A model generated the notes under the pieces. It was not told where the DNA came from. It worked only from the letters and a program-made list of their open reading frames with translations, and did no database searches. Source: Pristiophorus japonicus (taxonomy: Eukaryota). Taken from it: a stretch of DNA of 64,000 nt. Positions 1-64,000 of the stretch are shown here, piece after piece. The position numbers were made by a program, and so were the translations under genes. Each line of letters begins with the position of its first letter. Position 1 is the first letter of the stretch. Location: contig NC_091993.1 of assembly GCF_044704955.1 (NCBI RefSeq), forward strand, positions 117,366,001-117,430,000, given 5' to 3'.

Positions 1-2740
1 ACTGCCTGCCATTCTGAAAAGTACCCGTTTACTCCTACTCTTTGCTTCCTGTCTGACAACCAGTTCTCAATCCACGTCAGCACACTACCCCCAATCCCAT
101 GTGCTTTAACTTTGCACATTAATCTCTTGTGTGGGACCTTGTCGAAAGCCTTCTGAAAGTCCAAATATACCACATCAACTGGTTCTCCTTTGTCCACTTT
201 ACTGGAAACATCCTCAAAAAATTCCAGAGATTTGTCAAGCATGATTTCCCTTTCACAAATCCATGATGACTTGGACCTATCATGTCACCATTTTCCAGAT
301 GCACTGCTATGACATCCTTAATAATTGATTCCATCATTTTACCCACTACTGAGGTCAGGCTGACCGGTCTATAATTCCCTGTTTTCTCTCTCCCTCCTTT
401 TTTAAAAAGTGGGGTTATATTGGCTACCCTCCACTCCATAGGAACTGATCCAGAGTCAATGGAATGTTGGAAAATGACTGTCAATGCATCCGCTATTTCC
501 AAGGCCACCTCCTTAAGTACTCTGGGATGCAGTCCATCAGGCCCTGGGGATTTATCGGCCTTCAATCCCATCAATTTCCCCAACACAATTTCCCGACTAA
601 TAAAGATTTCCTTCAGTTCCCCCTCCTTACTAGACCCTCTGACCCCTTTTATATCCGGAAGGTTGTTTGTATCCTCCTTAGTGAATACCGAACCAAAGTA
701 CTTGTTCAATTGGTCTGCCATTTCTTTGTTCCCCGTTATGACTTCCCCTGATTCTGACTGCAGGGGACCTACGTTTGTCTTTACTAACCTTTTTCTCTTT
801 ACATACCTATAGAAACTTTTGCAATCCACCTTAATGTTCCCTGCAAGCTTCTTCTCGTACTCCATTTTCCCTGCCCTAATCAAACCCTTTGTCCTCCTTT
901 GCTGAGTTCTAAATTTCTCCCAGTCCCCAGGTTCGCTGCTATGTCTGGTCAATTTGTATGCCACTTCCTTGGCTTTAATACTATCCCTGATTTCCCTAGA
1001 TAGCCACGGTTGAGCCACCTTCCCTTTTTTATTTTTACGCCAGACAGGAATGTACAATTGTTGTAATTCATCCATGCGGTCTCTAAATGTCTGCCATTGC
1101 CCATCCACAGTCAACCCCCTAAGTATCATTCGCCAATCTATCCTAGCCAATTCACGCCTCATACCTTCAAAGTTACCCTTCTTTAAGTTCTGGACCATGG
1201 TCTCTGAATTTACTGTTTCATTCTCCATCCTAATGCAGAATTCCACCATATTATGGTCACTCTTCCCCAAGGGGCCTCGCACAATGAGATTGCTAATTAA
1301 TTCTCTCTCATTACATAACACCCAGTCTAAGATGGCCTCCCCCCTAGTTGGTTCCTCAACATATTGGTCTAGAAAACCATCCCTTATGCACTCCAGGAAA
1401 TCCTCCTCCACCGTATTGCTTCCAGTTTGGCTAGCCCAATCTATGTGCATATTAAAGTCACCCATTATAACTGCTACACCTTTATTGCATGCACCCCTAA
1501 TTTCCTGTTTGATGCCCTCCCCAACATCCCTATTACTGTTTGGAGGTCTGTACACAACTCCTACTAACGTTTTTTGCCCTTTGGTGTTCTGCAGCTCTAC
1601 CCATATAGATTCCACATCATCCAAGCTAATGTCTTTCCTAACTATTGCATTAATCTCCTCTTTAACCAACAATGCTACCCCACCTCCTTTTCCTTTTATT
1701 CTATCCTTCCTGAATGTTGAATACCCCTGAATGTTGAGTTCCCAGCCTTGATCATCCTGGAGCCACGTCTCCGTAATCCCAATCACATCATATTTATTAA
1801 CATCTATTTGCACAATTAATTCATCCACTTTATTGCGGATACTCCTTGCATTAAGACACAAAGCCTTCAGGCTTGTTTTTTTAACACCCTTTGTCCTTTT
1901 AGAATTTTGCTGTACAGTGGCCCTTTTTGTTCTTTGCCTTGGGTTTCTCCGCCCTCCACTTTTCCTCATCTCCTTTCTGTCTTTTGCTTTTGCCTCCTTT
2001 TTGTTTCCCTCTGTCTCCCTGCATTGGTTCCCATCCCCCTGCCATATTAGTTTAAATCCTCCCCAACAGCACTAGCAAACACTCCCCCTAGGACATTGGT
2101 TCCGGTCCTGCCCAGGTGCAGACCGTCCGGTTTGTACTGGTCCCACCTCCCCCAGAACCGGTCCCAATGCCCCAGGAATTTGAATCCCTCCCTGCTGCAC
2201 CACTGCTCAAGCCACGTATTCATCTGCGCTGTCCTGCGATTCCTACTCTGACTATCACGTGGCACTGGTAGCAATCCCGAGATTACTACTTTTGAGGTCC
2301 TACTTTTTAATTTAGCTCCTAGCTCCTTAAATTTGTTTCATAGGACCTCATCCCTTTTTGTACCTATGTCGTTGGTACCAATGTGCACCACGACAACTGG
2401 CTGTTCTCCCTCCCATTTCAGAATGTCCTGCACCCGCTCATAGACACCCTTGACCCTTGCACCAGGGAGGCAACATACCATCCTGGAGTCTCGGTCGCGG
2501 CTGCAGAAACGTCTATCTATTCCCCTCACCATTGAATCCCCTATCACTATCGCTGTCCCACTCTTTTTCTTGCCCTCCTGTGCAGCAGAGCCAGCCACGG
2601 TGCCATGAACTTGGCTGCTGCTGTCCTCCCCTGATGAGTCATCCCCCTCAACAGTACTCAAAACAGTGTATCTGTTTTGCAGGGGGATGACCACAGGGGA
2701 CCCCTGCACTACCTTCCTTGCACTACATTCCCTAGCTGGC
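1..2740 (-). mobile_element. CR1-clade LINE (ORF1 SGNH/GDSL esterase + ORF2 APE endonuclease-RT), runs off the window start
   Basis: ORFs 2338-2769 and 2047-2274 carry GDSMVRG...CCLPGARV...VHIGTND...DGLHL (CR1 ORF1 esterase). ORF 119-1969 carries CLNARS, ITETW, GDFN, SDH (APE) and KSPGPDG..YRPVSLTS (RT). Frameshifted near 230. Confidence 0.95.
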
Positions 2741-2744
2741 TGTG

Positions 2745-3830
2745 GACCCTTTCCCTGCGGTAAGACCAACTCACTACCAGCTCACAAGACAGGAGGCTGC
2801 TGTCATCCTGTTCCGGCTCCTCAAGCTCAAGGGCCCTTCTCTCTCCTCTCTCTCCTCTTCTTCGTGGCTCTGGGTGGCGGAGGTGGGAGTGGTGGAAATG
2901 GGTGATCTGTGGGGGGGGGGGGGTGGTGGGGAGGTGTGGAGGAAGAATCCGCTGTCTTGGGCAAGGGGCGACGTTGGGGTGGGAGACGTTGGAGTCTGAC
3001 GGCTTCTCTGAAGACCGAGTCATCATCTGCAAGTAGAGGATGACATTTCAGTCTGTAGGTTGGAAGTGGGGGGGTTGCTGGTCAAGCTGAGATGTGAGCC
3101 GTGCCATCTCACATTCTGCCAGCAAGGAGTTCCATCTCTACATGGGCACACCAATACTGGGCAACAAAGTGTGTGGTAAACTGCAAGTGCCTTAACATTG
3201 CATGGCCTTTCATGCCAGGAGTGCGGCTCAGACCGCAGATTAGTATAACCTTACCATGCTGTAGCACCAGATCTGCATCAACCATTGTGATTGCATGGCA
3301 ACGGTCACCCACCAATGCCGACACACATTCCTCCAGCCTGCTCAATTCGACCACCTTTGCTAGTCCCCCTCCCATCGCACGCAGGCTTACTGCCTTGGAT
3401 GCATTTTTCTTCTGCACAAAGAAACGTTGCCGCCTTTAGACCCTTTCCTCATGCCCCCCACACATACTCCCACACACACACACACACACATCTGACACAC
3501 AACCCTTTTGGCGTTAGACAGGAGGGGACGAATACATTTTTGCTCACTCTTGCTGCCGCCAGCAAATCGTTCCAACATTTCCGGCACTGGTCCCCATCCC
3601 GCTCAACGTTGCCCATTGCGGACACGATCTCAGTGATCTGCCTCCAAATGCGCCGATATTGGGGTGGTGGAGGCTTGCCACGACCATCCTGGGTGAGGTC
3701 TGTGTACCTGCGCTCCACCTCCGTTACTGGCTCCTCCAATTCCTCTTCATTAAACCATGGAGCTTTGGGCCTGGTTTTGGCAGTCCTCATGGCAGATTTC
3801 TGGCCACACATCATCAATGATGAAACGATT
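2745..3830 (-). mobile_element. Harbinger/PIF DNA transposon relic: spliced Myb/SANT-like DNA-binding protein gene
   Basis: ORF 3449-3817 'KAPWFNEEELEEPV..IWRQI..QCRKCWNDL' is a Myb/SANT (MSANTD4-like) domain. It ends at a gtgag donor (3547); a second exon-like segment follows at ~3255-3411. Cut off by the CR1 at ~2740. Confidence 0.75.
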
Positions 3831-4844
3831 GGCTGTGCAAGAGCTTGTGTGTCTCATTTTCTCAGACTGCTCCCTCTGCAAATCAGACTGCCCCCTCTCC
3901 AACCTCCAACTCTCTCCTCTCCCCTCTCACACTCACAGGCGGAATAAAGTGCTGTGCCTTTATGCGCATGCGCAGTACAGCAATCAGCCTCAAACAGCCC
4001 CAAAATGATGACACATCGGAAGACAAGTACTACAAAAAAAATTGCGAAGTCTCACGCATAAACTTGGAAATAGATCACGATAAAAGGCGGAATCGGGGAG
4101 GTAAAAGAGATCAGATCAGAAAGTGGAAGGATTGAAAAGAGGAAGATGCCAAACAGACAGAGGCTCGCGTCAGTTGCATATACAGAAGTTCATAAAGTAT
4201 TCTGCGTAAAATTGGTAAGCTGGAGGCACAAATCTTTATGGGGAGGTTTGATGTAACAGAATTAACGATCTTGGCTTAGGGTAGGGTGAGACTGGAAGTT
4301 CAGCATTGCTGGGAATAAAGATTCGTCATAAATGGAGGAGAGGTGGCAGTATTAATCCAATCTTCCATTATAGCATAATACCGTTAGGTTAATATGGGGC
4401 GGGAGTGAAAAAGCTAAATCTACTTGTTTCGAGTTAAAGAGTGAGAAGGAAATGGTTACTTACTGGGAGTAATATAGACCCAGCCTCTAGCAGTGAGAAA
4501 CAGTGTCACTGACTGAGCCTCATAAAACAATATTTCATCAGCTGTAATTTAAATAACAGAAACAATTGCAAGCTCCAGACATGTCTGTGTGAAGGATTAT
4601 TACCACTGCAGTCTTCAGTGTATATTGGACATCAGACTACATTAAAAAATCACTTTTTACAGATTAAAATGGGTGTCCTTTGCATCTTGATTATGTTACT
4701 CGTGTAGCTTTTAAAAAATTAAATGAGCCCTTTATTTTCATTCCAATCACAATAAATAATGCAGTTTAGTATATATTGGTAAATATGTGTGCGGTACAAT
4801 ATAATACAGTCAAAAAGAGATTACAAGACTTCACACAAATATTA

Positions 4845-5395
4845 CAGTTTTGGTCTCCTAACTTGAGGAAGGACATTCTTGCTATTGAGGGAGTGCAGCG
4901 AAGATTCACCAGACTGATTCCCGGGATGGTGGGACTGACCTATCAAGAAAGACTGGATCAACTGGGCTTGTATTCACTGGAGTTCAGAAGAATGAGAGGG
5001 GACCTCATAGAAACGTTTAAAATTCTGACGGGTTTAGACAGGTTAGATGCAGGAAGAATGTTCACAATGTTGGGGAAGTCCAGAACCAGGGGTCACAGTC
5101 TAAGGATAAGGGGTAAGCCATTTAGGACCGAGATGAGGAGAAACTTCTTCATCCAGAGAGTGGTGAACCTGTAGAATTCTCTACAACAAAAAGTAGTTGA
5201 GGCCAATTCACTAAATATATTCAAAAGGGAGTTAGATGAAGTCCTTACTACTCGGGGGATCAAGGGGTATGGCGAGAAAGTAGGAATGGGGTACTGAAGT
5301 TTCATGTTCAGCCATGAACTCATTGAATGGCGGTGCAGGCTAGAAGGGCTGAATGACCTGCTCCTGCACCTATTTTCTATGTTTCTATGTTTCTA
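4845..5395 (+). mobile_element. 5'-truncated CR1 LINE 3' end
   Basis: ORF2 C-terminus QFWSP..LEFRRMRGDLIE..FFIQRVVNL and a (ttctatgt)n tail. It is absent at the homologous position in copies B and C, where ...caaatatta and t.catgtat... are contiguous. Confidence 0.9.
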
Positions 5396-5529
5396 TCCAT
5401 GTATATTTTTGCTGAGTATTTTGTGCCTTTACATGTCTACAAACGTTTAAACATCTCTGCTGCATGAACCGTACACTTGACTCAAACTAACACTGATTAT
5501 CTGAATATCCCGCTCTGAATGTCACTCAC

Positions 5530-5566
5530 CGGGCAGGGAACACATGAGAAGAATCAGAATCCACAT
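5530..5566 (-). CDS. Leader (signal peptide) exon of paralogous CD300/MDIR-like receptor, copy A; remaining exons not seen (would lie left of the window)
   Basis: Reverse complement reads ATG TGG ATT CTG ATT CTT CTC ATG TGT TCC CTG CCC G|gtgagt = MWILILLMCSLP with a phase-1 donor. Same peptide as 12661-12697. Confidence 0.8.
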
Positions 5567-5669
5567 CGTTTTCTTTGCAAAGTTCAGGTCAGCACTTGTT
5601 GCAAGTCATCCAGCTCTTAGCTCTCATTTCGTAGAAATAAGTGTCCAATATAAGTCACACGAAGAATTT

Positions 5670-5722
5670 AAATGAGGAAGTAGTTAACAGGAAAAAAGTC
5701 ATGAAACCACAAACGCCAGCTG
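5670..5722 (-). promoter_or_regulatory. Proximal promoter module of copy A: PU.1/ETS, ETS, RUNX and E-box motifs
   Basis: aaatgaggaagt (5670-5681), acaggaa (5687-5693), aaaccaca (5704-5711) and cagctg (5717-5722), 105-155 bp upstream of the ATG. Order conserved in copy C. Confidence 0.5.
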
Positions 5723-5864
5723 ATGAAATCTGACTCCTAAGACCTTGAAATAGTCTGTTATATTTAATAAATTATCGTCAAAGCGACCCAAGCAAGGTAT
5801 TTATGGTGAGGTGAGCTAGAACACACATTTTTAAAAACTCGTAAATGTTGAGATTGTCAGGAAC

Positions 5865-6578
5865 TTCTCCTGTGTGCTAACTCGCATCAAGTCCCACTAA
5901 CCCATCTGCGCTGTTTTTGCCGACATACATTTGATCCCAGTTAAACAATGCCTCGATTTTAAAATTCTCATCCTTGTTTCCAAATCCTTCAATCACCTTG
6001 CCCCTCCTTATCTCTGTCATCTCCTCCAGCCCTATAATTCCCCCAGATTTCTGCGTCCACCTATTCTAAATGAGGAGGAATTTCTTCTCTCAGAGGGTCG
6101 TGAATCTTTGGAATTCTGTACCCCAGAGAGCTGTGGAGGCTGGGTCATTGAATATATTTAAGGGGGAGATAGATTTTTGAGCGATAAGGAGTCAAGGGTT
6201 ATGGGGAGCGGGGAGGGAAGTAGAGTTGAGGCCAGGATCAGATCAGTCATGATCTTATTGAATGGTGTAGCAGGCTCGAGCAGCCAAATGGCCTACTCCT
6301 GCCCTATTTTTTATGTTCTTATTCTGGCCTTTTGAACATCCACGTTTTTAAATGCTCTACCATTGGCGGTGGTGCCTCCAGCTTCCTAGGTCCTATGTTC
6401 GGGAATTCCCTTCCTAAACCTCTCTATCTCTCCAATTAAGACGTTCCTAAATTCTACCTCTTCTGCCCTAATATCTCCTTATATGGCTTGGCACTCATTT
6501 TCTTTTGATAACACAGCTATGAAGCATCTTGGGACGTTTTATTACTTTAAAGGCGCTTTATAAATATAAGTTGTTAAA
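5865..6578 (+). mobile_element. L2-type LINE/SINE 3' end with a nested CR1 3' fragment (~6067-6322)
   Basis: L2-like 'FKILILVSKS..LAPPYL' and tail gggacgttttattactttaaaggcgctttataaat. The internal CR1 3'UTR includes gagggtcgtgaatctttggaattc...ttatgttctt. Confidence 0.65.
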
Positions 6579-6579
6579 T

Positions 6580-7330
6580 AATATCTGGCCAAGTAGTTGG
6601 AGATCCTGTGAAGTGACATGGTCTGTGTCAGAACCATATCCTGGTAGACGTGCACTCAGCCGCTTTCTAAATGTCCGTTCCTCTGTGGCAAACAATTGCA
6701 GGGCAAAGTCCTGCCGAAAAATTGCTCCACCCCGCACCCCAGTAGGATATACGTCCCATTTTCCCTGGAATGGTCCATAGATCTGACCATGATATGTAGA
6801 TCAGCCTGACCCTGGGATTTCCACCCTGCCTAACCGAGTTCTTGCCAGGAATTGTGCTTAATGGGCAGAGCCACCGGCAGGACCTTGAATACCACAGGGT
6901 GCACCAACCACAATATCCTGTTTATTAACATTAATGGATGGTGGCATGGGCTCTCAGACAATTCCACCCATCATGTCCCTCCAGAATGGACGTCACAGCC
7001 GACCATTACTGTCACTGGCTGTGCCAGCTTTATGCTGCACATTAGCTGCAGATGTCCTTGCAGCAGAAGGCACTGCTCTACACCTGTCCTTTTGCTGAAC
7101 TGCAGACAATTGCTGGCAGAAGGGTGTTCCAATGCCTGCAGATATGGTTGTTAACATCTTGGGAGGTGCGTGCTATTGAATCACCCTGACTGGTCTTATT
7201 TCCTGTAATATTGCAGGCAAATAGAACAGTCCAGAATTTCCTAAAAAAAATAACAGCATGTGAACGCAAGCCTTTATTAATGTGCAAAAAATCCAGCAAC
7301 TTGTGGCGATGAAGAGACACCCCATTGACA
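6580..7330 (-). pseudogene. Heavily decayed Harbinger transposase relic upstream of leader A; co-duplicated pieces at 12256-12540 (+) and 42340-42610 (+)
   Basis: The copy at ~12415-12540 reads RSSYLQ...LQITKETDVELCLLLQGHLQLTCSI, matching Harbinger transposase N-terminal 'SYL.L...LRFTKE.V.ELC.LL..DLQP'. An 'SINV' motif is at ~6925-6940 and ~42372-42385. Confidence 0.55.
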
Positions 7331-8018
7331 ATATTCAAGGAGGGGGGCGAGGGATGCTGCTGGAATATAAATCTAGCACTCACATCCCTCTTCAGCAATT
7401 TCTAAGTTCACTCCTTCAAGTTTATTGTACATTGACGGGTTTCTGTCATACATCCACCCTGAGAATAACAACACAGTTATTTGCAGTTTCAAACCACAAG
7501 GACCATCTCAAGCTGTAGCAAGCAAGAAAATACATTTTATTCAGCACACAACCCTTTCAACCCTTAAAGTATTTGAAGAGTTAATGGAATTGTGCTACAA
7601 CTGAATTTGTGTTCATTTAGGATAGAACATTTATTCGCAGCATTCTCTGCACAGCAAACATTTCCTCCCCGTTGTTTCCTGTGAGAAAATTCAGGCCTCT
7701 GAACACAAACTGTTGTACATGCATAAAGTTTTCACTCTTAACAAAACTAAAGGGATAGACCTCTCATTGCAACAGCAGTGGCTTCAGAAACACGTTCATT
7801 TATTGTTGCTGCTTCATTAGTGGGATCAACAACTTCAATTGCATTTATATAGCGCCTTTAGCATAGTAAAACATCCCAAGCAATGTCATGAAACCCACGG
7901 GGAGGTTAAGGGCGAGCTGCCCTTTTCACCAATGTTACGGCGGAGCGGCGCAAATCAGCCAGCAACTGGTGGCGATTCGCAACTCATGGGTTGCCTCTTC
8001 ATCGCCACACATTGCTGG

Positions 8019-11000
8019 TGTAAAATCCTGTCCCTGCAGTATAGACTCACACGAGGCACATGCTGAAGTCAAGGTCACTCAGGACCTGCACCTTTATTAC
8101 ACAGCTCTCGAATCCACACTTGCTTGAGACCTGTCCTTATATACCTGTCTGGGACAGGTATCCAGTGTCTCCTGCAAGTGCACCCCTGGTGGTAAGGTAA
8201 GCTTGTGGTTACAGGTCAGCTCTAGTTACAGTCATGTATAGCATGGTAAGATACAGTTATGAACAGTAGTGTGAGATACATGACATCACCCTCCCCCAAG
8301 GTCTTATTGTCTTTATAGGTTCAGTCTCTCAGGTGGTCTACGTTCTCGCGTGGAGCGTCTTAAATTGTGGTTCAGTTGTTTGCCTTGGTGCCTGTTTTTC
8401 TTCCGGTGTGATTGCTGGTATCTCGCCTGGGCTGTCTGTTTCGTTCAGTATGATTGTTGGTGTCTCGCCTGGGCTGTCTGTTGGGATTGCCCTTTCCTCA
8501 GGTTGTTCCCGCTGTCTGTCCACCAGGTGTGGTGCGAGTTCCACATTGTAGTCTGCTTCTGGTTCAGCAGTGTTGTTGGTAAATCGACTTTTGACTTGGT
8601 CTACATGCCTCCGGCAGGTTTGGCCATTGTCCATTTGTACCACCAGCAGCCTGTTTCCTTCCTTGCCTGTTATTGTCCCTGTAAGCCATTTGGGACCCTG
8701 CCATAGTTTAGCACAAACACTTTGTCCCCTACCTTCCCCTCGAATTTCGGTCATGGTACTCAGTTAGCTTACGGCACTTTGTCTCAACGATTTCATGCAT
8801 GTCTGGGAGGATTAATGAGCATCTTGTCTATAAGGTCCGTTTCATTAATAGTTGCACGGGGGGAATTCCAGTCAATGAATGTGGACGAGATCTGTATGCC
8901 AGCAGCAGTCGCGACAGGCAGCCCTGCAGTGTGGGACCTTGGATTTTAAGCATGCCTTGTTTAATGATCTGCACTGCTCGCTCCGCCTGGCCATTGGAGG
9001 CCAGCTTGAACGGTGCCGTCTTAATGGGATTTATGCCATGGTCACTCATAAAATCTTGGAATTCTGTGCTGGTGAAGCACGAACCATTATCACTGACCAA
9101 TATGTCAAGAATGCCGTGCGTTGCGAACATGGTTCCAAGGCTCTCCACAGTGGTGGAGGTGGTGCTCGAGTTTAAAATGGTGCATTCGATCCACTTTGAA
9201 AATGCATCTACAACTACGAGGAACATTTTGCCCATGAATGGGCCCGCATAGTCTATGTGCACCCATGACCACGGTTTGGTGGGCCAGGGCCAGGGGCTCA
9301 GGGGGGCCTCCCTGGGGGCATTACTGAGTTAGGCATAAATGATGCACTGTCGGACGCAGAGCTCCAAGTCTGCGTCATTGCCAGGCCACCAGACGTGAGA
9401 TCTGGCTATGGCCTTCATGAGAACGATCCCCAGGTGCTCACGGTGGAGCTCCAGGACAAATGCCTCTCTGCCTCGCAGAGGCATAACTACTCGGCTGCCC
9501 CACATCAGGCAGTCTGCTTGTAGTGACAGCTCATGCATGCGCCTATGGAAAGGTTTGATCTCCTCGGGGCAGGCATTGCGAGCCTCTGCCCAGTCACCAG
9601 TTAAGACACATCTTTTTACTAAGGATAACGTGGGGTCGCTGGTCATCCAGGCTCTGATTTGGCGTGCCGTCATGGGCGAACCTGTGGACTCAAAGGCATT
9701 GATTGCCATGACTATCTCACAGTCCTTTTTGTCAGACCCTTCCATTTTCGCCAGGGGTAGCCTGCTAAGCACGTTGGCACAGTTGTCTGTGCCTGGTCTG
9801 TGCCTTATGGTGTAATCGTAAGACGCCAGCATGAGTGCCCTCCGTTCAATGCGCGCCGAGGCGTTGGCGTTTATTGCCTTGCTCTCGGATAGGAGGGACG
9901 TTAGGGGCTTGTGGTCGGTTTCTAACGCGAACTTGGCCCCGAAAAGGTATTGGTGCATCTTTTTGACACCATACGTGCACGCGAGCGCCTCCTTCTCCAC
10001 CATTCCGTACCCACGCTCCACCCGCGAAAGTGACCTGGAGGCAGAAGCGATGGGTTGTAATTTACCCGCACTATTGACATGTTGTAAAACGCACCCGACC
10101 CCGTACGCTGACGCATCACATGTAAGAACTAGCTTTTTACCTGGATCAAAGAAAACCAAAACACTGTTGGAACACAGAAGGTTGCGTGCCTTATTGAAGG
10201 CGCGTTCCTGGGCGTCCCTCCAAAACCAATCGCACCCCTTTCTGAGTAGCACGTGAAGAGGCTCCAGCAGCGTGCTTAAGTTCTGCATAAAGTTCCCAAA
10301 GTAATTGAGTAGCCCGAGAAAGGCGCGCAGTTCTGAGACATTCCGGGGCCTGGGTATCAGGCGAATTGCTTCTGTTTTGGACTTTGTTGGGTGGATTCCA
10401 TCAGCGGCAGTCCTTCTGCCCAAAAATTCAACCTCGGGCGCGAGAAACAGGTACTTGGATTTCTTAACTCTTAGGCCTACCCGATCCAACCGCTTTAGTA
10501 CTTCCTACAAATTACGGAGATGGGAGTCGGTGTCCCTGCCATTGATAAGTATGTCGTCTTGAAATACAACCATCCCCGGGATGGACTTGAGCAGACTCTC
10601 CATGTTGCGCTGGAATATAGCAGCTGCCGACCTGATGCCGAATGGGCATCGATTGTACATGAAAAAGCCTCGATGTGTGTTGATGGTGGTGAGTAGCTTA
10701 GACTCGTCGGTCAATTCTTGCGTCATATACGCAGATGTGAGGTCTAGTTTTGAGAAAAGTTTTCCTCCAGCCAATGTGTGCATGTACGGTGTCAAAAAGA
10801 TGCACCAATACCTTTTCGGGGCCAAGTTCACGTTAGAAACTGACCACAAACCCCTCACGTCCCTACTATCCGAGAGCAAGGCAATAAACGCCAATGCCTC
10901 AGCGCGCATTCAATGGTGGGCAATCATGCTGGCGTCTTGTTGTAAAAGCAGTGGCCATTGATCGTGTTGACCCACTGTACCTCGGTATCCCGGGTACAAT

Positions 11001-12255
11001 CCCCACCATCTTCTGGTCCGCTTTCCGACCCTTCCGATTCGTATACCAGCCGAGCTGCCGTTTTTCTGCACATGCGGGCCAGATGCCCTGTGTAGTTGCA
11101 GTTTCTGCAAACAGCATGCTGAAATCGACACCCACTTGATGAGTGCCTTCCCCCACATCTCCAGCACAGACTGCTTCCATTATTTCCAAAGGATGAGCTG
11201 CACCTGGCTGATCTCTCTTGAGCTTCTCTCAGTTTGTAGTTGATTGCTCGCATTGTGGGTTGGTGAGGTGTGAACGGCCGTTCATGTGGCCCTTGATGGC
11301 TTCTGGCGCCACTGCCTGCTGTTGAGGGCCTGTTCTCCTGCCTTTGTCTGTGTGTAGGGGTAGCGGCTTGTTTCATGCTGTGAACCCCTTGTTCCGATGT
11401 TTCGTTAGTTGTTGTACCCACAGTGTAGATCAACCTCGTTTCTTCTTCTCCTGCCAAGAATGTCTGTGCAACCAGTGTTGCTGCCTCTAGGGTCAAGTTC
11501 TTGGTCTCTATGAGCTTTCGGAATATGCCTGCATGGCCTATTCCTTCAATAAAAAAGTCTCTCAGTACTTCTCTCCTTAATTCATTGGAGAACTCACATA
11601 AGCTAGCCAACCTCCGAAGTTCCGCCACAAAGTCAGGTATGCTCTGGCCCACACAGCATCTGTAGTTGTAGAACCTGTGTCTGGCCATGTGTAGGCTGCT
11701 CGCTGGCTTCAGGTGGTCTCTTACCAGTGTGCTCAATTCTTCAAATGACTTGCTTGCTGGTTTCTCGGGTGCCAGCAGGTCCTTCATTAAGGCATATGTT
11801 TTCGAGCCACAGCTGGTCAAGAGATGGGCTCTTCTCTTGTCTGCCTTATCATCACCTAACCAGTCTTTGGTTATGAAGCTTTGGTGGAGCCTTTCTATAA
11901 AGTCCTCCCAATTATCTCCAGCATTGTATTTTTCATCTAGCCGTTGGTCGCCATTCTGTGGATTCTGTAATCGCATCCTCGTCGCCACTGTAAAGTCCTG
12001 TCTCTGCAGTACAGACTCACACGAGGCACAGGCTGAAGTCAAGGTCACTCAGGACCTGCATCTTTATTACACAGCTCTCGAATCCACACTTGCCTGAGAC
12101 CTGTCCTTATATACTTGTCTGGGACAGGTATCCAGTGTCTCCTGCAAGTGCACCCCTGGTGGTAAGGTAAGCTTGTGGTTACAGGTCATCTCTAGTTACA
12201 GTAATGTATAGCATGGTAAGATACAGTTATGTACAGTAGTGTGAGATACATGACA
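8019..12255 (-). mobile_element. Gypsy (Mag-like) LTR retrotransposon with two LTRs, internally rearranged and defective
   Basis: 267-bp TG..CA LTRs at 8019-8285 and 11989-12255 (~10 mismatches). Flanks gctgg/tctgg form an imperfect 5-bp TSD. PPT at 8286-8297. Gag with two zinc knuckles (10924-11954, frameshift just after the ATG), RT 'FQDD', RNase H 'CDASAYG..ETDHKPL', integrase 'HIDYAGP..SDNG..SNGQAER'. Protease missing. Confidence 0.95.
11969..11987 (-). other. Primer-binding site complementary to the tRNA-Ser(GCU) 3' end
   Basis: The + strand aatcgcatcctcgtcgcca matches the vertebrate tRNA-Ser(GCU) 3' end AATCCCATCCTCGTCG-CCA with one mismatch. It lies immediately inside the 5' LTR. Confidence 0.8.
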
Positions 12256-12660
12256 TCTGGCTGATTGGCACGTTAATAAAGGCGTGCGTTGTTCAGATGC
12301 GTTATTTTTTACAGTAAATTCAGGTGGTTATATTTTCAGCAATAGTACAGGAAATAAGACCTGTCAGGGTGATTCAATAGCACGCATACCCTGCCTGGCC
12401 ACACCTCCCATAACGTCGATCATCATATCTGCAGGCATTGCAATAATCCTCCTGGCAGCAATTGTCTACAGATCACCAAAGAGACAGATGTGGAGCTGTG
12501 CCTTCTGCTGCAAGGACACCTGCAGCTAACATGCAGCATTATCTCAGACCTAGCTTCCTGCTTTCTTGTTCCTCATTTCAATTAGCTCTCATATCGAAAT
12601 AAGTATCTAAGAGCTGGATGACTTGCAACAAGTGCTGACCTGAACTTTGCAAAGAAAACA

Positions 12661-12697
12661 ATGTGGATTCTGATTCTTCTCATGTGTTCGTTGCCCG
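12661..12697 (+). CDS. CD300/pIgR-like (MDIR-like) receptor, copy B, exon 1: signal peptide
   Basis: ATG in aacaATG context; MWILILLMCSLP + G|gtgagt (phase 1). Joins exon 2 in frame to give ...SLPVSGALW. Confidence 0.85.
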
Positions 12698-13716
12698 GTG
12701 AGTGACATTCAGAGCGGGATATTCAGATAATCAGTGTTCGTTTGAGTCTAGTGTACGGTTCATGCAGCAGAGATGTTTAAATAATTGTAGACATGTAAAG
12801 GCACAAAATACTCGGCAAAAATATATATGAGTAATATTTGTGTGAAGTCTTGTCATCTCTTTTTGACTGTACTATTGTACAGCACACATACTTACCAATA
12901 TATACTAAACGGCATTATTCATTCTGGAACTCCCTGCCTAAACCGCTCCGCCTCTCTACCTCTCTTTCGTCCTTCAAGACGTTCCTGAAAATATATCTCT
13001 TTGACCAAGCTTTTGGTCACCTGTGCAAACTGTGGCTCGGTGTCAATTTTTTAAAAATCACATAATATTCCTGTGAAACGCCTTCCGAAGTTTCACTCCG
13101 TTAAAGGCACTAAGTTGTTGATGTTGTGATTGGAAAATAAAAGGCTAATTTAATTTTTAATCTGTCTATTTGGCAATCTTCCTCTGTTCAAACCTTCCTC
13201 TTTCTGATCCGATCTGTTTTACCTCACGTTTCGCTCCTTTAAAGATACACGAGTATCATATTCAAGATGCAAAGATAACCCATTTTAACCTGTAAAAAGT
13301 GATTTTTAATGTAGTCTGATGTCCAATATACACTGAAGACTGCAGTGGTAATAATCCCTCACACCGAACATGTCTGGAGCTTGCAATATTTCTGTTAATT
13401 AAAGTACAGCTGATGAAGTATTGTTTTATGAGGCTCTGTCAGTGACACTGTTCCTCACTGCTAGAGGCTGGGTCTATATTACTCCCAGTAAGTAACCGTT
13501 TCCTTCTCCTCTTTAACTCGAACCAAGTAGATTTAGCTTTTTCACTCCCGACCCATATTAACGATATTATGATATAATGGAAGTTTAGATTAACACTACC
13601 ACCTCTCCTCCATTTAGGACAAATATTTGTTCCCAGCAATGCTGCACTCCCAGTCCCACCCTACTCTAAACCACGACCGTTAATTCTATTACATCAAACC
13701 TCCCCATAAAGATTTG

Positions 13717-13915
13717 TGTTATGTATGCGAACCTCACCTGTGTGTAAGACTTGCCACTAGAGGGCACACCTATGGGAGACCTATGGATCACCTGTGTACC
13801 CTGGCGCAAGCAGGTATAAGAAGCAGGCCACCAAGTTGCTGCCTCACTTTGGAGTAATATTAAAGAGACCAAGGTCACAATGGTTTGAATTTACAACACA
13901 GTCTCGTCTGGAGAA
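13717..13915 (+). mobile_element. Truncated Gypsy-type LTR fragment
   Basis: Starts TGTTATGTATG exactly where homology to copies A and C stops. Contains tataag, attaaa and aaggtcaca in the same order as the LTR at 58550. Confidence 0.6.
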
Positions 13916-16405
13916 CTCCATTTTTATGGGATTCTGATCCCTCCATAAGTCTCTCAAATTTAAATCTGTCTGCACTTTTACAATATCCCTCTGGAGTTAT
14001 CATCTTTAAAGGTCATCTGGGCTGAAATGTCCATTCGAGATTAAAGAAAAACTTTATCCCCCACTCGACAAGGGTTTTCTGTCTCTGTCACTTCTGTGAA
14101 TAACCACCGAAAAAACTCACGCCATTTGCAATGGCCATTCGCCGCATAGATATTAAAGAGATCACAATTCAATTCCTCCATCTTTACCTTTAGCTGTAAA
14201 AATCTCCTTCAGTGTCCTCATCCACCAAGGCAAGGTTCTCTTTTATGGACGAACTCACTAAAACAGTCACCCCTCTATGGTTATTATTTGCACAACTTGC
14301 AAACACTTCTCCTTTCCAAACATTCTGAACTCTTTCTCGGATATCCTCATCCCAAAACACAACAGGTCAGTGCCTTTAAAACACTGCAACAACTGCTATT
14401 ATTTTTTCTCTCCCATCAGTCCATTCACATTAATCGAGACCAAGGTAATCATTGCTCCTAATAAAAGAAGTGTGCCTGATCAGCCATCCATCATTTAATC
14501 TCTGGATGTTCCCTCCTCTCATGCTCCTTCCCAACTTTTTGGGCAGCTGCTGCTTTCTCCTGCAGCCTCTGGTTCTTTTTCACCTCCGGTTTGAACTTTC
14601 CCTGCAGTTTCAGCCTCTTCCTTACATTACATTTAGGCCATGGAGCTGCCCCTTCTCCCTTCTTCTGCCCCTCATTAACCTTTCCCTTTCCACATGATGC
14701 CGTACCATCCCACCTCACCAATTCTATGTCTCCATTCTCCTCTGCCTCCTCACTCTCAAGCTCTTCTGTAATCTCCTCCAATCTTGCTGCCTATGGGTGT
14801 CTTTGTCTCCCTGCTCCCATCCTGCTGCCCCTTTAAGCTTTTGCATCCTCACCTTTTCTTACCCCCTTCTGCTCCCCGAGATTTACAAGCCCCCATCTTT
14901 CTTTGGAGTACTTACACTTACCCCGCACCCCGCTCCCACCTCTGCTCCCCCCATGGATACCTGATCCTTTAAGAAAAAGCGAGCCTTATTATGGCGAAAC
15001 TATCTGCAGCATCACGCCCTCCATAACTGTGGTCAAGATCTTATAATCCACATTTAATAATGTGAACGGGCCTCCAATTCTTCAGATCCCTTCTATCCCC
15101 TTTATTTTCATAAGCTAAGTTTATGATACCCCTCCTCATAGATGGGGACAGGGTTCATTCAGTATTCATCTCCTTAAAAACCTCTAAGACCAAATGGACT
15201 TAATCTCTCAGCATTCTTTACAGAATTCTGCATAGTCCATCGGACCCAGGGCTTTCCCTTCACTTTCATTAATGATCTCTGTCCTTGACCTGTGATATCC
15301 ACCACTGACTTTGTCCTTTTCTACCACACTTGGTGTATTTTCCACTATTTCCATCCTGTTTTCTGCTCTGCAATTTTCTGCCTCTTCTTGAACTCTTTTC
15401 TCATTCCGTTCGGTCGCTGTGTCCACTGCCTGCTCTGCTCTTCTGGCCCCTCCCCTCACACCTCCTACTCCTTCTCCCATCTCCTCGTCGCTCACGGGGC
15501 TTGCTTCTGCCTCGCACTCACAGCGGCTGGGGCCTTTGTGACAAACCACACAGCTCTCTGCCTTGCAGTTCCGAGCGATGTGTCCAGACTCACCACAGTT
15601 ATAACAGTACAAGTCAGGACAGCTTTGTACAAGATGGTCGTGTCCAAGACAGTAATATCAAACCTTCACCTGATTATCATGCAGTACCCGGGAGTACTGC
15701 ACTCCGTCCATTGTCTCAAATTTCATACTGTAGGGTAATGACTTCACCCTCTCTGGAAAACGCACCGTTACACAACGGGTTCCATCTGCTACCCACATTC
15801 CTGGATAGTATCTCCTCTTTATTACTGAGAAAAGTTTAATGTCCCACCACACCAACTTTTTTTTATCAGCACATCATCCTCAACACAAACCAGCAGGTTT
15901 AAAAATGAGACCACCACCTCTTCAGTGTACAGCAGACATACATCCAAGTATTCTCATTAACCTTCAGGCTCAGTAATAGCCTCTTCAGCTACTCTCGGCC
16001 ACTGACCACCACTTCCAATCCAACAATCGGCTTTGGTCAGCAAGCAAAGCAACTTCCCTCGCCGCAGTTCTCATGTTCTGCCTGGATGATATCCCAAGCA
16101 GCCACTCCTTATCCTGGCAGTGAACTATCACCGTGTCATCTTTTCCAAACTGCCTGAGGTCCCGGCCCAAATATTTGGGCCTTTTATTCTCACTTCCCAA
16201 AACATTTTCTTCCCTGATTAAATTCATCCTGGGAGCATTGTCCTCAGAGGGGCTGGCACTCCAGGCCTCTCAGCAGCCATCTGGCTGCTGTTTATGGGAC
16301 AAACAGGCCCTAAAATTTGAAATAAAACACCAACAATGTTTTACAAACTCACTCCAAATCCTGCAGTAATCAGCAGCACCTGCTCACTCCTAGCCCCTCC
16401 CGCCT
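13905..16405 (-). mobile_element. Tx1/L1-clade LINE, 5' part (ORF1 with CCHC knuckle + start of APE endonuclease), decayed
   Basis: ORF1 'YYPGMWVADGTRCVTVRFP..SLPYSMKFET..SRVLHDNQ' and 'CYNCGESGHIARNC'. ORF2 start MITLVSINVNGL at ~14452-14417 and LFNIYAA at ~14160-14140. Confidence 0.8.
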
Positions 16406-16679
16406 AGAGAATGTTAACACTGAGCCACAGCTGGCTCAATAACAACAGTGACTGTACTTCAAAAGTAAATCAATGGCTGTGAAGCGCTTTGGCACATCCT
16501 GAGCATGTGATCAGACACTATATTAATGTTTTCTTTCATCACAAACTGGAAGGAACTCAACTGTATCAATAGATGTAGGGGTGAGATTCCTCTGTACAGA
16601 GTGGTAACTCTTATTAAAATGTATCTCTTTGTATTAAGCAGTTATTTCCTGTTCAATTTCTGAAATGTTGTCTCCTCAG

Positions 16680-17000
16680 TTTCAGGTGCATTGTGGGCAA
16701 ATAATTCAGCAAGAGGAATTGTGGGAAGAGCGATCACCATAGAATGTCACTATGACCAAAGGTACCGGTCACATGTGAAATATTGGTGTCATGGCAGGAC
16801 TCGGCTATGTTCAGTTGTAGTAACAACAGATGATCAACATGGATGGGGAGGAAGAGTGTCAATCACAGATAACCAGACAGCAGGAATATTTGTTGTTACG
16901 ATGAAGGACCTTCGCTCAGCAGATGCAGGATGGTACAGTTGTGGTATTACACAATCTGGCATTAATACAATGTTTCCTGTAGAGCTACAAATATCTCACG
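16680..17000 (+). CDS. Copy B exon 2: Ig V-set domain of CD300/pIgR/TREM type
   Basis: Acceptor tctcctcag|, donor G|gtacgt (phase 1-1). 'ITIECHY..KYWC..LC..RVSITDN..FVVTMKDL..DAGWYSCG' includes the extra C-C' cysteine pair typical of CD300/pIgR domains. Confidence 0.92.
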
Positions 17001-17627
17001 GTACGTTTCTCAGCGATGTGCTTTATTACTCTCTACTGAACTGTCTGATCAATGTTGCATCTGGGAGGAAACATGAGAGCTCCGATATCCCGAGGCTCCG
17101 CAGCAGTGCAGAGTCTCACAGGTAGTGGGCAGAGGTGGGGAAATCCGACTCACGGTGCACACTCCCAATCCGTGGCCTGCCCAACTTCCCGACCAGGAAT
17201 TTCAAGTATTATGGGACTAACAATTCCTTGAACTACAGAGTGTTGTGCCAGACATCACATGGGAGGCTCACCACATGTCCCTGTCTCTGAGCTGTATTAA
17301 ATGTCCCACTGTCAGAGGTTTGCCTTCAGACTGAAACTAATAGTCAGACAATAACAAAAGCAGTGAGCAGCAAGTCGTTACTAATGGTATTAATTCCTTG
17401 ACATTAATAAAAAATACCTGTAATCCACAGAGTTTAACAGATTTCCTATTTTCCTGATATGATGGGTAGCTCACATCATCAATGAGATATTTGGTCAACT
17501 TTATAAACAATATAAAATAAAATTGAAAAGCTGGTCATTGTTTTGATGGTAAAATAAGCCTCGTTATTAAATGTTGAGACATTAGCTTCTTTCCCAGCAT
17601 AACCTCCTGATGGATCAACTGTTAGAT

Positions 17628-20600
17628 GCAATGGTCTGGATATTAACTTCGAGACATGTTCGGTGCAGGGGATCCAATATCCCCTGGGAAACCCGGAAGT
17701 AATTTCAGTCTGTCTGTCTGGCATTTTAACGCAGCCGGCCCATTATAATTTACTCCCGGGTTTGGCGTTGTATGCGCGGTAATGGGAGTGGTGCGGACAC
17801 ACATGATGTGATCTTAACTGAAGTATTTAAAGGATCAATCCAAAGATGGAATTTGGAGAAGTTGGGAGGCTGCGAACATCGACGGCAATTGCAGAAGATC
17901 GACTCAGGACGCTCAAAGCCCGCGCCCCACTTTAACCACGCTTCTCTTGATGTGCTGATGGGGGCAGTGAGGAGTCGGGGAGAGATTTTCTTCCCAGAAA
18001 CGAGAGGAAGAAACCTATAAAGGAGCCGTGCCTGGATGTGGCTGAAGGTGTCAGCAGCAGGAGCATTATACCACGCTTCTGCTGCTGACACCAAGAAGTT
18101 CTTTAATGACCTAACTAGCTTAGGAAAGGTGAGTACAGCTGCACATTCACTATCTACCCATTGTACATATCACCCACCCCCTCACCCTGTCTTATCAAGT
18201 CTACTGCATTATATCGCTCCTCATACCCACTTACCTTGCATGCGCACCCAAACTTCTCTTTCTATGCAATTCCTCTCATCCCCATCTCTCCATCCACCTC
18301 GGCCTCCCATCCTGATTCTTATGCAATATCATGCCTCTCACTGATAGTCACCCTCACCATATGCACGACATCCATCAGGTGAACACATGCCACTCCAGTC
18401 ACTCATGGGTCTGTTCTTTCTCCCGTTACAGGAGAAGAGAGCGCAGACACTCGCGAGCGAGAGAGAACCACAGGAGGTCCTCCACAGATCTCACAGCTAA
18501 CAAATGCAGAGGAGGAAGCGCTGGAGATCAGTGGCAACCCGGTGTCCCTGGCTATTGGAGATGGGGACCTCCCAGCTAACTGGTGACAGAATTAAATATC
18601 ATGAACCCACATGTCATACAACACTCAATCAGGAGAGAGCTTTAGTTTCCTGAACAATTGGGACCGCTTCTGGGGTAGGTGGGACCTGTACAAGTCGGAC
18701 AGGTTACACCTCAACAGACACGGGACCAATGTTCTCACGGGTGGTTTTGATAGTACGGTTGGGAGGGATTTAAACTAGCTTGGCAGGGGAATGGGAACCT
18801 AGGAGAGGGCTCTGAGCTAGTTAGGGTGGGTGAGAGCTCAGATGAACAGAACCCCAAGAAAGAATGCAAAAGGCAGGAGGCAACAGAGCAGAGTAGCACT
18901 GGGGTAAGTGTAAACCACAAGGTGATAGGAAGGGACAATATGTATGAATATAAAGGGGCTGCAGGAGGGGTCAAAACTAAAAATCATGGTTTAAAAACTA
19001 GTATTAAAACACTTTACCTAAACGCACGCAGCATTTGAAACAAAGTAAATGAGTTGATGGCACAAATCATTACAAATGGGTATGATTTGGTGGCCTTACT
19101 GAAACGTGGTTGCAGGGTGGCCAAAACTGGGAATTAAACATACAGGGGTATCTGACAATCTCACCAGCACATCTCCCTCTCCATGTCTCTCCATCCTCCC
19201 AGCAGCCTGAACTACCATGTCTGCCATTATATCAGAATAAGGGTGTCTGGCAATTCGGAAGGATAGACAAGAAGGAAAAGGAGGTGGGGTAGCTCTGTTA
19301 ATAAAGAAATATATCAGGGCAGTTGTGAGAGATGATATTGGCTCTAATGAACAAAATGTTGAATCATTGTGGGTGGAGATTAGAGATAGTAAGGGGAAAA
19401 AGTCACTGGTGGGCATAGTTTATAGGCCCCCAAATAATAACTTCACGGTGGGGCGGACAATAATCAAGGGAATAATGGATGCATGTGAAAAAGGAACGGC
19501 AGTAATCATGGGGGATTTTAACCTACATATCGATTGGTCAAATCAAATCGCACGGGGTAGCCTGGAGGAGGAATTCATAGAATGCATACGGGATTGTTTC
19601 TTAGAACAGTATGTTACAGAACCTACAAGAGAACAAGCTACCTTAGATCTGGTCCTGTGTAATGAGACAGGAATAATAAACGATCTCCTAGCAAAAGATC
19701 TGCTCGGAATGAGTGATCACAGTATGGTTGAATTTGCAATACAGATTGAGGGTGAGGAAGTAGTGTCTCAAACAAGCGTACTATGCTTAAACAAAGGGGA
19801 CTACAGTGGGATGAGGGCAGAGTTAGCTAAAGTAGGCTGGGAACACAGACTAAATGGTGGCACAATTGAGGAACAGTGGAGGACTTTTAAGGAGCTCTTT
19901 CATAGTGCTCAACAAAAATATATTCCAGTGAAAAAGAAGGGCGGTAAGAGAAGGGATAACCAGCCATGGATAACCAAGGAAATAAAGGAGAGTATCAAAT
20001 TAAAAACCAATGCGTATAAAGGGCCAAGGTTAGTGGGAAACTAGAAGATTGGGAAAATTTTAAACGACAGCAAAGAATGACTAAGAAAGCAATAAAGAAA
20101 GGAAAGATAGATTCCGAAAGTAAACTTGCGCAAAACATAAAAACAGAAAGTAAAAGCTTTTACCGATATATAAAACGGAAGAGAGTGACTAAAGTAAATG
20201 TTGGTCCCTTAGAAGATGAGAAGGGGGATTTAATAAAGGAAAATGTGGAAATGGCTGAGACCTTAAACAATTATTTTACTTCGGTCTTCACAGTGGAAGA
20301 CACAAAAACCATGCCAAAAATTGCTGGTCACGGGAATGTGGGAAGGGAGGACCTTGAGACAATCACTATCACTAGGGGGGTAGTGCTGGACAGGCTAATG
20401 GGACTCAAGGTAGACTAGTCCCCTGGTTCTGATGAAATGCAACCCAGGGTATTAAAAGAGATGGCGGAAGTTATAGCAGATGCATTCGTTATAATCTACG
20501 AAAATTATCTTGGCTCTGGGGAGGTACCAGCGGATTGGAAAGCAGCTAATGTAACGTCTCTGTTTAAAAAGGGGTGCAGACAAAAGGCAGGTAACTATAG

Positions 20601-23565
20601 GCCGGTTAGTTTAACATCTGTAGTGGGGAAAATGCTTGAAGCTATCATTAAGGAAGAAATAGCGGGATATCTAGATAGGAATAATGCAATCAAGCAGATG
20701 CAACATGGATTCATGAAAGGGAAATCATGTGTAACTAATTTACTGAAATTCTTTGAGGATATAACGAGCATGGTGGATAGAGGTGCACCGATTGATGTGG
20801 TGTATTTAGATTTCGAAAAGGCATTCGATAAGGTGCCTCACAAAAGGTACTGCAGAAGATAAAGGTACACGGAGTCAGAGGAAATGTATTAGCATGGATC
20901 GAGAATTGGGTGGCTAACAGAAAGCAGAGAGTCGGGATAAATGGGTCCTTTTCGGGTTGGAAATCGGTGGTTAGTAGTATGCCACAGGGATCGGTGCTGG
21001 GACCACAACTGTTTACAATATACATAGATGACCTGGAAGAGGGGACAGAGTGTAGTGTAACAAAATTTGCAGATGACACTCAGATTAGTGGGAAAGTGGG
21101 TTGTGTAGAGGACACAGAGAGGCTGCAAAGAGATTTAGATAGGTTAAGCGAATGGGCTAAGGTTTGGCAGATGGAATACAATGAGGGAAAATGTGAGGTC
21201 ATCCACCTTGGAAAAAAAAACAGTAATAAGGGATATTATTTGAATGGAGAGAAATTACAACATGCTGATGTGCAGAGGGACCTGGGGGTCCTTGTGCATG
21301 AATCCCAAAAAGTTAGTTTGAAGATGCAGCAGGTAATCAGGAAGGCGACTGGAATGTTGGCCTTCATTGCAAGAGGGATGGAGTACAAAAGCAGGGAGGT
21401 CCTGCTGCAACTGTATAGGGTATTGGTGAGGCCGCACCTGGAGTACTGCATGCAGTTTTGGTCACCTTACTTAAGGAAGGATATACTAGCTTTGGAGGGG
21501 GTGCAGAGGCGATTCACTAGGCTGATTCTGGAGATAAGGGGGTTACCTTATAATGATAGATTGAGTAGTCTGGGTCTTTACTCGTTGGAGTTCAGAAGGA
21601 TTAGAGGTGATCTTATAGAAACATTTAAAATAATGAAAGGGATAGACAAGATAGAGGCAGAGAGGTTGTTTCCAATGGTCGGGGAGACTAGAACTAGGGG
21701 GCACAGCCTCAAAATATGGGGGAGCCAATTTAAAACCGAGTTGAGAAGGAATTTCTTCTCCCAGAGGCTTGTGAATCTGTGGAATTCTCTGACCAAGGAA
21801 GCAGTTGAGGCTAGCTCATTGAATATATTCAAATCACAGATCTATAGATTTTTAACCAATAAGGGAATTAAGGGTTATGGGGAGCAGGTGGGTAAGTGGA
21901 GCTGAGTCCACGCCCAGATCAGCCATGATCTTGTTGAATGGCGGAGCAGGCTCGAGGGCTAGATGGCCTACTCCTGTTCCTAATTCTTATATTATGTTCA
22001 CCTGGTTTCAGCAGAGAGTCAGATATAATCATCCTCATTATGATAGGTTTTAACATTCTTATTTTGCCAGTACTAATTCATATCTTTTCTCTCTGCCAGG
22101 GCCTTCACACATGCAGCAGCAGTCAGTGGACCTTGCAGACGATGAACCCTCAGAAGAACTGATTCCTTCTGAGGATGCACCATCACAGGACTCATGCTTA
22201 CCAGGCACCAACGCAGATACTCACACTTTGGTGGGCCCAGTTAGACAGATAATTGGGTTTTCACCTGGAGACTCACACTGCACAAGTGAGCAAGAACAGA
22301 GAGTGATGGCCGGGACAGCTGCTCAGAGTCCGGGTCGGAGGGCACAGTACTCTCCAAACCCTGCTCAGCTGGACACAGGTTCTGTACCCCGATGGCCAGC
22401 GATGAAAAGGATAATCATTGAGGGGCAGCAGAAAACCTGGTACATACTGTCAGGCCTCCCACCGCACTGTCCACAATTGCAGAGAGACTTGAGGAGTCCA
22501 TGTCAGGCAGGAGTGGGTTGATGTCACAGGGCATTGCATTGATTGTTTTCTTCCATGAATAGAATGGCCAACTCCATGCAAGCATTGACCACGGCCGTGT
22601 AGTCTCTTGGTGCCAACATATCTGGTGCCTTAAATAGTATGACAGACACCTTATCCTTGGCCTTACAGCGCATCACTGATCTGCACCAAGCTGCTCACCA
22701 GCAGAGAGGTAGGAGTGAAATGTGACTAGGCCAGCAGATGGTGGAAGACGATATGGAAGTGGGGACTCCACCATTGTCTCACCCTACTCTTCAGTCAGTA
22801 CCCGACATGCTGCCTCCTTTCCCGATGGCTGAGTCTGCCCCTGCACAGATGCGGGTGGAGCAGACTTTGGCTGAGCCCTCATGGGCTCCAAACCCAGAGG
22901 TCATCGACCAAGTGCTTCTCAACAGTCAGAGCAGGGATCTGAGCAGCCTACCTCTACCTCTGCTGAAGTCATAAATGTTGCACCACATAGAAGCGGTCGG
23001 AAAAGGCAGAGTAAAGCTGTGTAATTGCAGAAGTATATCCACGTGTGTGTTTGAGTAATTGGTTGCTGTGTGGCAACTGGTCTTTTCAGTTGCTCATTCA
23101 TGAATGGGAAGACATGAATTGACGGAGAGCAATGGGGGAATGGGCAATGGGTGGTTGGTGGGTAGCAGGTCTGCTTTGTGTCAGTGGGATTGGTGGGGGT
23201 GTGGGGAGTTGAGAGCGGCCGTTGGATGTGGTTGTTACATCAGCCCAGTGATGGTAACTGAGTGAACCTTCCAGCTATAAGGAAACGCTGGCATCGCGGG
23301 CAGCATTATCATTGAATGGTGCTGCGTTAGGGTCGCAATCTCCTCCTCCTCATCCTGCTCCTTTTCCTCTTATCTTCCTCCTCTGTCTCGGAATAGTCCG
23401 CAGACAACGTGTGCTCAGCTCCTAGTTCCTCCTGCAGCTCCAATCTCGCTGCTGCGCAGTGTTGTGCAGAGCGCAGCAAACCACCATCATTCTGGAGTCC
23501 CAGGCTGGTGAGCATTGAAGGGCATCTCCGGATCTTTCCAGGCAACTGAAGCGCATCTTGAGGGT
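17628..23565. mobile_element. Harbinger transposon relic with convergent Myb-like gene (+) and transposase 3' end (-), interrupted by a CR1
   Basis: + strand: APHFNHASLDVLMGAV..WLKVS..KKFFNDL then a gtgagt donor at 18129, with further exon-like pieces at ~18432 and ~22100. - strand ~23460-23562: LKMRFSCLERSGDALQCSP..MMVVCCALHN (Harbinger DDE transposase C-terminus). Confidence 0.75.
18630..21998 (+). mobile_element. CR1 LINE copy 1 (ORF1 end + whole ORF2, multiple stops/frameshifts), chimeric
   Basis: APE, RT (PQGSVLGP, FADD) and C-terminal motifs in ORFs 19325-21905, plus 3'UTR and tail. An ~80-bp non-CR1 insert lies at ~19160-19238. Confidence 0.95.
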
Positions 23566-24074
23566 GATGTCAGGTAACACTTGTTCATAAAAAAGGCTCA
23601 TGAAATTCTGGAACTGTCTAACCCAGAAATTTGTTGAGGCTTGGGATCAATTGAAAATTTCAAAACTGAGAATGACAGATTTAAGCAAGGGTATTAAGTT
23701 TGATGGAACCGAGGCAGGTAGATGGAGTTAAGATACTGATCATCCGAGATCTAATTGAATGGCGGAATAGGTTCGAGGGGCTGAAAGGCCCACTCCCTTT
23801 TCTATGTTCAGGACCCCCTGCTGATTTTTCAATGTATCGCAGCGTATGAGTAGAAAAGTGATCTAACGCCACAAAACATGTAACAGATATCTGCCAGTTT
23901 TTTGCCTGCATATTCTGCTATAGTTTTCTCGGACTGTCTCCAAATCATTCACATTCGAGAGTCAAACGATGAAACAACAATGGAGACTGGCTACCTACTA
24001 CTGAGAGAAACTGTTAGCCCTGATTTTCACATTGACACATCCACAGTATCATTGCTGCTGTCCCGAGACCTGCT

Positions 24075-26594
24075 ATAAGAACATAAGAACAGAAGAATTA
24101 GGAACAGGAGTAGGCCATCTAGCCCCTCGAGCCTGCTCCGCCATTCAAAAAGATCATGGCTGATCTGGCCGTTGACTCAGCTCCACTTACCCGCCCGCTC
24201 CCCATAACCCTTAATTCCCTTATTGGTTAAAAATCTATCTATCTGTGATTTGAATACATTCAATGAGCTAACCTCAACTGCTTCCTTGGGCAGAGAATTC
24301 CACAGATTCACAACATTCTGGGAGAAGAAATTCCTTCTCAACTCGGTTTTAAATTGGCTCCCCCGTAAGGTGATCAAAACTGCACGCAGTACTCCAGGTG
24401 CGGCCTCACCAATACCCTGTACAGTTGCAGCAGGACCTCCCTGCTTTTGTACTCCATTCCTCTCACAATGAAGGCCAACATTCCATTCGCCTTCCTGATT
24501 ACCTGCTGCACCTGCAAACTAACTTTTGGGATTCATGCACAAGGACCCCCAGGTCCCTCTGCACCTCAGCATGTTGTAATTTCTCCCCATTCAAATAATA
24601 TTCCCTTTTCCTGTGTTTTTTTTCCAAGGTGGATGACCTCACATTTTCCGACATTGTATTCCATCTGCCAAACCTTAGCCCATTCGCTTAACCTATCTAA
24701 ATCTCTTTGCAGCCTCTCTGTATCCTCTACACAACCCGCTTTCCCACTAATCTTTGTGTCATCTGCAAATTTTGTTACACTACACTCTGTCCCCTCTTCC
24801 AGGTCATCTATGTATATTGTAAACAGTTGTGGTCCCAGCACCGATCCCTGTGGCACACCACTAACCACCGATTTCCAACCCGAAAAGGACCCATTTATCC
24901 CGACGCTCTGCTTTCTGTTCGCCAGCCAATTCTCTATCCATGCTAATACATTTCCTCTGACTCCGCGTACCTTTATCTTCTGCAGTAACCTTTTGTGTGG
25001 CACCTTATCGAATGCCTTTTGGAAATCTAAATACACCATATCCATCGGTACACCTCTATCCACCATGCTCGTTATATCCTCAAAGAATTCCAGTAAATTA
25101 GTTAAACATGATTTCCCTTTCATGAATCCATGTTGCGTCTGCTTAATTGCACTATTCCTATCTAGATGTCCCGCTATTTCTTCCTTAATGATAGCTTCAA
25201 GCATTTTCCCCACTACAGATGTTAAACTAACCAGCCTATAGTTACCTGCCTTTTATCTGCACCCTTTTTTAAACAGAGACGTTACATTAGCTGCTTTCCG
25301 ATCCGCTGGTACCTCCCCAGAGTCCAGAGAATTTTGGTAGAATATAACGAATGCATCTGCTATAACTTCCGCCATCTCTTTTAATACCCTGGGATGCATT
25401 TCATCAGGACCAGGGGACTTGCTACCTTGAGTCCCATTAGCCTGTCCAGCACTACCTCCCTAGTGATAGTGATTGTCTCAAGGTCCTCCCTTCCCACATT
25501 CCCATGACCAGCAATTTTTGGCATGGTTTTTGTGTCTTCCACTATGAAGACCGAAGCAAAATAATTGTTTAAGGTCTCAGCCATTTCCACATTTCCCATT
25601 ATTAAATCCCCCTTCTCATCTTCTAAGGGACCAACATTTACTTTAGTCACTCTCTTCCGTTTTATATATCGGTAAAAGCTTTTACTATCTGTTTTTATGT
25701 TTTGTGCAAGTTTACTTTCATAATCTATCTTTCCTTCCTTTATTGCTTTCTTAGTCAATCTTTGCTGTCATTTAAAATTTTCCCAAACTTCTAGTTTCCC
25801 ACTAACCTTGGCCCTTTATACGCATTGGTTTTTAATTTGATACTCTCCTTTATTTCCTTGGTTATCCACAGCTGGTTATCCCTTCTCTTACCGCCATTCT
25901 TTTTCACTGGAATATATTTTTGTTGAGCACTATGAAAGAGCTTCTTAAAAGTCCTCCACTGTTTCTCAATTGTGCCACCGTTTAATCTGTGTTCCCAGTC
26001 TACTTTAGCTAACTCTGCCCTCATCCCACTGTAGTCCCCTTTGTTTAAGCATAGTACGCTTGTTTGAGACACTACTTCCTCACCCTCAATCTGTATTACA
26101 AATTCAACCATACTGTGATCACTCATTCCGAGAGGATCTTTTACTAGATCGTTTATTATTCCTGTCTTATTACACAGGACCAGATCTAAGATAGCTTGCT
26201 CCCTTGTAGGTTCTGTAACATACTGTTCTAAGAAACAATCCCGTATGCATTCTATGAATTTCTCCTCCAGGCTACCCCGTGTGATTTGATTTGACCAATC
26301 GACATGTAGGTTAAAATCCCCCATGATTACTGCTGTTCCTTTTTTACATGCCTTCATTATTCCCCTGATTATTGTCCGCCCTACCATGAAGTTATTATTT
26401 GGGTGTCTATAAACTATGCCCACCAGTGACTTTTTCCCTTACTATCTCTAGTCTCCACCCACAATGATTCAACATTTTGTTCATTAGAGCCAATATCATC
26501 TCTCACAACTGCCCTGATATCATCCTTTATTAACAGAGCTACCCCACTTCCTTTCCCTTCTTGTCTATCCTTCCGAATTGTCAGATACCCCTAT
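24075..26594 (-). mobile_element. CR1 LINE copy 2, 5'-truncated, with an internal deletion at ~24365
   Basis: ORFs 24177-26423 give APE/RT motifs; (ataagaac)n tail at 24075-24098. Confidence 0.95.
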
Positions 26595-26616
26595 GTTCTG
26601 ATATAATGGCAGACAT

Positions 26617-29500
26617 AAGAACATAAGAACATAAGAATTAGGAACAGGAGTAGGCCATGTAGCCCCTCGAGCCTGCTCCGCCATTCAATAAGATCATGGC
26701 TGATCTGGCCGTGGTCTCAGCTCCACTTACCCGACCGCTCCCCGTAAACCTTAACTCTCTTATTGGTCAAAAATCTATCTATCTGTGACTTGAATACATT
26801 CAATGAGCTAGCCTCAACTGCTTCTTTGGGCAGAGAATTCCATAGATTCACAACCCTCTGGGAGAAGAAATTCCTTCTCAACTCGGTTTTAAATTGACTC
26901 TCCTGTATTTTGAGGCTGTGCCCCCTAGTTCTAGTCTCCCCGATCAGTGGAAACAACCTCTCCGCCTCTATCTTGTCTATCCCTTTCATTATTTTAAATG
27001 TTTCGATAAGATCATCCCTCATCCTTCTGAACTCCAACGAGTAAAGACACAGTCTACTCAATCTATCATCATAAGGTAACCCCCTCATCTCCGGAATCAG
27101 CCTAGTGAATCGTCTCTCTACCCCCTCCAAAGCCAGTATATCCTTCCTTAAGTAAGATGACCAAAACTGCACGCAGTACTCCAGGTGCGGCCTTTCCAAT
27201 ACCCTATACAGTTGCAGCAGGACCTCCCTGCTTTTGTACTCCATCCCTCTCGCAATGAAGGCCAACATTCCATTCGCCTTCCTGATTACCTGCTGCACCT
27301 GCAAACTAACTTTTTGGGATTCATGCACAAGGACCCCCAGGTCCCTCTGCACATCAGCATGTTGTACTTTCTCCCCATTCAAATAATATTCCCTTTTATT
27401 GTTTTTTTCCCCAAGGTGGATGACCTCACACTTTCCGACATTGTATTCCATCTGCCAAACCTTAGCCCATTCGCTTAACCTATCTAAATCTCTTTGCAGC
27501 CTCTCTGTGTCCTCTACACAACCCACTTTCCCACTAATCTTTATGTCGTCTGCAAATTTTGTTACACTACACTCTGTCCCCTCTTCCAGGTCATCTATGT
27601 ATATTGTAAACAGTTGTGGTCTCAGCACCGATCCCTGTGGCACACCACTAACCACCGATTTCCAACCCGAAAAGGACCCATTTATCCCGACTCTCTGCTT
27701 TCTGTTAGCCAGCCAATTCTCTATCCATGCTAATACATTTCCTCTGACTCCGCGTACCTTTACCTTCTGCAGTAACTTTTTGTGTGGCACCTTATCGAAT
27801 GCTTTTTGGAAATCGAAATACACCACATCCATCGGTACACCTCTATCCACCATGCTCGTTATATCCTCAAAGAATTCCAGTAAATTAGTTACACATGATT
27901 TCCCCTTCATGAATACATGTTGCGTCTGCTTGATTGCACTATTCCTATCTAGATGTCCCGCTATTTCTTCCTTAATGATAGCTTCAAGCATTTTCCCCAC
28001 TACAGATGTTAAACTAACCGGCCTATAGTTACCTGCCTTTTGTCTGCCCCCTTTTTTAAATAGAGGTGTTACATTAGCTGCTTTCCAATCCGCTGATACC
28101 TCCCCAGAGTCTAGAGAATTTTGGTAGATTATAACGAATGCATCTGCTATAACTTCCGCCATTTCTTTTAATACCCTGGGATGCATTTCATCAGGACTAG
28201 GGGACTAGTCTACCTTGAGTCGCATTAGCCTATCCAGCACTACCCCCCCAGTGATAGCGATTATCTCAAGGTCCTCCCTTCCCAATTCCTGTAACCAGCA
28301 ATTTTTGGCATGGTTTTTGTGTCTTCCACTGTGAAGACCGAAGCAAAATAATTGTTTAAAGTCTCAGCCATTTCCATATTTCCCATTATTAAATCCCCCT
28401 TCTCATCTTCGATAGACCAACATTTACTTTAGTCATACTTTTCCGTTTTATATATCAGTAAAAGCTTTTACTATCTGTTTTTATGTTTTGAGCAAGTTTA
28501 CCTTCGTAACCTATCTTTCCTTTCTTTATTGCTTTTTTTAGTCATTCTTTGCTGTTGTTTAAAATGTTCCAAATCTTCTAGTTTCCCACTAACCTTGGCC
28601 ACCTTATACGCATTGGTCTTTGATTTGATACTCTCCTTTATTTCCTTGGTTATCCACGGCTGGTTATCCCTTCTCTTACCACCCTTCTTTTTCACTGGAA
28701 TATATTTTTGCTGCGCACTATGAAAGAGCTCCTTAAAAGTCCTCCACTGTTCCTCAATTGTGCCACCATTTAGTCTGTGTTTCCAGTCTACTTTAGCCAA
28801 CTCTGCCCTCATTCCACTGTAGTCCCCTTTGATTAAGCATAGTACACTCGTTTCTGACACAACTTCCTCACCCTCAATCCGTATTATAAATTCAACCATA
28901 CTGTGATCACTCATTCCGAGAGGATCTTTTACTTGGAGATCATTTATTTTTCCTGTCTCATTGCACAGGACCAGATCTAAGATAGCTTGCTCCTTTGTAG
29001 GTTCTGTAACATATTGTTCTAAGAAACAATCCCATATGCATTCTATGAATTCCTCCTCCAGGCTACTCCGTGCAATTTGATTTGACCAATCGATATGTAG
29101 GTTAAAATCCCCCATGACTACTGCCATTCCTTTTTCACATGCCTCCATTATTCCCTTGATTATTGCCCGCCCCACCATGAAGTTATTATTTGGGGGCCTA
29201 TAAACTACGCAACCATCAGTGACTTTTTCCCCTTACTATCTCTAATCTCCACCCACAATGATTCAACATTTTGTTCATTAGAGCCAATATCATCTCTCAC
29301 AACTGCCCTGATATCATCCTTTATTAACAGAGCTACCCCACCTCCTTTCCCTTCTTGTCTATCTTTCCAAATCATCAGACAGCCCTGTATGTTTAATTCC
29401 CAGTTTTGGCCACCCTGCAACCATGTTTCTGTAATGGCCACCAAATCATACCCATTTGTAATGATTTGTGCCATGAACTCATTTACTTTATTTCGAATGC
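26617..29500 (-). mobile_element. CR1 LINE copy 3, 5'-truncated, with 7-bp TSD CAGACAT
   Basis: 489-aa open RT ORF at 26717-28186 and APE ORFs at 28498-29507. cagacat occurs at 26610-26616 and 29501-29507. Confidence 0.95.
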
Positions 29501-29671
29501 CAGACATGGTAGTTCAGGCTGCTGGGAGGATGGAGAGACATGGAGAGGGAGATGTGCAGGTGAGATTCCAACATGGCAGGCCCTGGCTGAGATGCAGAAG
29601 TGCTGAAAATTGGAGAGTGTTTGATTTTTAAATGTTCAGTCAGTATCTGAATGTTTTTTTCTTTCCCACAG

Positions 29672-29995
29672 AATCCGTGTCAGTTCCTGTACTTAGATAT
29701 TTATCGCCACCAAATGTCTCATGTTTTGGGGGCTCAGTGTCAGTCTCCTGTGAGTCTGTCCAGGGATCCCTTCCGATTCAGTACACATGGTATGAACAGA
29801 CCCCGATTAAAGGTTCAAAGATCTCTGACACCAATAAACTGGATCTACATTGTCAATCCTTCAAACAGCAACATCATCAATATTACTGCACAGCCTCAAA
29901 TAATCAGGGAGAGAAATCTAGCGAAATGGTCGATGTGTCAGTCTTCAACAGAGCAGGGAAGCACTGCAGTTATGTGACACAAATCAGCGACAGTG
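29672..29995 (+). CDS. Copy B exon 3: Ig C2-type domain (FcR/FCRL/PECAM-like)
   Basis: Acceptor ttttttctttcccacag|, donor G|gtaagt (phase 1-1). 'VSVPVL..SVSVSCESVQGSLPIQYTWY..YYCTASN..SEMVDVSV'. Confidence 0.9.
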
Positions 29996-30084
29996 GTAAG
30001 TGTTACTTTAAACAAACAATATGGTCAATTAATTATTTTAATGAATGTCTATCCAAACTGTTTGTGAGCCAGAAATATATACAG

Positions 30085-31015
30085 AAAATACTGGAAATCT
30101 GAGCAGGTCAAGCAGAAACAGTGGAGAGAAACAGAGTTAACTTTTCAGGTCTGTGACCTTTCATCAGACCTGGAAAAGTTTGAGATGTAACAGATTCTTA
30201 AGGAAGTGTAGGGGCAGTGAAAGGGGGAGGGGAGGAAAGAACGAAAGGGAAGGTCTGTGATAGGGTGGAAGGCAGGAGAGATTAGAGAGACTAAAGGGAT
30301 GATGGGCAAAACTGAGACGGTAATGGAACAAGTTAAGCAACAACTAAATGGGCTATGAATGGCAGAATCATCACCAGCTGCCATGGGAAGGAGAGAAAAA
30401 GAGATGCTTTGTAAAAAAGGGAAATATATGGTCAGAGATTATGGTCTGAAATTATTGAACTTGTTGTTGAGTCCTGATGACTGTAAAGTGCCTATACAAA
30501 AGATGAGAAGCTGTTTCTCGACTTTGCGTTGAGCTCCATTGGAACAGTCCAGGAGACCGAGGACTGAGGGATCCCAGTTGGAGTGGAGCGGAGAGTTAAA
30601 ATGACAGGCGACAGGAAGCGTAGGGTCACACTTACGGACTGAATGGAGATGTTTTGCAAAGCGGTCACCCAATCTGCGTTTGGTCCCCCCAATGTAGCGG
30701 AGACCACATCGTGATCAGCGAATGCAAGATACTAAGTTGAAATAAGTACAAGTAACCCGCTGATTCACCTGGAAGGAGTATTTTGGGCTTTGGACATTGG
30801 GCAGAGAGGAGGTAAAAGGGCAGTTGTTGCATCTCCTGTGCTTGCACAGGAAGGTGCCGTGGGAAGGGGAGGGCTTGCTGGGGGTGATTACGGAGCAGAC
30901 CAGGGTGTCGCAGAGAGTCCGTTCCCTTCGGAATGCTGGGAGGGGCGGGGAGGGGAAAATGTGTTTGGTGGTGGGATCATGCTGGAGGTGGCGGACATGG
31001 CGGAGGATGATCCAT
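30085..31015 (-). mobile_element. Penelope-like element remnant (GIY-YIG endonuclease end)
   Basis: Reverse complement at ~30740-30440 reads FNLVSCIR*SRCGLRYIGGTKRRLGDRF..PVACHFNS..IFCIGTLQSSGLN. Confidence 0.75.
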
Positions 31016-31644
31016 TGTGATTGTGAGCCAGTCCCTGATATGCGCGATCCCCTGCATGGTGTGTGCCGTTTGCTGTTGCTACCGCAAGCTCAGAAAACCC
31101 AGCCCAAGAGGCAGGAAATTACCATGGCCAATATTATAGGCGACTGTTCAATGTGTTTGTGTGACATTCATCTGCTGATTAATTTGACAGAAACAATCTT
31201 TTGACAACGAAATGCCATCTGAAATGTATCTGCTTGTCCACTAATATCGACAGTAGTAATTCCTGGTCTAATATTTCCCTCTGCACTCAATGCACAGCTA
31301 CGTTCCTTTTCCACTGAGGACACTTTCTGGAACACAATTGCACTTGCTCGGCCCCCAGAATACATTTTCCGGGTGTGGTAGAGACCGACTCTCTGCCTGG
31401 AACTTTCCTTTACACTTGCGCGGGGATACCTGGTTTGTAATCGCACCAACCTGAGCCCTTTAACTGTCCCAATAGTATATTATCAGTAATATGGGCCATG
31501 GTCAGGTGACAGCAGCATCTCTCCTTGCTGCCAGAGAGGGGAAATTAAATTATCCAAATCCATGCTATCAGCCAAGTATTGAGGTTCCGTTTGACTACAA
31601 GTGAAAATTAGGTGAATCTGAATTTTGTTCCCTTGTTTCAAAAG

Positions 31645-31765
31645 GACCTGAATATTCTTGTGAAGGTGTTTCAATGGTATCACCAACAACTGCACATTCC
31701 ACAAATACAAATATAATTTCCACTGATAATCGAAACCATTCTTCAGGATCCAAATTGACGAAAAG
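31645..31765 (+). CDS. Copy B exon 4: Ser/Thr-rich stalk
   Basis: Acceptor ttcccttgtttcaaaag|, donor AG|gtacaa. Its phase 1-2 exactly bridges exon 3 (ends phase 1) and the TM exon (starts phase 2). Reads GPEYSCEGVSMVSPTTAHSTNTNIISTDNRNHSSGSKLTK. Confidence 0.75.
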
Positions 31766-33732
31766 GTACAATGTTCTCATCGCTGGTGTTCTGATTGGCA
31801 TTGCTTTCATGTGAGAGATTAAATGTTCTTTAATAGTTTTGTATTATTTTGGAATGTAGCTCCTCAGAATGGGAATGGTGACTGGGTTTACATCATGTTG
31901 TTGTGTTAGCTTCTTAACGATGGTGCTGTCTTTGTTGCTGGAAAATAAGAAAGCAATAAGCACTTCCATTTTGCAGCTCCTTAGATGGGGCTTTTTTCAT
32001 TATTCAACTTGATTAATATTTCACTGTTAACATAATCTCACGGAGTTGCACCACTTACCAAAGAACCGCAATGTCAGTTTTCCTTGCCCCTTATCTGTTC
32101 TGGTACTGACAGGAAAGTTGTCTTTTTCCCCTTCTCAGTTCCCCGACGTTAGACATTGTTCCCAAACTGAGAGGGTAGGAAGGATATCTGATTCCAGCTA
32201 TTCAGCAATTGCCTGTTAGAAGGTGCATAAGAACAGTGTAGGGTGATGCTAATCTGACTATCCTTACTCCCTGAGGAGATGCTTCCCTCAGCTGGCCAGT
32301 CACTTTCATAAAGTCCTCAATTATATAATAGTGGCTTACCATTACAGCTATACATTGTGGACATGTTAATGAACTTTGCTTCATTTGATCTTTATCTAAT
32401 GATCAGAAAGTTGTCTTTCCTGCATCAATCAAATATTAGTTTACTTTCCCAGCTAATGTCCCTTGGCTCTGCTGTTTTACATTGATGCACTATACTAAGA
32501 TTACAATGTAAACAGGAGCGTTGGGATTTTCCTCACTTTGGCGGGTCCTTTGCAGGTGATGTTGGTGGCAGGTCGCGGCCCCACTGCTGGCTTCATCCCG
32601 CTCTGTGAAATGCTTTTCCATTGATGGGGTTAGTTAAGCCCACCCAGTGCATTTCCCAGTCTAATTAGAGGAAACGCCATCTGCTTCATTAGTGTCCTTT
32701 AGGGAAAGAAATCTGCCTTACTTGGTCTGGCCTCTATGTGACTGCAGACCCACAGCACTGTGTGTGCCTCTTATCTGCCCTCTGATGGCCTCGCAAGCCC
32801 CTCAGTTGAAACAAACCATTTCACCATGCAGAGTGCAGCAGTTCAAGAAGGCGGTTCACCGTCACCTTCTCAAGGGCAATTAGTGATTAGAAATAAATGC
32901 TGGCCGTCTCTCAGAGGGTTGTGAATCTTTGGAACGAAAAAAAGTTCATGTGGCAACCAGCGTGTACAGAATCAAGTGAAGCAAATCTATCCCTGGCCAC
33001 TGGGGCAGCAATGTGCACAGGGTGATGATGCCTGTTGTCGCGCGCAGGTTGGTGTTGTTGCTGGTGCTGCTGGTATGCCTGGCACTGCTGGTGTAGGGGC
33101 TGATCGTGGTGGAATTCTGAGGACCAATGTGTGACAGTATAAATGGCACAAATGTTGATGGAATAGATGGCAGCTGAAGTACAGATGACAGACGTAATCT
33201 GATAATGGTGAAAGAGTTCTTCCAAAGAGATAATACTCGATGGAGAGTGGAGAGTGGAAAGCCTGCAGAATCTGTGCTGGAAATGGACTGAGAAACAGCT
33301 TCTGCCTGAGGAAAGTCAAGATCTGTCAGGTGGGAGCTTTTACTGTGCATTTGAAGCTGTCAAGTAATCAGCTGGAACAATGGCCACTGAACTCACACCT
33401 CAGGTTGGCAACCGTGGTCCCCGAACAGCGTGGTTACCGCGGCCTTTAAGTTAAAGAGAAAAGGTAAGCGACAAAAGCCTGTTAATGACCTGTCACCAAG
33501 GCAATAATGAGCCTAAGTGGGTCGCCTGCTGCTACCTCTAGAATCCGCTCAGCACTAACATACGGCGGGTTGATTGCAGTATCCCGACCCACTGTCAAAA
33601 AAACTTTCCCAGCAGATCCGCCACTGATCCCACCCCCACACACCGGAAAATTCCCCCTGTTATGAATGTTTCAAACACAAAGCAGTCTCATTCCCTTCGA
33701 ATGTGTTTTTGTATTTCTTCCCTTTTGCTCAG

Positions 33733-33823
33733 TTACATTATATGGAACGTGGGACGCTGGCTGCTCTTTGCTCTCCTGGTGATTTGTACTATTTCAGTCA
33801 CAAGGTGTACAAGAAAATCGAAG
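33733..33823 (+). CDS. Copy B exon 5: transmembrane segment with NxxR motif
   Basis: Acceptor tttcttcccttttgctcag|, donor AAG|gtagga. Reads (S)YIIWNVGRWLLFALLVICTISVTRCTRKSK. Confidence 0.85.
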
Positions 33824-35552
33824 GTAGGATTTACGGACTTTATATGAATCATTCTATCAATTCTTTCAAAAATATTGATCACAGATACTGTAAAGAAAAA
33901 CTTGCATTTCTATATGAAACAAAGCGTTTTACAGCCAATATGAGTTAGTTTTGAAGTGTTCCTGTTGTAATGTAGGCAAAATTCTGTGGATTGATTGTTC
34001 AGGATGTCTTCGGGCTTCTTGAGCCTTGTTGTGGCTGCATCCATCCAGCAGTATTAGCCTGGGATAACTTCCACCAATAAATGAAAGTTTCACTTTATCA
34101 TTGAAGGGTCTTGTAAGAATACTTACACAGTGCCTTTCAGGTCTTCAAGATGTCCCAAGCTCTTTACATCCAATTAGTTATTTTTGAAATGCTGCTGTTG
34201 TTATGTAGGCAAAAGAGGCAGAAAATTTGCACACAGCAAAGACCCCAAAACAGCAAAGGAGATAAATTACCAGATAGTTTGTTTTGGTGAACTCCTCTGC
34301 TCTTCTTCATATGGTGCCGCGGGATCTTTTATTTTCACCTGAGCAAGCAGACGGGGCCCTCGGTTAAAGCTTCTTCTGACAATAAACCACTATCTCTGTA
34401 TGGTGCTGCAGTGTCAGCCAAGATCATGGGCCGAAATGTGTGGTTGGTGAAGAACCTCTGGAGTTCGTCCCTGACTCACAGAAAGATAGGAAAGTGGCTC
34501 CGGAGTTACAGAGTCTTCGGGTCCTGGGCCTCTTGGCGGTCGCCTGCGTAAAGGCGCACGGACCCCAGGGACGCAGGCGGTTCGGACAGCTTGCATAAAC
34601 TTGGCTCGTATTCCCTTGCACTTAGAAGGTTGAGGGGTGATTTGATGTAAGTATTTAAAATTGTTAAGAGATTTGCTTGGCTAGATACAGAGAAGCAATC
34701 AAGTACAAAGGGACATCATCGAAAAATGAGAGGAAATCCAATTATCAGTGAAATTAGGAAGCACTTTTTCATACATTGGCTGTGGAAAACTGGAATTTGC
34801 TGTTCTTAAAGGCAGTGGATTCTGGCCAATTGAAATTGTTACATTTGAGATCACGATGTATTTGTTGGGTAAGAACACCAACGGATGTGGATCAAAGGCG
34901 GGTAAATGGAGTTGTGCCACTGATCAGCTGTGATCCAGTTATACGGTGGAACAGGCTCAAAGGGTTGAATGGGCTGCTCCTGTTGCTTTGTTCCTATGTA
35001 ACCCGCCCGTTATAGAACCCTCCCGACTTTCATTCCATTGATATAAAACAGTCGTTACAAGAAACGGAAGGGAGGAAATGGGAAAGGCTAAAAAAAAGCA
35101 CTTTGCTGTAGAGCACCAGAGACAATGGTTTTCACACAAGAACACAGAGACAGTTAAACGTGTCCGGTCGAGCACCAAGGTGCTCAGACACAGACCCAAT
35201 GCTATTGTTGCTGGGAACCGTGACTGGACTGTCGGAAATGTGTTTAACAAAGTAGCCAAGTCAATCGTTTTCTGCTGTCAACTGTCCACCATCTAAGCTG
35301 CAGGGAAACACTTGTTGCATGTGAGTAAATGGTGTTACATGTTTTCAAGAGGGGCCCAACTAGCACCTTTTCTCATCACACATACAATAGTGATAGGGGA
35401 GGGAGGACTGTGATCTCAAGACAGCTCCAGTCCATCTCAAGCTTCTCCTCCATTTGTTGTCAGTTCCAGAATTCTGTTCAGAGCTGACATGTAAAACAAT
35501 GCATCGTTCTCAGAATCAATGAATCTGACGCCTTAAATATTTTCTTTTTCAG

Positions 35553-35600
35553 TTACTCAATGAATCGGCTCGTCACAGCTTGACCAATGTGGTAAAATGA
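35553..35600 (+). CDS. Copy B exon 6: short cytoplasmic tail and stop
   Basis: Acceptor ttttctttttcag| in phase 0; reads LLNESARHSLTNVVK*. AATAAA lies ~100 bp downstream. Additional small tail exons cannot be excluded. Confidence 0.6.
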   Translation, partial: LLNESARHSLTNVVK

Positions 35601-35698
35601 CGATTCCCTGGTTACATCGAACTTGATGGAATATTATGTTTTGAACAAACATTCATTATTCATCCAGCTTTGCACATTTTTTTTCTCCTATTTTAAAT

Positions 35699-35704
35699 AA
35701 TAAA
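35699..35704 (+). terminator. Putative polyadenylation signal of copy B
   Basis: AATAAA 99 bp after the predicted TGA. Confidence 0.45.
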
Positions 35705-36699
35705 ATGGATTTCGGCATGAAATCAACTTGACCATTTAATTAGTGGAGGAAAATCCCAAACCGAAACTCTGGCTGCATCCTTTAAGTTGTTGTCTCTCTG
35801 TCTGCATCTTAGTAATAATATATCTGTGCGCCCAATTCCTGTCTGCACAACTTGACTTCTTGTTTCAAATTTTGTTACAATTTTTGTGTCAATTTTGTAA
35901 ACCTGAAAATATCACAAACACATGAACAATATTCTGTAAGAAATAGGCCACTTGACTTATTTATGCTGGTAGCTCTAATAATATGTTGCACTTTTACATG
36001 GGATGGAACAATGGTACGGATTTTGTGTTGAGAATAACGGTAATGCTAACAGTGTTCACCGGTATTGTGGAGTAAATGGAACAGCAACGTCCGGAGTACG
36101 TACACGGGCAGTTAAATATGGAAATCGGGAGGTTGCGATCTGAGGTACCCTGCTCCTCCTCAGTCTGCACCATAGGAGTACCTTGCCGACAGGTTTGGCA
36201 TTGAAATCAATGTAAGGGTATGAAGTTGCGGTGCTTACCCACTAGTTGCCCAGTACATACGGCAGAAAAAGTTAGAGCTGGTGCATTCAGATGTAAGTGA
36301 ATTTTCAACGGTGTGATAATTGCTACCAAATACACTTCCTGACCGTGAAAATTTCATTTTGCAATTCTGGAGTTTCATTCCTGCAGAATTTAATTAGTGC
36401 TGGAGATTTATCTCTCTCTCTTAATCCCATCTTTCTTTCCCAATCTTTAATTTATTTACTGTACGTGATTTAAATCTAATTGATACTTCCTGGTTTACAC
36501 TTCCTAGTTTCTCGCGGCAGGACGAGGGTATAATTGGGCTCTGTAGCGCCCGTTTTTTCCTGCGGTCTCCTGCTCTGTGCCATCTTTTCCTGCAAGAAAG
36601 AAGGATGTGTGCCAATGAGTGTCATGCAATATGTTTGGATGATGTGGCTGTCATGGTTGAATCGCTTTCAGTATGTGCAAGCTGTGAGCTGCAGGTGCG

Positions 36700-37075
36700 A
36701 TGTTTGCAACAGTGTGAAGGTGTGAGGGTGAGATAAGCATATGAATGTTAAGTTTGGGTCCTGATTGAAAGAGATTGTTGGTAGATGAGTGATAGGGGTG
36801 CAGTGAATTGAGCAGTGCAGGAGGCTTGTGATGCAGTTGGAAGAATATGACATTTCAAGATGCACTCACTGACCTTAACAACTTTTGTGAGATCATTAAA
36901 CTTATTCCTAGGCCTACACTCTTGGCATTGACTTCCACCGCTATCTCTTCCCACTGCTGTCTGAGCCCCTCCCCCGTGAGGATACAGTACATCTTTCCTT
37001 CTTTCCACCTCTTCCAATAAGACCTCCAGTGCAGCGTCTGAAAAATCGGTGTTCATTCTTCCATAGCACAATATT
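36700..37075 (-). mobile_element. Harbinger Myb/SANT gene relic
   Basis: FSDAALEVLLEEVERRKDVLYP..NKFNDLTKVVK followed by a gtcagt donor-like site. Confidence 0.7.
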
Positions 37076-37094
37076 CAGAATTATCTCAGCACCA

Positions 37095-37670
37095 CCATAG
37101 AATCATAGAATGGTTACAGCACAGAAGGAGGCCATTCGGCCCATCGAGCCTGTGACGGTTCTTTGCAAGTGCATTTCAATTTATCCCACGCCCCGCCCTT
37201 TCTCCATAGCCACGCAAAAAAATTTATTTCGCTACTTACCCAATTCCCCTTTGATCAGCATGATTAAGTCTGCCTCCACCACAGTGCTTCAGGCAGTGCA
37301 TTACTGATCCTAACCACTCGCTGCGTTTTTGCTCATGTCAACTTTGCCAATCACCTGAAATCTGTGTCCTCTGGTTCTCAACCCTTCCACCAATGGGAAC
37401 AGTTTATCTCTATCTACTCTGTCTCGGCCCCTCATGATTTTGAGCACCTCTGTCAAATCACCTCTCAACCTTATCTGCTCTAAGGAGAACAACCCCAGCT
37501 TCTCAGTCTATCCACGTAATGGAAGTCCCTTATCCCTGGAACCATTCCTGTAAATCTTTTCTGCACCATCTCTAAGGCCTTCAAATCCTTCCTAAAGTAC
37601 GGTGCCCAGAATTGGAAACAATACTTCAGTTGAGGCTGAACTAATGTTTTATGAAGGTTCATCATAACTT
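37095..37670 (-). mobile_element. Old CR1 3' fragment
   Basis: LVQPQLKYCFQFWAPY..LEQIRLRGDLTEVLKIM..TRGH; catagaat tail at ~37096-37110. Confidence 0.8.
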
Positions 37671-39589
37671 CCAGCATCCACAATGCACCTCCCCTTAAGA
37701 GATGCAGGCTAGTTTTAAGTAGTACTGGTAACTCGCGGTGATGCGTGTGGCCAATGAACAGCGTTGGCTGCATGCAGAAATCATGGAAATGAAACTTTAT
37801 GCATGGACCACAGATTGTGATTTTCCCACTGGAAACAATTTTTTGTTGTGCAGAGAATGCTGTTAGTGATTGTTCTATCCTAAATGAACACAAATTCAGT
37901 TTTAGCACAATTCCATTAACTCCTCAAATACTGAAAAAACAGTATTTTCATGCTTGCTGCAGCTTACGATGGTCATTGTGGTTTGAAACTGCAAATAAAT
38001 GTGTTGTCATTGACAGCATGGGTGTGTGATAGAAACCCATCAACGTACAATGGCAGGAGGTGTCAGTAACTAAATGAAGGGTTGTGTGTGCAAGTGGGAG
38101 AAGAAGAACTACAATATTACAGGGCTTTTTCCAGGCAGGTATTATGGGTGCTGGTCCAGTTATTGGGCACCAGATGATGTAGATGGAAGAAACAGTGGAG
38201 AGGTGTACAGGGGACAGGCGGGCCACACCATGACGTGGACCAATGACCCCAGGGGGAAGCATTACTGAGCTAGATGTAGTTTTATAAATCTTAAAGAGAA
38301 GGAGAGGCTAAAGCTAAGCAAAGACTTTTTAACTGATCCACATGATGTGCTCCCAAAAGACCTGAAGAAGCAGTCAACATTTAAACTGTGCTGTTTGGGG
38401 AAGTCACAGTTACCACAGCTCTCAACATTGACATACCTTCCAGGAATGAGTGGCAGATATCTCAGGAGTCAGTGGAAATGCTGTCAACTGTTGCACAAGG
38501 GACAGTACAGAAGACTTCCAAAGGCACCCTCATGGGCACACAACATTTAGCAATTCCAAACGGGAACAGCAGGCAAGGCTCCTTGCTTCTCACTGTGTGT
38601 GTAGGTTCTCAAAGGTGCAGAGCATCATTCTCTGCATACATGTGGCTATTCACTCACAAAACCACAATCCTGACATCAATCAAAAGAAATCCCATTGAAT
38701 CAAGGTGCAGATATGTGATACAGGCATGGAAATTGTGCAGGTTAATGCTCAATTGTCTTACCAGGAAAACTTGAGAAGCGTCGGGTATCTCGTGCAACCA
38801 AGGCTGCCCGTACTGTGCACCATTCCCTTACTGAGCCAAGCAAGGATATAATGATGACCGCGTCTCAACAAGAGCCCTCACTGAGCAAATAATTGAGATT
38901 CTGAGTTAGCGCTTCATATGGTTGGACGGATCTGGAGGTGAATTCCAACCTTGTGCATGGAAGATTGGAAATATATTTACTGCTTATTGCATTGCATTGA
39001 TGGAGATTGAGGCCTTCCAATTGATTTAATCCCACTCTGCTGCTCTTTCCCCACAGCCCCGCAACTTTTTCCTTTTCAAGTATATATCCAATTCCCAATT
39101 CAGGATCTTTTGGGCAGGTTTCCACAGAAAAGGTTTAGAAAAATTGTAACTTTAGATGTTGTGTTTTAAAGCATAATGTATTTATCTAAGTTAAAATAAA
39201 AAGGAGGGTTTGAAATGATGAGCAGTAGAGATGCATTGTAGTTGAACAACTTTGTTGTTGTTTCCTCATAGACTGTAAATAATAAGCAATGTGTTAGGTT
39301 ATCTTGGTAAACTGCACCGATTTGTTTGGGGAACATTTGGTCCCAAGTGCTCAGTAGAAGGTCTAGCCAGCTTTTATTTTCTGTTTGTAAATAGTGGGAG
39401 ATAAACTACAACAAAGGCAGGCAAACAAGGAGAGACTTTTTGAAACAGCAATGCAACAAAGGCACTCGGGTTTGCTAAAGAGCAACCTGTGCGGTGTTCA
39501 CTAAAGTGAACAATTTAGAAATTTTAGAGAATTCTTTGTCTAAGTGAGTTAAGATGACCCACTGATGTGGAGCAGCATGGCATGAAGTG

Positions 39590-41761
39590 GATTGAGAACT
39601 TCGAGCTGCCGTACAGAATCCATATGGTGAAGGTCTTTGGACGTAAGACTAGTTACTCTTGTTACGTGAGCACGTGGCTCAAAGACTGCTATGGGAGAAA
39701 TGGGTTTCGGTTCATGGGACACTGGCACCAGTACTGGGGTAAGAGGGAGCTGTTCCATTGGGATGGGCTTCACTTGAACCATGCTGGGACTAGTGTCCCA
39801 GCAAATCGAATAACTAGGGCTGTAGAGAGGGCTTTAAACTAAATAGTGGGGGGGGGGGGAGGGGGGGGGGAGGGTTCTGGTGAGCGGCATTTAACAAGTC
39901 TAAGAGTAAGGAGAAGGCAATAGCGCAGGGTAGCACTGGCGGAATGATAGCCAGTGTGTGACAGGAAAGGACAGAATGTGTAAAAATAAGAGTGTATCAG
40001 AAAGTGGTGTCAAAGCAGGGAAAAAACAAAATTAAAAGCTCTTTATCTGAATGCACGCAGCATTCATAACAAGATAGATGAGTTGACGGCACAAATAGAT
40101 ATAAAAGGGTATGGTCTGATAGCCATTACAGAAACGTGGTTGCAAGGTGACCAAGGCTGGGTACTGAATATTCAGGGTTATGTGATAATTCGAAAGGATA
40201 GACTGAAAGGAAAAGGAGGTACGGTAGCTCTGTTAATAAATTATGAGATCATCATCATCATCATAGGCAGTCCCTCGGAATCGAGGAAGACTTGCTTCCA
40301 CTCCGGAAGTGAGTTCTTTGGAGGCTGAACAGTCCAATACGAGAGCCACAGACTCTGTCACAGGTGGGACAGATAGTCGTTCAGGGAAGGGGTGGGTGGG
40401 ACTGGTTTGCTGCATGCTTTTTCCGCTGCCTGCGCTTGATTTCTGCACGCTCTCGACGTTGAGACTCGAAGTGCTCAGCGCCCTCCCGGATGCACTTTCT
40501 CCACTTAGGGCGGTCTTTGGCCACGGTCTCCCAGGTGTCAGTGGGGATGTCACACTTTATCAGGGAGGCTTTGAGGGTGTCCTTGTAACCTTTCCGCTGC
40601 CCACCTTTGGCTCGTTTGACGTGAAGGAGCTCCACATAGAGCACTTGCTTTGGGAGTCTTGTGTCTGGCATGCGAACTATGTGGCCTGCCCAGCGGAGCT
40701 GATCGAGTGTGGTCAGTGCTGGGGATGTAAGCCTGGATGAGGACGCTGATGTTGGTGCCCCTGACCTCCCAGGGAATTTGTAGGATCTTGCAGAGACATC
40801 GTTGATGATATATCTCCAGCAACTTGAGGTGTCAACTGTACATGGTCCATGCCTCTGAGACATACAGGAGGGCAGGTATTGCTACAGCCCTGTAGAACAT
40901 AAGCTTGGTGGTAGATTTAAGGGCCTGGTCTTTGAACACTCTTTTCCTCAGGCGCGGATCTGTGAGTAGTGAGAAATGATATTGGCTCAGAAGATCAAGA
41001 TGTAGAATCAGTCTGGGTGGAGATAAGCAATAATAAGGGGAAGAAGTCACTGGTGGGCGTAGTCTATAGGCCCCCTAACTAGCTACACTGTTGGATGAAG
41101 TATAAATCAATAAATAATGGAGGCTTGTAAAAAAAGAATGGCAATAATCATGGGTGATTTTAATCTTTATATGCATTGGACAAACCAAATTGGCCAAGGT
41201 AATCATGAGGAAGAGTTCATAGAGTGTATCTGGGATGGTTCCTTTGAACAGTACGTTGAGGAACCAATCAGGGAGCAGGTGATCTTAGATCTAGTTCTGT
41301 GTAATGAGACAGGATTAATAAATGATCGCCTAGTAAAGGATCCTCTAGGAAAGAGTGATCATAGCATGGTTGAATTTGAAATTCAGGTGGAGGATGAGAA
41401 AGTTGGATATCAAACCAGTCTCCTGATCTTAAATAAAGGAGATTACAAAGGTATGAAGGCAAAGTTGGCTAAAGTGGACTGGGAAAATCGATTAAAGTGT
41501 AAGATAGTTGATAAGCAGTGGCAGACATTTAAGGAGATATTTCATAACTATCAACAAAAATATATTCCATGAGAAGGAAAGACATTAAGAGAAGGGAATA
41601 CCATCCATGGTGAACTAAGGAAGTAAAGGATGGTACCAAATTGAAAACAATGGTATGCAAAGTCGCCAAGACTAGTGGGAGGCCAGAGGATTGGGAAACT
41701 TTTAAAAACCAACAAAGAACGACTAAAAAAATAATAAAGGGAGGGAAGATAGATTATGATA
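39590..41761 (+). mobile_element. Older CR1 copy (ORF1 end + APE region) interrupted by an RTE
   Basis: GFRFMGHW..DGLHLN, ITETWLQ, GDFN and SDH motifs in ORFs 39567, 40083 and 41117. Confidence 0.85.
40249..40956 (-). mobile_element. RTE-clade LINE 3' end nested in the CR1
   Basis: QLRWAGHIVRMPDTRLPKQVLY..GGQRK.YKDTLK..AKDRPKWR; (GAT)n tail at 40247-40265; gatc on both sides. Confidence 0.85.
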
Positions 41762-42097
41762 GATCAGGGCCCAGGAGAGGCGTGAGTTCGGGACCAGGCA
41801 CAGCACAGGCCAGCCCACATTGCGATATGTGTGTGCACTAGATCTGTGCAGCAGAGCAGGTCTCCAGTCGCCTTGGATAATCCTTGCCACTGGACCAAGA
41901 CCTTGATCTGTCAAGTCCATGTGATGGCTGGTGTGCAACGGCCACCTCACGATAAAAAAATCCATGCAGAGGCATCTTCCGCCCTTCAATATGCATTTCG
42001 GGACCTGGAATATTAGGTCCTTCATTGAAACCCCTGTGAACTCATCCTTTTTTGACGTGGAAGCAAGTCATCCTCGATTCGAGGGACTGTCTATGAT
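41762..42097 (+). mobile_element. Short RTE-related non-autonomous element
   Basis: Its 3' end gaagcaagtcatcctcgattcgagggactgtctatgat matches the 3' end of the RTE at 40249-40300 (reverse complement); no coding sequence. Confidence 0.6.
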
Positions 42098-42907
42098 TCA
42101 TTGGTATTTCTGCCTAGATTACTTGCTCAAATCGCGAGTGGAACATGAACCCACAGCCTTCTGACTCAGAGGTGTAAGTACTGCCCACAGACTGACTCCT
42201 AAATTTCACTGGACTGGCATGAATTTATTTTTGGCAGTTCTACAGCACAAGATCCATGTGTCTGTGGTGGTGAATGACATGGAACGTGAAGACAGAAATG
42301 CAAGGAGTCACGTGTGTATGTTGCATAGTAGCTCACAGTGAACTGTGGAATTTTCTGAGAGCCAATGCCACCATCCATTAATGTTAAAAAACAGGATATT
42401 GTGGGCAGTTCCCTGGACCATTCCAGGGCAAATGGGATGTATATTCTACTGGGGGAAGGAAATTTTAAGCAGGACTTTGCCCTGCAATTGTTTGCCGAAG
42501 AGGAACGGACATTTAGAAAGCGGCTGAGTGCACGTCTACCAGGATGTGGCTCTGACACAGACCATGTCACTTCACAGGGTCTCCGACTGCTTGGCCAGAT
42601 ATTCTTCATGCTGTCAATAAGCACTGCATTAACTACTTCATCTGTCAATCTAATTTACATACCCAGCATTCTGTGGGAAGGTGGGTGATTGAATTGTCCT
42701 GTCAATCTCAAGGTTTACATGAGTTTTTTTTAACTTGTGTTCTAGCTCACCTCCCAAATCACCACAAACACCTACCTCAGGTCGTTATTATACATTCCTG
42801 CTAACAACTCTCTTTTCAGAATTTTCTATCCTTTGACAAAAATTAGATGAGTTCAGTTTGTTAAATATAACTGAAACTATTTCAAGTTCCTGCTGGTCAG
42901 ATCTCAC

Positions 42908-42960
42908 CAGCTGGTGTTTGCGGTTTCATGACCTGTTTCCTGCAAACTTCTTCCTCATTT
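42908..42960 (+). promoter_or_regulatory. Proximal promoter module of copy C (E-box, RUNX-like, ETS, PU.1-like)
   Basis: cagctg (42908), tgcggttt (42919), ttcctg (42937) and ttcctcattt (42951), colinear with copy A. Confidence 0.5.
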
Positions 42961-43057
42961 AAATTCCTCCTATCATTTATGTTAGATTTATTTCGATGCG
43001 AGAGCTAAGAGCTGGGTGACTGGCGACAAGTGCTGACCTGAACTTTGCAAAAAAATG

Positions 43058-43094
43058 ATGTGGATTCTGATTCTTCTCATGTGTTCCCTGCCCG
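43058..43094 (+). CDS. Leader exon of paralogous receptor, copy C; downstream exons not found in the window
   Basis: (ATG)ATG TGG ATT CTG ATT CTT CTC ATG TGT TCC CTG CCC G|gtgagt; identical to the copy A exon. Confidence 0.8.
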
Positions 43095-44541
43095 GTGAGT
43101 GACATTCAGAGCGGGATATTGAGATAATCAGTGTTAGTTGAGTCAAGTGTACGGTTAATGCAGCAGAGATGTTTAAATACTTGTAGACATGTAAAGGCAC
43201 AAAAATATACATGAATAATATTTGTGTGAAGTCTTATCATCTCTTTTTGACTGTACTATTGTACCACATACATATTTACCAATATATACTAAACTGGAGC
43301 TACACGAGTAATATAATCATGATGCAAAGATAACCCATTTTAATCAGTAAAAAGTGATTTTTGAATGTAGTCTGATGTCCAATATACATTGAAGACTGCA
43401 GTGTATTTTTGATTAATACTGGCACTTCTCCTCCATTTATGACAAATCTTTATTCCCAGCAATGCTGAACTCCCAGTCTCACCCTATCCTAAGCCACGAC
43501 CGTTAATTATATTGCATCAAACCTCCCCATAAAGATTTGTGCCTCCAGCTTACCAATTTTACGCAGAATACTTTATGAACTTCTGTACATGCAACTGACG
43601 CGAACCTCTGTCTGTTTGGCATCTTCCTCTTTTCAATCCTTTCTGATCTGATCTATTTTACCTCCCCGTTTCTCTCTTTTATCTTTCCTATATCCTTTTC
43701 CTATCTGCTCTTCTCTCTGCCTCTTCACATTATTTTTAACCTCCCTCCTGCCATTTTAGAGTCAACTCTTCCCCCACAGCACGAGCTGCTCTCCCAGCAA
43801 GGCCATTGGTCTAATAACTGTTCAACTAAAGGCCCCCGTCCTCTACTGGCCGCTCCTCTTCCAGAACTGGCCCCAATGTGCCAGGAATCTGAACCCTTTT
43901 CTTCCGAACCATCTCTCCAGACAAAGAATCACGTCCCTTATCTCACTATTCTTACACTGACTGCCATGTGGCACTGGGAATAATCCTGTGTTTACTACCC
44001 TCAATATCCTGCTCATTGATCTATCTCCAAGTTCCTGAGTCTTCCCTTGCCGATCCTCAATCCTCTTCCTTTCCATGTCCTTGGTTACATGAACCATGTT
44101 CACCTTCCCTCCCCAAACCCTGCTGCAGTACAGGTTGCAGCAACAAAGTTGAGAGGATGGACATTCCTTTGGCTGTTCCCATGGTGCTGAATGAATCGAG
44201 AAGAATTTCAAATTCAAGTTGTTGCTGCGGTTAGAAAGAAAGACTTGCATTTTTGTGGTGCCTTTCACAATCTCAGTACATCCCAAAGTGCTTTACAGCC
44301 AATTACTTATTTGAAGTGTTGCCACTGTTGTAATATAGGAAACACGGCAGCCAATTTGTGCACAGCAAGCTCCCACAAACACTCAGGCGATCATGTTTTT
44401 TTAGCGATTGTTGGTTGAGGTATAAATATTGGCCAGGACATCGGTGAGAATTACCCTGCTCTTCTTCAAAATATTAACCTGGGAACTTTTACATCCACCT
44501 GAGTGGGCAGACGTTGTCTCGGTTTAATATCTCACCATGGG

Positions 44542-47146
44542 AACGATCTCCGAGTAAAAGATCTTCTCGGAATGAGTGATCACAGTATGATTAAATTTGT
44601 AATACAGATTGAGGGTGAGGAAGTAGTGTCTTAAACGAGCATTCTATTCTTAAACAAAGGGAACTACAGTGGGCTGAGGGCAGAGTTGGCTAAAGTAGAC
44701 TGGAAACACAGACTAAACGGTGGCACAATTGAGGAACAGTGGAGGGACTTTTAAGGAGCTCTTTCATAGTGCTCAACAAAAATATATTCCAGTGAAAAAG
44801 AAGGGCGGTAAGAGAAGGGATAACCAACTGTGGATAACCAAGGAAATAAAGGAGAGTATCAAATTAAAAACCAATGCATATAAGGTGGTCAAGCTTAATG
44901 GGAAACTAGAAGATTGGGAAAATTTTAAACGACAGCAAAGAATGGCTAAGATAGCAATAAAGAAAGGAAAGATAGATTACGAAAGTAAACTTGCGTAAAA
45001 CATAAAAACAGATAGTAAAAGCTTTTACCGATATATAAAACGGAAAAGAGTGACTAAAGTAAATGTTGGTCCCTCAGAAGATGAGAAGGGGGATTTAATA
45101 ATGGGAAATGTGGAAATGGCTGAGACCTTAAACAATTATTTTGCTTCGGTCTTCACAGTGGAAGACACAAAAACCATGCCAAAAATTGCTGGTCACGGGA
45201 ATGTGGGAAGGGAGGACCTTGAGATAATCACTATCACTGGGGGGGAAGTGCTGGACAAGTTAATGGGACTCAAGGTAGACAAGTCCCCTGGGCCAGATGA
45301 AATGCAACCCAGGGTATCAAAAAAGATGGCGGAAGTTATAGCAGATGCATTCGTTATAATCTACCAAAATTCTATGGACTCTGGGGAGGTACCAGCGGAT
45401 TGGAAAGCAGCAAATGTAATGCCTCTGTTTAAAAAAGGAGGCAGACAAAAGGCAGGTAACTATAGGCCGGTTATTTTAATATCTGTAGTGGGAAAAATGC
45501 TTGAAGCTATCATTAAGGAAGAAATAGCTGGACATCTAGATAGGAATAGTGCAATCAAGCAGGTGCAACATGGATTCATGAAGGGGAAATCATGTGTAAC
45601 TAATTTACTGGAATTCTTTGAGGATATAACGAGCATGGTGGATAGAGGTATACCGATGGATGTGGTGTATTTAGATTTCCAAAAGGCATTCGATAAGGTG
45701 CCACACAAAAGGTTACTGCAGAAGGTAAAGGTACGCGGAGTCAGAGGAAATGTATTGGCATGGATCGAGAATTGGCTGACTAACAGAAAGCAGAGAGTCG
45801 GGATAAATGGGTCCTTTTCGGGTTGGAAATCGGTGGTTAGTGGTATGCCACAGGGATCGGTGCTAGGACCACAACTGTTTACAATATACATAGATGACCT
45901 GGAAGAGGGGACAGAGTGTAGTGTAACAAAATTTGCAGATGACACAAAGATTATTGGGAAAGCGGGTTGTGTAGAGGACACAGAGAGGCTGCAAAGAGAT
46001 TTAGATAGGTTAAGCGAATGGGTTAAGGTTTGGCAGATGGAATACAATGTCGGAAAATGTGAGGTCATCCACCTTGGAAAAAAAACACTAATAAGGAATA
46101 TTATTTGAATGGGGAGAAATTGCAACATGCTGCGGTGCAGAGGAACCTGGGGGTCCTTGTGCATGAAACTCTTTTTGGAGTTTATCTGCAAAACATAAAA
46201 CATTAAACCGTGCCACCCGACCTGGGTGACACACCAGACATTTACAAGGCCCTTTTTTTCCTTTTTTTAATTTTTTTTAAATTTTTTTTATTATTTTTTT
46301 TTTCCTTCTTTTTTTTGGTTTTTTTTTGGGCACTAAAATCACAATTTTTCCACAGTGCCCTCTATAAAAGGGAAGGGGACACTAAAAACACCGGCAATTA
46401 AAACAAATTAAACTTTAAAACGTAAAATCAAATTAAATGATCCCAAAAAGTTAGTTTGCAGGTGCAGTAGCTAATCAGGAAGGGAAATGGAATGTTGGCC
46501 TTCATTATGAGAGGGATGGAATACAAAAGCAGGGAGGTCCTGCTGCAACTGTATAAGGTATTGGTGAGGCCGCACCTGGAGTACTGCGTGCAGTTTTGGT
46601 CACCTTACTTAAGGAAGGATATACTAGCTTTGGAGGGGGTACAGAGACGATTCACTAGGCTGATTCCAGAGATGAGGGGGTTACCTTATGATGATAGATT
46701 GAGTAGACTGGGTCTTTACTCGTTGGAGTTCAGAAGGATGAGGGGTGATCTTATAGAAATATTTAAAATCATGAAAGGGATAGACAGGATAGAGGCAGAG
46801 AGGTTGTTTCCACTGGTCGGGGAGACTAAAACTAGGGGACACAGCCTCAAAATACAGGGGAGCCAATTTAAAACCGAGTTGAGAAGGAATTACTTCTCCC
46901 AAAGGGTTGTGAATCTGTGGAATTCTCTGCCCAAAGAAGCAGTTGAGGCTAGCTCATTAAATGTATTCAAATCACAGATAGATAGATTTTTAACCAATAA
47001 GGCAATTAAAGTTTACGGGGAGCGGGCGGGTAAGTGGAGCTGAGTCCACGGCCAGATCAGCCATGATCTTGTTGAATGGCGGAGCAGGCTCGAGGGGCTA
47101 GATGGCCTATTCCTGTTCCTAATTCTTATGTTCTTATGTTCTTATG
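44542..47146 (+). mobile_element. CR1 LINE copy 4, 5'-truncated, inserted in a SINE and carrying a nested insertion
   Basis: RT ORF 45050-46108, C-terminal ORF 46492-47043 and a (ttcttatg)n tail. Same subfamily as the three copies at 18.6-29.5 kb. Confidence 0.95.
46168..46436 (-). mobile_element. ~270-bp AT-rich insertion, probably the 3'UTR of another LINE
   Basis: Interrupts the CR1 sequence gtgcatgaa|tcccaaaaag with ATGA duplicated. Contains an internal poly-T tract and the stem gggcact...agtgccc. Strand and family are inferred. Confidence 0.5.
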
Positions 47147-47589
47147 AAGGACAATGGTGCAGCACTCCCTCACTGCAGCTTGGAATGTCAGCCTCAATTT
47201 TAGGACTGAACTATTTGCATTAGAAAATGCTCTGATTGATTCTCCATTATCACATGACCTGATTGCTGATTGGTCACCTTGGAGGATACACCACATCCAG
47301 AAGTTTCTCTGGAATGTGTAACTGGAACTGCCCAGCCCAAGTTCTGAGTGACTTTGCAAAGTGTAATTCGAGCCATTCTGACTTCAGACCCCAGAGAGGA
47401 TAGAGCTCCCCAACACAGCACAAGTTCCTGACCCCCAGCCCAACTTCATACCACCCCCAGCCGAAGTTCCTTATTCCCCCTCCCCAGCCCAATTTTCTGA
47501 CCTTACACCCCCACCCCCACACTGCCACATTGTGTGGGGTCACAGATTGTTGATAGGTTTATTGGTTATGAAGTGATTAATGACAGTGT

Positions 47590-50500
47590 CGTCACTCCCC
47601 CTCATCTCTCTGTCTCTCATCCCCCCAGTCTCTCTCTCTTACCCTCCCCCTCTCTCTCTCCCCCTTTCTCTCTCCCCAGCTCTCTCTCTCCCTGCACCTG
47701 CTCTATCTTTCTCCCCCTATCTCTCGCTCGCTCGCTGTCTCTCTAACCCCCTCCTCTCTCTCATCCCCCTCATCTCTCACTCCCACTCCCTCTCTCCCCA
47801 TCCTCTCTCTCTCTCCCCTTTTTCTCTCTCTCGTCCCTGTCTCTCTCTCTCTCTCTCCCCCAGTCTCTCTCTCTCTCTCTCCCACACCCCTGTCTCTCTC
47901 TCTCTCTCTTACCGCCAATCTCTCTCTCTCTCTCTCCCACACCCCTGTCTCTCTCTCTCTCTCCCCAGTCTCTCTCTCTCTCTCCCACACCTGTCTCTCT
48001 CTCTCTCTCCCCCAGTCTCTCTCTCTCTCTCTCTCTCTCAAACCCCTGTCTCTCTCTCTCTCTTCCTCAGTCTCTCTTTCTCTCTCGCTCCCACACCCCT
48101 GTCTCTCTCTCTCTCTTACCGCCACTCTCTCTCTCTCTCTCCCACACCCCTGTCTCTCTCTCTCTCTCCCACACCCCTGTCTCTCTCTCTCTCTCACCCA
48201 GTCTCTCTCTCTCTCTGTCTGCCCCCATTTTTCTTTCAGTTTCCTCTCTCCCCGGCTCTCTCTCCCTCTCTCCCCCGCAGTTGCACCACTCCCCCCACCA
48301 TCTCGCTCTCACTACGCTGTACCTCTCCCTCATCTCTCTCTCCCCCCCACCACTCTCATCTCTTTCTCCCCCTCTCAATTCTCTCATCACCCCCCTTTCT
48401 CTCCCCCTCCTCTCTCTCTCTCCCCAGCTCTCTCCAGACCCCCATCTCTCTCTCTCTCTCTCTCTCTCTCTACCCAGTCTCCCTCCCTCTCAGCTCCCCT
48501 CTCCTCTCTCCATCTCCCACATCTCCTCTCTCTCTCTCCTGTCTCCTCTATCTCCCTCCAACCCATCTCTCTCTCTCTCTCTCTCTCTTTGCCCCTCCAC
48601 TCTCTCCCCCCCTCTTCTCTCTCCCCCTTTTCTTCCCTCTCTCCCTCGTCTCTCTCTCTCTCCCCCTCTCCTCTCTCTCCCCCTCTCTCTCACGCCCTCT
48701 CTTCTCTCTCCGCCCCCATCTCTTTCTCTCTCTCCCAGCCCCTCTTATCTGTCTCCCCCTCTCCTCTCTCTTTCTTACCCCCATTTCTCTCTCTCCCCCT
48801 TCTCTCTGTCTCTGCCCCCGCTTCTCCCTTTCTCCCCCTCTCTCTCCTGCCCTCTCTTCTCTCTCCGCCCCCCTTCCCTTTCTCTCTCTCCCATCCGTCT
48901 CTCTCTCTCCCCACCCCATCTCTCTCTCTCTCTCTCGCTCTCACCACCCTCTCCTCTCTCACCCCCCTTTCCTCTCTCAACCTCCTTTCCTCTTTCATCC
49001 CCCTCTCCTCTCTCACCCCCTCTCCTCTCTCTCTCTTAACACATTCCCGTCTCTCTCTCTCTTCCCCCCCATTTCTTTTTAACCCGTCTCTCTCTCCCAC
49101 GTCTCTCTTTCTCTCTCTCCCCCATCTCCTCTCTCTCCCCCACCTCGCTTCTCCCTCCCCCTCTCTTCTCTCTCTCTTCACCCTCCCCCTCTCTCTCCCC
49201 TCCTTTCTGTCTCCGCCCACCTGTCTCTTTCTCTCTATCTCTCTCTTGGCCCCTTGTCCATCTCCCCATCCCCCCTATCTCTCTGTCACTGCCCCCGTCT
49301 TTCTCTCTCTCTCCCCTTCTCCTCTCTCACGTTTCACCCCCCATCCCATCTCACTTTCTCTCCCACCGTCTCCCTCTCCCTTGTCTCTCTCTCTCTTTCT
49401 CCTCATCTCTCTCTTCCACTTCCCCTCCTTCACTCTCTTCCCCTCAAGTCTCTCTCTCTCCCCGACCCCTGTCTCTCTCCCTCTCCCCCCATCTCACTCC
49501 CCCCAGTCTCTCTCCCTATCCCCATCTCTCTCTCCCTCCCGTTTTTCTGTCACACCAAGTATCTAACTCTCCCCCCACTGTCTCTCTTTCTCTCTCTTAC
49601 ACCCCGATCTCTCTGCCTCTCATCCTCTCTCTCCCCCCCATCTCTCTCTCCCCCTCCTCTCCCTCTCTCCTCTCTCTCCCTATCTCTCTCTTTCTCTCTC
49701 CCTCAAGTCTCTCTCTCTCTCTCTTCCCCCCCGGTCTCTCTCTCTTCCCCATTTCTCTCTCTCTCTCCCCACCCATCTCTCTCTCACACCACCGTCTCTC
49801 TCTCTCTTCCCTCCCTCTCCTCTCTCTCTCTCTCTCTCTCTCCCCCGCCCCCGTTTCTCACTCTCTCTCTCTCTCCCCCTCCCCTCTCCTCTCTCTTCCT
49901 CCGTCTTATCCTCTCTCTCTCTTCCCCCCTCTCTTCTCTCTCAGCCCCCAATCTCTCTCTCCCCATTTCTCTGTCTCTGCCCCCCTGCCTCTCTCTTTTA
50001 CCCCCACCCCCCCTTCTGTCTCTCTCTCTCCGCCCCCCTCTTCTGTCTCTCTCTCTCTCTCTGGCCCGTATCTCTCTCTCTCTGCTCCCCTCCCTTTTCT
50101 CTCTCCCCCCTCTCCTATCTCTCTCCTACCCCCCCATCTATCTCTTCCCCCCATCTCTCTGTCTCTGCCCCCACGTGTTTTTCTCTCTCTCTCTCTCCCA
50201 CTGTCTCTCTCTGCCCCGTCTCCAAATCACCCGTGCCTCTCTCTCTTCCCCTATCCCCCTCTCTTCTTTTGCACCCCCCGTCTCTCTCTCTCTCCCCCAC
50301 CCCCCATTTCTCTCCCCCACCCATCTCTACCTCTCCCCACCCCCGTCTCTCTCTCTCCCCCCTCTCCTCTCTCAACCCTCCTCTTCTCTCTCTCTTAAAT
50401 CCCGTCTCTCTCTCCCGCATCTCTCTGACTCTGCTCCCGTCTCTCTCTTTCTCTTAACCCTCCCCCCATCTCTCTCTTTTACCCCCCCCCGTTTTTCTTT

Positions 50501-53500
50501 AGCCCAAGTCTCTCTCTCTGTCCCCACATCTCTCTCTCTCCCCCAATGTCTATTTCTCCATTTCTCCGCCAACCCCTGACTCTCTCTCTCTCTCTCTCTT
50601 ATCCCCTTCCCGTCTCTCTCTCTCTTTCTCCTTCCCCCCATTTCTCTTTAACCCAAGTCTCTCTCTCTGTCTCTATGTCTCTCTCTCTCCCCCATGTCCA
50701 TCTCTCTATCTTCCCACCACCCCATGTCTCTCTCTCTCTTCCCCGTCTCCTCTCTCTCCCCCACCTCGCTTCTCCAAACTCCCTCTCTCTCCCCCCGTCT
50801 CTCTGTCTCTGCCCACCTGTCTGTCTCTCTTTTACACCCCCGTCTCTCTGTCCATCCCCCCCATCTCTCTGTCTCTGCCCCTATGTGTCTCTCTGTCTCT
50901 TTCTCCCCCCTTCTCCTCTGTCACACTCTTTCCCCCACTGTGCCACAGTCTCTCTCTCTCTCTCCCCCCCCCCCCCCGTCTCCAGGCCCCCCGTCTCTCT
51001 CTCTCTCTCTCTCTCTTCCCCCATCTCTCTCTCTTCCTCTGCACTCCCTGTCTCTCTCTCTCTCGCCACCTATCTCTCTATCTCCCCCCATCTCTCTCTC
51101 TCCCCATCTCTCTCTCTCCCCCATCTTTCTCTCCCTCTCTCCCCCCAGTCTCACTCTCTTTACCCTGCACCTCTCGCTCATCTTGCTCTCCAACCCTCTC
51201 ATCTCTCTCTCTCCCCCCCACTCGCATCTCTTTCTCCCCCTCTCAATTCTCTCGCCCCCTTTCTCTCCCCTTCCTCTCTCTCTCTTGCCCCCATCTTTCT
51301 CCAGCCCCCCATCTATCTCTCTCTACCCATTCACTCTCCCTCTCAGTTCCTCTCTCCTCTCTCCATCTCCCATCGTCTCCTCTCTCTCTCTCCCCTCTCC
51401 TCTATCTCGCTCCACCGCATCTCTCTCTCTCTCTCTCTCTTTTCCCCCTGCCACTCTTTCTCTCTCCCCCTTCTCTTCCCTCTCTCCCTCATCTCTCTCT
51501 CTCTTCCCCTCTCTCTCTCCTTCCTCTCATCTCTCTCCACCCCCATCTCTTTCTCTCACTTTCCCAGCCCCTCTCCTTTCTCTCCCCCCCTCTTTATTAT
51601 CCCCCGTCGCTCTCTCCCCCCATCTCTCTGTCTCTGCCCCCCCACCTCCCTTTACCTTATACCCCCCTCTCTCTCTCCCACCCGTCTCTCACTCTCTCCC
51701 CACCCCCGTCTCTCTCTCTCTCTCTCCCCCCGCTCTCCTCTCTCACCCACCTCTCCTATCTCTCTTTACCCCTTGTCTCTTGCTCTTCCCCATCTCTCTG
51801 ATTCTGCTCCCGTCTCTCTCTCTCTCTTTTACCCCTCTTCCCGTCTCGCTCTCTCTCCCCACATTTCTCTCTCTCTCCCCCCCAATATCTCTCTCTTTCT
51901 CTCTCTCCCAGACCCTCTCCTATCTCTCCCCCCTCACCTCTCTCTTTCTGCCCCTCCCAGTCTCTCTCCCCCCATCTCTCTGTCTCTGGCCCCCATTTAC
52001 CTTTCTCATACTCCCGCCCATCTCTCTCTGCCTCTCTCCCCCCCCCCCCCCCATCTCTCTTCTCTCTCCGCAACCCCCCACCCGTTTCTCTCTCTTTCCA
52101 CCCTGTCTCTTTCGCTATGTCCCCCCATCTTTCTCTTCCCCGTCTCTCTTTCTCCTCCCGTCTCTCTCTCTCACCCCCCCACCCCCCCGCTGCCCCCCCG
52201 CCCCTGTCTCTCTCTGTACACCCCCGTCTCTCTCTCTCTCACTGAACCGGTCTCTCTCTCTCCCCCCTCTCATTTCTCTCTCTCCCCCTCTCCTCTCTTT
52301 TTCTCTCTCTGCCCAGTCTCTCTCCCTCTCTCTCCACCCCTCCCTTATCTCTTTCCCCCCTCAGTCCTCTCTCTCCTACCCCCCCATCTCTCTCTCTCCC
52401 CATCTCACTGTCTCTGCCGCCCCCCATCTCTCCCTCTCTTACCCCCCGTCTTTGTCCATCCCCCCGTCTCTCTCTCTCTCTAGCCCACCACCTGTCTCTC
52501 TCACTCTCTCCCCGCCCCGCATCTCTCTCTCTCTCTCTCTCTTCCCCGGCTCTCTCTCCCTCTCTCCCCCGCAGTTGCACCACCCCCCCACCATCTCGCT
52601 CTCACTACGCTGTACCTCTCCCTCATCTCTCTCTCCCCCCCACCACTCTCATCGCTTTCTTCCCCTCTCAATTCTCTCATCACCCCCCTTTCTCTCCCCC
52701 TCCTCTCTCTCTCTCCCCATCTCTCTCCAGACCCCCACCTCTCTCTCTCTCTCTCTACCCAGTCTCCCTCCCTCTCAGCTCCCCTCTCCTCTCTCCATCT
52801 CCCACATCTCTCTCTCTCTCCTGTCTCCTCTATCTCCCTCCAACCCATCTCTCTCTCTCTCTCTTTGCCCCTCCACTCTCTCCCCCCCTCTTCTCTCTCC
52901 CCCTTTTCTTCCCTCTCTCCCTCGTCTCTCTCTCTCTCCCCCTCTCCTCTCTCTCCCCCTTTCTCTCCCGCCCTCTCTTCTCTCTCCGCCCCCGTCTCTT
53001 TCTCTCTCTCCCAGCCCCTCTTATCTGTCTCCCCCTCTCCTCTCTCTTTCTTACCCCCATCTCTCTCTCTCCCCCTTCTCTCTGTCTCTGCCCCCGCTTC
53101 TCCCTTTCTCCCCCTCTCTCTCCTGCCCTCTCTTCTCTCTCCGCCCCCCTTCCCTTTCTCTCTCTCCCATCCGTCTCTCTCTCTCCCCACCCCATCTCTC
53201 TCTCTCTCTCGCTCTCACCACCCTCTCCTCTCTCACCCCCCTTTCCTCTCTCAACCCCCTTTCCTCTTTCATCCCCCTCTCCTCTCTCACCCCCTCTCCT
53301 CTCTCTCTCTTAACACTTCCCGTCTCTCTCTCTCTTCCCCCCCGTTTCTTTTTAACCCGTCTCTCTCTCCCACGTCTCTCTTTCTCTCTCTCTCCCCATC
53401 TCCTCTCTCTCCCCCACCTCGCTTCTCCCTCCCCCTCTCTTCTCTCTCTCTTCACCCTCCCCCTCTCTCTCCCCTCCTTTCTGTCTCCGCCCACCTGTCT

Positions 53501-54088
53501 CTTTCTCTCTATCTCTCTCTTGGCCCCTTGTCCATCTCCCCATCCCCCCTATCTCTCTGTCACTGCCCCCGTCTTTCTCTCTCTCTCCCCTTCTCCTCTC
53601 TCACGTTTCACCCCCCATCCCATCTCACTTTCTCTCCCACCGTCTCCCTCTCCCTTGTCTCTCTCTCTCTTTCTCCTCATCTCTCTCTTCCACTTCCCCT
53701 CCTTCACTCTCTTCCCCTCAAGTCTCTCTCTCTCCCCGACCCCTGTCTCTCTCCCTCTCCCCCCATCTCACTCCCCCCAGTCTCTCTCCCTATCCCCATC
53801 TCTCTCTCCCTCCCGTTTTTCTGTCACACCAAGTATCTAACTCTCCCCCCACTGTCTCTCTTTCTCTCTCTTACACCCCGATCTCTCTGCCTCTCATCCT
53901 CTCTCTCCCCCCCATCTCTCTCTCCCCCTCCTCTCCCTCTCTCCTCTCTCTCCCTATCTCTCTCTTTCTCTCTCCCTCAAGTCTCTCTCTCTCTCTCTTC
54001 CCCCCCGGTCTCTCTCTCTTCCCCATTTCTCTCTCTCTCTCCCCACCCATCTCTCTCTCACACCACCGTCTCTCTCTCTCTTCCCTCC

Positions 54089-54120
<32 letters not shown>

Positions 54121-57111
54121 CCCCGCCCCCGTTTCTCACTCTCTCTCTCCCCCTCCCCTCTCCTCTCTCTTCCTCCGTCTTATCCTCTCTCTCTCTTCCC
54201 CCCTCTCTTCTCTCTCAGCCCCCAATCTCTCTCTCCCCATCTCTCTGTCTCTGCCCCCCTGCCTCTCTCTTTTACCCCCACCCCCCCTTCTGTCTCTCTC
54301 TCTCCGCCCCCCTCTTCTGTCTCTCTCTCTCTCTCTCTGGCCCGTATCTCTCTCTCTCTGCTCCCCTCCCTTTTCTCTCTCCCCCCTCTCCTATCTCTCT
54401 CCTACCCCCCCCATCTATCTCTTCCCCCCATCTCTCTGTCTCTGCCCCCACGTGTTTTTCTCTCTCTCTCTCTCCCACTGTCTCTCTCTGCCCCGTCTCC
54501 AAATCACCCGTGCCTCTCTCTCTTCCCCCTATCCCCCTCTCTTCTTTTGCACCCCCCGTCTCTCTCTCTCTCCCCCACCCCCCATTTCTCTCCCCCACCC
54601 ATCTCTACCTCTCCCCACCCCCGTCTCTCTCTCTCCCCCCTCTCCTCTCTCAACCCTCCTCTTCTCTCTCTCTTAAATCCCGTCTCTCTCTCCCGCATCT
54701 CTCTGACTCTGCTCCCGTCTCTCTCTTTCTCTTAACCCTCCCCCCATCTCTCTCTTTTACCCCCCCCGTTTTTCTTTAGCCCAAGTCTCTCTCTCTGTCC
54801 CCACATCTCTCTCTCTCCCCCAATGTCTATTTCTCCATTTCTCCGCCAACCCCTGACTCGCTCTCTCTCTCTCTCTCTTATCCCCTTCCCGCCTCTCTCT
54901 CTCTTTCTCCTTCCCCCCATTTCTCTTTAACCCAAGTCTCTCTCTCTGTCTCTATGTCTCTCTCTCTCCCCCATGTCCATCTCTCTATCTTCCCATCACC
55001 CCATGTCTCTCTCTCTCTTCCCCGTCTCCTCTCTCTCCCCCACCTCGCTTCTCCAAACTCCCTCTCTCTCCCCCCGTCTCTCTGTCTTTGCCCACCTGTC
55101 TGTCTCTCTCTTACACCCCCGTCTCTCTGTCCATCCCCCCCATCTCTCTGTCTCTGCCCCTATGTGTCTCTCTGTCTCTTTCTCCCCCCTTCTCCTCTGT
55201 CACACTCTTTCCCCCACTGTGCCACAGTCTCTCTCTCTCTCTCCCATCTCTCTCCCCCCCCCGTCTCCAGGCCCCCTGTCTCTCTCTCTTCCTCTGCACT
55301 CCCTGTCTCTCTCTCTCTCGCCCGCCACCTATCTCTCTATCTCCCCCCATCTCTCTCTCTCCCCCCATCTTTCTCTCCCTCTCTCCCCCCAGTCTCACTC
55401 TCTTTACCCTGCACCTCTCGCTCATCTTGCTCTCCAACCCTCTCATCTCTCTCTCTCCCCCCCCCCCACTCGCATCTCTTTCTCCCCCTCTCAATTCTCT
55501 CACCCCCTTTCTCTCCCCTTCCTCTCTCTCTCTTGCCCCCATCTTTCTCCAGCCCCCCATCTATCTCTCTCTACCCATTCACTCTCCCTCTCAGTTCCTC
55601 TCTCCTCTCTCCATCTCCCATCGTCTCCTCTCTCTCTCTCCCCTCTCCTCTATCTCGCTCCACCGCATCTCTCTCTCTCTCTCTTTTCCCCCTGCCACTC
55701 TTTCTCTCTCCCCCTTCTCTTCCCTCTCTCCCTCATCTCTCTCTCTCTTCCCCTCATCTCTCTCCACCCCCGTCTCTTTCTCTCACTTTCCCAGCCCCTC
55801 TCCTTTCTCTCCCCCCCTCTTTATTATCCCCCGTCGCTCTCTCCCCCATCTCTCTGTCTCTGCCCCCCCACCTCCCTTTACCTTACACCCCCCTCTCTCT
55901 CTCCCACCCGTCTCTCACTCTCTCCCCACCCCCGTCTCTCTCTCTCTCTCTCCCTCCCCTCTCCTCTCTCATTCACCTCTCCTATCTCTCTTTACCCCTT
56001 GTCTCTCGCTCTTCCCCATCTCTCTGATTCTGCTCCCGTCTCTCTCTCTTTTACCTCTCTTCCCGTCTCACTCTCTCTCCCCACATTTCTCTCTCTCTCC
56101 CCCCCAATATCTCTCTCTCTTTCTCTCTCTCCCAGACCCTCTCCTATCTCTCCCCCCTCACCTCTCTCTTTCTGCCCCTCCCAGTCTCTCTCCCCCCATC
56201 TCTCTGTCTCTGGCCCCCATTTACCTTTCTCATACCCCCGCCCATCTCTCTCTGCCTCTCTCCCCCCCCCCCATCTCTCTTCGCAACCCCCCACCCGTTT
56301 CCTTCTCTTTCCACCCTGTCTCTTTTGCTATGTCTCCCCATCTTTCTCTTCCCAGTCTCTCTTTCTCCTCCCGTCTCTCTCTCTCACCCCCCCACCACAC
56401 CCGCTGCCCCCCCGCCCCTGTCTCTCTCTGTACACCCCCGTCTCTCTCTCTCTCACTGATCCAGTCTCTCTCTCTCCCCCCTCTCATTTCTCTCTCCCCC
56501 TCCTCTCCCTCTCTCCCCTCTTCTCATTTCTCTCCCCGTCTCTCTCTCCCTCTCTCTCCCCCCAGTTTCTCTTTCCAACCCCGTATCTCTCTCTCTCTCT
56601 CTTCCCCCGCCTCTCTCTTCCCCATCCCTCTCTCTCTTCCCTCCTGTCTCTCTCCCACTTCCCTCTCAACTCATCTCTCTCTTTCTCTCTGTCTTTCCCC
56701 CCCTCTCTCTCCCCCCAACCCCGTCTCTTACTCTCTCCCCCCTCTCCTCTCTCTCCCCCCTCCTCTTTCTCTCTCTTCTTTCCATCTTATCTCTCACCAC
56801 CCCACCCCCGTCTCTCTCTCTCTACCCCACCCCCGTCTCTCTCTCTCTTGCCTGCTTGTCTTCCTTCCCCCCATCGCTCTGTCTCTGCCCCCGCCTGTTT
56901 CTCTTATCCCCCCACCCCCCGTCTCTCTCTCTAATCCTACCATCTCTCTCTCTCTCCCCACCCCCGACCCTTGTCTCGTGCTCTCTCTCCCCAGTCTGTC
57001 TCTCTCTCTCCTCCCAATCTCCCACCTGGTCACTCTGCCCCCATCTCCGTCCCTCGTTCTTCACCCCTCCCTTCTCTCTCTCCCTGTCTTTCTTTCTCTC
57101 TCTCCCTCCCG

Positions 57112-57143
<32 letters not shown>

Positions 57144-58549
57144 TCGCTCCCCTCCATTTTTCTCCCTATCTCTCTTCCCCCATCTCCTCTCTCTACCCAC
57201 CCCCTCTCACTCCTCTCCCATCTCTTCTCTCTCTCTTTCGCCCCCTCTTCTCTTTCTTTCCCCTCCCCATCTCTCTCCCTCTCCCCATCCGCATCTTTCT
57301 CCCTCTCTCCCCCATCTCTCTGATTCTGCCCCCGTCTTTCTCTCTCTCCCCCTTCTCCTCTCTCACTCTTGCCCCATCTCACTCTGTCTCCCCCACCCCG
57401 ACTCTCTCTCCCCTAATCCCTCTCTCTCTCTTTCCAGTCTCTCACTCTCACCCGCCACCCCTCCCACCCCCCGCCCATGTCTCTCTCTACCCACCTCATC
57501 TCTTTCTCCCTCTCTCTCACTGCACCCAGTCTCTCTCCACCCTTTCATCTCATTCTCTCCCTCCTCTCCCTCTCTCCCCCTTTCTCCTCTCTCTCCCAAT
57601 CTCTCTCTCTCTCTCTCCCTTCCCCCAGTCTCTGTCTCCAACCCTGTGTCTCTCTCTTCCCCTATCTCTCTCTCTCTCCCCTCCCGTCTCTCTCCTCAGC
57701 CCCAACCCTGTCTCGTGCTCTCTATCCCCTGTCTGTCTCTCTCTCTCTCCCCCCAGTCTCCCACTCGGCCTGTCTGCCCCGTCTCTCTCTCTCTCCCTCC
57801 ACCCCTCCCTTCTCTCTCTCCCCAGTCTCTCTCTGCTTCTCTTCACCCATCTCCTCTCTCTGTCCACCCCCTCTCACTCCTCCCCCTTCTCTTCTTGTTC
57901 TCTCTACCACCCTCTAATCTCTCACTCTCTCCTCTCCCCCATCTCTGTCTCTCTCTATCTCTTCCTTCTCTCTCCCTCCTCTCCTCTTTCTCTCCTACTC
58001 CCCCGTCTCTCACTCCCCCATCTCACTTTCTCTGCCCCCATCTTTATCTCTCTTTCCCCCCATCTCTCTCTCCTTCCCCCCTTCTCTCTCTCTATCGCCA
58101 TCTGTCTCTCTCTACCNNNNNNNNNNNNNNNNNNNNNNNNNNNNNNNNNNNNNNNNNNNNNNNNNNNNNNNNNNNNNNNNNNNNNNNNNNNNNNNNNNNN
58201 NNNNNNNNNNNNNNNNNNNNNNNNNNNNNNNNNNNNNNNNNNNNNNNNNNNNNNNCCCAAATCTCTCTCTCTCTCTCTTACCCCCCCCCCCCCGTCTCTC
58301 TGTCCTTCCCCCATCTCTCTGTCTCTGCCCCCACATGTCTTTCTCTCACCCCTCTCCTCTGTCACTCTCTTCCCTCAGCCCCATCTCACTCTCTCTCCCC
58401 CCATCTCTCTCTCTCTCTTCCCCATGTCTCTCTCTCTTCCTCTTCCCCCCGCATCCCTCTCTCCCACCCCATCTCTCTCTCTCTCCCCCGGCTTTCTCCC
58501 CCTCTCTCCCCCCCAGTCTCATGCCCCCAGTCTCACTCTTTCTATCCTG
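47590..58549. repeat. Polypyrimidine (CT-rich) low-complexity tract with a ~4.3-kb tandem duplication
   Basis: Almost exclusively C/T on the + strand. Unique marker words recur at ~4.2-4.3 kb spacing. Confidence 0.95.
58117..58255. other. Assembly gap (139 N)
   Basis: Run of N. Confidence 1.
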
Positions 58550-60528
58550 TGTCATGTATGTAACCTTCATGTAACTGTAACCTTCATGTAACAACACTGC
58601 ATACTGTATACACCTAAGAAATGCACACCTTGACCAGAGATGGTGAACTTGTGGGAGACACTCCTCACCTGGTCATCCAGGTATATAAAGGGAGGTCCCA
58701 CGCAGGGTCATCACTTCTTGGTCCTGTGAATAAAGGTTAAGGTCACAGAGTGACCATGTCTGCAGAATGTGCCTCGTGTGAATTTATAGTAGTGTGTAAC
58801 GATCCAACATTTGGCAATGATAAACGGGAATCAACGACTCACGAGAATGGCCACCGGTAGCACAGAGGAACGGTACGGTGTTGGTGAGGACTGGGACGAT
58901 TTCGTTGAGAGGCTCCAGCAGAGCTTTGTCACGAAGGACTGGCTGGGACCGGCAGTGGCTGACAAGCGAAGGGCGCATCTACTGACCAGCTGTGGACCTA
59001 AGACGTACGCGCTGATGAAAAACCTGCTCACAGCCGAGAAGCCGGTGGACAAGACCTTTGAGGAGCTCAGCAAACTGATCAGTGAGCACCTCAAACCGGC
59101 GAGCAGTATACACATGGCCCGACACCGATTCTATATACATCGACATCGGGACGGACAGAGCATACAGGACTTCGTTGCGGACCTTCGGCGTTTGGCCAGC
59201 CTCTGTAAGTTCACAGATGCCTGCAGGGGAGAGATGTTACGGGATTTCTTCATTGAGGGCATTGGTCATGCCGAGATTTTCAGAAAGCTAATTGAGACCA
59301 AGACTTGACCTTGGAAGCGACGGCATTGATGGCACAGACCTTCATGGCGGGGGAGGAGGAAACCAAGATAATATACGCGCGCAACTCTGCTTCCAACATG
59401 GCGATGGAGCAGGGAGTTAACATTGTAAACACGACTCAGAACCCCGCAGGCAGGCAAGGGCAATTCGACACCACCCGGGCAGTAACAGACACTAGAGTGG
59501 ATCCTCAACAGAGACAATGGCAGGTTGAACGGACATTTACACCATCACAAGGGATAATACGTCCCGGGATGGGGCCATTGACACCCACTAACAGAGTGCT
59601 CAAGAGTAATCAAAGAGACAATCAGAGAGGAATACCTGGTAACAGCTCTTTTGTTCACAACAATCTCAGCTCATGCTGGAGGTGCAGGGACAGACATGCT
59701 GCAAAAACCTGTCGGTTTCAACAATTTATCTGTAGAAATTGTAACTTCAGTGGACATTTAGCCAGAATGTGCAGGAAGCCCGCAGCGAGGCTAATTTACG
59801 AGGCAGATGAACCACAAGAGGGGTCTGCAAGGCAGGTTGATGCTTGGGACACAGCAATGGACGCTGAAGTTCAGCGGGTTCAGGTAGCAAACATCCACAG
59901 CTCATATACAAAAACGCCACCTATGATGATGAAAGTCCTATTAAACGGCATCCTGGTATGCATGGAACTGGACACAGGGGCCAGCCAGTCACTTATGAGT
60001 GTCCAACAATTCGAGAAACTGTGGCCACTCAGAGCTAGCAGACCCAAATTAGAATGCATTGACACACAATTACGGACGTAAACCAAAGAGATCATCCCAG
60101 TGCTAGGCAGTGCAATGTTGGTGGTCACACATAATGGATCAGAGAACCGGCTGCCACTCTGGATTGTCCCGGGAAATAGTCCCGTGTTTTTGGGAAGGAG
60201 CTGGCTAGCCGAGATGAACTGGAAATGGGGGGATGTGCACGCCATTTCATCTGTGGAGCGAAGTTCATGCTCACAGGTCCTACAGAAATTTGAGTCGCTA
60301 TTTCAACCTGGTGTCGGGACTTTCAAAGGTACCAAAGTTGTGATACGCATCACCCCGGATGTCAGACCAGTGCACCATAAAGCCAGAGCTGTGCCGTATG
60401 TGATGCAGGAGAAAATTGAGAGTGAGTTAGATAGGTTGCTGAGAGAGGGCATAATTTCGCCCGTTGAATTCAGGGCCTGGGCAAGCCCCATCGTCCCTGT
60501 CCTAAAAACGGATGGCTTGGTCAGGATC
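58550..60528 (+). mobile_element. Gypsy (Mag-like) LTR retrotransposon, 5' half only
   Basis: LTR TGTCATG...AACA at 58550-58809 with tatataa (58682) and aataaa (58729), then a decayed PBS. Gag from ATG 58847 is homologous to the 8019-12255 element, with zinc knuckles, protease MELDTGAS and RT start 'WASPIVPVLKTDGLVRI'. Frameshift at ~59305 and stop at 60081. Confidence 0.92.
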
Positions 60529-61960
60529 TCCCCCCAGTCTCTCTCTCTCTCCCCCCAGTCTCTCTCTCTCTCCTCCCAGTCTCTCTCTCTCTCCCCCAGT
60601 CTCTCTCTCTCTCCCCCAAGTCTCTCTCTCTCTCCCCCCAGTCTCTCTCTCTCTCTCCCCCCAGTCTCTCTCTCTCTCCCCCCAGTCTCTCTCTCTCTCT
60701 CCCCCCAGTCTCTCTCTCTCTCCCCCCGTATCTCTCTCTCTCCCCCCAGTCTCTCTCTCTCTCCCCCCAGTCGCTCGCTCTCTCTCCCCCCAGTCTCTCT
60801 CTCTCTCCCCCCCAGTCTCTCTCTCTCTCCCCCCAGTCTCTCTCTCTCTCCCCCCAGTCTCTCTCTCTCTCTCCCCCCAGTCTCTCTCTCTCTCCTCCCA
60901 GTCTCTCTCTCTCTCCCCCCAGTCTCTCTCTCTCTCCCCCCAGTCTCTCTCTCTCTCCCCCCAGTCTCTCTCTCTCTCTCTCTCCCCCCCCAGTCTCTCT
61001 CTCTCTCTCCCCCCAGTCTCTCTCTCTCTCCCCCCAGTCTCTCTCTCTCTCCCCCCAGTCTCTCTCTCTCTCCCCCCAGTCTCTCTCTCTCTCCCCCCAG
61101 TCTCTCTCTCTCTTCCCCCAGTCTCTCTCTCTCTCTCCCCCCAGTCTCTCTCTCTCCCCCCAGTCTCTCTCTCTCTCCCCCCAGTCTCTCTCTCTCTCTC
61201 TCCCCCCAGTCTCTCTCTCTCCCCCCAGTCTCTCTCTCTCTCCCCCCAGTCTCTCTCTCTCTCTCCCCCCAGTCTCTCTCTCTCTCCTCCCAGTCTCTCT
61301 CTCTCTCCCCCAGTCTCTCTCTCTCTCCCCCCAGTCTCTCTCTCTCTCTCCCCCCAGTCTCTCTCTCTCTCCCCCCAGTCTCTCTCTCTCTCTCCCCCCA
61401 GTCTCTCTCTCTCTCTCTCTCCCCCCCCAGTCTCTCTCTCTCTCTCCCCCCAGTCTCTCTCTCTCTCCCCCCAGTCTCTCTCTCTCTCCCCCCAGTCTCT
61501 CTCTCTCTCCCCCCAGTCTCTCTCTCTCTTCCCCCAGTCTCTCTCTCTCTCCCCCCAGTCTCTCTCTCTTCCCCCAGTCTCTCTCTCCCCCCAGTCTCTC
61601 TCTCTCTCCCCCCAGTCTCTCTCTCTCTCTCTCCCCCCAGTCTCTCTCTCTCTCCCCCCAGTCTCTCTCTCTCTCTCCCCCCAGTCTCTCTCTCTCTCTC
61701 CCCCCAGTCTCTCTCTCTCTGTCCCCCCAGTCTCTCTCTCTCTCCCCCCAGTCTCTCTCTCTCTCCCCCCAGTCTCTCTCTCTCTTTCCCCCCAGTCTCT
61801 CTCTCTCTCTCTCCCCCCAGTCTCTCTCTCTCTCTCCCCCCAGTCTCTCTCTCTCTTTCCCCCCAGTCTCTCTCTCTCTCTCTCTCTCCCCCCAGTCTCT
61901 CTCTCTCTCTCCCCCCAGTCTCTCTCTCTTCCCCCAGTCTCTCTCTCCCCCCAGTCTCTT
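60529..61960. repeat. Homogeneous minisatellite (CCCCCCAGT(CT)n), ~20-24-bp unit
   Basis: Dozens of head-to-tail ccccagtctctctctctct units. Confidence 0.95.
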
Positions 61961-63835
61961 TCTCTCGCATCCCCCCATCACGCCCTCTTCCCCACATTTC
62001 TCTCTCCATCCCTCCCTCTCTCTCCGCTCCCTCTCCTCTCACACCCCCATCTCTCTCACTCTTCCCCCCCACCTGCTCGCTCTCTCTTCCCCCCATCTCC
62101 CCTCTCTCTCCCCCCTCTCCTCTCTCTCTCTCTACCCCTCTCCTCTCTCCACCCCAGTCTCTCTCTCTTACCTGTCCATCTCTCTCCACCCACCCCCAGT
62201 CTGCTCTTTCTCCCCCAGTCTGTCTCTCTCCACTCCCACCCCCCAACCTCCCGTCTCACTCTCCTCCCACCCCTGTCTCTCTGTCCCACCCCTCCCATCT
62301 CTCTGGCCCTCCCCTCCTCTCTCTCTCTCCGAGTGTGTCCACCCTATCTCTGGCCCCCCCCTCCCGTCTCTCGCTCCCTCTTCCTCCAGACCCCCGTCTC
62401 TCCTCCCCCATCTCTCTCTCCCCACCTTGTCTCTCTCTTCTCCCCCCCCCACACCTGTCTCTCTCTCCCCCCCACACCTGTCTCTCTCCCCCCCCACACC
62501 TGTCTCTATCTCTTCCCCCCGCGACCCCACGTCTCTCTCTCACTCTCCCCTCATGTCTCTCTCTCTCTCCCCCTCTCATCTTTCTCTCCCCACCTCACAA
62601 CTCTCTCCCCTCTCCTCCCTCCATCTCCCCCTTCTCCGCTCACTCTCCTCCATCTCTCTCCCCAGTCTCTAACTCTCTCTCTCTCCCAATCTCTCTCTCT
62701 CTCACCCCAGTCTCTCTCGCTCTCCTGCAGTCTCTCTTTCTCTTCCCCCATCTTTCTCTCTCTCTCCCCCATCTCTCTCTCTCTCTCCCCGTGTCTCTCC
62801 CTCTCTCTCCACCCCGTCTCTCTCCCTTCCCCATCTCCCTCTTCCCCATATCTCTCTCTCTCTTAGCACCCCCTCTCTCCCCACGTGTTTCTCTCGCACC
62901 CGTGATCTCTCTCTCTCTTGCTCTTCCCACCCCGTCTCCCCCCTCTCTCCCTGCCCAGTCTCTCTCTCCCCCACCCTCTTCTCTCTCTCCTCCCCTCTCC
63001 TGCCTCCCCTGCAGTCTCTCTCTCTCTTGCCCACCTGTCTCTGCCCCCCGCCCCTCTCTCTCTCTTACCCTTCTGTCACTTTACCCCCTTCTCTCACACA
63101 CTACCCCCTCTCTCACCGACTCCCCCTCCCGTCTCTCTCTTCCCCTCTCATCGCTCACTCCCCACCTCCCATCTCATGCTCTCCCTCCCCCGTCCATCAC
63201 TCTTTCTTTCATTCCCGCCACTGTCTCTCTCCCCCCAGTCTCTCCCTCTCTCCCTCACCTCCGTCTCTCTCTTACTCTTCCCCCATCTTTCTCTCCCATC
63301 CCGTCTCTCTCTCTCTCTCCCCCCAGCTGTCTGTCTCCCTCTTTCCTCCCCCAGTCTCTCTCTCTCCCGTCTCTCTCTGTCCCCCACCCCTCTACTTCAT
63401 CTCTTTCTGCCCCCCCTCATCTCTCTCTCCCTCATAACTCTCCACCCCCATGTCTCTCTCCACCCCCTTTCTCTCTCTCTTCCCCTCCCCATCTCTCTCT
63501 TCCTCATCCCGTCTCTCTCTCTCACCCGTCACACTCTCTCTTCCCCCTCCACCATCTCTCTCTCTCTCCCCTCTAGTTTATTTCACCCCCCTCCCCAGCT
63601 CCCCCTTCCCCTTGTCTCTCTCTCCCCCCGCACCTGTCTGTCTCTCTCTCTCTCCCCGTCTCACTCTCTTCCCTCCACCGCCCCCACCCGCCACTGTCTC
63701 TCTCTCTTTCATCTGTCTTTCTCCCCCTCCTCTGTCTCTCTCTCCCCGTCTCTCTCTCTCTCAACACCCAAATCTTTCTCTCTCTCTCTCTCTCTCGCTC
63801 GCCCCCCAGTATCCCTCTCTCTCTCTCCCACTCCG
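61961..63835. repeat. Degenerate CT-rich low-complexity tract
   Basis: Continuation of the polypyrimidine sequence. Confidence 0.9.
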
Positions 63836-64000
63836 ACGATGTTTTCTCTCACACCGAAGGCCGCAAAAATATTCCAAATAATGCAAAAGCGAGAAGCAAA
63901 TCCAGCTGCAGGCTCCAGCGGCAGAAAATGTTTCAGCAGTGATGAGCTCCACCGGGCTCATGGTTTGGCTCCCAGTGACTGTATTCAAAAGTAAATCATT

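Follow-up and report, generated by a model that had tools for sequence, protein, structure and literature searches.

The window, by which the whole 64,000-nt stretch of Pristiophorus japonicus DNA that was analysed is meant, contains a gene that is read, with a probability of roughly 0.7, as an intact modular domain immune-type receptor (MDIR) with a single V-C2 module and as the likely activating partner in a paired cluster; its V domain would bind ligand and Arg276 would recruit an ITAM adaptor of the zeta family. Judged from its sequence, the gene is a further, previously unseparated member of the known MDIR family and no new kind of receptor. The features of the gene are collected in Table 1.

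Table 1. Features of the single V-C2 receptor gene, in window positions.
Feature	Position	Strand	Description
Exon 1	12661-12697	+	37 nt; ATG, signal peptide aa 1-12, phase-1 GT donor
Exon 2	16680-17000	+	321 nt; V-set Ig domain of CD300/pIgR/TREM type
Intron 2	17001-29671	.	12.7 kb; LINE fragments on both strands
Exon 3	29672-29995	+	324 nt; C2-type Ig domain, FCRL5-like; extra Cys 137, 180 and 218
Exon 4	31645-31765	+	121 nt; stalk, 37% Ser/Thr, contains Cys233
Exon 5	33733-33823	+	91 nt; TM helix with NxxR (Asn273, 33746-33748; Arg276, 33755-33757)
Exon 6, coding part	35553-35600	+	48 nt; 15 Tyr-free tail residues and TGA; similar to MDIR5 tail
Candidate poly(A) signal AATAAA	35699-35704	+	sequence match

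The six exons of the first-pass annotation were reproduced exactly from the sequence (942 nt in sum, phases 1, 1, 1, 2 and 0), as was a stop-free open reading frame of 313 aa with one terminal stop, running through leader, V, C2, Ser/Thr-rich stalk, transmembrane (TM) segment and a 22-aa tail. All introns (3982, 12671, 1649, 1967 and 1729 nt) are of the GT..AG type. The arrangement is not a product of chance, since the same exon set and splice sites recur in eight paralogues and similarity to skate MDIR5 extends from V to the tail. Counterparts of exon 1 were found 8 times in the cluster; its product matches the N-terminus of database model P0005 and resembles the corresponding part of skate MDIR5. 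When exon skipping was computed, removal of V or C2 kept the frame and removal of stalk or TM gave a frameshift and truncation. The gene does lie in transposon debris, as had been described: Pfam matched 6 of 23 ORFs, including a zinc knuckle in intron 1 and, in intron 2, three fragments of LINE endonuclease and one of RT. 14-mers repeated within the 1.17-Mb region, paralogue duplications included, make up 40-92% of each intron.

Splicing was assessed with contigs from probable-RNA runs of related species. The contigs cover four of the five predicted junctions, the leader-to-V junction lying outside the stretches compared. V-to-C2 is joined in contig X1, stalk-to-TM in X2, and TM-to-tail, from 33823 into exon 6, in X2 and X5 from two studies. 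For C2-to-stalk the evidence is the loose end of X7; contigs start matching at 31644, one with C2-exon sequence just before. Such contigs could derive from paralogues, and the X7 contig runs on into an inhibitory-type TM. In a search of sequencing runs with the gene's words no run had even half of them, and none was identified from Pristiophorus japonicus. MDIRs are expressed in leukocytes or lymphoid tissue. The intact frames and splice sites, together with splicing in relatives' contigs, suggest a functional leukocyte receptor, the product of which would be a type I membrane glycoprotein.

The gene belongs to a cluster of nine tandem V-C2 units at 117.0-117.7 Mb. Five units have an Arg TM with a short tail, and four have a different TM with a long Tyr-motif tail. 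From the predicted proteins this is a paired-receptor cluster with activating and inhibitory types. The MDIR multigene family includes members of an activating type and others of an ITIM type (PMC3031540), and both types are present here. The TM Arg, the paired cluster, the diversification of V loops alongside shared V exons and the existing fused database model were all missed by the first-pass annotation.

Stops were found in two of the nine units, and in one the leader exon was not found. Silent or recently dead copies are common in birth-and-death clusters, and this copy could be one of them despite its intact sequence; upstream of its ATG, similarity to the window's two other leader regions stops about 55-65 nt out with a repeat beyond, and its RNA support comes from relatives. 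This is nevertheless improbable, as the large insertions have left the six exons, the ten splice sites and every Cys undamaged, pN/pS of C2 is 0.2-0.4 against each paralogue, and two upstream TTCC (Ets-like) cores at -106 and -92 are kept.

The nearest named relatives of both V and C2 are skate MDIR domains, in agreement with the earlier assignment to the MDIRs. Skate MDIR5 aligned over aa 13-307 at 54% identity (E 7e-103), and leader, TM and tail of the type I layout are homologous to this MDIR form. Among the matches listed, all 120 for C2 (MDIR3 and MDIR5 among them) and all 64 for V carried cartilaginous-fish labels. In the V tree, the shark V domains joined the MDIR domains, and eight V-only domains from the neighbourhood fell outside this group (support 91/86, not starred). 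When the domains were searched separately, V led to CD300lf, C2 to FCRL5 and both to MDIRs.

The V exon product matched Pfam V-set with 41.9 bits. CD300lf was its best single-domain PDB match (76 bits, 40% identity) and also ranked top by fold (VIA-align, Z 19.5, rmsd 1.3 Å over 104 residues), so that the CD300-type assignment stands by sequence and by structure comparison. Two disulfides were assigned by position, C35-C100 and a second, CC' pair C49-C56. That the gene encodes a shark Fc receptor recognising IgM or IgW, with V like domain 1 of pIgR or FCMR and C2 like FCRL5, is very unlikely. The PDB matches do include pIgR, FCMR and FCRL5, but per domain CD300lf is far ahead of them, the others reaching at most 43.5 bits and Z 16.6. 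The CDR1 loop of pIgR D1 has a role in Ig binding, and its longer form is absent in the alignment. Human pIgR, FCMR and FCAMR lie between IL10 and C1orf116 (SARG); SARG (108.4 Mb) and an IL10-family match (109.5 Mb) are on the cluster's chromosome but ~8 Mb from it. Fast change of the V loops would also suit a conserved self ligand poorly.

Mean pN/pS over 8 paralogues was 1.64 for V versus 0.41 for C2. Minimal nonsynonymous/synonymous changes were 67/14 in V versus 20/14 in C2 (Fisher p = 0.009, approximate because the paralogues are non-independent and recombining). The CC' and FG (CDR3) loops rank among the regions most variable between paralogues; despite this diversification, an identical V exon is found in two genes of the activating type and one of the inhibitory type. 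In CD300lf, phospholipid head groups are bound together with a metal ion in a cleft that lies between loops CC' and FG, a site that murine norovirus exploits (PMC6166816). The ligand of the shark receptor would sit in the same cleft. By register from aligned ranges, counterparts of CD300lf Tyr34, the Cys36-Cys44 pair, Gly96 and Met100 are present. The position of metal-binding Asp98 is Asn108 here (Asp in 7 other aligned paralogues) and Trp89 is replaced by Ser, which leaves lipid binding uncertain. As the most variable loops line the cleft, a shifting ligand, microbial or lipid, appears likelier than a fixed self protein.

The C2 exon product matched Pfam Ig_3, Ig_2 and Ig_C17orf99. FCRL5 was the best PDB sequence match (~31 bits per domain), which bears out the FCRL-type label, and identity to skate MDIRs was 65% for MDIR3 and 63% for MDIR5. 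An extra C-terminal strand occupies residues 205-212 of the predicted fold. The four additional cysteines, for which extra or inter-chain bonds had been proposed, were located at residues 137, 180, 218 and 233. They are family-wide and are most likely paired within one chain, as C180-C218 and C137-C233, not between chains. Of the 241 C2 modules that were scored, 226 have both C180 and C218. In MDIR3 and MDIR5, internal C2 domains lack C137 and the stalk-bearing C2 has C137 and C233; among terminal modules alone the C137/C233 co-occurrence is weak (34 both, 3, 7, 3; p = 0.10). The two pairs would fix the base of C2 to the stalk. The predicted folds, including a model of homologue P0105 (mean pLDDT 68.7, low confidence in C2 and stalk), returned no disulfide assignments.

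Database model P0005 (1283 aa, labelled Pristiophorus japonicus) contains the leader, V and C2 of the gene as residues 1-227, omits its stalk, TM and tail, and continues through four further genes over ~227 kb. By its composition this join of five genes is probably a fusion artefact. C137 is kept in internal modules of 25/27 shark/chimaera multi-module models versus 6/48 batoid ones. It is highly improbable that V-C2 serves mainly as a module of a read-through transcript, spliced from the C2 donor to the V acceptor of the next gene into an MDIR3/5-like multi-module receptor. The phases would fit (1 to 1), P0005 strings together V and C2 of successive genes, and skate multi-module MDIRs exist; however, each of the units further downstream comes complete with leader, stalk, TM and tail, both a TM and a signal peptide occur in the interior of P0005, and C2 and stalk are joined in a contig from a related species. 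Skipping of the stalk would moreover leave C137 without a likely partner, and the internal modules of skate MDIR3/5 are without C137.

Arg276 lies within an NxxR motif at the N-terminal end of the TM helix and the short tail has no Tyr motifs, from which the receptor is likely activating. In the homologue P0105, the TM segment is helical in the predicted model. In Xenopus, receptors that combine an NxxR at the N-terminus of the TM with a short tail associate with FcR-gamma, and certain mammalian receptors do likewise (PMC2413239). The genome contains a zeta-family TM exon with Asp, and this sole zeta-family adaptor match looks like CD247; no second one was found at E <= 10 in the genome search, which covered the zeta family and scored 1 candidate, so that the genome has at least one. 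Arg276 would pair with Asp in a dimer of the CD247/FcR-gamma type, and the opposing signal would come from sister genes that have tyrosine-motif tails on the same ectodomain. Prediction of a complex of the TM exon with two zeta-family TM copies (score 0.04, mark 0.34) carries no weight either way.

An alternative, unlikely though the least so of those considered, is that the protein has no activating output of its own and acts as a decoy, as an adhesion molecule or through a different adaptor, with the Arg only a membrane-interface residue. The Arg is close to the helix's outer end, and the Asn of NxxR is variable (4/42 homologous TMs; Lys 16, Asp 12). MDIR5, the TM of which matches that of the shark gene, was reportedly classed in the original MDIR paper as lacking activating motifs. 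FcR-gamma was not found in sharks (PMC4016189), nor in the genome search, which gave at least one zeta-family match, so CD247 is a candidate adaptor only. On the other hand, Arg is present in 42/42 homologous TMs across sharks and rays, and the Tyr-tail twins in the same cluster fit an activating/inhibitory pair.

The TREM locus lies between NFYA and FOXP4 (PMC4855714). TREM micro-synteny was rejected, as NFYA (119.8 Mb) and a FOXP gene (129.2 Mb) are both on one side of the cluster and APOBEC2 is at 78.7 Mb; the pIgR/FCMR/FCAMR position was not matched either. The human CD300 region is linked with NHERF-family markers, and these sit on contigs other than that of the cluster. DAD1 sits on contig C1. 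The literature searched, with few subscription journals covered, held nothing relevant on shark CD300/pIgR synteny or on AHCYL1 or TMIGD3 with CD300.

A wider reading, tentative and doubtful as a whole, can be placed beside the single-gene reading. The MDIR cluster may be an ancient CD300/TREM/pIgR-type locus that has remained on a linkage group with both TREM-region and PIGR-region markers. A pathogen-driven paired-receptor race may diversify the V loops while retaining activating and inhibitory genes whose V exons are identical, and activation may run via CD3-zeta, as FcR-gamma had yet to arise. Shark MDIRs might then be mostly single V-C2 genes, and most long shark 'pIgR-like' or 'FCRL5-like' proteins might be fusion artefacts flagged by internal C137. 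MDIRs are one of few innate Ig-type receptor families known in cartilaginous fish and are little studied. The gene itself is an ordinary member, but the locus yields clean gene models of a paired set, a candidate adaptor and likely ligand-binding loops, and ligand, adaptor and evolution of the family become directly testable.

Among known systems, FCRL5 shares the strand-B/C and strand-F/G motifs of C2 and differs in having no extra Cys in the aligned part and no V domain. CD300lf/CLM-1 shares the V fold with the extra CC' disulfide, several pocket residues by register and a paired activating/inhibitory cluster. The ectodomain of CD300 is a single Ig domain and its activating TMs use a mid-helix Lys or Glu, whereas the shark gene has V plus C2, Asn at the Asp98 position and an N-terminal TM Arg. 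Xenopus XFL and mammalian LILRA2, PIR-A, NKp46, GPVI and OSCAR, as well as Fc-alpha-R, have C2-only ectodomains. They resemble the shark gene in the N-terminal NxxR, the short tail and the intermingled Tyr-tail partners (PMC2413239); in XFL, TM and tail are on one exon, whereas the shark gene has a separate tail exon and a CD300-type V. Closest are skate MDIR5 (P0075) and MDIR3 (P0073), with the same leader, V and C2 types, MDIR5 also sharing the W-x-V-x-R-W TM and the short tail. As the local paralogues group together in trees, there is no one-to-one MDIR orthologue. MDIR5 has KxxR where the shark gene has NxxR, and MDIR5 consists of two V-C2 modules and MDIR3 of V-V-C2-V-C2, whereas the shark gene has one V-C2 module.

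G4, the gene under study, was spliced from six exons into a 942 nt coding sequence for 313 residues. GT-AG sites flank all five introns (phases 1, 1, 1, 2 and 0), reproducing the model of the first-pass annotation throughout. The protein runs from a hydrophobic leader through V and C2 domains, a stalk (37% Ser/Thr) and one TM segment to a Tyr-free tail, with N-glycan sequons outside the membrane at residues 20, 77, 134 and 258. Repeats were abundant in the introns, in keeping with the transposon debris described earlier.

Features of G4 and its surroundings (plain numbers, window positions; C17, cluster contig; L, genome stretches)
Feature	Position	Strand	Remark
G4 exons	12661-12697, 16680-17000, 29672-29995, 31645-31765, 33733-33823, 35553-35600	+	Window read, spliced by script
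AATAAA	35699		3' of G4 coding end; window read
G3 leader exon copy	5530-5566	-	Head-to-head with G4, 7 kb away
Retroelement-like ORFs	8341-12048	-	Weak zinc-knuckle match; immediately upstream of G4, between two divergent leaders
G5 leader exon copy	43058-43094	+	
CT-rich low-complexity sequence, ~16 kb	47584-63939		Within G5 intron 1; contains 139-N stretch
Retroelement-like insert	near 59296-60600		Within CT-rich part of G5 intron 1
G2	G000:C17:117280773-117290690 (L011-L012)		V-C2-stalk-Arg TM-tail intact, no leader detected
G6, G7, G8 leaders	G000:C17:117468118, 117518024, 117568012		Signal peptide residue 11 Arg, not Leu
V-only domains	G000:C17:116988180-117195714 (L002, L055-L072)	-	CD300/pIgR-like; two as adjacent pairs; CC' Cys pair missing from two copies
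Zeta-family adaptor TM exon	L052:1450-1653; G000:C11:77.27 Mb		Single
Retrovirus-like element	L110:7129-9531, L111:717-1145		~250 kb right of cluster; RT, RNase H, integrase zinc finger and weak env-like matches

G4 is a real, intact member of the MDIR family. A C2 search of a large protein collection matched 139 of 293 candidates; the 120 listed all carry cartilaginous-fish labels and include skate MDIR3 (65%) and MDIR5 (63%). All 64 V matches were also from cartilaginous fish. The MDIR5 alignment spans G4 residues 13-307 (54%), and the two proteins share their type of TM and of tail, which bears out the MDIR-like assignment. The available text of PMC6795676 and of bioRxiv 2021.06.11.448072 makes no mention of MDIR. 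The V exon matched Pfam V-set, and its proposed CD300 type held in both comparisons. Mouse CD300lf was the top single-domain PDB match (76 bits; pIgR domains at most 43.5 among the matches shown, TREM2 37) and ranked first in Foldseek and VIA-align (VIA-align Z 19.5, rmsd 1.3 Å) for an AlphaFold V-C2 model built from 34 sequences (mean pLDDT 81.3). For the C2 exon, called FCRL-type, the best PDB match was FCRL5, weak per domain.

Part of G4 is already in databases, within the fused model P0005, a protein labelled Pristiophorus japonicus whose V and C2 are both 100% identical to those of G4. P0005 comprises G4 V-C2, G5 V-C2, G6 to its tail, a leader and V, and a V-C2 with the G8 inhibitory end. 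Its internal TM and internal signal peptide make it very probably an annotation fusion; 11 of 127 stored homologues likewise contain an internal leader or TM. Skate model P0063, a TRIM69-like protein joined to an MDIR-type V-C2-TM, is a probable further artefact.

No sequencing run shared even half of the G4 query words. Contigs from relatives' probable-RNA runs were aligned to G4 at 80% likeness. Record 1 of X1 has the V-C2 junction at the predicted exon ends, in X7 the stalk is immediately preceded by C2-exon sequence, X2 has the stalk-TM junction with a shorter stalk, and X2 and X5, from two studies, share the TM-tail junction with four letters differing. Four of the five predicted junctions are thus supported for the family, not for the G4 copy itself; leader-V lay outside the stretches compared and rests on protein homology.

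The window lies at G000:C17:117.366-117.430 Mb. Scanning 574 kb around it located nine V-C2 units, G1-G9, at 117.24-117.66 Mb. G2, G4, G5, G6 and G7 combine an Arg TM with a short tail; in G1, G3, G8 and G9 the TM is different and the tail is long and carries tyrosine motifs. Members of both the activating and the ITIM type are described for the MDIR family in PMC3031540. Stops interrupt the C2 of G3 and the V of G9. The cluster search gave eight leaders for nine units, that of G2 not being found; G2 may be an orphan, or may be spliced to the leader of G3. The G3 V lies 47 kb from its leader, across a 200-N stretch. Intron 1 is 21 kb in G5 versus 12 kb in G6-G8, and its CT-rich stretch reflects either genuine expansion or faulty assembly. 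Another eight domains, more distant and V-only, occupy 116.99-117.20 Mb.

Local paralogues grouped together in trees of V (94/92, 25 rows) and C2 (98/95, 18 rows), and their V domains fell with those of MDIRs and separately from the V-only neighbours (91/86); the trees, midpoint-rooted and with no mammalian rows, do not give the order of events. The nearest flanking genes found, in scans of 148/181 and 148/224 candidate ORFs, were AHCYL1-like (116.90-116.95 Mb) and G-alpha-i (117.76 Mb); further out lies a CCD48-family gene. The contig also carries SARG, an IL10-family match, BYSL, NFYA, a FOXP gene and APOBEC2. In human these are markers flanking PIGR and TREM, those of TREM according to PMC4855714. 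The cluster lies in neither marker interval, so the link to both regions is chromosome-level linkage only.

G4 is likely activating. Its TM begins Asn273-Val-Gly-Arg276. PMC2413239 shows that Xenopus receptors with an N-terminal NxxR TM and a short tail bind FcR-gamma, and names mammalian receptors that behave alike. Of 120 homologues, 40 have a W-x-V-x-R-W TM; when any residue was allowed at the Arg position, all 42 matches had Arg there, but only 4 had the Asn of the motif. Pfam TCR_zetazeta matched once in the genome, at an exon that we take to be CD247-like. FcR-gamma was not found in sharks, according to PMC4016189. CD3-zeta is therefore the likely adaptor.

The four additional cysteines are confirmed as residues 137, 180, 218 and 233. 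Of 252 C2 modules, 11 lacking a strand-F match were dropped; C180 and C218 occurred together in 226 of the remaining 241. C233 has no counterpart in any internal module; C137 is missing from 56/88 of these modules, including those of MDIR3 and MDIR5. This co-occurrence suggests C180-C218 and C137-C233 pairs within one chain, rather than the inter-chain bonds entertained earlier; among terminal modules alone the C137/C233 association was not significant, and the fold models report no bonds. Internal modules keep C137 in 50/54 cases in shark/chimaera models versus 11/74 in batoids, a pattern that fits the fusion of single-module genes in shark models and genuine multi-module receptors among batoids, though lineage effects could produce the same difference.

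Across G1-G8 (G9, being broken, was excluded from the change counts), mean pN/pS was 1.64 in V versus 0.41 in C2. Minimal nonsynonymous/synonymous changes were 67/14 and 20/14 (Fisher p = 0.009, approximate), concentrated at the V N-terminus and the BC, CC', C'C'' and FG regions. The V exons of G6, G7 (both activating) and G8 (inhibitory) are nucleotide-identical, and G7 and G8 are ~97% alike for about 22 kb, as far as the TM region; recent duplication or conversion thus joined one ectodomain to both tail types. G4 is itself a mosaic, its V 3' end nearest G1 (88% versus 80%) and its stalk nearest G2 (99%).

In CD300lf the CC'-CDR3 cleft is the site of phosphocholine, a metal ion and norovirus capsid (PMC6166816). 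In a register inferred from aligned ranges, CD300lf Tyr34, Cys36-Cys44, Gly96 and Met100 have counterparts in G4, whereas Trp89 is replaced by Ser and Asp98 by Asn108. The latter position is Asp in the seven other paralogues, and in 98 of the 188 domains placeable by pattern among 270 homologous V domains.
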